A stretch of DNA of 64,000 nt from Macrostomum lignano (GCA_002269645.1 NIVC01001291.1:1-64000), one strand, 5' to 3'. Shown: positions 1 through 64,000, counted from the stretch's first letter. Program-made: numbers and translations. The notes: a model not told the origin generated them from the sequence alone.

Positions 1-814
1 GAAGTAATATATATTTGGTGGCAGCTCTGGCTTATCATGCCAGTCTGTCTTACTATCAAGCTCTTGGGTTTTTCCATTAGGGTCGCAATAGCTTCTTTGA
101 TAAGTAATAGTAGTATCTTCTTCAATTACTAGAATTAGTATTTTTCTTGATTAGTAATTGAGCATAAAACTTGATTAATCGTTTAAAAATGTCTTTAAAA
201 ATTTTTATGTCATTGGTATTTATTGATAATAGATAAGCTTTAAATATTGCATCACTTGTAGCATATCTCTTAGAATTTTCCTTTAGGTGTGCTTTCTATC
301 CCTAAATAGCATACTATAAGGGTTATTTGGATTTCAATAAGAGTTTAGTAAATAGTGTCCAGTGTGCTTATGAAAATTAATCATAAAGTTGTGCTTTTTC
401 TAAAATATATGTTGACAAAGGCTATTATATAGTAATCATTAGATGACAAAGCATTTTTCTTCTTACTAAAGTCATAGTTGCTTCTACTATTTACCCACAA
501 CATTTCGATTTAATAGGATGGGATAACATAGGTTTCCTGTTCACTTGTGCCCTTGCATGCTTAGCATAAGCATCCTCAGCTTTTTTACTTTGGCTATTCC
601 AAAAGTAGTATCCTTAGGATTCCCTTGAATAGGCAATTGATCTATGAGAATAATGCAATAAAATTTCACAAGGCTAGATCTAGACTATACTATTGCTACT
701 TAAGTAGCTGGGCCCCTAAGATGCTATTTAGCTATACATGTATGAACTGTAGGAAAGGCTTAGTATAGGTTGCCCCTTATTGATTAGCCTCTAAAACAGT
801 TTAAATATATTTAA

Positions 815-1405
815 TATTGTTTTTGACAATCTAAATGAGAATTTGGACATTCGAAATGAGAAATGCATACAGTGAGCTACAGCAACTTGCTGGCAAACTG
901 GTATTGGACATAGAGTCCATGAGCAATCTAATCGATGAAAAGCCATTCTAAATGATAATTTGGACATTCAAAAGAAGAAAAAGCCATTCATTTTAAGTGA
1001 TAATTTTTGCTGCCAAATGTTTTCAACAGACTGTTTGAATTTTTAACTGATTCATTAATGGAACAATAACTCAGCTAAAAGTCAATCTATAGTGATTAAA
1101 AGGCAGACGAACAAAAGACAACAAAGGATGGCAGAATTGGCAGCTGCAGCACCCTTGCTGCCTCTTTGATGAAGTGCCCAACGTTGATGCCATCAATCAG
1201 GCGACGGCGATCTGATTCACTTGTTTGAGGCAGCATTCTGCTGCTTCTGTGTGTACATTTTGCTGCTGCTACTGTAGTGCGCGCGATGAGAGCATTTATC
1301 GATTAGATTGTCCACAGACTCTGTCCACGGAGCGAGCTGCAGCAGCCATAGAGCAGCTATTGGCCATGAATGTCCAAATTATCATTTAGATTGTCAAAAA
1401 CAATA
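815..1405. mobile_element. MITE-like non-autonomous DNA element with 38-bp inverted repeats
   Basis: 815-852 TATTGTTTTTGACAATCTAAATGAGAATTTGGACATTC is the reverse complement of 1368-1405 (1 mismatch). The outer TA could be the TSD. A partial internal copy lies at ~946-968. No ORF. Confidence 0.55.
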
Positions 1406-1694
1406 CTACTTATCTACTTTTAGTAGTCTGTTGAAAAAATTTAATTAAAAACTTAGGATGACTCGCTTTTCTAATATCAGATCGATGAAAGCTTTGGGTT
1501 TTCCTGAAAGACCAAACACGCCCATTTCAAAGGATATAATTGGAGTATACTATAAACTATTAACCAATTGTTGCACTGTCTGCACATAGGTTGTATATTT
1601 TTGTCATGATTCGCATTTCACAACTTGAACAGTTCATTTTACTGTATCAGTGAGTAGTCAGTAGCTGTATTAAACATCAGATTGACGTGCTGCG

Positions 1695-2147
1695 CTAGTT
1701 CTTCAAGTTTTCACACACGCACTGTTGTTCCGCCTTGTGCTGCCTTACTTCTTCTTCCAATCGGTTCACTAAGGCATCTCGATTAGTCCTGCTCTCCTTT
1801 GGCAGCTGCACGTCATCTTTGTCCAGTTGGCGAAGTTGCTTTGCAACATCCTGCACCAGGTCCAGGGTGCAGCCGATCAGACACACGCATCCGCTGTTAT
1901 TGCTCTTTTTGCTATCACCTGTATAGCTGCGACCTGCTAAAAACAGGTGTTGAACACGATGGAAGTCTTAACCTTCAATTACGATAATTAACGTCTTGCT
2001 AGTTACAGAAAGTCCACGTGATCTGTGCGTACCCTTAGTTTGGTCATTGCTCTCTGTGGTGCTGCGCGTGTTTCCTTCACTTTTCTTGGCTTGCATTTGA
2101 CATTTGGATTCCGTTTCGTCTGCACTTCCTTTGTTGACGACAGACAT
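1695..2147 (-). CDS. Small hypothetical two-exon protein (~112 aa); exons 2147-2033 and 1918-1695
   Basis: ATG at 2147, phase-1 donor G|GTACGC and acceptor ATACAG|GT join MSVVNKG...QTK in frame to GDSKKSNNSGCVCLIG...NLKN*. No family recognised. Confidence 0.4.
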
Positions 2148-2819
2148 GCTGGTTTCTCAACTTTCAGAATAGCCTTAATGCTTTCTGACTTTGTAATTTA
2201 ATCTATCGGCTTTGTGTACAATGTTCCTTGCTCACTTTATCGCCTGTACAGCGCTTCAAAGCTAGGACTATCGACGCCTTAATTAAACAAGTCCTGTTGT
2301 CGCTACGTGCTCCACGGCTATGGCGACGAATTTAATGTGAGCTAATAAACACAGACCAACGCCTTCGAGCACTGATTGGTTTGCTACAACTAGCGGACCG
2401 TTAGTATTCTGCGCACTTGGCTCATTAAATATTTAAATTGCTCTCAGTATAAAACCCTATTTATACAGCTAGAATTAGAAATTGCACAAAGGATAAAATT
2501 AGGTGCGCTTTACATATTATGGCTCGTTCACACCGATATAAAATCACGCGACTAATTTACAAAGCGACGAAAAATAATGTACAAGCAGTGTTATCGCACA
2601 TGCATAGTGCCGCATTCTGTAACCACTGAATGCAACCCCATACTGTTATTAAGCATTAAGTTTCTCCTTTTAACGGTTTACCTCTTGACAAATTAGAAAC
2701 AGAAAAGCATCCTTGCCGCGCGTATTTGCAAAAATCTATCAACGAAAGAGGTACGATATTTTCAGCACTAAATTCAATAAAACACAGCTTAAACACACAG
2801 ATTGACAGCTGATTCTTAG

Positions 2820-3083
2820 TCAGGGTTTGGTTAGCAATTCGAAGCTCCTGTCCAGCGCGCCGTGAACCAGTTCCGCTGCTAAATTTTTCACTTCGTCGAC
2901 TTCCTCGTTTTTGTCCAGTTTCGACATGTTGCTGGGCATCAGAATGCAAGCTGTAGTCAGGCTGGCCTCTGAATTATTCGTTAGTGCAACCCGTGTGAGG
3001 CTCGACTCAGTCTGGGTGTATCTTGACGTCTTTCTTACCAGCCTGTGATTCTTGTCGCATCGTAGGCTGTCAGAGTTTGGCAT
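2820..3083 (-). CDS. Small ORF with a C-terminal AKAP-like amphipathic helix
   Basis: 87-aa ATG ORF. EVKNLAAELVHGALDRS fits the PKA-RII-binding helix spacing (resembles AKAP7 ELVRLSKRLVENAVLKA). Confidence 0.3.
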   Translation of the reverse strand: MPNSDSLRCDKNHRLVRKTSRYTQTESSLTRVALTNNSEASLTTACILMPSNMSKLDKNEEVDEVKNLAAELVHGALDRSFELLTKP

Positions 3084-3517
3084 GGCTGCTTACTGTAGCC
3101 TGTGCGGACAATTAGCCTGTGTCTTGCTATAAATATGACGCAGCGCAGCCGGTCAAGTAATTGATGATTGACGCGCGTTTATTATTTAATTTAGTCTCGC
3201 AAAGTTGTCTGTCACCAACATCATGCTAACGGCTGCTTGAGTTGAGGTGTTAAATTAATGCAATGACACTTTTTATAATTGTTAGATGAGCTGTCATGCA
3301 AGGACAATGGCTATATTTGTGCAGAAATTTAGGAACAGAAATTGCTCTTCATTTTAATGTTCCGAAAAACAATTCTAAAGTGTGAGAAACTCCTCATGTT
3401 GTCTATGCTTGTACCTGGTTTTGCATTGAATTGCATGTACGCGAAGGTTAAATTCATACAGGAGCAGCAACTGCCATCTCCCATCGATCATTTCAGGTCA
3501 GACTTGAACCGTATTAA

Positions 3518-5371
3518 ATGTCTGAAGAAGTTGTCTCAGCATTATTTAAAGATGTCATTGGCTCGCCAAACCCGGCTCAATTCCGTGCAGCGTTTCTGGC
3601 TCTGAGCGAAAATCGACGCGTTGGAATAACGGGTAAGCGGTGAAGTGGTGTATTTTTGTAGCGCTATAAAGCAAGGATTGCTTCTTCTCTGACCCAAGCT
3701 TTCTGTAACAGCTTTACTGTTTCATTAAATTTTTTATTTCGAAGTTTAAAATCTAGCTTTTTGTGGGATTTCTCTCTTTGAACAGGCTTTTTAGATTCTA
3801 GAATTAAAAACGTAATAATGGCACGGATCGGGGACTGTTAGATTCTGGATGGAGACTTATTATATTCCGGATCAAGGACTATTAGATTCGGGATCAAGGA
3901 CTATTTGATTCGGGATCAAGGACTATTTGATTCGGGATCAAGGACTATTTGATTCGGGATCATAGACTATTAAATTCCGGATCAAGGACTATTAGATTCG
4001 GGATCAAGGACTATTAGATTCGGGATCATAGACTATTAGATTCGGGATCATAGACTATTAGATTCGGGATCATGGACTAATAGATTCGGGATCAAGGACT
4101 ATTAGATTCGGGATCAAGGACTATTAGATTCGGGATCAAGGACTATTAGATTCGGGATCAAGGACTATTAGATTCGGGATCATGGACTATTAGATTCGGG
4201 ATCATGGACTAATAGATTCGGGATCATGGACTATTTGATTCGGGATCATGGACTATTAGATTCGGGATAATGGACTATTTGATTCGGGATCATGGACTAT
4301 TAGATTCGGGATCATGGACTAATAGATTCGGGATCACAGACTATTAGATTTGGGATCATGGACTAATAGATTCGGGATCACAGACTATTAGATTTGGGAT
4401 TGTTATCGTACATGGTCACAGTTATTCCTCTGCAATATCCCCCTGCAGTCATCGTGCTGATGATCATATCTTCGTCCGCCCGCACTGGCTGGCTGCTGTA
4501 CGCTGACCGTTTGGCCACCACGCAGCGACTGGCTGGTGTTGACGAGTCCACCCGCGAGGCCCTCGCCTCGTCTGGCTGGTTTGCCAACGAATCTGGGCTA
4601 CTGATCTGCTTCTGCTGTGAGGCAGAGGCCGGCCTGGCCAGTCAGCAGCAGCACCGGCCCGACTGTCTCGCCGCCCGGCTTGTCAGCCTCGCCTCGGCGC
4701 CGTCCACCTCAGCCGAGTGGCCGTCAGCCGCCGACTCCGCCGTCCGGCTTCACCTGCCCTCGACGCGGCGGCTCCGCTTACTGCTGGACTCGCCGGTTGT
4801 TGGCGCGGCCGCTTCGTACGGCTTCGATCCGGCGTTTCTGCAGGTCTGCCTGGCCAGGCAGTTCCTGCGCAGCGCCGCCTCCACGGCTAGCGGCGGCGGC
4901 AGCTCCGGCATCGAGCGGCCGGGCGATCTGCTCCGCCTGGCGCAGTCTGTTGAAGATGCCGATCCCAGAGCTCCGGCTGTTGCCGCTCGGTTCGACCTGC
5001 GCCGCCTGATCGACTCCTGCTTGATTGACCCTGCGGCTGGCGGCTCCGAGACTTCGGCGTCTCACGACGGTAGTGCCGGCCGCGGCGGTGGAGGATCCTC
5101 AGTCGACGCATACGCGGTGCCCAGCTTCGCAGCCTCGTCTGTCTCAGCAATAGTTGGTTTTGGCGGCGGCCCAGCAAACACGGATCTGTCCGATCCGGCT
5201 GGCGAATCGGAAGTTGACGATCGGTGCATCCGGTGCCGCAACCGGACAAGGAACCGGGTCACGCTGCCCTGCGCGCATTTCCTCCTGTGCGACCGCTGCC
5301 TGGAGCCGCTGACCCGGTGTCCGAAATGCAATGCTAGCATAGCAGCCGCAGTGACCGCTTTTATTACTTAG
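3518..5371 (+). CDS. IAP-like E3 ligase: degenerate BIR + UBA + C-terminal RING; exons 3518-3632 and 4449-5371
   Basis: G|GTAAG donor and CCCTGCAG| acceptor join in phase 1. BIR-like RLATT..LASSGWF..CFCC..H..C. cIAP-UBA-like SPVVGAAASYGFDPAFLQVCLARQF. XIAP-type C3HC4 RING CIRC..LPCAHFLLCDRC..RCPKC with an aromatic tail (AFIT*). Confidence 0.75.
3823..4400 (+). repeat. Intronic minisatellite, 22-bp unit TAGATTCGGGATCAAGGACTAT (~25 copies)
   Basis: Tandem units visible; lies inside the IAP intron. Confidence 0.95.
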
Positions 5372-6610
5372 ATGTGTTTGTGGTTCCGCAATTTTGTAGT
5401 TTTTTTTCATTATCATCATTATTATTAATATTATATAACCATGTTATATTCATCACTAATATGTGTATTATAGGGTATATATAGAGCGCTTCTAATCGTC
5501 GTGTTTAGTGACTCTATATAGTTGCAAACTTTCAATATAGACACAGTTTTAATACAAATTTATTATGGTAGCCTAAATGTGGTATTGCGGGCGTCGTCAC
5601 GAAGACAGATGGGAAGAGCTGTTATGTCAACTGCACCTGCCGATTTCACTTCAAAGTATAAATAATTTTATTCCGTTCCGTAAGTGCGTTTGTTTAAATG
5701 AGTCATTAAACGGAGTTAAATCTGCGACTAACCGTCTACTAACAGTAGCTTGTTTGTAACTACTGATTAAAATAGCAGGCAAAGGACGAAAAGCCAACAG
5801 ATTCTGGAAGTCACATGACGTGACGACAAGACCCAATCTTGCTTCGAATTATAAAGTTTTCAGCGTTCAGATGTAAATGCACGAATGTATAAAAAGTTGC
5901 ATCAGCTGCCAGTTTAAATCTTGAATAAAAGGAAATCAGAAATGCCAATACACAGAAGTGACGCATTTTTTTTATAAACAAATTTGTCACTGATTGTAGA
6001 TTGCATTGATTGCATTAAATCGGTTTTACACTTCATGTACTCCGTTTATTTGAATTGTTGATCTGAACAGTTCATCCATGCCCATTCTCTCTCAGATCTT
6101 CAGCAGCGCTCTGGACCAATAGTCTCAGTGAAAGACTCAATTTAGACTACTGAGAAAAGTAGACGAATAAAGATTTGAATCGTGCAAGACAACGAAGAAA
6201 TTTTCAGATTGAAGAAATCGTCAGCAGGCAGAATGGGCCTGCCGGAGGCTCAAAGGATTGCTGAATGGAACAACAATAACGGGAAGAGCAAACTATGCAA
6301 AACAGACTGCAGGACCTGCATTGCATGGCTACTCAATCGCAGTTTTACGAGTCCTCTCAATCACGCAAATATCCGTTATTATCTTGTGTTTCTATCGCGA
6401 ATTGATTTACTGTCACGACGACGAGAAAATTTAAGCTGTCCATTCCAGAATTTTTGGCACAGATATCCTGAGAATGCGTCAAGCTGGACGAGAACTTTAT
6501 CATTGGTCGATGCAGTCTCTCAAGTGGACGGTTTTGTTTCAAGGAAAATTTCAGCAAAGCGTCGATTTCGACTGGCGATTAAACTGGTTTGAAATGTCGA
6601 TTCTTGTTGG

Positions 6611-6880
6611 AACAACAAAATACGTCAGCCAGTCAAGCGTGGGACAATGTCACATTGAGCGTTTCAGGGCCTGGGCGCGAACATAGGCCGCCCCGCCGGC
6701 AGTGTCCGGGGCGCCGGCTTCAACCGGCAGGCAGTCGACGAAACGCCGAGTGTGCGCCTGCCACCGCCGGTAGGGTGCCTGCAGCTTCAGCAGTAGCACC
6801 GGTTGCGGACAGTACGACTTGACTCGGATGATATAGCCTACCAGGCGCTGGAGTCGCCAACGGCGCAACAGTTCACTGGG
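6611..6880 (-). mobile_element. Degenerate 3' fragment of an RTE-like non-LTR retrotransposon
   Basis: LVGYIIRVKSYCPQPVLLLKLQAPYRRWQAHTRRFVDCL is homologous to the copy at 37540-38210. It ends in CGTATTTTGTTGTT, a short TTG tail. Confidence 0.7.
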
Positions 6881-7221
6881 AGGTGGAAGGTTGAAGGTCT
6901 AACTTTAATTACTGACGGGGGTTGAGGGAGTTGCTGAAGTACGATGTACCTCGATTATCTTGAGCGTTGTTGGCCTGAGACCTACGAGCTACTGAAATAA
7001 AGTGCAAGGCAAAAACTAGGACTTAGTCAACATTGCTCCCCTTTCAGAGCACCATATCCCTATACGGAGCTAGATTTTCAGATCAATTGTGCATAAACTC
7101 AATCAACTAAACACCACTCAAAAGTGCCCCTTTTGCTTTATTATTAAATGCCACGCAAGCTGCATTCAAAGGCTCAAGCAGACCTATTCTGTACATGACG
7201 ACGGATCCGGGCATTGCGACC

Positions 7222-7513
7222 CTAGAGCTACTCGGGATGCGAGATTAGAGCTACCCAGGATGCGAGATTAGAGCTACCCAGGATGCGAGATTAGAGCTAC
7301 CCAGGATGCGAGATTAGAGCTACCCAGGATGCGAGATTAGAGCTACCCAGGATGCGAGATTAGAGCTACCCAGGATGCGAGATTAGAGCTACTAAGGATG
7401 CGAGATTAGAGCTACCCAGGATGCGAGATTAGAGCTACTAAGGATGCGAGATTAGAGCTACCCAGGATGCGAGATTAGAGCTACTAAGGATGCGAGATTA
7501 GAGCTACCCAGGA
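7222..7513 (+). repeat. Minisatellite, 23-bp unit TGCGAGATTAGAGCTACCCAGGA (~12 copies)
   Basis: Tandem units visible. Confidence 0.95.
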
Positions 7514-8315
7514 CGCAAATATACAACTGCGTGTAATCATGATACGCTTTTAAACTACTCAGGAATATTACTCATTTAAGCTACTCAAGTAGTAAGTATT
7601 TTTATCTGTCTTTGCTTGCAAAAGAGCGTCTCTTTCATAACAAAACTGCAGAGTTGAGCGCATGAGTGCAGCCTCGGTGAGAATAGAAGACTCATGGATT
7701 CCCATCCCCACCCATTACGAGCTGTGCAACATTTCTTAAGTCGAAAAAGTTAGTGAGAAGCATTTTCTTCACAAAGGAGTATTGAGCAGCTCTGCATAAG
7801 CCGGTAATCCCACTGTTAATCAGTAGAAGGGGCAGGAAAGAAAGTTCGTTGAAATCCACCTCCTTGTCCATCACTCGAGAACAGTTTTCCGACTTAAATG
7901 GACAGACTAGATGGCAGCAGTGTCCTCATTTGAAGCTTCGTTTAACAAGCCTATTATCCCCAATAGGGATTCTGAATGCCATGCAGTCACCGAATGCGTG
8001 ACAGGAAGACCTGCGTGAGCGCAGATCGGTCTTGCCTTAATTACAGTTGTCGGATCGCTTTATCTTCTTCATAGCGAGTGCAGACAAGACTACATGTATA
8101 GGCTAGACATGACTCGGTGCAATTAGTGCGCAGCCTCGTTAAGAAAATAAGCGGACAACGAAGGTCATTTTATTTCAGACGGAACTGTGCAGATTTGTGT
8201 TAAAATAAAAACAAGAGTGGGTTAGTTAAATACTTGAAGGTTAATGGAATTGTTTATTTGCTCACTTTGAAGGTGTCATTCCACTCAAAAAAACACCGAA
8301 ATAAAATTTTCAGTT

Positions 8316-10994
8316 TCAAAAAAACAGATTTGACCGCTTAGTCTGACCACGCTGAAGAAATTGGAACTGCCTGTCAGTTTCCAATACGGGCTGGCAGCAC
8401 CACATCGGGCTGGACATGTTGTTGCACATCGAACAGATCGACAACTGCGCTGCGTTTGAGTCAGTCCTGCCGCAGAACCAACAGCGAAGCATGCTGGCAT
8501 GTGGGGCCTGGTGCATCTGGCAGGTGCCCGCTGGCACCGAGTGGCCCCGCATGATCATCATGCCGCAGTAGGCGCAGCCAGCCGACCTCAGAGTGCCGAC
8601 TCGAGTTGGCAGGTTCTTGCAGAAGGTGCACACCACCAATGAAGCCTGCTTGCTCTCCGGCGTCACCTTCACCTGGCGACAGCGCCAAGAATTGTAAACG
8701 TAGCTTGACGTGATGGTCGGGATGCGAATAGCGATGTGCCTGCTGCTCTGGTCGAATGACAGGATCTTGTGCAGCTCTGACCTTCGGTCGCAATAGTACA
8801 GGTGATGCGGCAGGTCACGAGACAACACAGCGTCAAAGCCATTCCGAAGCCTAGACAAGATGAAGTTGGCCACGAGGCTGTGCCAACGGATGACAGCCTC
8901 GGGCTCTGCCAGGAGCAGCTCCTGTACCGCGGCGCGCGAGGCTCGGTGCTGAAAGGTCAAGCAGGTGGACTCACGAGCGATGCTACGCAGAAAAGCTTTG
9001 GTTTCCCGCCGGAGCCTCAGGTACTCCGCAAGGGGCACTTCATCGTTTTCGCTCTCGTCTTTCGTCTCCTGCCCATTGGACGCAAAATGGAGCAACCGTC
9101 TCGCGTGCTTCTCCCAGAGGCCGACGCGCGAGACGCTGACCAGCGATAGCAGGGTGGCCACCAGACCGTCCGGTTTGTCGTCTTTGAGAATTCGAGCACC
9201 GATGGTTTTTAGAAGTTCGTGCGTGTCGTCCGGGAAATTGGCGATCATCTGCGACAGAGCCGCGTAGTCGCCAAATACGCGCAGCTCTTCGCAGGCCTGC
9301 GTCAGCCAGAGTGGGTTGGTGGCGCTGGCCTTGCCGAGCAGGGAGGTCAGCTGCGCCGCGTCCAGACGCTTGCCGAACGCGTCCAGGTAGCCGCGGCACA
9401 CAGCCCGACAAGCGTCCGGCTCCAGAGGCTCCAGGTTGTACAGGTGCACAACTCGATCGCCGAAACAGCGAGCCGCCTCCGATTTGTGACAGGTGAGGAT
9501 GCAGCGAACATTTGCTGGCCAGGCAGCTGGCAGCAGGTCTCGGGGGTGGCTGGACTCGAAGAAGCACTCGTAGGCATCAATCAGAACAATAAATCGTCGA
9601 CTCGTAATTTTGGACACCAATTCCAATATGTTTTCAACGCTTGTATCCTTCGTTATGGCAGTCACATTTTCTTTTGGCACGAAGTCAAGGAAAAAGTCTC
9701 TTAGCTTCTTTCGAAGCGCTTGTGCGTCGCCTGAGGTCGGACTGAACTGCGAAAAGTGCGCCATCACATCAAAGCCTTTCTTGTCAACGAAGAGCTGGCC
9801 CAGCCGTGCCAGAACTGTGCTTTTCCCGGCCCCAGTGTCGCCGCAGATCGCCAGAGCCCTCAGGCCGGATGTCTCGCTGGCCTCCTCCAGGTCCCCAAAA
9901 AGTGGCGGCAACTTGCTGGCATCGGGATCGTCGGCTGATGCAAAGTCCCGCATCAAGTTCAGGCAAGCCGTCTGACCCTGAGCATTGCCAGCCAGGGCAA
10001 ACATGTAGCAGATGTGCGTCTCATTCGACTCGCCACTGTCGCCCGCCGCTTCTGATGTCGGCTTCTCACTAGAAGTCACCGGCTCCTCTGGCGGTTCACT
10101 GGCCACGTGCAGCGGAAACTCTGCTGCAATTGTTTTCTGAAAGAAGGTCAGCACTTGCCGCTCGAATTCTTCAAAGCCGGAGAACTGAACGCGCTCGCGC
10201 TTGCCCTCTTTGACACTTCCTGCGTAGCGCACCGAGTACAGGCGCACCTGGCTTGGCGGGAACCGCTTGGCTAACTCCAGCTTCTGTCGAGCTACGTGAC
10301 GAGCGGTGACGGAGCCGGCTGACTCAACAAAGTCCTTGCGCTGAGCGTCCGGAATATCCGCGTAGCAGGCCGAGTCGCGAACCATGAAGAGCGCGTTGGG
10401 GCTCAGCTTCGCCATGGCGCCGTGCACGACCTCCATCTGCGTCACCGAGCTGCCGAACGTCCAGTCATACTGAAGCTGCAGCTCCTCGTCAAGGTCAGCA
10501 GGCCCGGGCACCCAGCCGAATCGGTCGCCAACCAGGCCCAGAAAGAAGGCGCGCCCGCCAGCTTCCGTCTGGCAGCGATCGAGCAGTTCGAGACAGGTGC
10601 GAACTGCTTCGGAGCTTGTGCTGTCTTTTGGCACTCCCCATCGCAGGTCGTAGTCGTATAGGGCAATCCTCCGCTTCTCGCACCACTCTCGCAGGCTGGG
10701 GAAAACCCGCTTGACCAGACTCTCGCGCTCAGCAAAGAAGTCTTTGAATGTGGACGAGATGAAGATTCGCACGGTGCCCCATTGGTGACGCGCCCGTGCC
10801 GCCGCGTTCAAATCGGAGGGGCCACCAGCAATTTTTGGCTCCTGCGCGGCAGTCTGGCCAGCCTGCCGACGGTTGCGCGCGTCGATTCGGGCCCACAGAT
10901 CGTCGACTTCTGGATTGCCGTGGGCGCCAGAGGACTCACATTGAGCTCGGAAGGGCTCCAGTTCTGAGGACTCGCGAACGAAGCGTTTGTACAT
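8316..10994 (-). CDS. Intronless DUF4062 + NACHT-type STAND NTPase (TEP1/NWD-like N-terminus) with a Cys-rich C-terminal domain, ~890 aa
   Basis: VRIFISSTFKDFFAERESL..DLRWGV (DUF4062), Walker A GDTGAGKS, Walker B FIVLIDAYE. First in-frame ATG at 10994; the ORF track starts at a TTG. Confidence 0.85.
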   Translation of the reverse strand: MYKRFVRESSELEPFRAQCESSGAHGNPEVDDLWARIDARNRRQAGQTAAQEPKIAGGPSDLNAAARARHQWGTVRIFISSTFKDFFAERESLVKRVFPSLREWCEKRRIALYDYDLRWGVPKDSTSSEAVRTCLELLDRCQTEAGGRAFFLGLVGDRFGWVPGPADLDEELQLQYDWTFGSSVTQMEVVHGAMAKLSPNALFMVRDSACYADIPDAQRKDFVESAGSVTARHVARQKLELAKRFPPSQVRLYSVRYAGSVKEGKRERVQFSGFEEFERQVLTFFQKTIAAEFPLHVASEPPEEPVTSSEKPTSEAAGDSGESNETHICYMFALAGNAQGQTACLNLMRDFASADDPDASKLPPLFGDLEEASETSGLRALAICGDTGAGKSTVLARLGQLFVDKKGFDVMAHFSQFSPTSGDAQALRKKLRDFFLDFVPKENVTAITKDTSVENILELVSKITSRRFIVLIDAYECFFESSHPRDLLPAAWPANVRCILTCHKSEAARCFGDRVVHLYNLEPLEPDACRAVCRGYLDAFGKRLDAAQLTSLLGKASATNPLWLTQACEELRVFGDYAALSQMIANFPDDTHELLKTIGARILKDDKPDGLVATLLSLVSVSRVGLWEKHARRLLHFASNGQETKDESENDEVPLAEYLRLRRETKAFLRSIARESTCLTFQHRASRAAVQELLLAEPEAVIRWHSLVANFILSRLRNGFDAVLSRDLPHHLYYCDRRSELHKILSFDQSSRHIAIRIPTITSSYVYNSWRCRQVKVTPESKQASLVVCTFCKNLPTRVGTLRSAGCAYCGMMIMRGHSVPAGTCQMHQAPHASMLRCWFCGRTDSNAAQLSICSMCNNMSSPMWCCQPVLETDRQFQFLQRGQTKRSNLFF

Positions 10995-11838
10995 GACGCT
11001 ATCGGATTCAGCGGCATGTATTGGGACCAAAGTAGAGTTTTCTTGTCGATTTCAGCTGCATCAGTCAGTTAAACTGCATGCCCAGCAACTGTTTTACTCG
11101 CCTGACTGTACTTCGCTGGCATGCAGCTTGCTAGCGTGGGTTTGGACATGGGTGTACTCTCTAGCCTCGCTGTGCAGCTAGTTCTGAACTGTACAATGCC
11201 CGTCTCTCAGCGTATCTGCCCTGGTCGGCCCCCACCCTCTCGGAAACCATGGGAGCAGGGGCGGTTTTCTCTCTCACCTTCTCTCACCAATTCATACACA
11301 ATATTGCGTTGCTGCTAAAGCTCTCAGTGAGGTAAAAATTAAAACTGTACAGTGAAACATTCTCACGCACACAAACTGCCGCTGCCCCTTCGGGAAAAAA
11401 AGCTGTTCCAACCAGTTCTAGAACTGAATTGGGCGAAAGTTTTAACGCCCGTTAGGTCTCAATGTTCTTTTGTGTTCAACAATTTTAAAGTTATTTTTAG
11501 CTCCTTTCTGCTAACATTGCTTTTGTCAGGCAAGTTGATAGTAAGTCCAACCAAGTTGAAAATCCCATTTGGCAGGCAGTAGATTCGGTCTTGCCCATAG
11601 ACATCGACGGAAAAAGGCGAGCAGGTTGAGAATTCTGATCCATTATAGCATGGAAGTATAAGTTCTTTCCGTTTCTTTACTTCTTTGGTCCAAACCGCTT
11701 GGCTGAGAACTGGACCAAAGAATCAATGAAACGCAAAGAATAGATTTCTGCCTCATTTGGTCGGTCCGTCAGAGTCGTGTTGTAAGTGTCTATGGTCAAG
11801 ACTTCTTTTTAGTATAGGTCCTCGCCTAGAGAAGACCC

Positions 11839-12252
11839 ATGCACGATCTTTCTTTACTCTTTAGTTTGCAACTTTATTTGAACAACGCAACAATCACAAG
11901 CATGGATTTAGATTTTGATCTCGGGATCGACTTTATGCCACTCGACTTTGCGACAATCGACGATTTATTGAGTGCTACAGGCGTTCCTACAGATGGAGAA
12001 TTGGAGTTTGCTACCGAGGAGCAGAGGCTAGAAGAAATAATTAAATCTGTTATTCCGGAGGGAACAAAGAAGAAGTGTCAATGGATGGTGGAAGCTTTTC
12101 GACGCTGGCACGACAAGAAGAAGGAACAGTGGGCAAAATCCGAACCTAATGGTGGTCCTGCTCTGATGATTCTTGCCGATCTTGCCGACATGAGCAAAGA
12201 AAGAATTGTTGCATTGAACCATAGATATATATGGAGCGGCCAAATGGGGTAG
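11839..12252 (+). mobile_element. Crypton/DUF3504-associated N-terminal fragment (possible remnant)
   Basis: SVIPEGTKKKCQWMVEAFRRW resembles the P.NT...T.WA...F..W motif of Crypton/KCTD1/QRICH1-like proteins. The ORF stops before any recombinase domain. Confidence 0.4.
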
Positions 12253-13104
12253 AAATCGATGTTAAGCCCGATTTCAATAAGGTAAAAAAATTCAATACCA
12301 GTTTTGAAAACTGAGGGCTCTGTGACTGATGTGACATTTAAAGTTTAAGCGATAGATTTTTAAGAAAGGGTTATTAATAGATAAGTCAGAGTTAATCATT
12401 CCAATTCACAATGTAGGAATGTGAGCTACAAACATTTCTGTTCGTGCAGACTGCAAATTCAGCCGCTTGTCTGTATTATTTCTCTATTGAGCCTCTATTG
12501 ACCCCCTAGTACGTGGCGTGCTTTTGCTTTCCTATCCTGGGCGCTGAGATGGAGTGGTTGAGGACAGAGAACCCTGTGGCGAGGCGGATCTCGCTGGTTC
12601 AAAGCGGCACAAAGTGGTCGGAGTCTGACCAGACCGGCTCGCCACTCTGCATCGGCTGTTGGAGAGCTGGGGAAGGGATAGAAAACGCGGTAAAAGGCAG
12701 TTGCTTGACAATATGCATATGTGAAGACATTTATTTCCCTTCATTGGTCTATCCCTTGTTCCCTTTTCTTTGATTTTCTCTCCTAAGCGAACAGGACGTA
12801 TCAGGGTGTGCGTTCTGCGCAGAAAAATATCCTCTAGATCTGCACGGCCAATGGCAGTTTCCGCTCGGTAATGAACCGCCCCAAGTCAAATGGGAAGTTG
12901 GGAAACGAGTTTAGGCAGGTAGACGGAGGAGGCGGGCGGGAAGTGGGCAGATTTCTTTGCCCAGTATAAAGCCGACCGAGCCTCATCGCTCACTGGCTTG
13001 CTCATCTCCTCTCTTTCCAGTTGCCCCCTTATTTTTCATTTTGACGCAATTTTCTGCTCCGGCAGAGCCAGAATTTTTCCCGATCGAAGCCAGTTGCAGC
13101 CCGG

Positions 13105-13929
13105 ATGTCGATAATGTTCGCCTGCCAGAGCCCGATTGCTGCCGCTGTCCTGCAGCTCCTGCTGGCTGCTGTGATGTCCGCTCAGCACATCAATGTTACT
13201 GTAGACGACGTTTCGGTGAGTCTTAAAGACTCTGGCAGTTTAACAGGTGAGAAGTACACCCTTGGCAAGCTGAAACGTCTGGCCATTACCTGCAGGGCCA
13301 GCAGCTCTGGGGTGCTGAGCCCGAGTAGTTTCTTCTGGCGTTTGGAAAACTCCAACTCCAGCGCAACCGTTGACGCCAGAATCACCGTGGACACGAAACT
13401 GGCTGACAATGGCCTCTCTGGTACCTCGGTGCTCAACATCAACTACCCGGTCAAGTCTGACATCACTAACTTTGTCTGCATTGTCAACCAGACGGCTTCC
13501 GCCACTGGCCGATTCTTGTCCGCGCCGCTCCTGACGATGAAGGTGGACGGGGCGAACGAGTACGACGTGGCGATGTGGCCCGGAGAAAGCGTGGCAATAC
13601 TGTGCCTGGTCGAAGGCAACCCGATGGGCGACATTCGCTGGACGAAGTCTGTAGACCCGGCGTTCAATTTGACAAATAACAATACGCTCTACCTGAGCTC
13701 TGTCAGCTACGAAGCCGACAGGGGTTACATCACCTGCGCGTCCAAAAACAGGTACGGAGAGAACACCGCCAGGCTGTTCCTGCGGGTGAAGAGTCCGCTG
13801 AGCTTCCTGACTCCGCTCGTGGCGATTGGCTGCGAAATTGTCGCCATTCTGGTCATTGTTGTTGTCTACGAGCTGTACAACAAGCGGAGGCGCCAAGTTG
13901 TTGATGGAGACGACCCAAAATCTGAGTAA
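13105..13929 (+). CDS. BSG: Basigin/neuroplastin-like type I membrane protein (signal peptide, 2 Ig domains, TM)
   Basis: Hydrophobic leader, two Cys-paired Ig domains and a TM with the family's intramembrane Glu (PLVAIGCEIVAILVIVVVYE) followed by KRRR. Confidence 0.8.
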   Translation: MSIMFACQSPIAAAVLQLLLAAVMSAQHINVTVDDVSVSLKDSGSLTGEKYTLGKLKRLAITCRASSSGVLSPSSFFWRLENSNSSATVDARITVDTKLADNGLSGTSVLNINYPVKSDITNFVCIVNQTASATGRFLSAPLLTMKVDGANEYDVAMWPGESVAILCLVEGNPMGDIRWTKSVDPAFNLTNNNTLYLSSVSYEADRGYITCASKNRYGENTARLFLRVKSPLSFLTPLVAIGCEIVAILVIVVVYELYNKRRRQVVDGDDPKSE

Positions 13930-14869
13930 ATAAGCTGGAGCAACCATGGAGACGGGATTACTTTCATGCAGTCTTTATGTAGGCTCGGGCATGCGGTAAA
14001 TTCATTCAACGAAAATTATCAGCAATCGCCTGTGATAGCTACCCGTGAAAGGCTGATTCGAGCTTTTGCTTTTTATTATGATTTTACAATATAATCAGCA
14101 AAAATAATCTGATTCTGTCCTGTTGCTGTGTACTTAGTTTGTAATGTAACATATACATGTACTGTACGTGTGCGTGCATTTTTGATGCGCCACAGATCAA
14201 ATAAAATGGTATATTTGTTGTACGCATACATGTGGCCATGTATGTATGAGTACACTGTACATTTAAGTACATACATTATTCAGTATACTTTCTTCTCTAA
14301 TTTCAATTCATGAATTTAAACCAAACAATGATGCCGTTTCTAACATGTGCCCTACGCGCTTCATGACTTTGATGTCTGCACTCTCGTTATACAGTGTTAT
14401 ACAGTGAAAGCACCTCTGTATGTGTGGCCCTAGGCCGTTCTTTTTCTGATCACTGTCCTAGCTATATTTTCTTTTTCTATTTTTCTTTGCTTCTCTGCCT
14501 TGTGGCACCTACAAGTTCTCGATTCTGTAGCGTCAGGTGGTTTTTACAACCTAAAAGTTGGATTTTCAGAAATTTTGAATGCACGTTTCCTCTAAATATC
14601 GAGGCAGTGACCTTGTATTGTATATATATCGAGGCTTGAGCACGATCAAACTGTCGAAAAATTGTTACATGACATTTTATGGGGACAAAAAGCACATGCA
14701 ATTAGTCAAGGTATATTGGGTTTGTATATATATATTTTGCTATAACGATCGGGTCACTCGTACTGCAATAATGCAGGATTTACAGATGCATTAACCTTGC
14801 ATGATATCCTTGATCCTTCCATAAAGACAAAACTCATTTTTACTCATAGCTTCCCGGCCGCTTCCGCGC

Positions 14870-15139
14870 ATGGGATAAATGGGGAAAATGGGGATTTCAT
14901 GTGAACTTAAGGCTCTGAAATGGAAGCGGTGGCCGATTGAGCCGGTTTCTCTATCGGATCTCTCTACTGGACCGACAATGAGAGAAGAATCGTCGAAAAC
15001 CGCATCTCTCTATCATTTGGTCTCCCTGAATGGGATAAATGGGGAAAATGGGGATTTCATGTGAACTTAAGGCTCTGAAATGGAAGCGGTGGCCGATTGA
15101 GCCGGTTTCTCTATCGGATCTCTCTACTGGACCGACAAT
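14870..15139 (+). repeat. Direct duplication of 110 bp (14870-14979 = 15030-15139)
   Basis: Identical ATGGGATAAATGGGG...GGACCGACAAT copies at 160-bp spacing. Confidence 0.9.
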
Positions 15140-18100
15140 CATATGCCTAAATCTTATGGACCTAATATTGAAATCCTCATTATATCGAGGGCCGAAGTAA
15201 TTCTTGGCTAGCCAATATCATTTTATAATGAGTGTTCTTCACTTTTTATTGCCCCCTGACACATTGAACTTTCTTTTTGCTGGGCAACGAGCATTTAAGT
15301 ATCGATTACGCAATCTGAATCCCGCACCCATATGTGCACTGCATGTACATTTGCGTGGCCGACGCTGAGTGTGTTAATAATACTGCGATTATCATTATAA
15401 AAGTGTTATCATTATTAAGTTCACATCCTCTTTCATCTGCTCTCTGAGATACAAGAACTATAGCAAGGATAAGAGGTGAAAGCAAGTCCTTTTAGGTGTA
15501 GCTGGCTCTATAGGAACGCTTTACTGCATACTGACTCGTAATAATGTACAGAGGCTAACGAAAAATGAGCATGCATACGCGTTACGAATTGTACTGCATG
15601 CGTTGTACTGTACTACAACATACATGTACAATGATGGAATATTGTATTTCCACCACATGTTCAGATGCTTTCAACTTTGATCCCTCCTTTTGATACAAGT
15701 CTATCGAGGCAGCTAAATTGGAATTCATGTTGATCGAGGTCTTTTAAAAGAATTAGCACGCGTCCCTAGGCACGGATCCAGAAAATTTTGAACAGTGCAG
15801 AATTCTTAAAAGGTACTTTGCGTTTGATTACTCTATTGATTTATTCCATAATGTGGTTATACCCATAGAAAAAATATCAAACTCAATAGAGACGCCTTTT
15901 GTGCCGCCTTCTAAATCCGCTACTTCTCTAACTTCATAAGTCATCCTTTCCTGATTACTATCAGTCTGCCATAACGATATTTCATGCAGTAATATTTTCA
16001 TCCGGGTAATTTCGAAGTTTGTGTAACTTCTCCGCAAAAAAATATATTATTTGTACAAATAAACTTACGAAAGATTTTTTGTGTCTGAGCGCGATCACAA
16101 ATTGCATATAGTGGTTATAGTATTTAAGGAACGACTTAACAAGATCTACACCACAAAAATTGGCACCGTAAATGTCGCCATAAAACAAATGCAGATACAA
16201 ATGCAAATATAGGTACCACTACTAAACCTGAACATAAAACCAAATTTAGATTAAAAAGTAAATTGTTTTTTACCTTTGTGTATGGTAAATCAAATCATTT
16301 TTAAAATAGAATTTAAAATACTTTTTGTACGTACTCTCATTTTCACGCGCCAGCCAAGCGCGGCCAAGATTCAAATCCATATACTAAAAATTATTTGCTA
16401 AATGTATTGGTTATCGCATTACAGGTCCTGTTAGCCGCAGCGTCATGTCTCTATCACAAAAATTACGTGTCCTAAACTTGCCTACGCCTACAGTTTTACC
16501 ATATTCGGATCCATTTTGTCTTTTGATATTTGTAATTTTGTTTTGTTTAATATATTATTATTATTATCTATTAATGCGAGGGTCTGGCTCCATATTTTGG
16601 TGAAAATGTGCTTGGTGTCCTGTGTTTTTCTCAGGTCTCTGCCTAAGTAAGGGGGACAGTGCAATAGGCTCTAAAAATTTTTATTGGCATAAGTATTGTT
16701 CTATTTGTTAAACTCAAAGAGAAACAGTCTAACAAACTTGCAAAAAACAAACTATTGGAGCAAAGATAGACCTAATTACGAACATTATAATAATGTTCAA
16801 ATGTCCAATTGTTAAAATAAAAAAGCTAGGTAGGTAGGCCTATACAAAATTTACAACAGTCAACAGGTACTGCCCTGCAATTAGCAATATATAGTGTAAG
16901 AAGTATTGTAGTGTTAGTAAGGGCATAGGAAAGAATTTATTGCACTATAGAAACTCTTACAAATATGTTTTAAATAGTTACAGCTGTATTCTAAGGTACT
17001 AGTCACTTTGTCAACCATTTACTTTGATAAAGTAACTAGGCCCTATTTGGTTATATTAGCAGTTTTTGCAATTGACAAAGTGACCTTGTTTTTAGTTATA
17101 GGCCTAGTTAGGCCTACTTTGTCTTTGGGGCCAAATATGTTTTGATAATTGAGCTTTATATAAAAGTTTTTTTTGTGATTTTTTAATTGAAGGTCAATAT
17201 TGCATTGCATATATGTTAAATAATTAATAGTTGACAAAGTGATTACTATTATACTGGGTGCCACCAAATTTGTCAACTCTATTGACCAATTCGGTTTACC
17301 TTATCATGCACTGTTTGACAAATTTGGTTATCTGATAATACACTATTGACTATGCAGCTAGTATAAATATTTTTTTATGCAAAAAAATGAAGGATAAAAG
17401 CATATTGAGAAGATACTTGTACATATAAGATAACAAAAGTGAATGGTTTTTATTTGATATATATATTTTTACAACCTATTAAAACCCACAGATCTTAAAC
17501 CCACTGAATTTCAATAAATCCAGGGAACTATTTTTGCATAAATTTAGAAATCTAAAGTCATACTTAAACAAAACCTTTGGTAATGGTTAAGGAAATAAAC
17601 AAACTTGGTATAAAACTTGAATTAAAGTGACTCAAGAAGTCTTGTTGAAGTCTTTGGCAACATTTTGCTCATCAAATTATAGAAATTTATAGGCCCTAGT
17701 TATTGCATTAAAGAACAACTCTAGGTGAAGTCTTGTCTTGTTGTTGACAAATTTGCTCAGCTTGTTTTAACTGTTGATGAATTCAATTTCCTTCATTTTC
17801 TTGGATTTTAGGTTTGTTGACAACTTAGATATTGACAAATTTAGTGTAACCCATTATACTATTTCAAACTATTGTAGTTTGGCAATTGATGAAGTGACTA
17901 CATTTATGAGGTCTACTAATTGGCTAGTCAACAAAGTGATATAAGAGCAATGGCTTCCCAGTTAACAAAATGCCAGTTAATAATTTGACTAGGATCTATA
18001 TATTAAACATGTTGCATAGCTTGCACTTTGCATATATATTGGGTTTTTGTCTTAGACAAGGTATGAAATCCTAACTTATGCCCAATTTCAAAGTGCAATT

Positions 18101-18156
18101 TTAAAATTTTAAGTACACACATTCTACACATAAAAAACCTAAGATCTATATATGTA

Positions 18157-19503
18157 CTTCGGCTGTCCAGAAAGTCGTAAGAATGTATTTAAAAAATCAG
18201 TCAAAACTATCAAAAAACACAATAACAGCACTAGTTGGTAATGTAATCTCCCCTTGCATTGATTACAGCTTGACAATGGTCAACGAGTCGCTGAACCTCT
18301 CTTTTTAAGCAATCTTCATCAAGGCCTCTTGCCCACTGCAATGCAGCTTCTCAAACTTCATTATGGTCGCTGAATACTCGCCTGGAGAGTTCAGTCTTTA
18401 TCCAACTGAACAAAAAACGGTCTACAAATTGAAGTCTGGGCTGTAAGGACTCTGAAACACCAGCTGAACTCCACGGGACTCCATGTACTGCTGCACAGAA
18501 TGGGCCATGTGAGGTCGCGCATTGTCCCACTGCCAAAGAACATCCAACAGGTAAATTGGCTTTGACCTCAGAGTACGCCATAGGTCTCCCGTGTGCTGAA
18601 TGAATTCAACTATGCCATCTGCATCAACAGTTTGCTTCAGGGCTGTGGATTTAATGGAGAAGCACTTGCTTGGAGTGAAAGCAACTAGAAGCATTGTCTT
18701 TGCATTCCCGACTGAGTGCCTGACAACCTGGGGCCGATGATCTCCTTGGCCAAGCTAGCACCTGTTGTTTTGCTTTGTGCCAGTGTTGTTCAGGTACACC
18801 CACGTCTCATCTTCCACCACGTACTTGTCGCAAAAGTTTTCCACCCCCTCGTTGTAAAAAAGCCTGCGGATTTGCTTGGCACAATTGATGCGAGCAGTCT
18901 TGTTCTCCTCGGATAGAGCATGAGGAACCCAGATGGAAGAAACATTTCGAAGGTGCAAATCCTCAGTCAAAATTTCGTGCACTGTTGTTTTACCAACTTC
19001 CAAAAAGTTGGCGAGGTCTCGGACACTAACTTTTGAATCCTCTTCAACAAGAGCTCGGCAGGTTTCGATCAGTTCCGTTGTCCTTGTTGACCGTGGCCGG
19101 CCAGTCCAAGGAGCTGAGGCCAGGGGAAATGCTTCATCACGGAACTTTGAGTACCATCTGTAAACCATTGACTGACCTGGTGTGGCATCTCCATAAACTT
19201 TAAGTAGTTTGTCATAACAACTAATAGCAGAGATTCCAAGACAGTATCTAGCGTAGGCATAAGCCTGGAAATCTTCCATTTTGACAAACTCGCCATTAAA
19301 TTTTTCAAGCTTGATCACCACGTTGCATTGGTTATTGAGCACTTTATGCTGAGCTTGCCCCTGCCCCCAATTTTGCTGCTAGAATAACAAGAATTTTCAC
19401 CATAGACATCTATAAGTCTATTATTGAAATTTTATGTGTGCCATGTCATCAGCTTGCTGCTTGCTTGACTGACACATTCTCACGACTTTCTGGACAGGCG
19501 AAG
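18157..19503 (-). mobile_element. Mariner (DD34D-type) DNA transposon, full length with a pseudogenised transposase
   Basis: 30-bp TIRs CTTCG(G/C)CTGTCCAGAAAGTCGT(A/G)AGAATGT flanked by TA. HTH region, VEDETW, WDNARPH and SPYSPD motifs. Disrupted at 18755 and ~18422. Confidence 0.9.
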
Positions 19504-20473
19504 TATCTTATCTTCTATTAAATGTTGTGCCAATAAATTTTTAAAATCATGCTTTATAACAGTGCTACTGTCATGTTAACCACTTTTCTTATTTGGCAAT
19601 CTTACAATTTGCTTTGCGTAATTATTTTTATATTTGAGTTTATCTAAATAATGACTATTAAGTATTTTATTATCTACTAGCCTAATAGTATAATAGCCAA
19701 AGTTTCAAGTTTATGGTAGGTTAACATTAAACAAGGATGCACAAAGCAAAATTATAATAGTAACTTTAGAAAAGATAAAGAAAGATATCAGATGAATTAA
19801 TAGATTTAGTAGATCTGTAGCTTCAAGCTATTCAACACATAAAAATATCCATTAGCTAGGCAACTAGCCATTTTAATCTGAGTTTTATCTTAGGTAATCA
19901 TTTTTTAGTTTAAAGTTTTCAAGTTAATCAAAGCACTTTTTGCTATAAATTATCAAAGAATAATATGGCAATAAACATTTGTACAAATTGGAACTTACAA
20001 TAATTATATCAAACAAATTGCCAGGCTACTCTTTTTTACCATACACCTTACCATACTATTTAGCTTTGTTTTTAGTGAAAAAAATACTTAATTTTTATAG
20101 CCATGTCTTTTACTTTCATTTTGGCATAAATCTGAGTTTATTAAATGGAACTACACTTATGCGATTTATAGAAATATACATTCATATACATCTATACTTA
20201 AGAAGTAGTCCTTGCCAAAGGCAGATCTAGGCTAAAGGGGGCAGGGGGCTATTGCCCCCCCTTTAGCTAAGGCAAAAAATTAGATGTTTATAACTATGCA
20301 AGGTCTATTTTCTAATATTTGACTATTTTGCATCAATGCAATATTTTTGGAAAGATGTAAAATTGCTTATTAAGCCCATTTAAAGATGGATGGCTGGAAT
20401 TCCTGAAATTATTAAATCATTAATAATTTCATAACGACGATGCAATGCTTGATTTAAAATACAAATTTCAGGA

Positions 20474-23400
20474 ATGTTGCCGCTGCTTCGCATTTTTGCC
20501 TTATCAGAGACACAACAGATTTGTCGGCACTGTAAGTTTTGCTGTTTGTAGCTTGGAATCGCCCCTAGACTACCTTTCAGAATCGCCCCTAGACTACCTT
20601 TCAGAATCGCCCCTAGACTACCTTTCAGAATCGCCCCTAGACTACCTTTCAGAATCGCCCCTAGACTACCTTTCAGAATCGCCCCTAGACTACCTTTCAG
20701 AATCGCCCCTAGACTACCTTTTAGAATCGCCCCTAGACTAACTTTCAGAATCGCCCCTAGACTACCTTTTAGAATCGCCCCTAGACTACCTTTCAGAATC
20801 GCCCCTAGACTACCTTTTAGAATCGCCCCTAGACTAACTTTCAGAATCGCCCCTAGACTACCTTTCAGAATCGCCCCTAGACTACCTTTCAGAATCGCCC
20901 CTAGACTACCTTTCAGAATCGCCCCTAGACTACCTTTCAGAATCGCCCCTAGACTAACTTTCAGAATCGCCCCTAGACTACCTTTCAGAATCGCCCCTAG
21001 ACTAACTTTCAGAATCGCCCCTAGACTATCCTTGAGAATCACCGTTAGACTATTCTTGAGAATCGCCATAGACTATCCTTGAGAATCGCCCATAGACTAT
21101 CCTTGAGAATCGCCATAGACTATCCTTGAGAATCGCCCATAGACTATCCTTGAGAATCGCCATAGACTATCCTTGAGAATCGCCCCTAGATTATCCTTGA
21201 GAATCACCGTTAGATTATCGTTGAGAATCGCCCTTAGACTATCCTTAAGAATCACTCTTAGACTATCCTTGAGATCACCGTTAGACTATCCTTGAGAATC
21301 ACCCTTAGACTATCCTTGAGAATCACTCTTAGACTATCCTTGAGATCACCGTTAGACTATCCTTGAGAATCACCCTTAGACTATCCTTGAGAATCACCCT
21401 TAGACTATCCTTGAGAATCACCCATAGACTATCCTTGAGAATCGCCCCTAGATTATCCTTGAGAATCACCGTTAGACTATCCTTGAGAATCGCCCCTAGA
21501 TTATCCTCGAGAATCGCCGCTATACTATCCTTGATAATCACCCTTAGACTATCCTTAAGAATCGCCTCTAGACCAACAGAAAATCCTGTCTGCACAGCAT
21601 AAAACCCGTACACAATGCTTAGAATTACTGTCTATGTCTATGTCAATGTTTTTTAATTTACTGTCATTTAATATCCCTTTGGTCTACTAACAGTAAGATA
21701 GAGCCATTTTTGTTGTTTTAATAATGAATATTTCTTACAAAACCACCAATTCACTAATCTCGCAGGCTTTGCGGCCCGGCAACAGCGGAGCACAGCGGCG
21801 CTTGCGCCCGCCGCCTCTGTTGCCAGGCGTCGACGCTCGACAGGCGAAGCAGGCGACGATCATCGTCAGAGCGGGCAGTCGAAATCGCCGCCCGTTGCTA
21901 GCCAAGCGAAAGCAAAAGCGTCAGCCAAGGAGATTGCGGCAGTTTTTGACTGGGCCCAGCGGCTAGAAAATGTGCGCTGTCCTTGCACTCTGGCCGTTGT
22001 ACTCGTCCAGCAGCTCAGCCAGATGTCCGAGCTGCTCTGGCTCGATGCCAATCTACGCCGGCGTTGTCGACGGGCCGTCGAGCTGCTCCAAGCTCGGGTG
22101 CCACCGCCCCGTCAGCGGCCGGACCCGGCCCAGTTCGCGCCCAATATTGGCCTGGCCTTTATTCAAAAATCCGATAGATATAATGAAGAGCTGGCGGCCT
22201 GGCTGCTGTGCCTGTGTCTGCGAGGCGAGCATGACAAAGCGGCGGCTTATTTGGCTGAGCAACGGGCCAGGTTTGGCAGCTTGGCCAGCCTGTGGTCCGG
22301 GGCGGTTGTGCTGGACGAACAGGTAAAAATTATTGAATGATCTGCTAGTTCCTGTGCTGGTCTAGAAACCGACGTTTCTAGGGCGCTAAAAGCACTGAAC
22401 TACCCTTCAAATCGTCCCTAGACTACCTTTGAGAATCGCCCCTAGGTTACAATTGAGAATCGCCCCTAGACCACCATTGAGAATCGCCCCTAGACTAACA
22501 CTGAGAATCGCCCTTGACCACCATTGAGAATCGCCCCTAGACTACCCTTGAGAATCGCCCAAAGACTACCATCGAGACTCGCCCTAGACTACCCTTGAGA
22601 ATCGCCCAAAAACTACCATCGAGACTCGCCCTAGACTACCATTGAGAATCGCCCCTAGACTACCATTGAGAATAGCCCATAGACTACCCTTGAGAATCGC
22701 CCAAAGACTACCATCGAGACTCGCCCTAGACTACCATTGAGAATAGCCCATAGACTACCCTTGAGAATCGCCCAAAGACTACCATCGAGACTCGCCCTAG
22801 ACTACCATTGAGAATAGCCCATAGACTACCCTTGAGAATCGCCCCTAGACTACCATTGAGAATCGCCCCTAGACTACCATTGAGAATCGCCCCTAGACAA
22901 CCATTGAGAATCGCCCCTAGACTACCATTGAGAATCTTGTCTCCAGACCCTACACGTTTAGAGTCAACCGCCACTCAGAAGCGTCCCCAGGACTGCTCTT
23001 ACATGCCGGTCTACCGCACTTTACCCTCGCAGATCCCGGCCGCCATCCTGCTGCACCGGCCCACCCTCTCGGCCAGCCTGTCCACCTTGGCCGGCGCCGC
23101 TCGCGATGGTCAGCAGTTGAGCGCAGGCGCGGTGGCGCTCGGCCTACGCGCAGCCGGCAGATTAAACAGCGCCGAGGTTGCCGAATTAACAGTAAGATTG
23201 GCGGCCGATTCCAATTGGCAAAATCAATTATCGGATGAAGCTCAGGATGCTGAGCTGATGGCTGGTCTGCGCTTGGCTGGGCTTCCTTCGCTTTTATCGA
23301 CAAAGCAGCAATCGGAGTCTGTTGCTCCGAGGACAACAGCGCTGGGGACCGAGCGCTTCAGTTGTCTGTAAGTTCTTTCTGTAGGCTGTGGGCCTCTGCA

Positions 23401-26400
23401 AGTGTTACCGGCCAGGACCAGTTTCTGAGCAGGTTAACATGACTTTTGTTAGCTGTCATATTAATCAGAATAAATGAGAAAATGTCTCCAGCACTACTGA
23501 TTAACACTAACTGCAAAGTAGTCTGATTGGTTTATTATTCCGATACTATAAAATTAATTGATTACACCTGCCCTGATAGGCAGATAAGCAACCGACAGCT
23601 CAGGACTGGGGGAGGGTCGCCACACACACCGTCAATTACCCCAACTAATGCTGGCACCCATTTTACAGCTGGGTGAACTGAAGCAATGCAGAGTGTCTTT
23701 TGCTCATGGACACAATTGTTCTAAGTGAGTCTAGAATCGAACCCCCGACCTTTCAGTCGCGAGTCCGACGCTTTAACCACTAGGCTGCAACCCCTTATAT
23801 ATTGAAATAAATCATTCCTACCTCACAGCTGGAGCAGTCCGAACCCGCTGTGTCCATCGTTTGCGTCTCAGAGCCTCTGCCGGCCGTGACGCCTGCGGCT
23901 CGGCGTCAGGCAGCCAAAGAGGCCGCCGCGGTGCGCGACCACTGGCTGCGCGAGCTGCGCCGCCTGGTGCCGGAGCGTCGGCGTCAGTTGAAAGTCAGAG
24001 ACGAGAGAACCGCTAGGCGGACCATCTATCCGCTGGTGATTGCGCTTGATGAAGAGGAGACTGTACAGTTTCTGCTCAGCCAGGCTGTGATGCTGGCCTC
24101 TATACAGGCTGTGCAGTACATGCCAAAGCCTCACTTTATGCGGGATCTGACGGATTTGTTCTATGAAAAAATTCAGCGCAAAGCTAGAGCGGTCAGTGCT
24201 GCTTTGATTACACTTCTTTGCAATGGGATTTTCCATGGCTGGGTCCTCTAGTAGCGGGTCTTAAGCTGATGGGATCTTAAATCTGTGAGATCCTAAGCTG
24301 ATGGGATCTTTGATCTGTGGGATCCTAAGCTGATGGGATCTTAGATCTGTGGGATCCTAAGCTGATGGGATCTTAGATCTGTGGGATCCTAAGCTGATGG
24401 GATCTTAGATCTGTGGGATCCTAAGCTGATGGGATCTTAGATCTGTGGGATCCTAAGCTGATGGGATCTTAGATCTGTGGGATCCTAAGCTGATGGGATC
24501 TTAGATCTGTGGGATCCTAAGCTGATGGGATCTTTGATCTGTGGGATCCTAAGCTGATGGGAAAGCTGATGGGATCTTAGATCTGTGGGATCCTAAGCTG
24601 ATGGGATCTTAGATCTGTGGGATCCTAAGCTGATGGGATCTTAGATCTGTGGGATCCTAAGCTGATGGGATCTTAGATCTGTGGGATCCTAAGCTGATGG
24701 AATCTTAGATCTGTGGGATCCTAAGCTGATGGAATCTTAGATCTGTCTGATCCTAAGCTGATGGGATCTTAGATCTGTGGGATCCTAAGCTGATGGGATC
24801 TTAGATCTGTGGGATCCTAAGCTGATGGAATCTTAGATCTGTCTGATCCTAAGCTGATGGGATCTTAGATCTGTCTGATCCTAAGCTGATGGGATCTTAG
24901 ATCTGTCTGATCCTAAGCTGATGGGATCTTAGATCTGTGGGATCCTAAGCTGATGGGATCTTAGATCTGTCTGATCGTAAGCTGATGGAATCTTAGATCT
25001 GTTTGATCCTAAGCTGATGGGATCTTAGATCTGTGGGATCCTAAACTGATGGGATCTTAGATCTGTTTGATCCTAAACTGATGGGATCTTAGATCTGTCT
25101 GATCCTAAGCTGATGGAATCTTAGATCTGTCTGATCCTAAACTGATGGGATCTTAGATCTGTTTGATCCTAAACTGATAGGATCTTAGATCTGTCTGATC
25201 CTAAACTGATGGGATCTTAGATCTGTTTGATCCTAAACTGATGGGATCTTAGATCTGTCTGATCCTAAGCTGATAGTATCTTATATCGTCGGATATCGTC
25301 GGATCTTAAGTAGTGGGATCCTAAAAAATAGGATTTTAGATTCGCAGTAAGTATCCACTCAGTAGATGGGATCTTACATCAAAGAAATCCTCAATCAGCT
25401 GTCATCTAAATGTTAAAAGTGGTGGCATCTAAGCTTCGAGCAATTAATTGCAATACGAATAATTCCCATAATTCCCCAGGAGCTGGGTCGTGAAACTGGT
25501 GACCTGGGCTGGCCGCCTCTGCCCCGTCATTGGCGCATCGAATTAGGCAAATACCTGACCGATCACCTGGCCCAGCTCACTTATCGAGGCGTGCCGGCCA
25601 CGTACGGAGTTCTGGATCCCGATAGCAACGTGCAGCACATCCGGGCTCATCCGACAGTCGCTAAAGCATTTCAGCAGGCGCAGGATGCCACCAAGCTGAT
25701 GTTCCAGCCATCCAAGCTGCCAATGCTGACTAAGCCTTTTTGGCCAGCTCGCTACATGACCTTAAATACGGAATTGCTGAGGCAATATGCCCTGGCCCAG
25801 ATGAGCGAAATCCGACTGTCTGGGCCGCCCCCGACTGTTCTTGAGGCACTGCATGTGAGTATGAGTTAGCTTATTTTCTTGCTTTCCATGTCACTTGATT
25901 TCTTCTTTAGCCAATTAGAATATCTGTGGCTTCTTGGCTTCGTCTGTTTTAGTATATATTGGTTTTAATTCTTCAAAATCATCTAGTTCTACATCTTTCC
26001 ATAATCTTCTAGATTTGCATCCTCCCAGAATCCTATAAATCTGCATCATCCCAGAACCCTATAAATCTGCATCATCCCAGAATCCTATAAATCTGCATTA
26101 TCCCAGAATCCTATAAATCTGCATCATCCCAGAATCCTTTAAATCTGCATTATCCCAGAATCCTATAAATCTGCATCATCCCAGAATCCTTTAAATCTGC
26201 ATCATCCCAGAATCCTTTAAATCTGCATTATCCCAGAATCCTTTAAATCTGCATCATCCCAGAACCCTATAAATCTGCATTATCCCAGAATCCTATAAAT
26301 CTGCATCATCCCAGAATCCTTTAAATCTGCATTATCCCAGAATCCTATAAATCTGCATCATCCCAGAATCCTTTAAATCTGCATCATCCCAGAATCCTTT

Positions 26401-28797
26401 AAATCTGCATTATCCCAGAATCCTTTAAATCTGCATCATCCCAGAATCCTTTAAATCTGCATTATCCCAGAATCCTATAAATCTGCATCATCCCAGAATC
26501 CTTTAAATCTGCATCATCTCAGAATCCTTTAAATCTGCATTATCCCAGAATCCTTTAAATCTGCATTATCCCAGAATCCTATAAATCTGCATCATCCCAG
26601 AATCCTTTAAATCTGCATCATCCCAGAATCCTTTAAATCTGCATTATCCCAGAATCCTTTAAATCTGCATCATCCCAGAATCCTTTAAATCTGCTTGCAT
26701 CATCCCAGAATCCTTTAAATCTGCTTGCATCATCCCAGAATCTTCTCTAAATCTGCATCATATCAGAATTCTCTAAACCGGCGTCATCCTAAAATCCTCT
26801 AATTCTGCATCATCTCAGACTCAGAATCCTCTAAATTTGCATCTCATAATCCTTTAAATCTGCATTATCCCCGAATCCTTTAAATCAGCATCATCTCAGA
26901 CTCAGAATGCATACTTCTAAATACTGCTGCAGATTCCTTAAGCATCCCCATATTCACACTCAAACAGTCCTATATTTCATTTTATCTGTTTCTTTTTTCA
27001 CGCGCTAATCCTATCAATTGAATTCTCCCCAACAACCGCGACCAGACCGTGAGCTCCTGCGCCTGGCGAGTTGACAGAGCCATGCTCCGCTTGATAACTG
27101 ACCGCTTCAATTCTGGCGGCGCCGAGCACCTGGCGCTGCCTGCCCGACCCCGATCTGTAGAGCGCCTGGCGCCTCCGGCTCCGGGCGCGTCGAGGGCCGA
27201 CATCGCCGCCCTACGCCGGGAGAAAGCGGCCGAGCGCAAAGCTGAAAGGGAGCGCTATTCTCTCTGGTGCACGGAGCTTTACCGGCTGTCCATTGCCGAT
27301 TGGCTGAAGGACCGGCCGTTCTACTTGCCGCATAATATGGACTTCCGGTGAGTAGTCGGTTAGTAATAATATATTAACTATTATAATTACGAGCGTAGTA
27401 TAATCTATATGCTAATTTTGCGCTGTTTGTTTGTCTGTCTTTCTGTCTGTCTTTGAATTTTTCGAGAACCGTCTGGCTGAGAAATAAAGCCGATATGTAT
27501 CGAAAAATACAAAACTGCACAAAAAAGCCGATATGTATCGAAAAATAAAATAAATTTTTGCAGAGGCCGGGCCTACCCAATGCCGCCCCATCTGAACCAC
27601 ATGAGCTGCGATCTGTCCCGCTCGCTGCTTCGCTTCAACAATGCCAAGCCTCTGGGCGAGCGCGGCTGGCGCTGGCTCCGCATTCACGCCATCAATGTGG
27701 CGGATCTTGGCAAAAAATTGACAAACGCCGAACGGCTAGACATGGCCGACTCGCTGCTGCCGGACATCATCGACAGCGCCGAACGGCCCTGGACCGGGCG
27801 CGGCTGGTGGCAGAACGACGAAGCTCCCTGGCAGACTCTAGCCACGTGCTCTGAGATCCTCGCCGCTGCCAGGCATCCAGACGGGCCGGAACGCTACGTG
27901 AGTTCGTTCCCTGTGCACCAGGACGGCAGCTGCAACGGACTGCAACACTACGCCGCAATGGGCCGGGATGTGGCCGGCGCTCTGGCTGTCAATCTGCGAG
28001 CGGTTGACCGGCCGCAAGATGTCTACCAGGCTGTTGTAGATCTGGTAGAGTCTACCAGAGTAGCCGATGCCGCTCAAGGTCACGCGGTTGCCCAGTCGCT
28101 TCAAGGCTACGTAGTTAGGCGCACAATCAAGCAGTCGGTGATGACCACAGTCTACGGCGTCACGGAGTACGGCGCCATACAGCAGATCCTGGCCAGGCTG
28201 AAGGACGCTGAGTTCCCTAGCGAGATGCGGCACAAGGCAGCAGCCTATTTGGCTAAACTGACCCTGTCCAGCATTGGCAGGATTTTCACTAGCGCCACCC
28301 ACATTCAGCACTGGTTCACCGATCTGGCCAAGGACGTGGCCAAGCTGAGGCAGGCTTCAATCCAATGGCGAACTCCGCTAGGCCTGCCCATTGTGCAGCC
28401 GTATCCGCCCGATCCGGTCAAACAGTCCAACGCGTTTCCGCCTAATTTTGTGCACTCGCTCGACTCGTGTCATATGATGCTAACGGCATTGGAGTGCCAG
28501 AAGTTTGGCGTCACTTTTGCCGCGGTGCACGACTGCTTCTGGACGCATCCGTGCGACGTGGACGCCATGGGCAGGATCTGTAGGCAGCAGTTTGTCCAGC
28601 TGCACAGCAAGCCAATCCTAGCCGATCTCAGCTCGCATATTGATCGCGTGTTCTCATTTCGTCAGTCAGAATTGGCCAGCCTCAGCGGCCAGAAGCTGCA
28701 GGCTGCTAAGCGATTTAATTCTCGAATTCTGCAGATTCCCGACAAGGGCGACTTCGATCTGTCCGAGGTGTTGCGGTCCGAGTATTTCTTCTCCTGA
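20474..28797 (+). CDS. POLRMT: Mitochondrial T7-like RNA polymerase; exons ~20474-20531, 21766-22322, 22991-23191(?), 23385-23432(?), 23829-24191, 25480-25854, 27046-27347, 27564-28797
   Basis: Presequence-like N-terminus MLPLLRIFALSETQQICRHCFAARQQR. Motifs PHNMDFR|GRAYP, HQDGSCNGLQHY, RRTIKQSVMTTVYG, FPPNFVHSLDS, VHDCFWTH and the YFFS end. Splice phases agree; exons 3-4 are uncertain. Confidence 0.95.
20556..21572 (+). repeat. POLRMT intron 1 minisatellite, 24-bp unit GAATCGCCCCTAGACTACCTTTCA, diverging along the array
   Basis: ~40 tandem units starting ~25 nt after the donor. Confidence 0.95.
22416..22935 (+). repeat. POLRMT intron 2 minisatellite, ~24-bp unit GAGAATCGCCCCTAGACTACCATT
   Basis: Tandem units; same family as the intron 1 array. 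Confidence 0.95.
23570..23794 (-). mobile_element. tRNA-derived SINE with a CORE-like central domain, in a POLRMT intron
   Basis: Minus strand has A-box GCCTAGTGGTTAAAG and B-box GGTTCGATTC, then GTGTCCATGAGCAAAAGACAC..CAGTTCACCCAGCTGTAAAATGGG, resembling the MIR/CORE motif. No acceptor stem. Confidence 0.65.
24203..25275 (+). repeat. POLRMT intron minisatellite, 32-bp unit GCTGATGGGATCTTAGATCTGTGGGATCCTAA (~32 copies)
   Basis: Tandem units visible. Confidence 0.95.
26025..26910 (+). repeat. POLRMT intron minisatellite, 26-bp unit ATCTGCATCATCCCAGAATCCTTTAA
   Basis: Tandem units, decaying after ~26760. Confidence 0.95.
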
Positions 28798-28921
28798 GAT
28801 GCTTGTGGCAATATTTTTTGTACAGATAACTTACAATCTTCTAGATTTGTTATTGTGTGCCTGAGAAGCGCTACGTCTTTCCGTTTCAAGCGTATAGCGC
28901 ATTCTGACGTTCACAATTGTT

Positions 28922-29408
28922 AGGGGAATCCATGCCATGTTCCTATTGTTCAGGAGAACTGGGGAATCCATGCCGTGCTCCTATTGGTCAAGAGAAATGG
29001 GGAATCCATGCCGTGCTCCTATTGGTCAAGAGAAATGGGGAATCCATGCCGTGCTCCTATTGGTCAAGAGAACTGAGGAATCCATGCCGTGCTCCTATTG
29101 GTCAAGAGAACTGAGGAATCCATGCCGTGTTCCCATTGGTCAAGAGAACTGGGAATCCATGCCGTGCTCCTATTGGTCAAGAGAACTGGGGAATCCATGC
29201 CGTGCTCTTATTGGTCAAGAGAACTGGGGAATCCATGCCGTGCTCCTATTGGTCAAGAGAACTGGGGAATCCATGCCGTGCTCCTATTGGTCAAGAGAAC
29301 TGAGGAATCCATGCCGTGCTCCTATTGGTCAAGAGAACTGTGGAATCCATGCCGTGCTCCTATTGGTCAAGAGAACTGAGGAATCCATGCCGTGCTCCTA
29401 TTAGTCAA
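28922..29408 (+). repeat. 38-bp minisatellite GAATCCATGCCGTGCTCCTATTGGTCAAGAGAACTGGG (~12 copies)
   Basis: Tandem units between the POLRMT stop and CTU1. Confidence 0.95.
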
Positions 29409-29779
29409 TGTGTATAATTTGTCAGTTTTTTTGCTGAAGCCTGTGAATTATGAGCGTAACTTTTTGCAATACAACCATTGCTGCAGTCTGAGGTTCAATA
29501 TTTTCCACCTTTAAATGTTCTTATATCTTTCTGCAGCAAATTCAAACTTATTGCTTTGTGTTAAAAAAGTTACAAGTAAGGCGCAGTGTAGATTTTCAGC
29601 TGTTGCAGCATTTCATATTTCATTGTGTCCGGTTTTAGCAGCACATTTGTTATCTTTATAATGCTGTTTGAGTATATTATGCATATTTTTGCTAGCTAAC
29701 CAAATTATATTGTGACTTCTTCATATTAGTTTTAAGACTAACGTTTTGCTTCGGTAATCCTTTGCAAAGTAAAGCACCT

Positions 29780-30825
29780 TAAACATCAAGCATCAGCCTC
29801 ATCAATCCCATCCCAGCATCAGCCTCATCAATCACACGCCCCAGCATCAGCCTTATCAATCCCACACCCCAGCATCAGCCTCACCAATCCCACACCCCAG
29901 CATCAGCCTCTTCAATCCCACACCCCAGCATCAGCCTCTTCAATCCCACACCCCAGCATCAGCCTCATCAATCCTACACCCAGCATCATCAATTACATGC
30001 CCCAGCATAAGCCTCATCAATCCCACACCCCAGCATCAGCCTCATCAATCCGACACCTTTAGCATCAGCCTCATCAATCCGACACCTTTAGCATTAGCCT
30101 CATCATTCACATGCCCCAGCGTCAGCCTCATCAATCACATGTTCCAGCATCAGCCTCATCAATCCCAAACCCCAGCATCAGCCTCATCAATCCCACACCT
30201 TTAGCATCAGCCTCATCAATCACATGCCTCAGCATCAGCCTCATCAATCCGACACCTTTAGCATCAGCCTCATCATTCACATGCCCCAGCGTCAGCCTCA
30301 TCAATCACATGTTCCAGCATCAGCCTCATCAATCCCAAACCCCAGCATCAGCCTCATCAATCCCACACCTTTAGCATCAGCCTCATCAATCCCACACCTT
30401 TAGCATCAGCCTCATCAATCCCACACCTTTAGCATCAGCATCAGCCTCACCAATTCTACACCCTAGCATCAGCCTCACCAATTCTACACCCTAGCATCAG
30501 CCTCACCAATTCTACACCCTAGCATCAGCCTCATCAATCACACCCCAGCACCAGCCTCATCAATCACACCCCAGCACCAGCCTCATCAATCACACCCCAG
30601 CACCAGCCTCATCAATCACACCCCAACACCAGCCTCATCAATCACACCCCAGCATCAGCCTCATCAATCACTCCCCAGCACCAGCCTCATCAATCACACC
30701 CCAGCATCAGCCTCATCAATCACTCCCCAGCACCAGCCTCATCAATCACACCCCAGCATCAGCCTCATCAATCACTCCCCAGCACCAGCCTCATCAATCA
30801 CACCCCAGCATCAGCCTCATCAATG
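29780..30825 (+). repeat. 26-28-bp minisatellite CAGCATCAGCCTCATCAATCACACCC upstream of the CTU1 acceptor
   Basis: Variable tandem units ending ~20 nt before the AG at 30846-30847. Confidence 0.9.
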
Positions 30826-30847
30826 CCATCTCATTCTGGAACTGCAG

Positions 30848-33257
30848 GCCGCCTCACCGCAGCGGCAGCCGCAGCGCAGGTGCCGTTTCTGCGAGAAGAA
30901 GCCGCAGCTTCGTCGGCCAAAAACCGGCCACGCAGTCTGCCGCGACTGCTTCTTCTGGGCATTCGAAGCTGAAACTCACGACACGATCGTCTCCAGCCGG
31001 ATGTTCTCGCCCGGCGAACGCGTCGCTATTGGCGCATCCGGCGGCAAAGATTCCACTGTGCTGGCCTACCTGTTGAAGACGCTAAATGAGAGGCACAATT
31101 ATGGGCTGGATCTGCGCCTGCTGGCTATTGATGAGGGCATTGCCGGTTATCGGGACGATTCTCTGGACGCTTTGAGGCGCACAGAGGTTTGTCATCGTTT
31201 GAACTCAGTGTAGCATTTTGTATCAAATCCAGGTGTCACCTTTGAAATCCAGGTGTCACCTTTGAAATCCAGGTGTCACCTTTGAAATCCAGGTGTCACC
31301 TTTGAAATCCAGGTGTAACCTTTGAAATCCAGGTGTCACCTTTAAAATCCAGGTATCACTTTGAAATCACTTTTGAAATCCAGGTGTCACCTTTGAAATC
31401 CAGGTATCACCTTTGAAATCAATGTGTCACATTTGAACTCAATGTTTCACCTTTGAAATCCAGGTATCACCTTTGAAATCAATGTGTCACCTTTGAAATC
31501 CAGGTATCACCTTTGAAATCACTTTTGAAATCCAGGTGTCACTTTTGAAATCACTTTTGAAATCCAGGCATCACTTTTGAAATCACTTTTGAAATCCAGG
31601 TGTCACCTTTGAAATCCAGGTATCACATTTGAAATCCAGGTGTCACATTTCAAATCCAGGTGTCACCTTTGAAATCCAGGTACCACCTTTGAAATCCAGG
31701 TGTCACTTTTGAAATCCAGGTGTCACTTTTGAAATCCAGGTATCACCTTTGAAATCCAGGTGTCACGTTTGAAATCCAGGTATCACCTTTAAAGTCCAGG
31801 TATCACCTTTGAAATCCAGGTATCACCTTTAAAGTCCAGGTATCACCTTTGAAATCCAGGTGTCACCTTTAAAGTCCAGGTATCACCTTTGAAATCCAGG
31901 TGTCACCTTTGAAATCCAGGTACCACCTTTGAAATCCAGGTGTCACTTTTGAAATCCAGGTGTCACTTTTGAAATCCAGGTATCACCTTTGAAATCCAGG
32001 TGTCACGTTTGAAATCCAGGTATCACCTTTAAAGTCCAGGTATCACCTTTGAAATCCAGGTATCACCTTTAAAGTCCAGGTATCACCTTTGAAATCCAGG
32101 TGTCACCTTTAAAGTCCAGGTATCACCTTTGAAATCCAGGTATCACCTTTGAAATCCAGGTATCACCTTTAAAGTCCAGGTATCACCTTTGAAATCCAGG
32201 TGTCACTTTTGAAATCCAGGTATCACATTTGAAATCCAGTTGTCACTTTTGAAATCCAGGTGTCACCTGTGAAACCCAGGTATCGCCTGTGAAACCCAGG
32301 TATCGCCTGTGAAACCCAGGTATCACCTGTCCAACCCAGGTATCACCTGTGAAACCCAGGTAATACCTTTTAAAGTCCAGGTATCAACTTCACAATTTAG
32401 CTTATGGATTGAATCAAAAGTTAAATAAAATTAGAAAGCTACTTACGCTGTTTATTATTAAGTAGTATAACAGGCTTTTTCCATCAAATTCTACAGGTCA
32501 GCCTCGGCCTGCCCCTCACAATCTTCACCTATCGCGACCTGTACGGCTGGACAATGGACGAAGTTGTCCGGGCCGCTGGCCGGCGCAGCAATTGCACCTT
32601 CTGCGGCGTGTTCCGTCGCCAGGCCCTGGACAGAGGCGCCGGTCATCTTAAAGCTGACAAACTGGCCACCGGTCACAATGCTGACGATGTGGCCGAGACC
32701 GTCGTGATGAACCTCCTGCGTGGCGACGCGGCCAGGCTGTCCCGCTGCGCCGACGGCGTCACCCACACGGGCGGCGGCCTGCCGGCCCGCTGCAAGCCGT
32801 TAAAGTACGCCTACGAGAAGGAAATCGTGCTCTACGCCTACTTCAAACGGCTTGACTACTTCGCCACCGAGTGCCTGTACGCCCCGGCTGCCTACAGGGG
32901 CCACGCCAGGGCTCTGGTGAAGGATCTGGAGCGGGCCAGGCCGGCCGCTCTGCTGCACATTATCCAGGCCGCTGAACAGATTCGATTCCGTACCGATGCT
33001 CGAATGCCGGAGCTGGACACCTGCCGGTTGTGCGGCTACGTCAGCAGCCAGCCAGTGTGCAAAGCCTGCGTGCTGCTGGACGGCTTGAACTCCGGCAATC
33101 CCGGCTGGCTGTTGGCAAATCCTCGGCTTGTTCGGCTAAGCAACAGCAGCAGCGAATGCTTACTGATGCTGGGCGTAATAGCGCCCAATGCTGCGGTAGC
33201 GCCGGCGCCAGGCGCGGCTGCTCGGGATCGGCATGCGCTGCGGCGGCGGATTCTTGA
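30848..33257 (+). CDS. CTU1: Cytoplasmic tRNA 2-thiolation protein 1; exons 30848-31186 and 32497-33257; no in-frame ATG at the start; apparent 1-nt deletion at ~33100
   Basis: CxxC...CxxC N-terminus, PP-loop [33 protein letters not shown]-terminal CxxC/CxxC. Phase-0 splice GAG|GTTTGT..CTACAG|GTC. Confidence 0.93.
31228..32390 (+). repeat. CTU1 intron minisatellite, 20-bp unit TGAAATCCAGGTGTCACCTT (~55 copies)
   Basis: Tandem units with a higher-order duplicated block. Confidence 0.95.
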
Positions 33258-33329
33258 TGACTTTTTAAATCTGTTCTTTGGAATCGCCTTCTAGTGTTTT
33301 GAGAGTCTATTTTGGGAATAGCTATCTCA

Positions 33330-33660
33330 CCAGATGTCCTATTGGGAATTCCATGTTCAGTGTGTTCTACCGGAATTCCCTGTTCACTATGTTCTATACG
33401 GAATTTCCTATTCACCGTGTCCTATTGGGAATTCTCTGTTCATTGTGTTCTATTGGGAATTCCCTGTTCACTGTGTCCTACTGAGAATTCCCTTTTCACC
33501 GTGTCCTATTGGGAATTCCCTTTTACCGTGTCCTATGGGAATTCCCTTTTACCGTGTCCTATGGGAATTCCCTTTTACCGTGTCCTATGGGAATTCCCTT
33601 TTACCGTGTCCTAGATTGGGAATTCCCTTTTACCGTGTCCTATTGGCAATTCCCTTTTAC
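33330..33660 (+). repeat. 26-30-bp minisatellite GGGAATTCCCTTTTACCGTGTCCTAT in the CTU1 3' region
   Basis: Tandem units before AATAAA at 33687-33692. Confidence 0.9.
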
Positions 33661-33959
33661 AGTCTGTTTTTGGTTGTCAGTTTAATAATAAAACTTTCAT
33701 CAACCCACGAATCCCCACTTATTTAAATTTCTTCTTCCCTTTACTTTAGCACAAGGTGGTTATTGTAGTTATCAAATGCCTCGGCTTATAATCAATTTTT
33801 GGTTTTTGACTCGCTTATTCGGGGCTGTATCGCTCACATTTATTCTGCTGTAGAAATGTTTACTGTTGATCAATAAATTTAATGACGCATTGATTGCTCG
33901 ATTAGTATTTGCTTTGCAATAAATAATGAAATTTAAGCACAGTCAGCATTTTTAGAATT

Positions 33960-34325
33960 TCACCTCAGATGACTTGTAAGTAAACTTCTGATAAAACTTG
34001 ACCTCAAATGACCCCAGTAAATGAACTTCTAATAAAACTTGACCTCAAATGACCCCAGTAAATAAACTTCTAATAAAACTTTACCTCAGATGACCCCAGT
34101 AAGCGACCTAATAGAACTTGACCTCATATAACCCCAGCAAGTGACCTAAATAGAACTTGACCTCAGATGACCCCAGTAAATAAACTTCTAATAGAGCTTG
34201 ACCTCAGATGACCCCAGTAAGCGACCTAATAGAACTTGACCTCAGATGACCCCAGTAGTGACCTAAAAGAACCTTGACCTCAGATGACCCCAGTAAGTGA
34301 CCTAAATAGAACTTGACCTCAGATG
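33960..34325 (+). repeat. ~38-41-bp minisatellite TTGACCTCAGATGACCCCAGTAAGCGACCTAATAGAAC upstream of the RPL15 coding exon
   Basis: ~9 variable units. Confidence 0.9.
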
Positions 34326-34389
34326 TCCCTTATAATTCCGCTAAAGTATTTCTTGACCTCACACTTTCCCCGCTGCACTTCCAGCCGTC

Positions 34390-35452
34390 ATGGGCGCCTA
34401 CAAGTTCATCTCGGAGCTGTACCGCAAAAAGCAATCCGATGTGATGCGCTTCATTTTGCGCCTGCGCTGCTGGCACCTGCGCCAGAGGCACGTGATCCAC
34501 CGGGCCACCAAGCCCACCCGGCCGGACAGGGCCCGCCGCCTTGGCTACAAGGCCAAGCAGGGCTTCGTCATCTACCGGATCCGCATCCGCCGCGGCGGTC
34601 GCAAGCGCCCGGTGCCCAAGGGCGCCACCTATGGCAAGCCGGTGCACGAGGGTGTCAACCAGTTGAAGAACCAGCGCAGCCATCAGGCCATCGCCGAGGT
34701 CAGGGTCACGTGTGACCGGGGAAAGGGCACTCTATGGCTGAAGAACAGGGGGTGGCGCCACTCTATGGCTGAAGAACAGGGGGTGGCGCCACTCTATGGC
34801 TGAAGAACAGGGGGTGGCGCTACTCTATGGCTGAAGAACAGGGGGTGGCGCCACTCTATGGCTGAAGAACAGGGGGTGGCGCCACTCTATGGCTGAAGAA
34901 CAGGGGGTGGCGCCACTCTATGGCTGAATAACAGGAGGTGGCGCCACTCTATGGCTGAAGAACAGGGGGTGGCGCCACTCTATGGCTGAAGAACTCGGGG
35001 GGGGGAGGGTGGCGGCACTCTATGACTAAAGAACAGAACGGGGTGGCACTAGGCTACAACTGAAGCGGGATGATAAAGGGATAAATGAATTTGATAAGCG
35101 GCTTCCATTCTGCAATTCAATGCCCAAACCAATTCCCACACATCAGGAGCGAATCGGCCGCAAGATCGGCGCCCTCCGCGTGCTGGGCTCCTACTGGATC
35201 GCGCAGGACTCCACCTACAAGTTCTACGAGGTGATCCTGGTGGATCCCAACCACAAGGCCATCAGGCGCGACCCGCGCATCAACTGGATCTGCACCGCCA
35301 AGCACAAGCACAGGGAGATGCGCGGCCTGACCAGCTCTTCTAAGAAGAGCCGCGGACTGGGCAAGGGTCACCGGTTCCACCAGACCATTGGCGGTAGTCG
35401 GCACGCATTCTGGCGCAAGAACAACTTCCTGAGGATGCGCAGGAAGCGCTAG
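34390..35452 (+). CDS. RPL15: 60S ribosomal protein L15; exons 34390-34698 and 35147-35452 (204 aa)
   Basis: [21 protein letters not shown]...; the spliced length of 615 nt matches the canonical 204 aa. AATAAA at 35563. Confidence 0.98.
34728..35050 (+). repeat. RPL15 intron minisatellite, 31-bp unit CTCTATGGCTGAAGAACAGGGGGTGGCGCCA
   Basis: ~9 tandem units. Confidence 0.95.
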
Positions 35453-36451
35453 ACTCGGCGGAGATGAAAGCGCGCTGGCAGATTTATGACTTTAAAAAAG
35501 TGTTGGCAGCCGCTCTGCGGCAAGCGTTTGACGGATTGGCCTGCTGGATTAAAAAAATAATAAATAAAAATGTGTGCATCAACTGCAGTTCATGAAACTG
35601 TTCATTGCTATTCTGTCTTTGTTGTTACTGATTTTTATTAACTGATTTGGACAGAATAACAACCAGAGCTGACGGCAACTCCGCCCATTTCCGCACACAC
35701 AAGTGCTCCAATACTGTACTCAGGCATGCACTCGTACACACGCTCACACAGGGTGTACGGTGGCCCCGAAGCAGCAAGTTTCACGACTCTCTGCAAGTGT
35801 CTCTACTACGAACCGAACGTAACTCTCGTAGTTGTTGATAGGCTACTGACGGTCAATTATTTAAAGTACCACACTGCTCTCCAAACGATTAAACAATTAT
35901 GCACGATTGCATTTGCTCAAACTACCTGTTGAGGCAGTTTGACCATTCCGAAGCAGGCACTTCCTACATACTCGGTGAAGGCCTCTATCCACTGCAGCTT
36001 CCGACGACCCACGTACATTACTCCCGGATTTGTGATGCGCATTTCTTGGCCAAGAATTTGGTCACTAATTGTCTGGACTTGCATGGGCCAGGGGCATTGT
36101 GATGAAGAAAATCGTAGCACGAGCTCTAATTCTTGGATGAAGGTTTGGGTAACTGCAGATCACAGTCGGAATTGGCAGAGTTGCCTCAGATGTGGTTGTG
36201 GGACGATATCGCCCATGCATATCGCTCGCGCCTCTTAACTAAATTAGTAATTCATTTGAGTCTTAAGAGGTAATCAATTGCTCACTGGCTATTCGATAAA
36301 TGATTCAGTAAGATGTTAATGCTTGAGGCGTGTATTTCCCTGGAAACTTTTGTATAGGAAGTACAGAAGCGGTAACAGTTGCGTCTTATATAGATATTTG
36401 AGTCAATTTTCACGGATGGTTCACTGCTGGTCGGTCCAAAGCCCCGACTGC

Positions 36452-36954
36452 TCAGCCGCGCCAGGCTCTGTAGTAGCAGTAGCAGGTCGGGCACTTGCCG
36501 CAGTGGTACCTGGCCGGCCTTGTCAGGTCCACGATGCGCTTTCGCCGGTTCTCAGCCACCGGGTCGCTGTCCGTCCAGTGGATTTCAAACTTGCTGCCGG
36601 CTGCCACTGGAAACGCGTCGATGCCGTCTTCGAAGCCGGCGGCGTCGCTGGCGCACATCAGGCAGTCGGCGCACTTGCTGCAGATTTTGCGCCGCTCCGG
36701 CTCGGAGACCGGCACCAGAATGTCGAAGCCTGCGGGACAGTTTGTTGGGGCGATCAAGCTTCACCTGATAAGTTCTGATTGGCAGCTGAATTAGCACAGC
36801 GCACGAGTTTACAGAACTCACCTGAGTCGATTTTGTCCTCTACGGAAGCCGCCTTGTCGTCTCTGACGGATTCGACCTTGTCGGCGCTGACGTACAGCAG
36901 CAGCAGAGCCAGGTGCAGAGCGGCCAGGCCTGCTGATGACGGCTTGATGTGCAT
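36452..36954 (-). CDS. Small secreted Cys-rich precursor (~136 aa); exons 36954-36822 and 36729-36452
   Basis: Signal peptide MHIKPSSAGLAALHLALLLLYVSA. Phase-1 splice TCAG|GTGAGT..CCCGCAG|GC. Two 4-Cys clusters separated by RRKR. Confidence 0.6.
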
Positions 36955-37539
36955 AGCAACTCGAGACTCCAATAGTTATTTCTGACTTGAGGAGAAGGTT
37001 GACGCTTAGTTGGCGAAGGAGCGCAGCATCGATGCCAGCGCCGGACACATCGGCTTTTATGCTCTCCAGCTGCTGTTTGCTGATCTCATGGGGTGGGGCG
37101 GTGAGCTGAAACAAAGGAGCAGCTTGGCCCCGCCTCCATCTTCCTGACAGTCCAGAATCTGTGCCAGTCACGCTGCATCCAGCGCAACCTGCCACTCCAG
37201 CGTTTCTCCAATTCCTGTCTCGTGCTATCTGGGATAAAAAATAACTTGTTTTGCCTCCCATGTCAGGTCATGTAAGCGATGGCGTCAGGCAGATGGCTTC
37301 CTTAGCGGTCGCTTCTAAATTTGCAAGGGTTGTTCAACACTGACACGATTCTACATTTTCTTTGATTGAACACCAAAAATAAATCTGTCGATGAATTTGA
37401 TCGAGCGGAAATTCCTACAAGCTGCCATGCGTTTTTTTCGCTTGACTTCTTTGATAATTTGAATTCGAGTTATAAATTGAATAAATCCGATCGTTGTTCG
37501 GAATAATAAAATACATTCATTTCCGTTGAAACTTTCATG

Positions 37540-38226
37540 GGGGCTGGCAGGCCACATCATCCGCGCCGAGTCGTACTGCCCACAGCCGGTGCAGGAGGTG
37601 CTGCTGCTGTTGTTGTTGTTGTTGTTGGGGCAAAGGCGCCGAGGGAGTCAGAGACTTCGCCTCGCAAGCGCCACCGACCTCGCGGGGGCGACGGTCAGAA
37701 TCCCGGGGTCCAGGGTGTCCTCGTCGAACAGCTCGAGGCGGAGCCTCCGGAGGGCCGGGCAACCGAGCCAGTGCTCGAGGTCTTCCGGGCCCTCCTCGCA
37801 GCGTGGGCAAATGGGGTCCGCCGTCGGGTTGACGATGCGACTGTACGCGCGGAGAAGGCTGCAGTGGCCCGCGCGGAGCCTCGCCAGGAGGACGGCATCC
37901 TGACGATTCTGGAGTTCGGCGCGGTCGCGTTGCCGGTTGAGCGCGCGGTACACGGAAATCGTGCGGGCGTGGGTCAGGGGCGGGTCGCCGATTTCGCGCC
38001 TGACCGCTGCCACCGCGCTGCTGTACGAGGTGCTCGCTGACGCGCCAGCGATGGATGCGGCATTCTTGGCGGCTGCTGACGCTGCAGGCACCCTACCGGC
38101 GGGGGCAGGCGCGCACTCGGCGTTTCGTCGACTGCCTGCTGGCTGACGCCCCAGATTCGGCCGGCGGCGTGGCGTTCATTCGGGACCTGGCCTTGAGGCG
38201 CGCCCTGTGACGCTGACTGCGTATTC

Positions 38227-38281
<55 letters not shown>
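37540..38281 (+). mobile_element. 5'-truncated RTE-like retrotransposon 3' end with a (TTG)n tail, interrupted by an insertion; remainder of the tail at 43893-43913
   Basis: Removing 37610-38078 restores LAGHIIRAESYCPQPVQEVLLLTLQAPYRRGQARTRRFVDCLL...RRAL* (stop 38208-38210). Matches the 6.6-6.9 kb copy. Confidence 0.8.
37610..38071 (-). mobile_element. 5'-truncated Ingi/I-group non-LTR fragment with a (CAA)n tail and 7-bp TSD GCTGCTG
   Basis: C-terminal Zn finger LARLRAGH..CPRC..EDLEHWLGCP, short 3' UTR, TSD at 37603-37609 and 38072-38078. Confidence 0.85.
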
Positions 38282-38282
<1 letters not shown>

Positions 38283-41200
38283 GCGGAGATGAGCTCAAAG
38301 GGGCCGCCAGTCGATGGCCCCCAGGAGCTGCGCCACTACTTCTCCTCGTGCAAGGTCACCAATGCTAGTGACGCCGATGGTGCGTCTAGTAAGTTCGAGC
38401 TTAGGACAATGGAGAATATGGAACTGCTCAGTCGGTTGATTGCATAGCCGGCATGGCCCTCCTTCAGCGATGCCTGTTCGGTGACGATAGTAGGATGATT
38501 CTGGGCAATGGCCGGATCTGACTTGGGATATAAGCGTCTTCTGCCGACGAGAGCCCGTTCCTGGGGACACCGGGGTGCGGTATACCTCCAGGTGTCCTGG
38601 CAGGTCGGGCTGATACCTAAGGTGATGGTAGATCCGCTCCTTGGAGGCGGGGAGCGAGATAAGCACCTGATCTTGACAGAGAGTCGCTGCGACTTTCGCT
38701 TCTGTGTCGACGAGTTCATTGCCGTGCACTCCCGAGTGCCCGGGCACCCAGAGCAGCGTAAGTTTGGTCCTATGGGCCGCGGTCACGAGGAGGGTCTTCG
38801 CTAGCTCGAGCCTAACGTTCAGCGTGGGCCGGTCGGCTTGGATGGCGGTAATGGCACTTTGACTGTCCGTGAGGATGGCGGCGCAGGCGGGAGCGGAATC
38901 AATGATGTCCTGAAGCGCGAGAGTAATGGCTTGAAGCTCGGCCTCGTAGGAATTGCACCATCGGCCAGCTGCCGCGTGCCCTCTGCGGATGATGGTGCCG
39001 TCTTCTTTGTGGAGGAGGATCCAGGCCGATCCCCCGTTGGTGGTGCCTCCTGAGGCTGAACCGTCAGTGAAGTAGAGGGCTGCGTCGGGACAACGCTGCT
39101 CAATCGCGGAGAGCACTGCCTCGGTCGCAGATCCTTCATGCTCGGGGAGTTTGGTGTACATCTGCACCCCGCAATCAACCAGCGAGTCCCATGGGGGATT
39201 GCGGATCGTAGGTATAGGCAGACGCGGGAGAGGGATCATAGCGTTGCAGATGGCTCTGGCTTGCTCTCGTAGCCCTTTGTTGGCTGCTAGCCGGATGTTG
39301 AGTTGCCTGTCGCAAATCTGCCGGAACGGATCGTCGGCCGGGCGGCGGTTTGCTTTCTCGTAGGCCATCAGGGCCCTACGGCGGGCTTCGAGGCTGATCG
39401 GACTGACGTTGGTTTCCATATAGATGGCTTCCACCGGTGTCGAGCGTGGCAATCCCGTGATGGCTCTGAGGGCTTCTCTTTGAGCGCGGTCCAGGTCGTC
39501 GAGGCGGGTACTGGACAGCCATGGAGTCCAGGCAGCAGCAGCGTGCCAGACCACAGATTCGACGAGTGCTCGATAAACCCGGAGGAGCAGGGCGCGGTCC
39601 CAGCCCCATTCGCGATGGGCGAGCGCGCGGATGATGGCGGTTCTGCGTGCCATCTTCTCTTTGACCGCGTTGGAGTGCTTATCGAAAAGGAGGCTATGGT
39701 CTATCCACACCCCGAGGAACTTCAGTTCTTTCTTGGAGGGGATCGAGTGGCCGTTCAGCGAGAGGTGAAGAGCGCGGTCGCGGTCGGCGCGGTCCCTGCT
39801 GTAGAGGCAGCATTCGGTCTTGGATGGATTAAGGTCAATGCGCAGGTGATCTGCCCACTGTCCGATCTTCTGGAGCGCATCTTGAGTGCGAGCAAGAAGC
39901 TCTCGGATGTCGCGGCCCGTCGTCCAGAGTGCGATGTCGTCCGCGTAGCCGCTATATTCGACATTCGCCGTCATGTAGTCGGACCAGGCATTAACGTAGA
40001 GAAGGAAGAGGGCCGGCGAGCTGACAGCCCCTTGCGGGACTCCCTCACGGAGCCGGCGCCATTTTCCGGTGGTCGCGCCGATTCTAACGGCAATTTGGCG
40101 GCCCTCAAGGAAACTGTCAAACCATTTGACCATACAGGCGGGAAGGCCCTCGTCCATCATCCGGGCGAGGAGTCGGGCCCTCCAGACTCTGTCAAACGCT
40201 CTGGAGCAGTCTATGAGCACGGCAAGGGTTTTGAGATGCGGGTTGCGCTCCCAACCGTCTTGAATGGCCTGGACCAGGCGGGCGACCTGTTCTTCGCAGC
40301 CCCGGCCTCGTTGGAAGCCGGCTTGCCATAGTTGAATCTTTCTATGTTGCTCCAGCCAGTAGTAGAGGCGGTCCAGAATGAGTCTTTCGAGAATTTTGCA
40401 GCAGATGGAGGTGAGGCTAACTGGTCTGTAACTGCTTCGATCCTTGGGGTCCTTGCCATCCTTGAGCAGAGGAATGATGATAGCTTGCTTCCAGGGGCCA
40501 GGGCAGTGTCCAGTGCGCCAGCAGCGGTTGAAGACCTTGAGCCACGCGGCTCTCCAGCGGTCGGGCAGGAGCAGAAAGAACGCTGCTTCAATGCCATCGG
40601 GGCCGCATTTCTTGCTGGGATCAAGTCTGTCGAGAGCTCTGAGCAGTTCACCCTCGGTGAAGTCACGGCGATAGTTGTCGTCGTCCGCCTCATAGGAGGC
40701 TAGGCGAGTAGCCGTTTGCTCCTTGAATTTGCGGTGGGTGGCGTCGTGCTTCAGAGTGCTAATGTCTTCATAATATCTGCCGAAGGCGTTGGCTTTGTCC
40801 TTGTCGGTACAGAGTTCCTTTCCATTTACGACCAGGTTCTCGTTAGGGTGGGCCGCTTGTTTGCCGTTGCTAAGGCATTTGATGGTGTTCCAGACCTTTT
40901 TGGGGTCCTCGGATTCGGCCATTTTTCCGATAAAGTCCTTCCAAAATTCATGTTTCTTTTCGCCGCAGCGCTTGATAAGCTCCTGGCTTTTAGCGCGCCA
41001 TTCCTCGGGAGGGGCGGCGGCTTCACGGAGAGCGTTGCGATGATCACGCAGTTTGCTCAGCTCGTCATCCCAGTACGGTTTATTTCTGATGGAGACCTTT
41101 TTTCGCGGGATGGCCAGTTCTGCCGCTTTGAGCATACCTTTGGTAAGCCGGCTGACCTGTTTCTTGATGGAACCTCGGTTGAGGTGTTCACAGTTTTCCT

Positions 41201-41626
41201 CAAGAATGGACCTGAACTGAGACCAGTCGGCTTTCTTCCAAGCCCAGTGCAATCTGGGTGTCACTCGAAGAGTGTCCCGAGCAGTGCTGATAGAGATCAG
41301 GATAGGTTTGTGATCCGATCCAAGTTCATTGAGAGTGGACCAGGTGCAGCGGGGGGCGATCTCCTGGCTGGCAATGGAGAGGTCGGGAGCGCTGGAGCGC
41401 CCTGAGTGACGGTCGATGCAGGTGTGAGCTCCGGAGTTGAGTATCCGGTAGTTGGTAGAGGAACACCAGTTGATAAGGCAACGGGATTGAGGCAGGCTGT
41501 CCCGGCCCTGATCGGCGTCGCTCCCCCAGGATGGGTGGTGCAGGTTAAAGTCGCCCGTGATGATCTCGCGGTGGTGGCAGCGGAGCCAGCTGTCGACACT
41601 AGGATGTTCGCGGTGGTCCTCGCCTT

Positions 41627-42709
41627 GCTACTCCGTAGCTATCGACTCGCGCGATAACATCAATGACCAATGGAACCCTGGTGAGCTTCATTGCTACACC
41701 GACGGTTCTAAGCAGTCAGCCAACACCGGCTTTGGTGTTGGAATCTTTCTGAACGGGAGGGTCATCGCTACCCACGCTCAATACACTGGGGTCAACTCCA
41801 GTGTTTTCCAAAATGAAGTTCTGGCCATCAGCTCCTGCACTGCAGAGCTTCTCGCCACTGGCGTTACTGGTAAGAACATCATTTTCCATTCGGACAGCCA
41901 AGCTGCCTTGCACGCCATCAGTGGCTGCAGCACCAACTCTGCTACAGTCCTCGACTGTATCAATAAACTCCTTAACGTGTTGGGTTCCGCCAACAAAATT
42001 ACCCTTAAGTGGGTTCCGGGGCATGTGGGGATCCGAGGAAATGAGTTGGCTGACACCCTTGCAAAAGTTGGTGCCTCCGGCTCCTCTCTCGGCCCCGAAC
42101 CTCTTGTCCCGATTCCTGGCTGTGTCATCGACTCGCGCATCAAAGCGTGGATCAGGACTCAGCACCGCTCGACTTGGGCGAACCGCACGAACTGCAGGCA
42201 ATCCAGAGGCGCTGTCCCTCAGCCCTCTCACCAGCTCCGGAAGCTCCTCTTGCGCCTCTCGCGCAGAGACATCCGGGCTGCCACCATGACCCTCTCTGGT
42301 CACGGCTGCTTCTCCAGGCACCAGTACCTGCAGGGCAACGCCACCAACGCCACCTGTAGTTTCTGCAACTCAGGTGACGAAACCGCTGAGCATTTCGTCA
42401 GCATCTGTCCCGCCTTCACGCGGGCCAGACTCACTTACCTCGGGCCGTGCAAATTATAGATTACTGAAGCGTGCAAACCCGAAAACTTTAATCAGCTCAT
42501 GCGCTACCTTCGGGCCACCCGCAGGGCTGAACTCTCCTTTCCAGAGAGCACCATAGCTGCTGGCGACACTGGGGGACCTCCCTGGGCGGCGCCAACCCTC
42601 CGTCCATAGCGACGCGTCGGCCGTTCAGGGACTAGCGGAATGGGCGCCCGCGCCTTCCCGCTGTGTCCCCTCCGGGACAGCCCTGCAGCTAAGTCAAGAA
42701 GTAAGTCAA
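41627..42709 (+). mobile_element. 5'-truncated RNase H-bearing non-LTR element (Loa/I-group-like) with 12-bp TSD GGTCCTCGCCTT
   Basis: YTDGSK..EVLAI..SDSQAA..WVPGHVGIRGNELAD, then CSFC..ETAEHFVSICP. Tail TAAGTCAAGAAGTAAGTCAA. TSD at 41615-41626 and 42710-42721. Confidence 0.9.
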
Positions 42710-43630
42710 GGTCCTCGCCTTCGATACGTCGGATCGGGGGCGATAAATATTGGTGATGATAAGTCTGTCGCGGGCGGACGTGTTCACGACGATACGGCTC
42801 CCTTCAGTGGTGCCGCCGTTCCAGCCCTGGATTTTACGATACGGAATGCCTTGGCGGACGAAGAGCAACAGGCCTCCTCCTTTGATGCTGGGGTCGAGCC
42901 TAGCTACTTTGCGATCCTTGCGAACGGTGGAATAGCCTGACAGCTTAGGGGTTCGATTGAGCGACGTGAGCTTGGACTCCTGGACGGTGATAATATCGAC
43001 CTGAAGTCTCTGAGCTAGTTCCTCCAGCTCCCCCATCTTGTTGCAGATCCCGTCGGCGTTCCATTGCAGAATGGTTAAGGTCGGTTTCGAGCTGTCCCAA
43101 CCGGGAGCTGAGCTGCCGCGCCTAGGGATGGTCGGGTCCGAGCCCGTGGGGGAGGGTGGACTACGGCTGGCTGCTTTCGAGCAAGGAGGGCAGCGCCACA
43201 TTCCCCTGCTGACTTCGCGTTTAATCTGATCCCGGGTGGCCTGGGTGCAAGCATTATGGAAGAGACCTTCGCAGGTGTTACAGCACGCAATAACAGTGCT
43301 GATTCGGATGGGTTTGCGGCAGTGGGTGCAGTTCGGCTTGTCTCGTTGGATGCGTTGGAGCAGTTCTTGTCGCCGGCTAACTTCGGCGACTTCAGTAGGG
43401 GCCACCTCTGGCTGGCTGTCCGAGTCGAAAGAATAAGTGGAATTGACGGCGTTGCTGCCTCGGTTCGTGCAGCTAGTGCAGCGCCATTCGGTGGAGCCGA
43501 TGGCCTTGTTAGCCGCCCATCTGCTCAGCCCGGAGCAGTCGCGTTGGAGGTGGTAGTACTTATCACAGATGCGGCAGTGGAGGGACTTCCCTCTGAGCGG
43601 GCGTCCGCACTCACGCTGCCCGCAGAGAGC

Positions 43631-43720
43631 AGGTCCCGGGTTGAGCTCGATATCACCGGCCCTGAGCAGCAGCGTGGGAAGGTGGCGGGCCTCACTGCCG
43701 AGCTTCCCGTGGTCCAGGTA
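43631..43720 (-). other. 2A-like StopGo (ribosomal skipping) peptide
   Basis: ...EARHLPTLLLRAGDIELNPG|P fits D(V/I)ExNPGP and lies directly upstream of PHD1. Confidence 0.85.
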
Positions 43721-43783
43721 CGCGCTGCAGAGAAAGATAACAATCCAAGTAACCAAAAGCACGAGGGACGTAGTGTCCGTTTT

Positions 43784-43892
43784 CCGGCGCTCTTCGACCC
43801 CTTCCCAAGAGAGGTGCTCCCCTCCGCGACGAAGACGCGGCGCCGGGTAGGAGCTGCGGGCGAGCCGCAGGCTGCGCGTAAAGCACAGCGGG
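43784..43892 (-). ncRNA. Candidate HDV-like ribozyme / structured 5' leader of the Ingi-like element
   Basis: Manual fold: P2 CCGGCGC/GCGCCGG, P3 CGCG/CGCG around L3 UCUUCGU, P4 ACCUCU/AGGGGU, J4/2 CGAA. P1 (GCUCCU/GGGAGC) is imperfect. Two extra hairpins upstream. Confidence 0.4.
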
Positions 43893-45196
43893 TGTTGTTG
43901 TTGTTGTTGTTGTGTATACAATGTAGTTACAACATACCATATATATACAGTATACACATTCTTCATGATTCGTTTGAACACAGATTGGAATTGTTAATTA
44001 CTAAATCAATGATGAATAAATAAACTGTTAATTTTATTTATACACTCATAATGGAACACTTCTGGCGCAAGCGATCAGTTGCAAAGCAGATAATTATTGC
44101 CGTTTCTGATTGAAAACATACGCTCGTACATGTTATTGCCAAATCTACGGATAATTAAGAATTAATTATTATTTGAACAAGAAATACTCGTATAACAAAT
44201 AGATTCCTAATTCTGCTTATTACCTGGCCCTCTATTATTCCAAGTAAATAAATTTTAGTTTATGTAATGAACATACTATACATTTTAAAGCTTTCATATG
44301 AATTAGAACACATACGACTACACATAATTAGTTATATCGTAGATGCGATCATTTTAACATATGAGCTACACTTCACTTAAATCACTTTTATCGTCTGGGA
44401 CTCCTGAGAAGAACATTGAGCAAGTAAGCAGTTTTTTTATAAATGATGTTCAATCGCAATCGGAAATTTAATCCACCGTTTTAGGGGTCTGAGCGGGTGC
44501 TTTTAAGTTTTTAAAGAATCAGAGAATCTTTTATTGCAAAATTAAACTTCATTTTAAAAAGGTCAGGACTCTGAGGTAAACCTACACGCACGATGCACAT
44601 ACTAAAAAGCAATATTTCTAAGAATCATTCATCTGCAAAAAAGTAATGTTTATTTATTATCATAGGTGAAATTTACCTCGTCGGTTATATTTTAGAAACT
44701 TCTATTCTGTCCTTTATAATTTTAAATCTAATATGTTAATACTTTACATTTTATACAAATAATATATATTATACGAATATATATATTATAGTGATAAGAT
44801 ATTTTGAGAAAGTTAAAGCAAATTTATTTTAATATAATTATAAATATAATAGCAATGCAATTAAAATCATTGGCTCTATCAGAAATTTAAATCAATTTTC
44901 CCCAGGTGCCAGGTCATTTTGTCATTTTCATTTAAAATTTTGTGTAAATCATCTGACCAGCATATTTAAACAAAACTCACAAATTATGGACTGTCAATTG
45001 TTTCAGAAAAAATGGATGATATTCGGAGCGAACCCGGCCAAATAGACCAATCAACTGGGACCCAAAAAGGTAAAATTATATTTTGATATAAAATTGTTGG
45101 TGATGTAATAATACATGTCGTCATGACATTAACAGTGAGCATCGCGACCCCACGCAGACTCCCACTCCATCCATCATCAAGTCCAGCCTGCAGTAG

Positions 45197-45924
45197 CTGC
45201 TCATTCGGCCAAAACGCTGCCTGCAGAAAAACTTCATCGAATCGAATCGCAGAACTGTTGAATGCGGACTGATTCGGCAGCAGCGGCACGAGCGTTGCCA
45301 TGGCAACAAGACCAAGTAAGGAATGTCGTATCAATAACTAAAGTACATGATGTTCTATCGGCCTCGTACCTGCAATTTAATTTCCTACAAAAACTCAACA
45401 GATTTGGCGACTCTGTGCAGCAGCTGCTGACCAACAAGTTCATCTCTGCTGACAGACTCGACGGAGCTGCTCAGGTAAGGCGAAAGTTGACTGAAGAAAA
45501 GTGCCTGATCTTGATGGACCAGTACACTACTCATACTAAGTAGCAAGTAAAGAAAATGACTAAGAAAAATTCTCATTCAAAGGTAGCTGTGTAGCAGATC
45601 AACTGTAGAAAATGGCTAATCAATCATACACGAATTTTTCAACGCCAGGGAGGCCAGGAGCAGCAGCAGCAGAGCAAAGTCACTGAATTGGCCCTGGGAA
45701 ACCGAGCAGTTCTTCTGCGCCGGCAACAGCGGCAGCCTGTCAGAGGCCTAAAAGCCGAAAGCTGGCCACGGTGCAGCCGAGGCTGGACACGTTCCGAAGC
45801 GAGCGGGCGCGGCAGGCGGCCAGCCAGGTGTGGCTGGGGGAGCGCAGCCACCGACTGGGCGTCAACGGGCTCGGGATTTGCGCACCGAGCCGGCGCTGAC
45901 ATTGCGCTGAGAGTATTCTGCTGA
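45197..45924 (+). CDS. Hypothetical multi-exon gene (45197-45315, 45402-45474, 45649-45924); 5' end unresolved
   Basis: Three segments join in frame through GTAAG donors and AG acceptors. No family recognised. Confidence 0.35.
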
Positions 45925-45933
45925 CGGGGTTCT

Positions 45934-46203
45934 GGAGTCTGACAGATCTATGGGGTGGAAGCTGTGGAGTCTGACAGATCTATGGGGTGGAAGCTGTGGA
46001 GTCTGACAGATCTATGGGGTGGAAGCTGTGGAGTCTGACAGATCTATGGGGTGGAAGCTGTGGAGTCTGACAGATCTATGGGGTGGAAGCTGTGGAGTCT
46101 GACAGATCTATGGGGTGGAAGCTGTGGAGTCTGACAGATCTATGGGGTGGAAGCTGTGGAGTCTGACAGATCTATGGGGTGGAAGCTGTGGAGTCTGACA
46201 GAT
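45934..46203 (+). repeat. 32-bp minisatellite GCTGTGGAGTCTGACAGATCTATGGGGTGGAA (~8 copies)
   Basis: Near-identical tandem units. Confidence 0.95.
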
Positions 46204-46639
46204 TTTCCCACCCAGAAATGTAGTCGCTTTCTAGAATGGCAATTAATGTGATTTACGGCTTGTTACTTTTTACACAATAGAATTGCTGTAGCTGCTGCAA
46301 TGGTTTTATAAACTTTGTTGCTTCCAAATCATCGCTTTTAGTTGCATGCTCGATATTTGATTTTTTCCGGCTTTGTAGCGCATTTCATAGAAAGTCAAGA
46401 AGACAAGAGAAATATAACAAACCGTTTTTTTAAATGAGCGCTTTTGTTCGTTGCTTTCAAAATAGTAAAAATCTGAATTTTAATTTCTTCTTTCGTTTTA
46501 TTATTTTTCTCTGATTGATTTTGTTATTGAATTTACATAGCTCTATCAGTTTGGCGGTATGGACTGCAAACACATTGGATAAACACAGAATAAGCTGTGC
46601 ATGCATCCATGTTGACTAGGGAATCGCTTCATCTTCTGT

Positions 46640-47075
46640 CTCTTCACTCTCTCTCCGTTCACCCGCCTCTCTGTTCACCCGCCTCTCTGTTCACCCGCCT
46701 CTCCGTTCACCCCCTCTCTCTTCACCATATCTACCTTCATCCTCTTTCCCTTCACCCCTCTCCCTTCATCCCCTCTCTCTTCGCCCTCTCCCTTCACCCC
46801 CTCTCTCTTCGCCCTCTCCCTTCACCCCTCTCCCTTCACACCCTCTCCCTTCACCCCCTCTCCCTTCACCCCTCTCCCTTCACACCCTCTCCCTTCACCC
46901 CTCTCCCTTCACACCCTCTTTCTTTCACCCCCTCTCCCTTCACACCCTCTCTCTCTTCGCCATCTCCCTTCACCCCCTCTCCCTTCACCCCCTCTCCCTT
47001 CACCCCCTCTCCCTTCACCATATCTACCTTCATCCTCTTTCCCTTCACTCCTCTCCCTTCACACCCTCTCTCTTT
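46640..47075 (+). repeat. ~15-bp polypyrimidine repeat CCCTCTCCCTTCAC(A/C) immediately 3' of the ATE1 stop
   Basis: C/T-rich tandem tract. Confidence 0.9.
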
Positions 47076-47090
47076 CATCTCTGACCTCCA

Positions 47091-49863
47091 TCAGTCAACA
47101 AGCAGCCGAAAGCGAGAGGCGCACTGCTGCCCAGCCAGTCTGGCGAACCGCCGCAGCCCAGCAGAGTCCGAGGAGTCGCCAACCTCAGCGTCATCATCGC
47201 CACCCCCGAGGTCGGCATAGAGACCTCTGAGCTGACCGGCCTCAAGCCGACAGCGATAGTCTCTGTCAAATGGAAGCCAGCGCAGAGCGATGGGGCACAT
47301 GATCTGCGCCGGCTGAAACTCCGCCTTGTAGGCCAGCTTAACCGACAGCGGGGAGTATGAGCCCATGGTGTAGTGCCTCAGCCTCGGGTGCCCCTGCAGG
47401 CGGCGCAGCTGCAGCAGGGCGCTGACCTTGCCCAGCTGCAGGCGCTTGAAGGCCGGGTCGAAAAAGAAGTAGGCGGAGGAGACCGTGCTGAGGGAGTGTA
47501 GTTGAGGGGCGATTCTCAGTGTGGTTGAGGGGCGATTCTCAGTGCGGTTGAGGGGCGATTCTCAGTGTGGTTGAGGGGCGATTATCAGTGTGGTTGAGGG
47601 GCGATTCTCAGTGTGGTTGAGGGGCGATTCTCAGTGTGGTTGAGGGGCGATTCTCAGTGTGGTTGAGGGGCGATTCTCAGTGTGGTTGAGGGGCGATTCT
47701 CAGTGTGGTTGAGGGGCGATTCTTAGTGTGGTTGAGAGGCGATTCTCAGTGCGGTTGAGGGGCGATTATCAGTGTGGTTGAGGGGCGATTCTCAGTGTGG
47801 TTGAGAGGCGATTCTCAGTGTGGTTGAGGGGCGATTCTCAGTGTGGTTGAGGGGCGATTCTCAGTGTGGTTGAGGGGCGACTCTCAGTGTGGTTGAGGGG
47901 CGATTCTCAGTGTGGTTGAGGGGCGATTCTCAGTGTGGTTGAGGGGCGACTCTCAGTGTGGTTGAGGGGCGATTCTCAGTGTGGTTGAGGGGCGATTCTC
48001 AGTGTGGTTGAGGGGCGATTCTCAGTGTGGTTGAGGGGCGATTCTCAGTGCGGTTGAGGGGCGATTCTCAGTGTGGTTGAGGGGCGATTCTCAGTGTAAT
48101 TGAGGGGCGATTCTCAGTGTGGTTGAGGGGCGATTCTCAGTGTGGTTGAGGGGCGATTCTCATTGTGGTTGAGGGGCGATCCTCAGTGTGGTTCAGGTGC
48201 GATTCTTAATGTGGTTGAGGGGCGATTCTCAGTGTGGTTGAGGGGCGATTCTCAATGTGGTTGAGGGGCGATTCTCAGTGTGGTTGAGGGGCGATTCTCA
48301 ATGTGGTTGAGGGGCGATTCTCAGTGTAATTGAGGGGCGATTCTCAGTGTAATTGAGGGGCGATTCTCAGTGCGGTTGAGGGGCGATTCTCAGTGTGGTT
48401 GAGGGGCGATTCTCAGTGCGGTTGAGGGGCGATTCTCAGTGTGGTTGAGGGGCGATTCTCAGTGTGGTTGAGGGGCGATTCTCAATGTGGTTGAGGGGCG
48501 ATTCTCAGTGTAATTGAGGGGCGATTCTCAGTGTAATTGAGGGGCGATTCTCAGTGCGGTTGAGGGGCGATTCTCAGTGCGGTTGAGGGGCGATTCTCAG
48601 TGCGGTTGAGGGGCGATTCTCAGTGTGGTTGAGGGGCGATTCTCAGTGTAGATGAGGGGCGATTCTCAGTGTGGTTGAGGGGCGATTCTCAGTGTAGATG
48701 AGGGGCTGAGGGGAGTTTTTAACTGGCTGAGTGGCAGCTTTGAGAATGGCAGAGGCAGCTGCTAGTGTGGTCGCTCTGTCCCCGCCAACAAACCTGTCAA
48801 GAATGTCGATGACGTCAACGCCGATCAGGCGGCCATCCAGCAGCAGCTGGGAATGGTAGGATCCCTTCGGCCACTGGACGTCGGTCTCAGCCTCCGCCGC
48901 CTCCGCCGCCAGCGGACTGAGGCAGAGAAATCGGCGGAACTTGGCCTCGCCGCAGTCGGCCGGGGAGTCGCCGTGGACGGCGCACTGGTAGGCGGAGTAG
49001 CAGGCGTGTCCGGAGCTGATGGCCAGCTGGCTGTCCGACGGCACCAGGCGCCACAGGAGGCGACCGCGGCCGCCTGGACCGCCAATCATCAGCGGGTCGA
49101 CGAGTTCGGCTAGGCTGGGCGCCGACTGGCGGCGCTGGCGAAGCTCGCGACGACGGCGCCAACGGTTGGCGCGCTCGGCGAGCAGAGCGTCGGCGGATTG
49201 GCCGAGGGCGCCGGCTCGGGCGCGCAGTGCATCGAGTCCGGCTGACCAGCGCTTGTAGCGGGCCTTTCCGGGGCGCATCCGGCTGCTAATAAAATGTAAA
49301 ATATTTTCACTTCCGGTTTGATAGTTGGTTCCACTTCCGGTTTGATAGTTGGTTCCACTTCCGGTTTGATAGTTGGTTTCACTTCCGGTTTGATAGTTGG
49401 TTTCACTTCCGGTTTGATAGTTGGTTTAACTTCCGGTTTGATAGTTGGTTTCACTTCCGGTTTGATAGTTGGTTTCACTTCCGGTTTGATAGTTGGTTTC
49501 ACTTCCGGTTTGATAGTTGGCTCCCCTTCCGGTTGGCAAATCGGAATCACCAGCGGGCCCAACTGGCGCGCTGCCAAACAGAGCGCCGGCGAATCGCCTC
49601 AGACAGCGCCGCTGGCTCCGGCTAGGCCGGAACGCATCGACCAGGTGACGCATTGGGAACTTGGCGCAGCAGGTCAGGTCCGGCCGCAGCCGGTACACCC
49701 TGCTGGCGCTTCGACGCCAGCCGCGGTTTAACAGGGCCTCGTAGTCAGCGACAGTCAGCCGGCTGAGTGACACAATGTCGGAGAACCGACCGACGCCGCC
49801 GCAGAACTCGCAGCGAAGCGGCTGGAGCCGCCGACTGTAGTGATAAACACCGACCGATGCCTG
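47091..49863 (-). CDS. ATE1: Arginyl-tRNA-protein transferase 1; exons ~49863-(donor unresolved, ~49580), 49281-48794, 47487-47091
   Basis: RCEFC..YEALLNRGWRRS..TCC (N-domain); YQCAVHGD..FRRFLCLSPL, GSYH..LDGRLIGVDVIDIL|STVSSAYFFFDP..LGKVSAL..MGSY..KLAYK (C-domain). Confidence 0.9.
47503..48707 (+). repeat. ATE1 intron minisatellite, 23-bp unit TGAGGGGCGATTCTCAGTGTGGT (~52 copies)
   Basis: Tandem units filling almost the whole intron. Confidence 0.95.
49307..49535 (+). repeat. ATE1 intron minisatellite, 24-bp unit CACTTCCGGTTTGATAGTTGGTTT (~9 copies)
   Basis: Tandem units; the ATE1 reading frame stops inside them. Confidence 0.9.
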
Positions 49864-50517
49864 CTGAAAATGTCAATTGACATGCTTTTTAGACTACTGA
49901 TAGTAGACAACGCTGATATGCACCACAAGATTTATCCACAGGCGAACAGGCGCTTTAGCATGAGAAACATTACCTTAACCATGATTCCCCCCAAAGTATT
50001 GGAATTCGAAGGTCGATTATACGGTCATGTGTTTGCAGGAACGGGCGCAACGCCCCACAACCAGCGCACACACGGGTGTACAGCGGCCCTGACTGTCTAA
50101 TCATCCGGCATGTACACTCTCTCTGTGCCTTGGTGGCCTGCCCTCACGGCCAATTTTCGTGCACATCAGCCCCAAATGAATGTGGCCGCGCAAGGAGTCG
50201 AACCAGGGGCCGCGAAACTCGTGGGTTTGAAACCATGATTCCCCCCTCAGAATGAATATTGGAATACCAATTGTCAACTTATCCGCCTTGACAAGGAAAA
50301 AATCAATAATCCACAACCGAAAACGAGTCATAATGGTATTCAACGCAGTCAAAAAGTACAAATAAAATAGTGAGAAGTGAGGCAATTTTATTTAAACAGT
50401 TGCAAAAATCAAGCTATCATCATAGTAGTTGTAAGTAGAGCCGTCCAAATTAATCAATAAAATTCAAAGATGGAAATGCAGATCATTATCAGTAACTAAT
50501 TAAGTGATAAATAATAA

Positions 50518-52037
50518 CTAACTGGCCAGCCTGCTCAGCAGGAGTCTCACGGTGTCGTAGACGCCAAGAAACACGGCGCCGCCGATGGCAATCATGGCCG
50601 TTCGCGGCGCCGCCCCGGCGAACAGGCCCGGCAGGCCGCGCTCCGAGTGCACCGTGGACAGGGCGGCCAGCACGCTGCCGGAGGCCAGGCGGTCGTGGCT
50701 TGAAATGACAGGAGTTGAGAAGAGTTTCTCTGTGTTAAATTGCTTGCTGTACACTGGGTTGTAGGGAATTCAGATGGAGCATGGGGAATTCGTTTAAGCT
50801 GAGGGAAATTCAACCAGACTGCGGGCAATTCAGCCTGCCTACAGAGGGAATTCCGTCAGCCTACGGGGGGAATTCAGTCAGCCCACTGAGGGAATTCAGT
50901 CAGCCTACGGGGGGGAATTCAGTCAGCCTACGGGGGGGGGAATTCAGTCAGCCTACTGGGGGAATTCAGTCTGCCTACTGGGGGAATTCAGTCAGCCTAC
51001 GGGGAGGGGAATTCAGTCAGCCTACTGGGGGAATTCAGTCAGCCTACTGGGGGAATTCAGTCAGCCTACGGGGGGGGGGAATTCAGTCAGCCTACGGGGG
51101 GATTCAGTCAGCCTACGGGGGGAATTCAGTCAGCCTACTGGGGGAATTCAGTCAGCCTACGGGGGGGAATTCAGTCAGCCTACGGGGGGGATTCAGTCAG
51201 CCTACGGGGGGGGGGAATTCAGTCAGCCTACGGGGGGGGGAATTCAGTCAGCCTACGGGGGGGAATTCAGTCAGCCTGCTCTGCTCACCTCACAACCCCA
51301 AGGACACGCGCTTCTACTGGGGGAATTCAGTCAGCCTACGGGGGGGAATTCAGTCAGACTGTGGAGAATTCATTCAGCCTACAGGGGAATTCATTTAGCC
51401 TACGTGGGAACTCAGCCAATCTATGGGACACTAAGGTCTCGACCCGCAGTGCTCACCTGGACGCCAACATAATCCTAGTCTTGGCCACGTCCAGCGGGGT
51501 GGTGAGGAAGGCGGCCAGCCCGCCAGCGGCGAACCCGGAGGCGGCGGAGGTGGCGGGCTTGTCAGCCCAGCCCGGCCCGGCCAGAGCCTTCAAGGCCTCC
51601 CACAGCGGGAACTGCAGGCTGGCGAAGGGTAGCTCGCGGATGATGGTGCTGCGAAAGCCTCGGTAGAGTCCCGCCGGGCCCTCCTCGCGAAGGCAGTCGG
51701 CGAAGATCCGGTAGGGCCGACGGCCCAGCCGGTCGGTCTGGGCGCGCTGCTTCACCACCTCGCAGGGCACGCGGACGAGGCAGGCGGCGGCTTCGCCGAG
51801 GCAAGCGGCGACCGGCACAGGCAGTCGGCGCCGCTTGCCAGTGTCGTAGGTGACGAAGAAGACGGCGGCGCCCGGCATGGACAGCAGGGAGACAACGGAG
51901 ACGCCCTGGAAGAGGCCGCGCAGGCCGCCCGAGGACCAGAAGCCGGCGCTGGACTGGGCGCGGGTCTTCAGGGTGTCCAGCGGGTACAGGGACAGGTCCA
52001 CTAGCAGGCCCGCTGCGGCGCCGCTCAGCAGGGCCTC
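50518..52037 (-). CDS. SLC25A26: Mitochondrial S-adenosylmethionine carrier; exons 52037-51457 and 50698-50518; no in-frame ATG at the start
   Basis: Carrier signatures YPLDTLKTR, VPCEVVKQR, TPLDVAKTR; LYRGFRSTIIRELPF and GLFAGAAPR are typical of PET8/SAMC. Phase-2 splice. Confidence 0.9.
50810..51405 (+). repeat. SLC25A26 intron minisatellite, G(n)AATTCAGTCAGCCTAC, ~22-25 bp
   Basis: Tandem units with a variable G run. Confidence 0.9.
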
Positions 52038-52214
52038 CTGGCGCGGGAGATTTTGATGGGGAATTAATGGGGAGGAGAGTCTGGATCAGGAGTCTGAGCT
52101 GCATTCCCTATCAGCTGTTGGTTGTTCTTTTCTGGGCAGAACATATTGTAGTAGGAAAAATTTCACGAACCAGACCTAGATAGAGATAGAGACTAGACAG
52201 GGTGGCAGAGACAA

Positions 52215-53565
52215 GGACTGGATCAAACAGGACACACAGACCAGACTGGATCAGACAGGACACACAGACCAGACTGGATCAGACAGGACACACAGACCAG
52301 ACTGGATCAGACAGGACACACAGACCAGACTGGGTCAGACAGGACACACAGACCAGACTGGATCAGACAGGACACACAGACCAGACTGGATCAGACAGGA
52401 CACACAGACCAGACTGGATCAGACAGGACACACAGACCAGACTTGGTTAGGCAGGACACACAGACCAGACTGGATCAGACAGGACACACAGACCAGACTG
52501 GATCAGACAGGACACACAGACCAGACTGGATCAGACAGGACACACAGACCAGACTGGGTCAGACAGGACACACAGACCAGACTGGATCAGACAGGACACA
52601 GACCAGACTGGATCAGACAGGACACAGACCAGACTGGATCAGACAGGACACACAGACCAGACTGGATCAGACAGGACACACAGACCAGACTGGATCAGAC
52701 AGGACACACAGACCAGACTGGGTCAGACAGGACACACAGACCAGACTGGATCAGACAGGACACACAGACCAGACTGGATCAGACAGGACACACAGACCAG
52801 ACTGGATCAGACAGGACACACAGACCAGACTGGATCAGACAGGACACACAGACCAGACTGGATCAAACAGGACACACAGACCAGACTGGATCAGACAGGA
52901 CACACAGACCAGACTGGATCAGACAGGACACACAGACCAGACTGGATCAGACAGGACACACAGACCAGACTGGGTCAGACAGGACACACAGACCAGACTG
53001 GATCAGACAGGACACACAGACCAGACTGGATCAGACAGGACACACAGACCAGACTGGATCAGACAGGACACACAGACCAGACTGGATCAGACAGGACACA
53101 CAGACCAGACTGGATCAAACAGGACACACAGACCAGACTGGATCAGACAGGACACACAGACCAGACTGGATCAGACAGGACACACAGACCAGACTGGATC
53201 AGACAGGACACACAGACCAGACTGGGTCAGACAGGACACACAGACCAGACTGGATCAGACAGGACACACAGACCAGACTGGATCAGACAGGACACACAGA
53301 CCAGACTGGATCAGACAGGACACACAGACCAGACTGGATCAGACAGGACACAGATCAGACTGGATCAGACAGGACACACAGACCAGACTGGGTCAGACAG
53401 GACACAGACCAGACTGGGTCAGACAGGACACAGACCAGACTGGGTCAGACAGGACACACAGACCAGACTGGATCAGACAGGACACACAGACCAGACTGGA
53501 TCAGACAGGACACACAGACCAGACTGGATCAGACAGAACACACAGACTAGACTGGATCAGACAGT
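52215..53565 (+). repeat. 28-bp minisatellite CAGACAGGACACACAGACCAGACTGGAT (~48 copies)
   Basis: Highly homogeneous array upstream of SLC25A26. Confidence 0.95.
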
Positions 53566-53811
53566 TTAATGCAGACAGTCTGAGATATTGAATGACAAAC
53601 TCTGAGACCAACTGCTTTGACATTTCTAAAAAAATGAACCAAAAACTTCGGAGGTCTGAAGTCTACAAAATGTATTTGGGGTATGCAATGCAGAGCTGTG
53701 TAATTGAGCAAACAAAATGCCATCACGTGACACTGAATACAAGAGTAATGGCGAGTTGCAATCTATAAACAAAACAGTAGTTATGCAAGTCACGTTTGTA
53801 CTTATTGAAAA

Positions 53812-53992
53812 TTATTGAGGATAAAGATCCCATAACAATTATTTGAGGATAAATATCCCATAATCACTATTGAGGATAAAGATACCATTTAATTATTGAG
53901 GATAAAGATCCCATAATAACTATTGAGGATAAAGATCACATAACAATTATTGAGGATAAAGATCCCATAATCACTATTGAGGATAAAGATCC
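53812..53992 (+). repeat. ~27-bp minisatellite TATTGAGGATAAAGATCCCATAACAAT
   Basis: ~6 units. Confidence 0.85.
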
Positions 53993-54160
53993 CAAAAATC
54001 TTCACAATACCCTATTTTATTTACCCAAATAGCCAAAAGTCCCTATGAATACATTATTTAGATTCGATACGTGCATTTCTAAAATAAATGCGATTATAAT
54101 CCCATTCGATAATCACAATGAAAGCAATATTAATAATCAGTTAAAAGGGGAAAATTATCC

Positions 54161-57100
54161 CTAGCTCGACATGTCGAGCAGGCGCGCTCCGGCCCTGCGC
54201 ACAGCGGGATCCCGGAGCCAGTTGGAGTCGCGCAGACCTTCGGCCAAGTCGGCCAGCATCCGACAGTCGGCAGCCGCGGCGGAAGCGGCCGGAGCAGTCA
54301 GCCGGGCGAGGGTCTCGGCCACCAGCAGAGCCAGGCCGGGCGACGCCACGGTTGCCATTGGCAACAGGAGACGGCGGAGGACGGCGGCGCAGTCGGTCGG
54401 TTTGGCGAGCCACGACTGGCACTGCGACTGGGGGATGCGGGTGGGGGCGCGACTGGCAGCTGAGTGGCAATCTATGGATTAGTGGAAAAATACCCCCAAG
54501 GAATCAGAAAACAAGAGAAAATATCTAACAAATACCCCCTCAATCGATGAATGAATTCAAAGAAAATACCCCCCTCAATCAATGAGTGAATTCAAAGAAA
54601 ATACCCTCTCAATCAATGAGTGAATTCAAAGAAAATACCCCTCAACCAATGATTGAATTCAAAGAAAATACCCCCTTAATCAATGATTGAATTCAAAGAA
54701 AATAACCCCCTCAATCAATGAGTGAATTAAAAGAAAATAACCCCCTCAATCAATGAGTGAATTCAAAGAAAATACCCCCCTCAATCAATGAGTAAATTCA
54801 AAGAAAATACCCCCTCAATCAATGAGTGAATTCAAAGAAAATAACCCCCTCAATCAATGAGTGAATTCAAAGAAAATACCCCCTCAATCTATGATTGAAT
54901 TCAAAGAAAATACCCCCCTCAATCAATGAGTGAATTCAAAGAAAATACCCCATTAATCAATGAGTGAATTCAAAGAAATACCCCTCAATCAATGAGTGAA
55001 TTCAAAGAAAATACCCCATTAATCAATGCGTGAATTCAAAGAAAATAACCCCCTCAATCAATGAGTGAATTCAAAGAAAATACCCTCTCAATCAATGAGT
55101 GAATTCAAAGAAAATACCCCCTCAATCAATGAGTGAATTCAAAGAAAATAACCCCTCAATCAATGAGTGAATTCAAAGAAAATACCCCCTTAATCAATGA
55201 TTAAATTCAAAGAAAATACCCCCTCAATCAATGAGTAAATTCAAAGAAAATACCCCCTCAATCAATGAGTGAATTCAAAGAAAATACCCCATTAATCAAT
55301 GAGTGAATTCAAAGAAAATACCCTCAATCAATGAGTGAATTTAAAGAAAATACCCCATTAATCAATGCGTGAATTCAAAGAAAATACCCCCTTAATCAAT
55401 GAGTGAATTCAAAGAAAATACCCCATTAATCAATGAGTGAATTCAAAGAAAATACCCCCTCAACCAATGATTGAATTCAAAGAAAATACCCCATTAATCA
55501 ATGCGTGAATTTAAAGAAAATACCCCTCAACCAATGATTAAATTCAAAGAAAATACCCCCTCAATCAATGATTGAATTCTAAGAAACAACCCGAACCACA
55601 TGAGCGCAGAGGAAGTTCCCCCGGCACAAAGATCCCATCCGCACAGTTCCTCACCCTGACAGCGCTGATCAGCGGCTCCACCTGAGAGCCGGCGGCCGCC
55701 GACCCCTCCAGTCGGCAGCGGAGGTGCAGCAGCGCCAGGCCGAGCGCCTGCAGTCGGGCGTCGACTTTGCCGACCAGCCAATCGTCAAGCCGGTCTCCAT
55801 CAGCAGCCTGGGCGGCCAGCGTGGCCCGACAGTCCAGCAGGCCTCGGTCGCACAGCAGCTCCAGGGTCTGCAGGCAGCGGCGCCATCGATGGGAACCGCA
55901 GCGCTGATCCAGCTGGGATTGAACGTATTGAGGGGTCAATCAATGTAATTGGTTTTATCGCTTCTAGCACTGGCGCCAAAAACACCTGGGCATTGAGGGT
56001 TGGCGCCAAAACACCTGACCATTGAGGTGGGCGCCAAAAACACCTGATCATTCAGGGTTGGCGCCAAAAACACACCTGACTCATCACAATTGGCGCCTAA
56101 AACACACCTGACCCATCAAGGTTAGCGCCAAAAACACACCTGACCGATCAAGGTTGGCGCCAAAAACACACCTGACCGATCAAGATTGGCACCTAAAACA
56201 CACCTGACCGATCAAGGTTGGCGCCAAAAACACACCTGACCCTTCAAGGTTGGCGCCAAAAACACACCTGACCGATCAAGATTGGCACCTAAAACACACC
56301 TGACCGATCAAGGTTGGCGCCAAAAACACACCTGACCGATCAAGGTTGGCGCCAAAAACACACCTGACTCATCACAATTGGCGCCTAAAACACACCTGAC
56401 CCATCAGGGTTGGCGCCTAAAACACACCTGAGCTATCAGGGTTGGCGCCATGAACACACCTGACCCATCAAGGTTGGCGCTAAAGCACACCTGAGCTCTC
56501 AGGGTTGGCGCCATGAACACACCCGACCCATCAGGGTTGGCGCCAAGAACACACCTGAGCTATCAGGGTCGGCGCCATGAACACACCTGAGCTATCAGGG
56601 TTGGCGCCATGAACACACCTGAGCTATCAGGGTTGGCGCCATGAACACACCTGACCCATCAGGGCTGGCGCCATGAACACACCTGAGCTATCAGGGTTGG
56701 CGCCATGAACACACCTGAGCTATCAGGGTTGGCGCCATGAACACACCTGACCCATCACGGCTGGCGCCATGAACACACCTGACCCATCAGGGCTGGCGCC
56801 ATGAACACACCTGAGCTATCAGGGTTGGCGCCATGAACACACCTGAGCTATCAGGGTTGGCGCCATGAACACACCTGACCCATCACGGCTGGCGCCATGA
56901 ACACACCTGACCCATCAGGGCTGGCGCCATGAACACACCTGAGCTATCAGGGTTGGCGCCATGAACACACCTGAGCTATCAGGGTTGGCGCCATGAACAC
57001 ACCTGAGCTATCAGGGTTGGCGCCATGAACACACCTGACCCATCAGGGCTGGCGCGATGAACACACCTGAGCTATCAGGGTTGGCGCCATGAACACACCT

Positions 57101-60100
57101 GACCCATCAAGGTTGGCGCTAAAGCACACTTGAGCTATCAGGGTTGGCGCCATGAACACACCTGACCCATCAGGGCTGGCGCCATGAACACACCTGACCC
57201 ATCAGGGCTGGCGCCATGTACACACCTGAGCTATCAGGGCTGGCGCCAAGAACACAATCTAAACTGAAAGCCGAGACTCACCAGACTCAAGCAGATCAAA
57301 CCCGCGGCGGCATCCTGCGGTTTCGTCAGCCGCGGCACCAACGAGCCACCGATGGCAGCGTTGGCGGTCAGATAGGCGAACCCAGCCTCCCCGCCATAGC
57401 AACCAACGATGAAGAGGACGCAGATCGCGGCAGATTCTTTTGTCAACGCTGCCAGCTCGGCTCCTAGGGATTCGAACCCGGTACCAACCCGGCCGTTAGC
57501 CCTTAGCAGAGGGCCGCAGAGGGCAACCAGGCGGACTCGGTCGGACAGTCGGCCAGCAGCCAGGCGGCCGCAGGCCTCCAACGCGGCCAGGCCAGTCGAG
57601 GGCGCGGCAGCGTCAGTGGAAGCCGCCAGACCCTCGGCCAGACCGGAAATCGCCGAGTCCACTTCCGGTGTGTCGGGCAGCTGCTGACTGGCCGCGCAGG
57701 TGGCACCGAAGACTAGAAGCAGAGCGGCTGCCAGATCTGCGGCGCTGAGGCCTTCAAGGCTGCGTTAATTAGGGGAAAGGTGAGGAGTTAGCGAATTAGT
57801 GGGAATAGGAAACTCATAGTCTGCCACGCTACATATCGGCTTGGCCTTTTATATACCTGCCCCTTAATCCTAATTGTGACACCTGATCTTGCGATTCATT
57901 CCCTTCTACTCAACCCTCATCCCCCTCTGCCCGACCCTCATTCCCCCTCTGCCCGACCCTCATTCCCCCTCTGCCCGACCCTCATTCCCCCTCTGCCCGA
58001 CCCTCATTCCCCCTCTGCCCGACCCTCATTCCCCTCTGCCCGACCCTCATTCCCCCTCTGCCCGACCCTCATTCCCCTCTGCCCGACCCTCATTCCCCTC
58101 TGCCCTCTGCTCAGCTCTCATTTCCCCTCCGCTCACACCTCAATCCCCTCTGCTCACCCGTCGTCACCTCTGCTCAACTCTCATTAACCTCAGTTCACCT
58201 TTATTCGCTTCCCAAAGTCTCCCTTCAACCGCAGTCGCAGCCAACCCATTACTGTATCTCCCATGGCTCCGGGCCTTCCCTCGTCCCCAGCAGTGGCTCA
58301 CCAACGCGCAGCCTCATCCGGCACGAGTCGCATCAGCTCCAACCAGAATTTGGCGCCAAGCCGGACAGACTGGGCTGCGGCTGCGGCCAGAATCTGCGGC
58401 AGCAGCAGCAGCTGAGACGCATCGGCAGACTCGGAGCCGGCCGGTCCACAGTTCAAAGAGGCCACAATGCTGGCCTGAGCGACCGGGTCGTCGGAGGCGT
58501 TGGACAGCGACCGGGCAGCGGAGTCGGCCAGCAGGCCCGGATTGGCCGACAGGGCGGCGGCCACGAGCGGATGGGAGAGGATGGCCTGCGGATTTGATGA
58601 AATAATTTATAATAAAAGCCAGATGTGCTTTACCAGCTGGAAGCTTTACCAATTACCAGCTCGAAGGACGAACATTTACCAGCTCGAACATTTACCAGCT
58701 CGAAGATTTACCAGCTCGAAGATTTACCAGCTTGAAGCTTTACCGGCTCAAAGCTTTACCAGCTCGAAACTTTACCAGCTCTAAGATTTACCAGCTAGAA
58801 GCTTTACCGGCTCAAAGCTTTACCGGCTCAAAGCTTTACCAGCTCGAAGCTTTACCAGCTCTAAGATATACCAGCTAGAAGCTTTACCGGCTCAAAGCTT
58901 TACCGGCTCAAAGCTTTACCAGCTCGAAGCTTTATCAGCTCGAAGGTTTACCAGCTCGACGATTTGCCAGCTCGAAGCTTTACCAGCTCGGAGATTTACC
59001 AGCTAGAAGCTTTACCGGCTCAAAGCTTTACCGGCTCAAAGCTTTACCGGCTCAAAGCTTTACCGGCTCAAAGCTTTATCAGCTCGAAGGTTTACCAGCT
59101 CGACGATTTGCCAGCTCGAAGCTTTACCAGCTCGGAGATTTACCAGCTGGAAGCTTTACCTGCCCGATGATTTACCAGCTCGGAGATTTACCAGCTCGAA
59201 GCCTTACAAACTTGGAGCTTTATAAATTCGAATCACGAAGCTTAAAATGCTTTAAAAAGCAGAAAAAAACTAATTATCAACAATAAAACTGCAGGTAAGT
59301 CAGTCAAATAACCCCAATTCTTACCTGCACAATTGCGTCAGTCGACCGCCTGCCAGTCAGCTGGGTGCAGCAGCCAATCAGCTTAGCCAGGGTGTCAGCC
59401 GGGGCAGCCAGCAGCAGGGCTGGCAGCAGCGGGTCGTCGATGGCGCCGGGCCCGGCCTCGGCGGTGACCCGGTTGGCCAGGCGGACCAGGCCGGACTCGA
59501 TCCGCTCGGCAGCCAGGGCGGAGGCGTGCAGGCCCGGCGGCTGCTCGGCGGCCAGGTCGGGTGGCATGCCTGCGACCAGGCGGCAGTACAGCTCTGTCCA
59601 GGCGTTGGCCAGCTCACGAGACCGGCGCGACGAGGACAGCAGATCGGCGTTTCGACGTAGACGTGGCAGAATGTCGCACAGGCGGCCGAGGCAGCCCGCG
59701 TCGTGTAGGCGGCGGCACAGAGCAGGTAAGTCCAGGTGGGCCAGGCTGGCTGACAGCTGGCGAATCAGACTGCGAAGGGAAGGGGGCGCAGTTAGGTTTC
59801 GTTAAAATTTTTGCAGAGATTCGAGTTTCGACTTTCTAGGATTCTAAAATTCTAGGCACCGTAGGATTAGGGATCTGTATGATCCCAGTGGCTTGAGATC
59901 TCTAAGACTCATAATTAGGACAGATCCCTAATCCCGCTGGGATCATACAGATCCCTAATCCTACTGGGATCGTACAGATCCCTAATCCTACTGGGATCAT
60001 CCAGATCCCGAATCCTACTGGAATCATACAGATCCCTAATCCTACTGGAATCATACAGATCCCTAATCCTACTGGGATCATACAGATCCCTAATCCTACT

Positions 60101-61982
60101 AGGATCATACAGATCCGTAATCCTACTAGGATCATACAGATCCGTAATCCTACTGGGATCATACAGATCCGTAATCCTACTGGGATCATACAGATCCCTA
60201 ATCCTACTGGGATCATACAGATCCCTAATCCTACTGGGATCATACAGATCCCTAATCCTACTGGGATCATACAGATCCCAAATCCTACTGGGATCATACA
60301 GATCCATAATGCTACTGGGATCATACAGATCCCTAATCCTACTGGGATCATACAGATCCCTAATCCTGCTGGGATCATACAGATCCCTAATCCTGCTGGG
60401 ATCATACAGATCCCTAATCCTACTGGGATCATACAGATCCCTAATCCTGCTGGGATCATACAGATCCCTAATACTGCTGGGATCATACAGATCCCTAATC
60501 CTGCTGGGATCATACAGATCCCTAATCCTGCTGGGATCATACAGATCCCTAATACTGCTGGGATCATACAGATCCCTAATACTGCTGGGATTATACAAAT
60601 CCATATACCTAATGGAACCATACAGAACCCCAATCCAGGATTCTAAATATCTCTAACCGAGGATATTTAAGCTTGGCTGAATAACAAAGATTCCAAATCC
60701 CTACTAAAGAGTCTCAGAGACCCAAGCCCAGATTAGAAAAGCGCCCATGTCACCCAGCCAATAAATCTCACTCGAGATTCTCCAGCAGTTCATCGTCGCG
60801 ACTTCCTCCGCCACCGCCGCCAGCAGGCGGCAGGCAGCCGGCGAGCACATCGGCAGCCAGACCGGGCCGCTTGGCCAGCAGCCAGGTGAGCAGGCCGGCC
60901 TGACCGCCGGTTGGCAGGCAGGGCCGAAGCGCCGCGCCGCCGGCGTCCAGCAGCGGCGCCAACAGCTCAGCGCACAGCACACGGAGTCGGTCGACAAGCT
61001 CAAGCGACGTCGAGGACGTCGACAGCAGCGGCTGAAGGCCGGCAACGGCCTCGGCCAGCGGCAGGAGCTCGGCGAGGTCAGCCGAGGACAAGGCGGCCTC
61101 AATCCAGGCAGCCGGGTCAGCCTCCTCGCCGTCGGTGAGGTGCAGGAACTGGCGAATCAGGAAGTTTAAAATGTCGCCAGACAGGGCGGAGGCCAGCGGC
61201 TTCGGGGGCGGCGGCGAGCCGAGGAGACGCTGGGCGGTTTGGTAGACGCAGAGTAGGCTAGGCGCAGGGGCGGATGAAGGGGCGGATTCAGGAGCGGATA
61301 TCGAGGCGGGAAGCCGAGCAAACACGAGCAGGTGAGCGCGCACGACCGCCTCTTGAGCAGGTCGGCCCCAACGGGCGGGCAGAGCGCCGCCGAAGCGTAG
61401 CGCCGCTTCCAAAGCCAGCGGCCCGACAACCAGATCGGCAACTTTAGTCGCCGAATCCTTGGCCTCCTTAGCGGTAGGAGCCGGCGCAGCCAGGCGCCAG
61501 AGGCCGTCCAGCAAGCGCAGGGCCGGCAGAGATTCGTCCCGGTCCAAGCAGAACTGCAGCAGCTCGCGGAATCGGACACGGCGACGAGCGGCCGGCAGCA
61601 CGGAGAGGAACTGCAATAGCGGCCACGGGGAAGGGCTCAGTCAATGAGTTTCAAAGAACAGTCAGAATTTCTACGCTTTTCGACAGATTTTCTCACTGTC
61701 AGAGTTCGTCTACTGATAAGTAGAAAGTATAGAATGTGGCGTGAAAAGCTTGTATGGCTAGTTTAGATAGTTTACCACACTCTGCATAAGCTGTCAATCA
61801 GGCACCTGAAAGACGGTCGCGCAGTCGGCTGCCCAGCACAGCAGGCGGACTTGAACAGCGGCAGCCGTGGCGACGTCGGCGTCAGCGGCGGCTTCTCGCA
61901 GCGCGCTGGCCAGCAGGAGTCGCAGCGGGGAGGCAACTTCGGAACCGATCAGCTGCAGCAGCCGCCGGTCGAATTCGTCTGT
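54161..61982 (-). CDS. Uncharacterised Ala/Leu-rich helical (ARM/HEAT-like?) protein, ~950 aa; exons 61982-61806, 61610-60772, 59769-59325, 58585-58302, 57759-57282, 55912-~55600, 54471-54161
   Basis: Seven GC-rich segments join with consistent phases (0,2,0,2,0,1) at GT-AG sites. AATAAA at 54016-54021 (minus). Family not recognised; start unresolved. Confidence 0.7.
54520..55580 (+). repeat. Intronic 34-bp minisatellite GAATTCAAAGAAAATACCCCCTCAATCAATGAGT (~30 copies)
   Basis: Tandem units. Confidence 0.95.
55970..57250 (+). repeat. Intronic 32-bp minisatellite GGGTTGGCGCCATGAACACACCTGAGCTATCA (~40 copies)
   Basis: Tandem units with a gradient of variants. Confidence 0.95.
57905..58105 (+). 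repeat. Intronic 22-bp minisatellite CCCTCATTCCCCCTCTGCCCGA
   Basis: ~9 units. Confidence 0.9.
58630..59205 (+). repeat. Intronic 16-bp minisatellite AGCTTTACCAGCTCGA with higher-order variants
   Basis: Tandem units. Confidence 0.9.
59915..60600 (+). repeat. Intronic 27-bp minisatellite GGGATCATACAGATCCCTAATCCTACT (~25 copies)
   Basis: Tandem units, plus one inverted copy at 59861-59889. Confidence 0.95.
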
Positions 61983-62029
61983 CTGAGAGAGAGAAATGAA
62001 GATAGTGAGCAATACGCACGTAACAATGC

Positions 62030-62066
62030 CTGTCTGTCCGTCTGTCTGTCAGTTGTTGTCTGTCTT

Positions 62067-62120
<54 letters not shown>

Positions 62121-62136
62121 AGTTGTTGTCTGTCTT

Positions 62137-62189
<53 letters not shown>

Positions 62190-62238
62190 CCGTCTGTCTG
62201 TCAGTTGTTGTCTGTCTTTTTGTCTGTCTGTCTGTCTT

Positions 62239-62304
<66 letters not shown>

Positions 62305-62320
62305 AGTTGTTGTCTGTCTT

Positions 62321-62377
<57 letters not shown>

Positions 62378-62406
62378 CCGTCTGTCTGTCAGTTGTTGTC
62401 TGTCTT

Positions 62407-62459
<53 letters not shown>

Positions 62460-62488
62460 CCGTCTGTCTGTCAGTTGTTGTCTGTCTT

Positions 62489-62541
<53 letters not shown>

Positions 62542-62570
62542 CCGTCTGTCTGTCAGTTGTTGTCTGTCTT

Positions 62571-62620
<50 letters not shown>

Positions 62621-62633
62621 AGTTGTCTGTCTT

Positions 62634-62702
<69 letters not shown>

Positions 62703-62723
62703 CTGTCAGTTGTTGTCTGTCTT

Positions 62724-62780
<57 letters not shown>

Positions 62781-62801
62781 CTGTCAGTTGTTGTCTGTCT
62801 T

Positions 62802-62862
<61 letters not shown>

Positions 62863-62891
62863 CCGTCTGTCTGTCAGTTGTTGTCTGTCTT

Positions 62892-62985
<94 letters not shown>

Positions 62986-63009
62986 CGTCTGTCAGTTGTT
63001 GTCTGTCTT

Positions 63010-63082
<73 letters not shown>

Positions 63083-63111
63083 CCGTCTGTCTGTCAGTTG
63101 TTGTCTGTCTT

Positions 63112-63178
<67 letters not shown>

Positions 63179-63181
63179 TAG

Positions 63182-63272
<91 letters not shown>

Positions 63273-63273
63273 A
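62030..63273 (+). repeat. Compound (CTGT)n microsatellite punctuated by CAGTTGTTGTCTGTCTTTTT
   Basis: ~1.2 kb tract; source of the spurious CLSV/TDRQ ORFs. Confidence 0.97.
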
Positions 63274-64000
63274 CAAGCTCGTATCCATCCATCTACGAGC
63301 TAGCTATCTAAAGACAGCGTGCATGCCCAACGAAAAGAAAGTCAGAGCTGCTGTACACCCTCAGAAGCCACGTGGCTCAGAAGTACGAACGGAATGGGCC
63401 TAACAGATTGCTGGTTGCAAACTAACAAACTTAATGGAAGTACACTTGTGATCCATTATTATATAAAACATGTCGCTTGGCTTTGGAACATTTGGTCTTT
63501 CATGTCGGCTTTGCAGAAGTCGCTCATTTTACGAGTATCTGGCTATGTCTGACGCTGCCCTTTCAAACAGAATTTTGCCAGCCTCTGACTGAAGAAATTC
63601 CAAGGATCTGTTAAAGATTAAAATTGATGTGTCAAATTGTGTAGCAACCGTTTGTAATTTGTATCCCTTGAATCACTACTACAGATCCGAAGATCTTTTT
63701 GTTGCCTTTGAATGTGATGCCAGCAATGCCATTTATGCAGCAATGTACCAGAGACTTAAACAGTTAATTTATGGTTTGGGAAAACAGTTCTTTTGTAGTG
63801 CAGGCGCATTGCTTGTTTTGTTTGTTTGTCGGGGCCGGCTGCTCCAGACCAGTACCGACTGGTTGGGGGGTTGGGGGCCGTGTCCTCTAGCGGGGGGGGC
63901 TTTAGGCCCCACCCCTTTGTGTGCTTTGATTGGCTCTGCCCTTCCCTGGCTGGTCAGCTCTGCCCTGCGGGCCACGCTGATTGGTTGTGTTTTTTTGTCT

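Follow-up and report, generated by a model that had tools for sequence, protein, structure and literature searches.

In the flatworm Macrostomum lignano the genomic sequences of CTU1, ATE1 and SLC25A26 apparently provide no start codon, and the terminal AUG of the spliced leader (SL) on their putatively trans-spliced mRNAs would serve as one, within operon-like units; we put the probability of this reading at roughly 0.8. The window analysed is a 64,000-nucleotide stretch corresponding to positions 1-64000 of M. lignano scaffold NIVC01001291.1 (19,840 nt overlap, 0 mismatches), and its gene products match M. lignano proteins in GenBank with 100% identity. The organism has, as published, a single 35-nt SL (CGGTCTCTTACTGCGAAGACTCAATTTATTGCATG) with the end ...TTGCATG, and the SL donor, GTAAG, lies directly 3' of its final ATG (PMC8629364), which agrees with the statement of the first-pass annotation that flatworm SLs end in AUG. 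The terminal ATG of the SL in Macrostomum has been described as a probable start codon for translation (PMC10468722).

Initiation of this kind is already known in flatworms: more than 40 Schistosoma mansoni cDNAs require the SL AUG (Cheng et al. 2006, as cited in PMC9851317 and PMC12582326). The idea is not novel, and because the mechanism has been known since 2006, CTU1, ATE1 and SLC25A26 represent fresh instances of it rather than a new mechanism.

Acceptors of CTU1, ATE1 and SLC25A26

Four gene starts had been flagged in the first-pass annotation, and in the sequence each of them proves to be a phase-0 AG acceptor whose contiguous upstream frame is devoid of ATG. The accompanying proposal that the SL donates the initiator Met of all four genes received good, though indirect, support for CTU1, ATE1 and SLC25A26, whose RNA-based GenBank CDSs are 5'-partial, lack a Met and begin 0-36 nt 3' of the acceptor (36 nt for PAA78567), never 5' of it; it fell for the helical gene, whose exon 1 contains a genomic ATG.

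The putative CTU1 trans-splice acceptor (CTGCAG|GCC, 30842-30848, + strand) has its AG at 30846-47 and its first exon base at 30848, in phase 0. The upstream frame stays open, with no ATG, for ~130 codons across a 28-nt array, the sole nearby ATG (30823) being out of frame. The gene (30848-33294) comprises exon 1 (30848-31186), an intron (31187-32496) containing a 20-nt array, and exon 2 (32497-33294, including the stop), and its product carries the Pfam domains PP-loop and zn-ribbon_14. The two-exon model less its first 3 residues equals PAA69784.1 exactly, the CDS of which (Mlig015290g2, partial) starts at 30857, 9 nt 3' of the acceptor. The acceptor is kept in paralog L005. In a CTU1 paralog, PAA78570, 9 nt are inserted in frame between the acceptor and the first Cys, and the start of that copy, 24 nt 3' of the acceptor, is therefore equivalent to window position 30863. 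The sequence offers additional in-frame CAG| acceptors at 30863, 30869 and 30875, each in phase 0, and the annotated CDSs of CTU1 start 9-24 nt 3' of 30848, none of them on 30848 itself. The site in use could be 30848, 30863, 30869 or 30875.

ATE1 has a tandem acceptor (TTTTCAG|CAG|GCA, 49860-49870, - strand, first exon base 49860) with both AGs in phase 0; its context is TTTTCAGCAG|GCATCGGTC, with an in-frame TGA 4 codons upstream (49875-73). The acceptor is kept in all three copies, and in one paralog the base equivalent to 49860 is the very first of the CDS (PAA71814, 588 aa, partial), which begins ASVGVY. The gene (47091-49860, - strand) consists of an N-terminal exon from 49860, a middle exon to ~48795 and a last exon from ~47482 to the stop (47093-47091), and encodes the Pfam domains ATE_N and ATE_C. 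A 24-nt repeat at 49305-49534, which the paralogs translate, contains a TAA (49428-26) in the window copy.

The putative SLC25A26 trans-splice acceptor (CGCCAG|GAGGCC, 52037-52042, - strand), recognised from the sequence and from a paralog CDS start, has its first exon base at 52037 and a second in-frame AG 3 nt downstream; the upstream frame reaches an in-frame stop at 17 codons with no ATG between. EALLSG opens the paralog CDS (PAA71813, Mlig018227g2, partial), whose first base is exactly the predicted one; the CDS of the window gene (PAA69788, Mlig000756g3, partial) opens with LLSG, 6 nt 3' of the acceptor. The gene (50518-52037, - strand) contains exon 1 (52037-51457), an intron with a 22-nt array and exon 2 (50698-50518, ending in TAG). 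Its model is 100% identical to PAA71813 over 253 aa and includes three Mito_carr repeats (Pfam). Differences between copies number 0/162 in exon 1 versus 7/180 just upstream, which, like the in-frame insertion in the CTU1 paralog, speaks for conservation of the frame.

In all three genes the SL AUG would be read in the frame of the conserved ORF, whichever of the alternative nearby AGs is used. Adding an ATG yields the N-termini that had been proposed, M-AASPQ.. (CTU1), M-ASVGVY.. (ATE1) and MEALLSGAAAG (SLC25A26), and homologues of these recognisable genes do begin within a few residues of the predicted start: full-length CTU1 homologues align from query residues 7-11, and the alignment with human ATE1 (8tzv) opens at query residue 15 (ATE1 residue 21). 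Phase-0 acceptors placed before the first conserved residues, with no genomic ATG there, thus point to the SL AUG as the start codon. The first in-frame genomic ATG comes only at codon 52 in CTU1, 70 in ATE1 and 54 in SLC25A26; starting there would cost CTU1 its CxxC..CxxC finger, ATE1 nearly all of the ATE_N domain including four Cys, and SLC25A26 helix 1 and the PLDTLKTR signature.

CTU1 (CTGCAG) and the first AG of ATE1 (TTTCAG) conform fully to the SL-acceptor motif published for M. lignano, [T/C]TNCAG (PMC8629364), and SLC25A26 conforms to it in part. As the independent paralog CDS starts of PAA71813 and PAA71814 fall on the exact predicted base, and those of the other copies 6-36 nt 3' of it, the agreement between predicted acceptors and transcript-derived CDS starts exceeds chance at the three sites. 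The ATG-less phase-0 acceptor is identical in three of three copies of each gene, intact ORFs included, which indicates an ancestral, functional arrangement rather than a lesion of one copy. No annotated CDS among the three copies of each gene contains an upstream Met exon. Against the SL reading, a collection of 15 billion proteins includes no transcript-derived protein in which a Met directly precedes the predicted first exon, and no SL-encoded peptide. We infer that the annotated 5' ends of CTU1, ATE1 and SLC25A26 are SL junctions and, by analogy with S. mansoni, that ribosomes initiate at the SL AUG. PAA69784, PAA69788/PAA71813 and PAA71814 are probably full-length save for the SL-encoded Met, not fragments.

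RPL15 and the helical gene retain genomic start codons

In RPL15 (34385-35452, + strand), which served as a control, a TTCCAG| acceptor is followed by a genomic ATG at 34390; the SL AUG would be out of frame, so this gene keeps its own ATG. The GenBank CDS starts 15 nt 3' of this genuine ATG, and a 'partial' flag alone is thus no proof of a missing start codon.

The helical gene (Mlig018227g4, - strand) resembles the ATG-less genes at the flagged site, CTCTCAG|ACAGAC (first base 61982), from which no ATG is found back to the in-frame stop. This site was rejected as the gene start: it is the acceptor of exon 2, an internal cis-splice site with an ATG-bearing exon 1 upstream. The seven-exon model of exons 2-8 (54161-61982) matches residues 23-937 of PAA69789 with 100% identity, and this protein, PAA78566 and PAA71812 have 22-27 extra residues (..GMGLLHLNLERELQVIDGLIASLNISQ|TDEFDRR) from the upstream exon. 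Exon 1, ~4 kb upstream of 61982 at record positions 66108-66024 (outside the window), encodes MGLLHLNLER... from a genomic ATG at 66101; here too the SL AUG would be out of frame. In both RPL15 and the helical gene the genomic ATG lies 5-8 nt past the acceptor, and in both the GenBank 5' end omits it.

Operon-like units

The genes form two same-strand runs, POLRMT-CTU1-RPL15 on the + strand and helical-SLC25A26-ATE1 on the - strand. The POLRMT-CTU1 spacer, or outron (28798-30847), extends from the POLRMT stop (28797) to the CTU1 acceptor and contains 38-nt and 28-nt arrays, which account for 1526 of its 2050 nt and leave ~520 nt. The helical-SLC25A26 spacer (52038-54160, - strand) includes a 28-nt array (52216-53564), a 27-nt array and an AATAAA at 54021, and measures ~590 nt without the arrays. 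Between SLC25A26 and ATE1 (49861-50517, - strand) lie 657 nt with an AATAAA at 50392, and the repeat-adjusted CTU1-RPL15 spacer is ~390 nt. Same-strand neighbours at a repeat-adjusted distance of at most 1 kb have been assigned to operons in M. lignano, where repeats inflate the spacers (PMC8629364), and all four adjusted spacers (~390-660 nt) fall within that distance.

The kb-scale tandem arrays reported in front of three of the flagged genes are real (29789-30828, 52216-53564 and 62030-63272), but their designation as putative outrons is not tenable throughout. The (CTGT)n array before 61982 (62030-63272) is an intron, since an ATG-bearing exon lies further upstream, and the arrays of CTU1 and SLC25A26 are better described as repeat-inflated intercistronic operon spacers.

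Gene names carry the same signal. According to the published description, the annotation pipeline divides a transcriptional unit solely where SL reads peak or a poly(A) signal occurs, and each resulting piece receives a name of the form prefix.gN (PMC5730564). The prefix Mlig018227 is common to the helical gene (g1/g4/g5), SLC25A26 (g2) and ATE1 (g7), and Mlig000756 to SLC25A26 and ATE1 of the window, while CTU1 is a g2; the names of the three genes (.g2/.g3/.g7) thus denote pieces of multi-gene transcriptional units.

Both runs would be transcribed as polycistronic precursors, resolved by 3' cleavage and polyadenylation together with trans-splicing of the 35-nt SL onto the AG acceptor of each downstream gene. 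The SL AUG would then be the first, in-frame start codon of CTU1, ATE1 and SLC25A26, and without trans-splicing their mRNAs could yield only N-terminally truncated proteins.

Alternative explanations and known systems

It is unlikely that the missing ATGs are contributed by cis-spliced upstream mini-exons, for which ATE1 has a candidate (ATG GTT AAG|GTAATG, 49974-49982, - strand) and CTU1 and SLC25A26 would need similar, unseen exons beyond the arrays. The ATE1 candidate, read from the sequence, would give MVK-ASVGVY through a 113-nt intron; it has a usable phase-0 donor and is found (ATGGTTAAG|GTAATG) in the window and both paralogs, that is, in three of three genomic copies. However, the gene copies are 91-98% identical overall, and conservation of the mini-exon is therefore uninformative. 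Its ATGGTT falls within one copy of a 254-nt direct duplication in the spacer, and the exon would sit within an operon spacer, past the poly(A) signal of SLC25A26. Named as a counter-candidate in the first-pass annotation, it is absent from all annotated transcript-derived CDSs, and the best-resolved of these, which carry the partial flag, open exactly at the acceptor. For SLC25A26, no phase-0 ATG with a donor occurs in the 186 nt that separate its acceptor from the array. Cis-splicing does draw some plausibility from parasitic flatworms, in which many acceptors are common to cis- and trans-splicing (PMC12582326), and from the helical gene, whose apparent gene-start acceptor turned out to be internal.

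The Met-less starts might instead be annotation artefacts, with 5'-incomplete models hiding ordinary upstream starts or with the first internal AUG in use. The scatter of GenBank 5' ends 3' of the acceptors is compatible with this, as are the real ATGs excluded from the annotated RPL15 and helical genes, but two annotated starts fall to the base on an AG| acceptor, and the genome alone offers no in-frame ATG from the upstream stop (in ATE1, a TGA just 4 codons away) to the conserved N-terminal residues. Internal starts would, in addition, remove conserved, functionally required motifs, and we regard the artefact explanation as quite improbable. Pseudogenisation of decaying duplicates in a recently polyploidised genome is very unlikely as the cause of the missing ATGs, because the same ATG-less acceptor recurs in every copy of each gene, those with intact ORFs among them. 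The DV1 line of M. lignano does have duplicated chromosomes (PMC8629364), and the window copies of ATE1 and CTU1 may be decaying or carry assembly errors, given the in-frame TAA of ATE1 within a repeat translated in its paralogs and a C-terminal tail of CTU1 that is frameshifted relative to its paralogs.

Initiation at the SL AUG, the reading preferred here, bears mainly on annotation and on the understanding of flatworm trans-splicing. Three of the eight genes annotated in the window and its flank apparently depend on the SL AUG; each is a conserved housekeeping gene with a downstream position in its operon. That genomic start codon loss is common rather than sporadic in M. lignano is a tentative and somewhat doubtful extension; if it held genome-wide, with the phase-0 ATG-less class well above the reading-frame lottery, thousands of GenBank 'partial' proteins would be complete save for an SL-encoded Met, and translation of a large part of the core proteome would be strictly gated by trans-splicing. 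Gene finders that require a genomic ATG mis-call such genes, as in a 293-aa ATE1 model and in ab initio CTU1 models that enter the repeat. The locus sets both flatworm solutions side by side in compact form, an SL AUG that is in frame and required and one that is out of frame next to a genomic AUG, and a comparison of CTU1, ATE1 and SLC25A26 with the other two genes, RPL15 and the helical one, could help to examine how start codons are chosen on SL-capped mRNAs in a flatworm amenable to transgenesis.

The three genes share with the published S. mansoni SL-AUG mRNAs an SL ending in AUG, a phase-0 acceptor, the lack of a genomic ATG and a predicted dependence of the N-terminus on trans-splicing; in both species other trans-spliced genes, represented here by RPL15 and the helical gene, use their own ATG, the SL AUG being out of frame. 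Unlike the parasitic trematode, M. lignano is a free-living macrostomorph with a different SL sequence, and unlike the S. mansoni case as described, its three genes occupy downstream positions in repeat-inflated operons, known from sequence and annotation. The units resemble the SL-resolved operons published for the same organism (Wudarski et al. 2017, PMC5730564; Ustyantsev & Berezikov 2021, PMC8629364) in their same-strand neighbours, adjusted spacers below 1 kb, shared prefixes with.gN names, repeat-inflated spacers and conserved housekeeping genes; the available parts of these two papers cover operon boundaries and prevalence and do not report genes without a genomic start codon or the phase of the SL AUG. 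As in slORFs (slORFfinder, PMC9851317), the leader supplies the start codon and standard annotation misses or truncates the ORF, here leaving 'partial' proteins, but slORFfinder was run on nematodes, Oikopleura and trypanosomes and dealt mostly with non-AUG starts, whereas here it is the main conserved ORF that would depend on a canonical AUG.

The SL2-type operons of Caenorhabditis elegans are likewise polycistrons resolved by coupled 3'-end formation and nearby SL trans-splicing. In nematodes the SL lacks a terminal AUG and contributes no initiator. M. lignano, unlike C. elegans, has only one SL and no SL1/SL2 specialisation, and its spacers, by virtue of their minisatellites, reach ~2 kb, unlike those of SL2-type operons.

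Phase-0 acceptors without start codons

M. lignano has only one spliced leader (SL), 35 nt long (CGGTCTCTTACTGCGAAGACTCAATTTATTGCATG), whose 3' end is ATG; in the SL RNA gene, GTAAG comes next (PMC8629364). A terminal ATG is common to all parasitic-flatworm SLs (PMC12582326). In S. mansoni, Cheng et al. 2006 established the AUG at the SL 3' end as an initiator, as related in PMC9851317 and PMC12582326, and the terminal ATG of the Macrostomum SL has been called a likely translation start (PMC10468722). The first-pass annotation had described four genes as beginning at an AG in phase 0, with no nearby in-frame ATG, and had proposed that the SL donates their initiator Met. The description is accurate at all four sites: CTU1 (CTGCAG|GCC, 30848, + strand), ATE1 (TTTTCAGCAG|GCA, 49860, - strand), SLC25A26 (CGCCAG|GAG, 52037, - strand) and a gene for a predicted helical protein (CTCTCAG|ACA, 61982, - strand). 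The frame of the conserved protein extends to the AG in each case, and 5' of the AG it contains no ATG as far as its next stop. An in-frame stop lies 4 codons 5' of the AG in ATE1, 17 in SLC25A26, 23 in the helical gene and about 130 in CTU1, the last because a 28-nt array is open in the CTU1 frame. The first in-frame genomic ATG downstream is 52 (CTU1), 70 (ATE1) and 54 (SLC25A26) codons away.

CTU1 comprises two exons (30848-31186 and 32497-33294, + strand) encoding PP-loop and zn-ribbon_14 Pfam domains; SLC25A26 also has two (52037-51457 and 50698-50518, - strand), encoding three Mito_carr repeats. ATE1 extends from 49860 to a stop at 47093-47091 (- strand) and encodes ATE_N (residues 17-85) and ATE_C. 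Homologues of these proteins begin close to the acceptors, as had been claimed: many full-length CTU1 homologues start at query residues 7-11, in ATE1, Met plus exon 1 aligns its residue 15 to residue 21 of the human protein, and SLC25A26 homologues start 5-11 residues before the ALLSGAAAG helix. In SLC25A26, helix 1 and the PLDTLKTR signature precede the first genomic Met; in ATE1, the CxxC and CC motifs do.

Alternative AGs near the three acceptors are CAG codons, every one in phase 0; thus, the conclusion is independent of which AG is used. The predicted SL junctions are TTGCATG|GCCGCCTCACC (30848) and TTGCATG|CGGCAG (30863) for CTU1 (+ strand), TTGCATG|GCATCGGTC and TTGCATG|CAGGCATCG for ATE1 (49860 and 49863, - strand), and TTGCATG|GAGGCCCTG (52037) and TTGCATG|GCCCTG (52034) for SLC25A26 (- strand). 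With an SL Met, the predicted N-terminal peptides are (M)AASPQR.., (M)ASVGVYHYSR and (M)EALLSGAAAGLLVDLSLYPLDTLK, respectively. SL acceptors number roughly 21,000-28,000 in M. lignano. Their published motif, [T/C]TNCAG (PMC8629364), is matched at CTU1, at the first AG of the ATE1 NAGNAG pair, at RPL15 and at exon 1 of the helical gene, while the SLC25A26 acceptor fits only its NCAG part.

Transcript-derived models and the source of the start codon

The GenBank annotation of this assembly is a genome-guided transcriptome with ORFs called by TransDecoder, in which multi-gene transcriptional units are split only at SL-read or poly(A)-read boundaries and their pieces named prefix.g1,.g2, etc. (PMC5730564). 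All annotated-protein loci retrieved belong to GCA_002269645.1. The fetched locus L002 overlaps the window over 19,840 nt with 0 mismatches, and the record coordinates of CTU1 equal those of the window, which is therefore positions 1-64000 of NIVC01001291.1 (Mlig_3_7).

None of the transcript-derived models of CTU1, ATE1 and SLC25A26 has an upstream Met-bearing exon. For SLC25A26, the paralogous PAA71813.1 (BOX15_Mlig018227g2, partial) is 100% identical to the two-exon full-length model over 253 aa and begins with EALLSG, its first base corresponding exactly to 52037; the window copy, PAA69788 (Mlig000756g3, partial), starts LLSG, 6 nt further 3'. For ATE1, PAA71814 (partial, 588 aa), which could be rebuilt residue for residue from the gene-block copy L001, starts ASVGVY exactly at the equivalent of 49860, and PAA78567 (Mlig018227g7, partial) starts 36 nt further 3' of the acceptor. 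The repeat of the window ATE1 copy contains a TAA, and its protein, PAA69787 (Mlig000756g2, 293 aa), is therefore called from an internal Met. For CTU1, the window copy PAA69784 (Mlig015290g2, partial, 375 aa; CDS start 30857) equals our model minus its first 3 residues. Its paralog PAA78570 (Mlig006805g2, partial) starts RQPQRRC at the base equivalent to 30863, directly 3' of the next in-frame CAG and 24 nt 3' of that copy's first acceptor. Ab initio UniRef models read through the acceptor into repeat, also without a Met.

Annotated 5' ends thus scatter 0-36 nt 3' of the AG, and the flag 'partial', carried by the SLC25A26 and CTU1 models, PAA71814 and PAA78567, is not proof in itself, because the RPL15 and helical-gene CDSs lose a true genomic ATG to 5' clipping. 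An ATE1 Met might instead come from a cis-spliced mini-exon, ATGGTTAAG|GTAATG (49982-49974, - strand), with a GGTTAAG|GCATCGG junction; this candidate, raised in the first-pass annotation, is found in all copies, but it sits in a duplicated 254-nt element of the SLC25A26-ATE1 spacer and is absent from every transcript-derived model of the gene. We consider that the SL AUG probably supplies the start codon of CTU1, ATE1 and SLC25A26 (probability about 0.78), so that the proposal is supported for these three genes but not for the helical gene.

SL-AUG initiation is already known from S. mansoni and likely in Macrostomum, which makes the three genes further examples of a mechanism already on record, here in the annotated model genome of M. 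lignano. We found no paper that analyses, either for single genes or across the genome, how far M. lignano depends on the SL AUG. Only the apparent frequency of such dependence, three of eight annotated genes, hints at anything unusual.

Several searches were negative within their scope. An Rfam gathering-threshold scan of all 64 kb gave no RNA family and hence no SL RNA gene; the best match to the SL 3' end is at chance level (3 mismatches), and its last 10-11 nt have no exact match in the window. For these loci, PMC5816591, PMC8629364 and PMC5730564 provide no per-gene SL tables in their supplements. Met-plus-model proteins of SLC25A26 and CTU1 are not in the protein collection, from which no SL-AUG-bearing product was retrieved. 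CTU1 exon 1 alone matched only proteins of <200 aa (61-74% identical) and missed the M. lignano entries, which full-length models retrieved; the index apparently prefers targets close to the query in length. CTU1 against 1.84 billion representatives returned no M. lignano sequence and served only to place homologue N-termini. Substitutions between acceptor and first internal Met gave an underpowered comparison of paralogs: ATE1 4 vs 4 differences; SLC25A26 0/162 in exon 1 vs 7/180 just upstream; and, in CTU1, only a 9-nt in-frame insertion between acceptor and first Cys in the PAA78570 copy. The SLC25A26 and CTU1 results are weak but point the same way as the SL-AUG reading.

Genomic start codons in the helical gene and RPL15

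The helical gene has seven exons in the window (61982-54161, - strand). PAA69789 (Mlig018227g4, 937 aa) is 100% identical to our model and carries 22 extra N-terminal residues, HLNLERELQVIDGLIASLNISQ, before TDEFDRR; the paralog PAA71812 lengthens the N-terminus to GMGLLHLNLER. These residues come from an exon 1 about 4 kb upstream of 61982, at record positions 66108-66024, outside the window and within L002. This exon begins at an acceptor, TATTTCAG|, ends at CAG|GTAAGC and holds a genomic ATG, preceded two codons earlier by an in-frame TGA, and its predicted junction with exon 2 is TCGCAG|ACAGACGAA. Thus, 61982 serves exon 2 as a cis acceptor, with the (CTGT)n array as intron 1. An SL added at the exon-1 acceptor would place its AUG out of frame, opening an 18-codon overlapping uORF, and the genomic ATG 7 nt downstream of that acceptor opens the real ORF. 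An SL-donated Met is accordingly refuted for this gene.

Directly after this ATG, exon 1 (L002 9982-10066) contains TTTATTGCA, identical to 9 nt of the SL 3' end, and the three GenBank paralog CDSs begin variously inside or 3' of it (G-M-GLL.., LLHL.., HLNL..), perhaps because their 5' ends were lost when SL sequence was trimmed from reads. The helical protein has no Pfam match and no PDB sequence match, and UniRef gives its cluster inconsistent names (MMS19, UDENN, kinase), none of which was adopted.

RPL15 (34385-35452, + strand) is an internal control, with its own genomic ATG where the SL AUG is out of frame: the ATG (34390) lies 5 nt 3' of a TTCCAG| acceptor, at which an SL AUG would begin a uORF of 20 codons that overlaps the true start. 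Its GenBank CDS (199 aa) starts FISELY at 34405, clipping the genuine start codon.

Intercistronic spacers and neighbouring elements

Annotated neighbours run POLRMT (24090-28797), CTU1, RPL15 on the + strand and helical gene, SLC25A26, ATE1 on the - strand. After subtraction of tandem arrays, the spacers measure about 520 (POLRMT-CTU1), 390 (CTU1-RPL15), 590 (helical-SLC25A26) and 657 nt (SLC25A26-ATE1), all below the 1-kb repeat-adjusted limit that defines M. lignano operons, whose spacers are inflated by repeats (PMC8629364). AATAAA occurs about 130-140 nt past the stops of the helical gene and SLC25A26. The kb-scale arrays had been taken as three putative outrons (stretches 5' of a trans-splice acceptor); two are repeat-inflated intercistronic spacers, whereas the third is intron 1 of the helical gene. 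The POLRMT last-exon ORF has no exact match on record.

The SLC25A26-ATE1 spacer contains a direct duplication (49977-50010 and 50231-50264; 254-nt spacing; 16 nt exact, AACCATGATTCCCCCC) enclosing a tRNA T-arm-like GGTTCGACTCC. This arrangement suggests a putative short retroelement insertion with target-site duplication; a tRNA-derived SINE was rejected, as ARAGORN finds no tRNA and only the 254-nt direct duplication is demonstrable. Within ATE1, a 24-nt minisatellite (49305-49534, - strand) is in frame; in the two paralogs, of 588 and 688 aa, the annotation translates it as (ETNYQTGS)n. One window unit has GAA->TAA (TAA at 49428-49426, - strand), and GenBank calls only the 293-aa C-terminal protein. 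Splicing could remove the repeat between a donor at ~49583 (CT|GTTTGG) and an acceptor at ~49290 (TTATTAG|C or TTAGCAG|C) that are compatible in phase. The window CTU1 C-terminal tail (~33095-33294, + strand) is in the +1 frame of the paralog tail, whose frame looks closer to other CTU1 proteins; a 1-nt indel or a misassembly near 33100 accounts for the shift.

Elsewhere, non-LTR retrotransposon remnants (38295-43981, - strand; 41557-42459, + strand) include ORFs of 989 aa (reverse transcriptase and RNase H) and 430 aa (PHD finger and endonuclease/exonuclease/phosphatase domain), with another RNase H ORF on the opposite strand. A long ORF at 8316-11030 (- strand, 904 aa as listed) matches DUF4062 and, weakly, STAND/NACHT-type NTPases; the first 14 kb also hold ORFs with a RING finger (4394-5371, + strand) and Ig domains (13105-13929, + strand). 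The gene block occurs in at least three assembly copies (scaffolds NIVC01001291, NIVC01001135 and NIVC01000678; the window and loci L001, L003 and L005), which are 91-98% identical. Their minisatellites vary greatly in number of units, the ATE1 repeat and the intron arrays being examples. Multiple copies of the block fit the hidden polyploidy of M. lignano.
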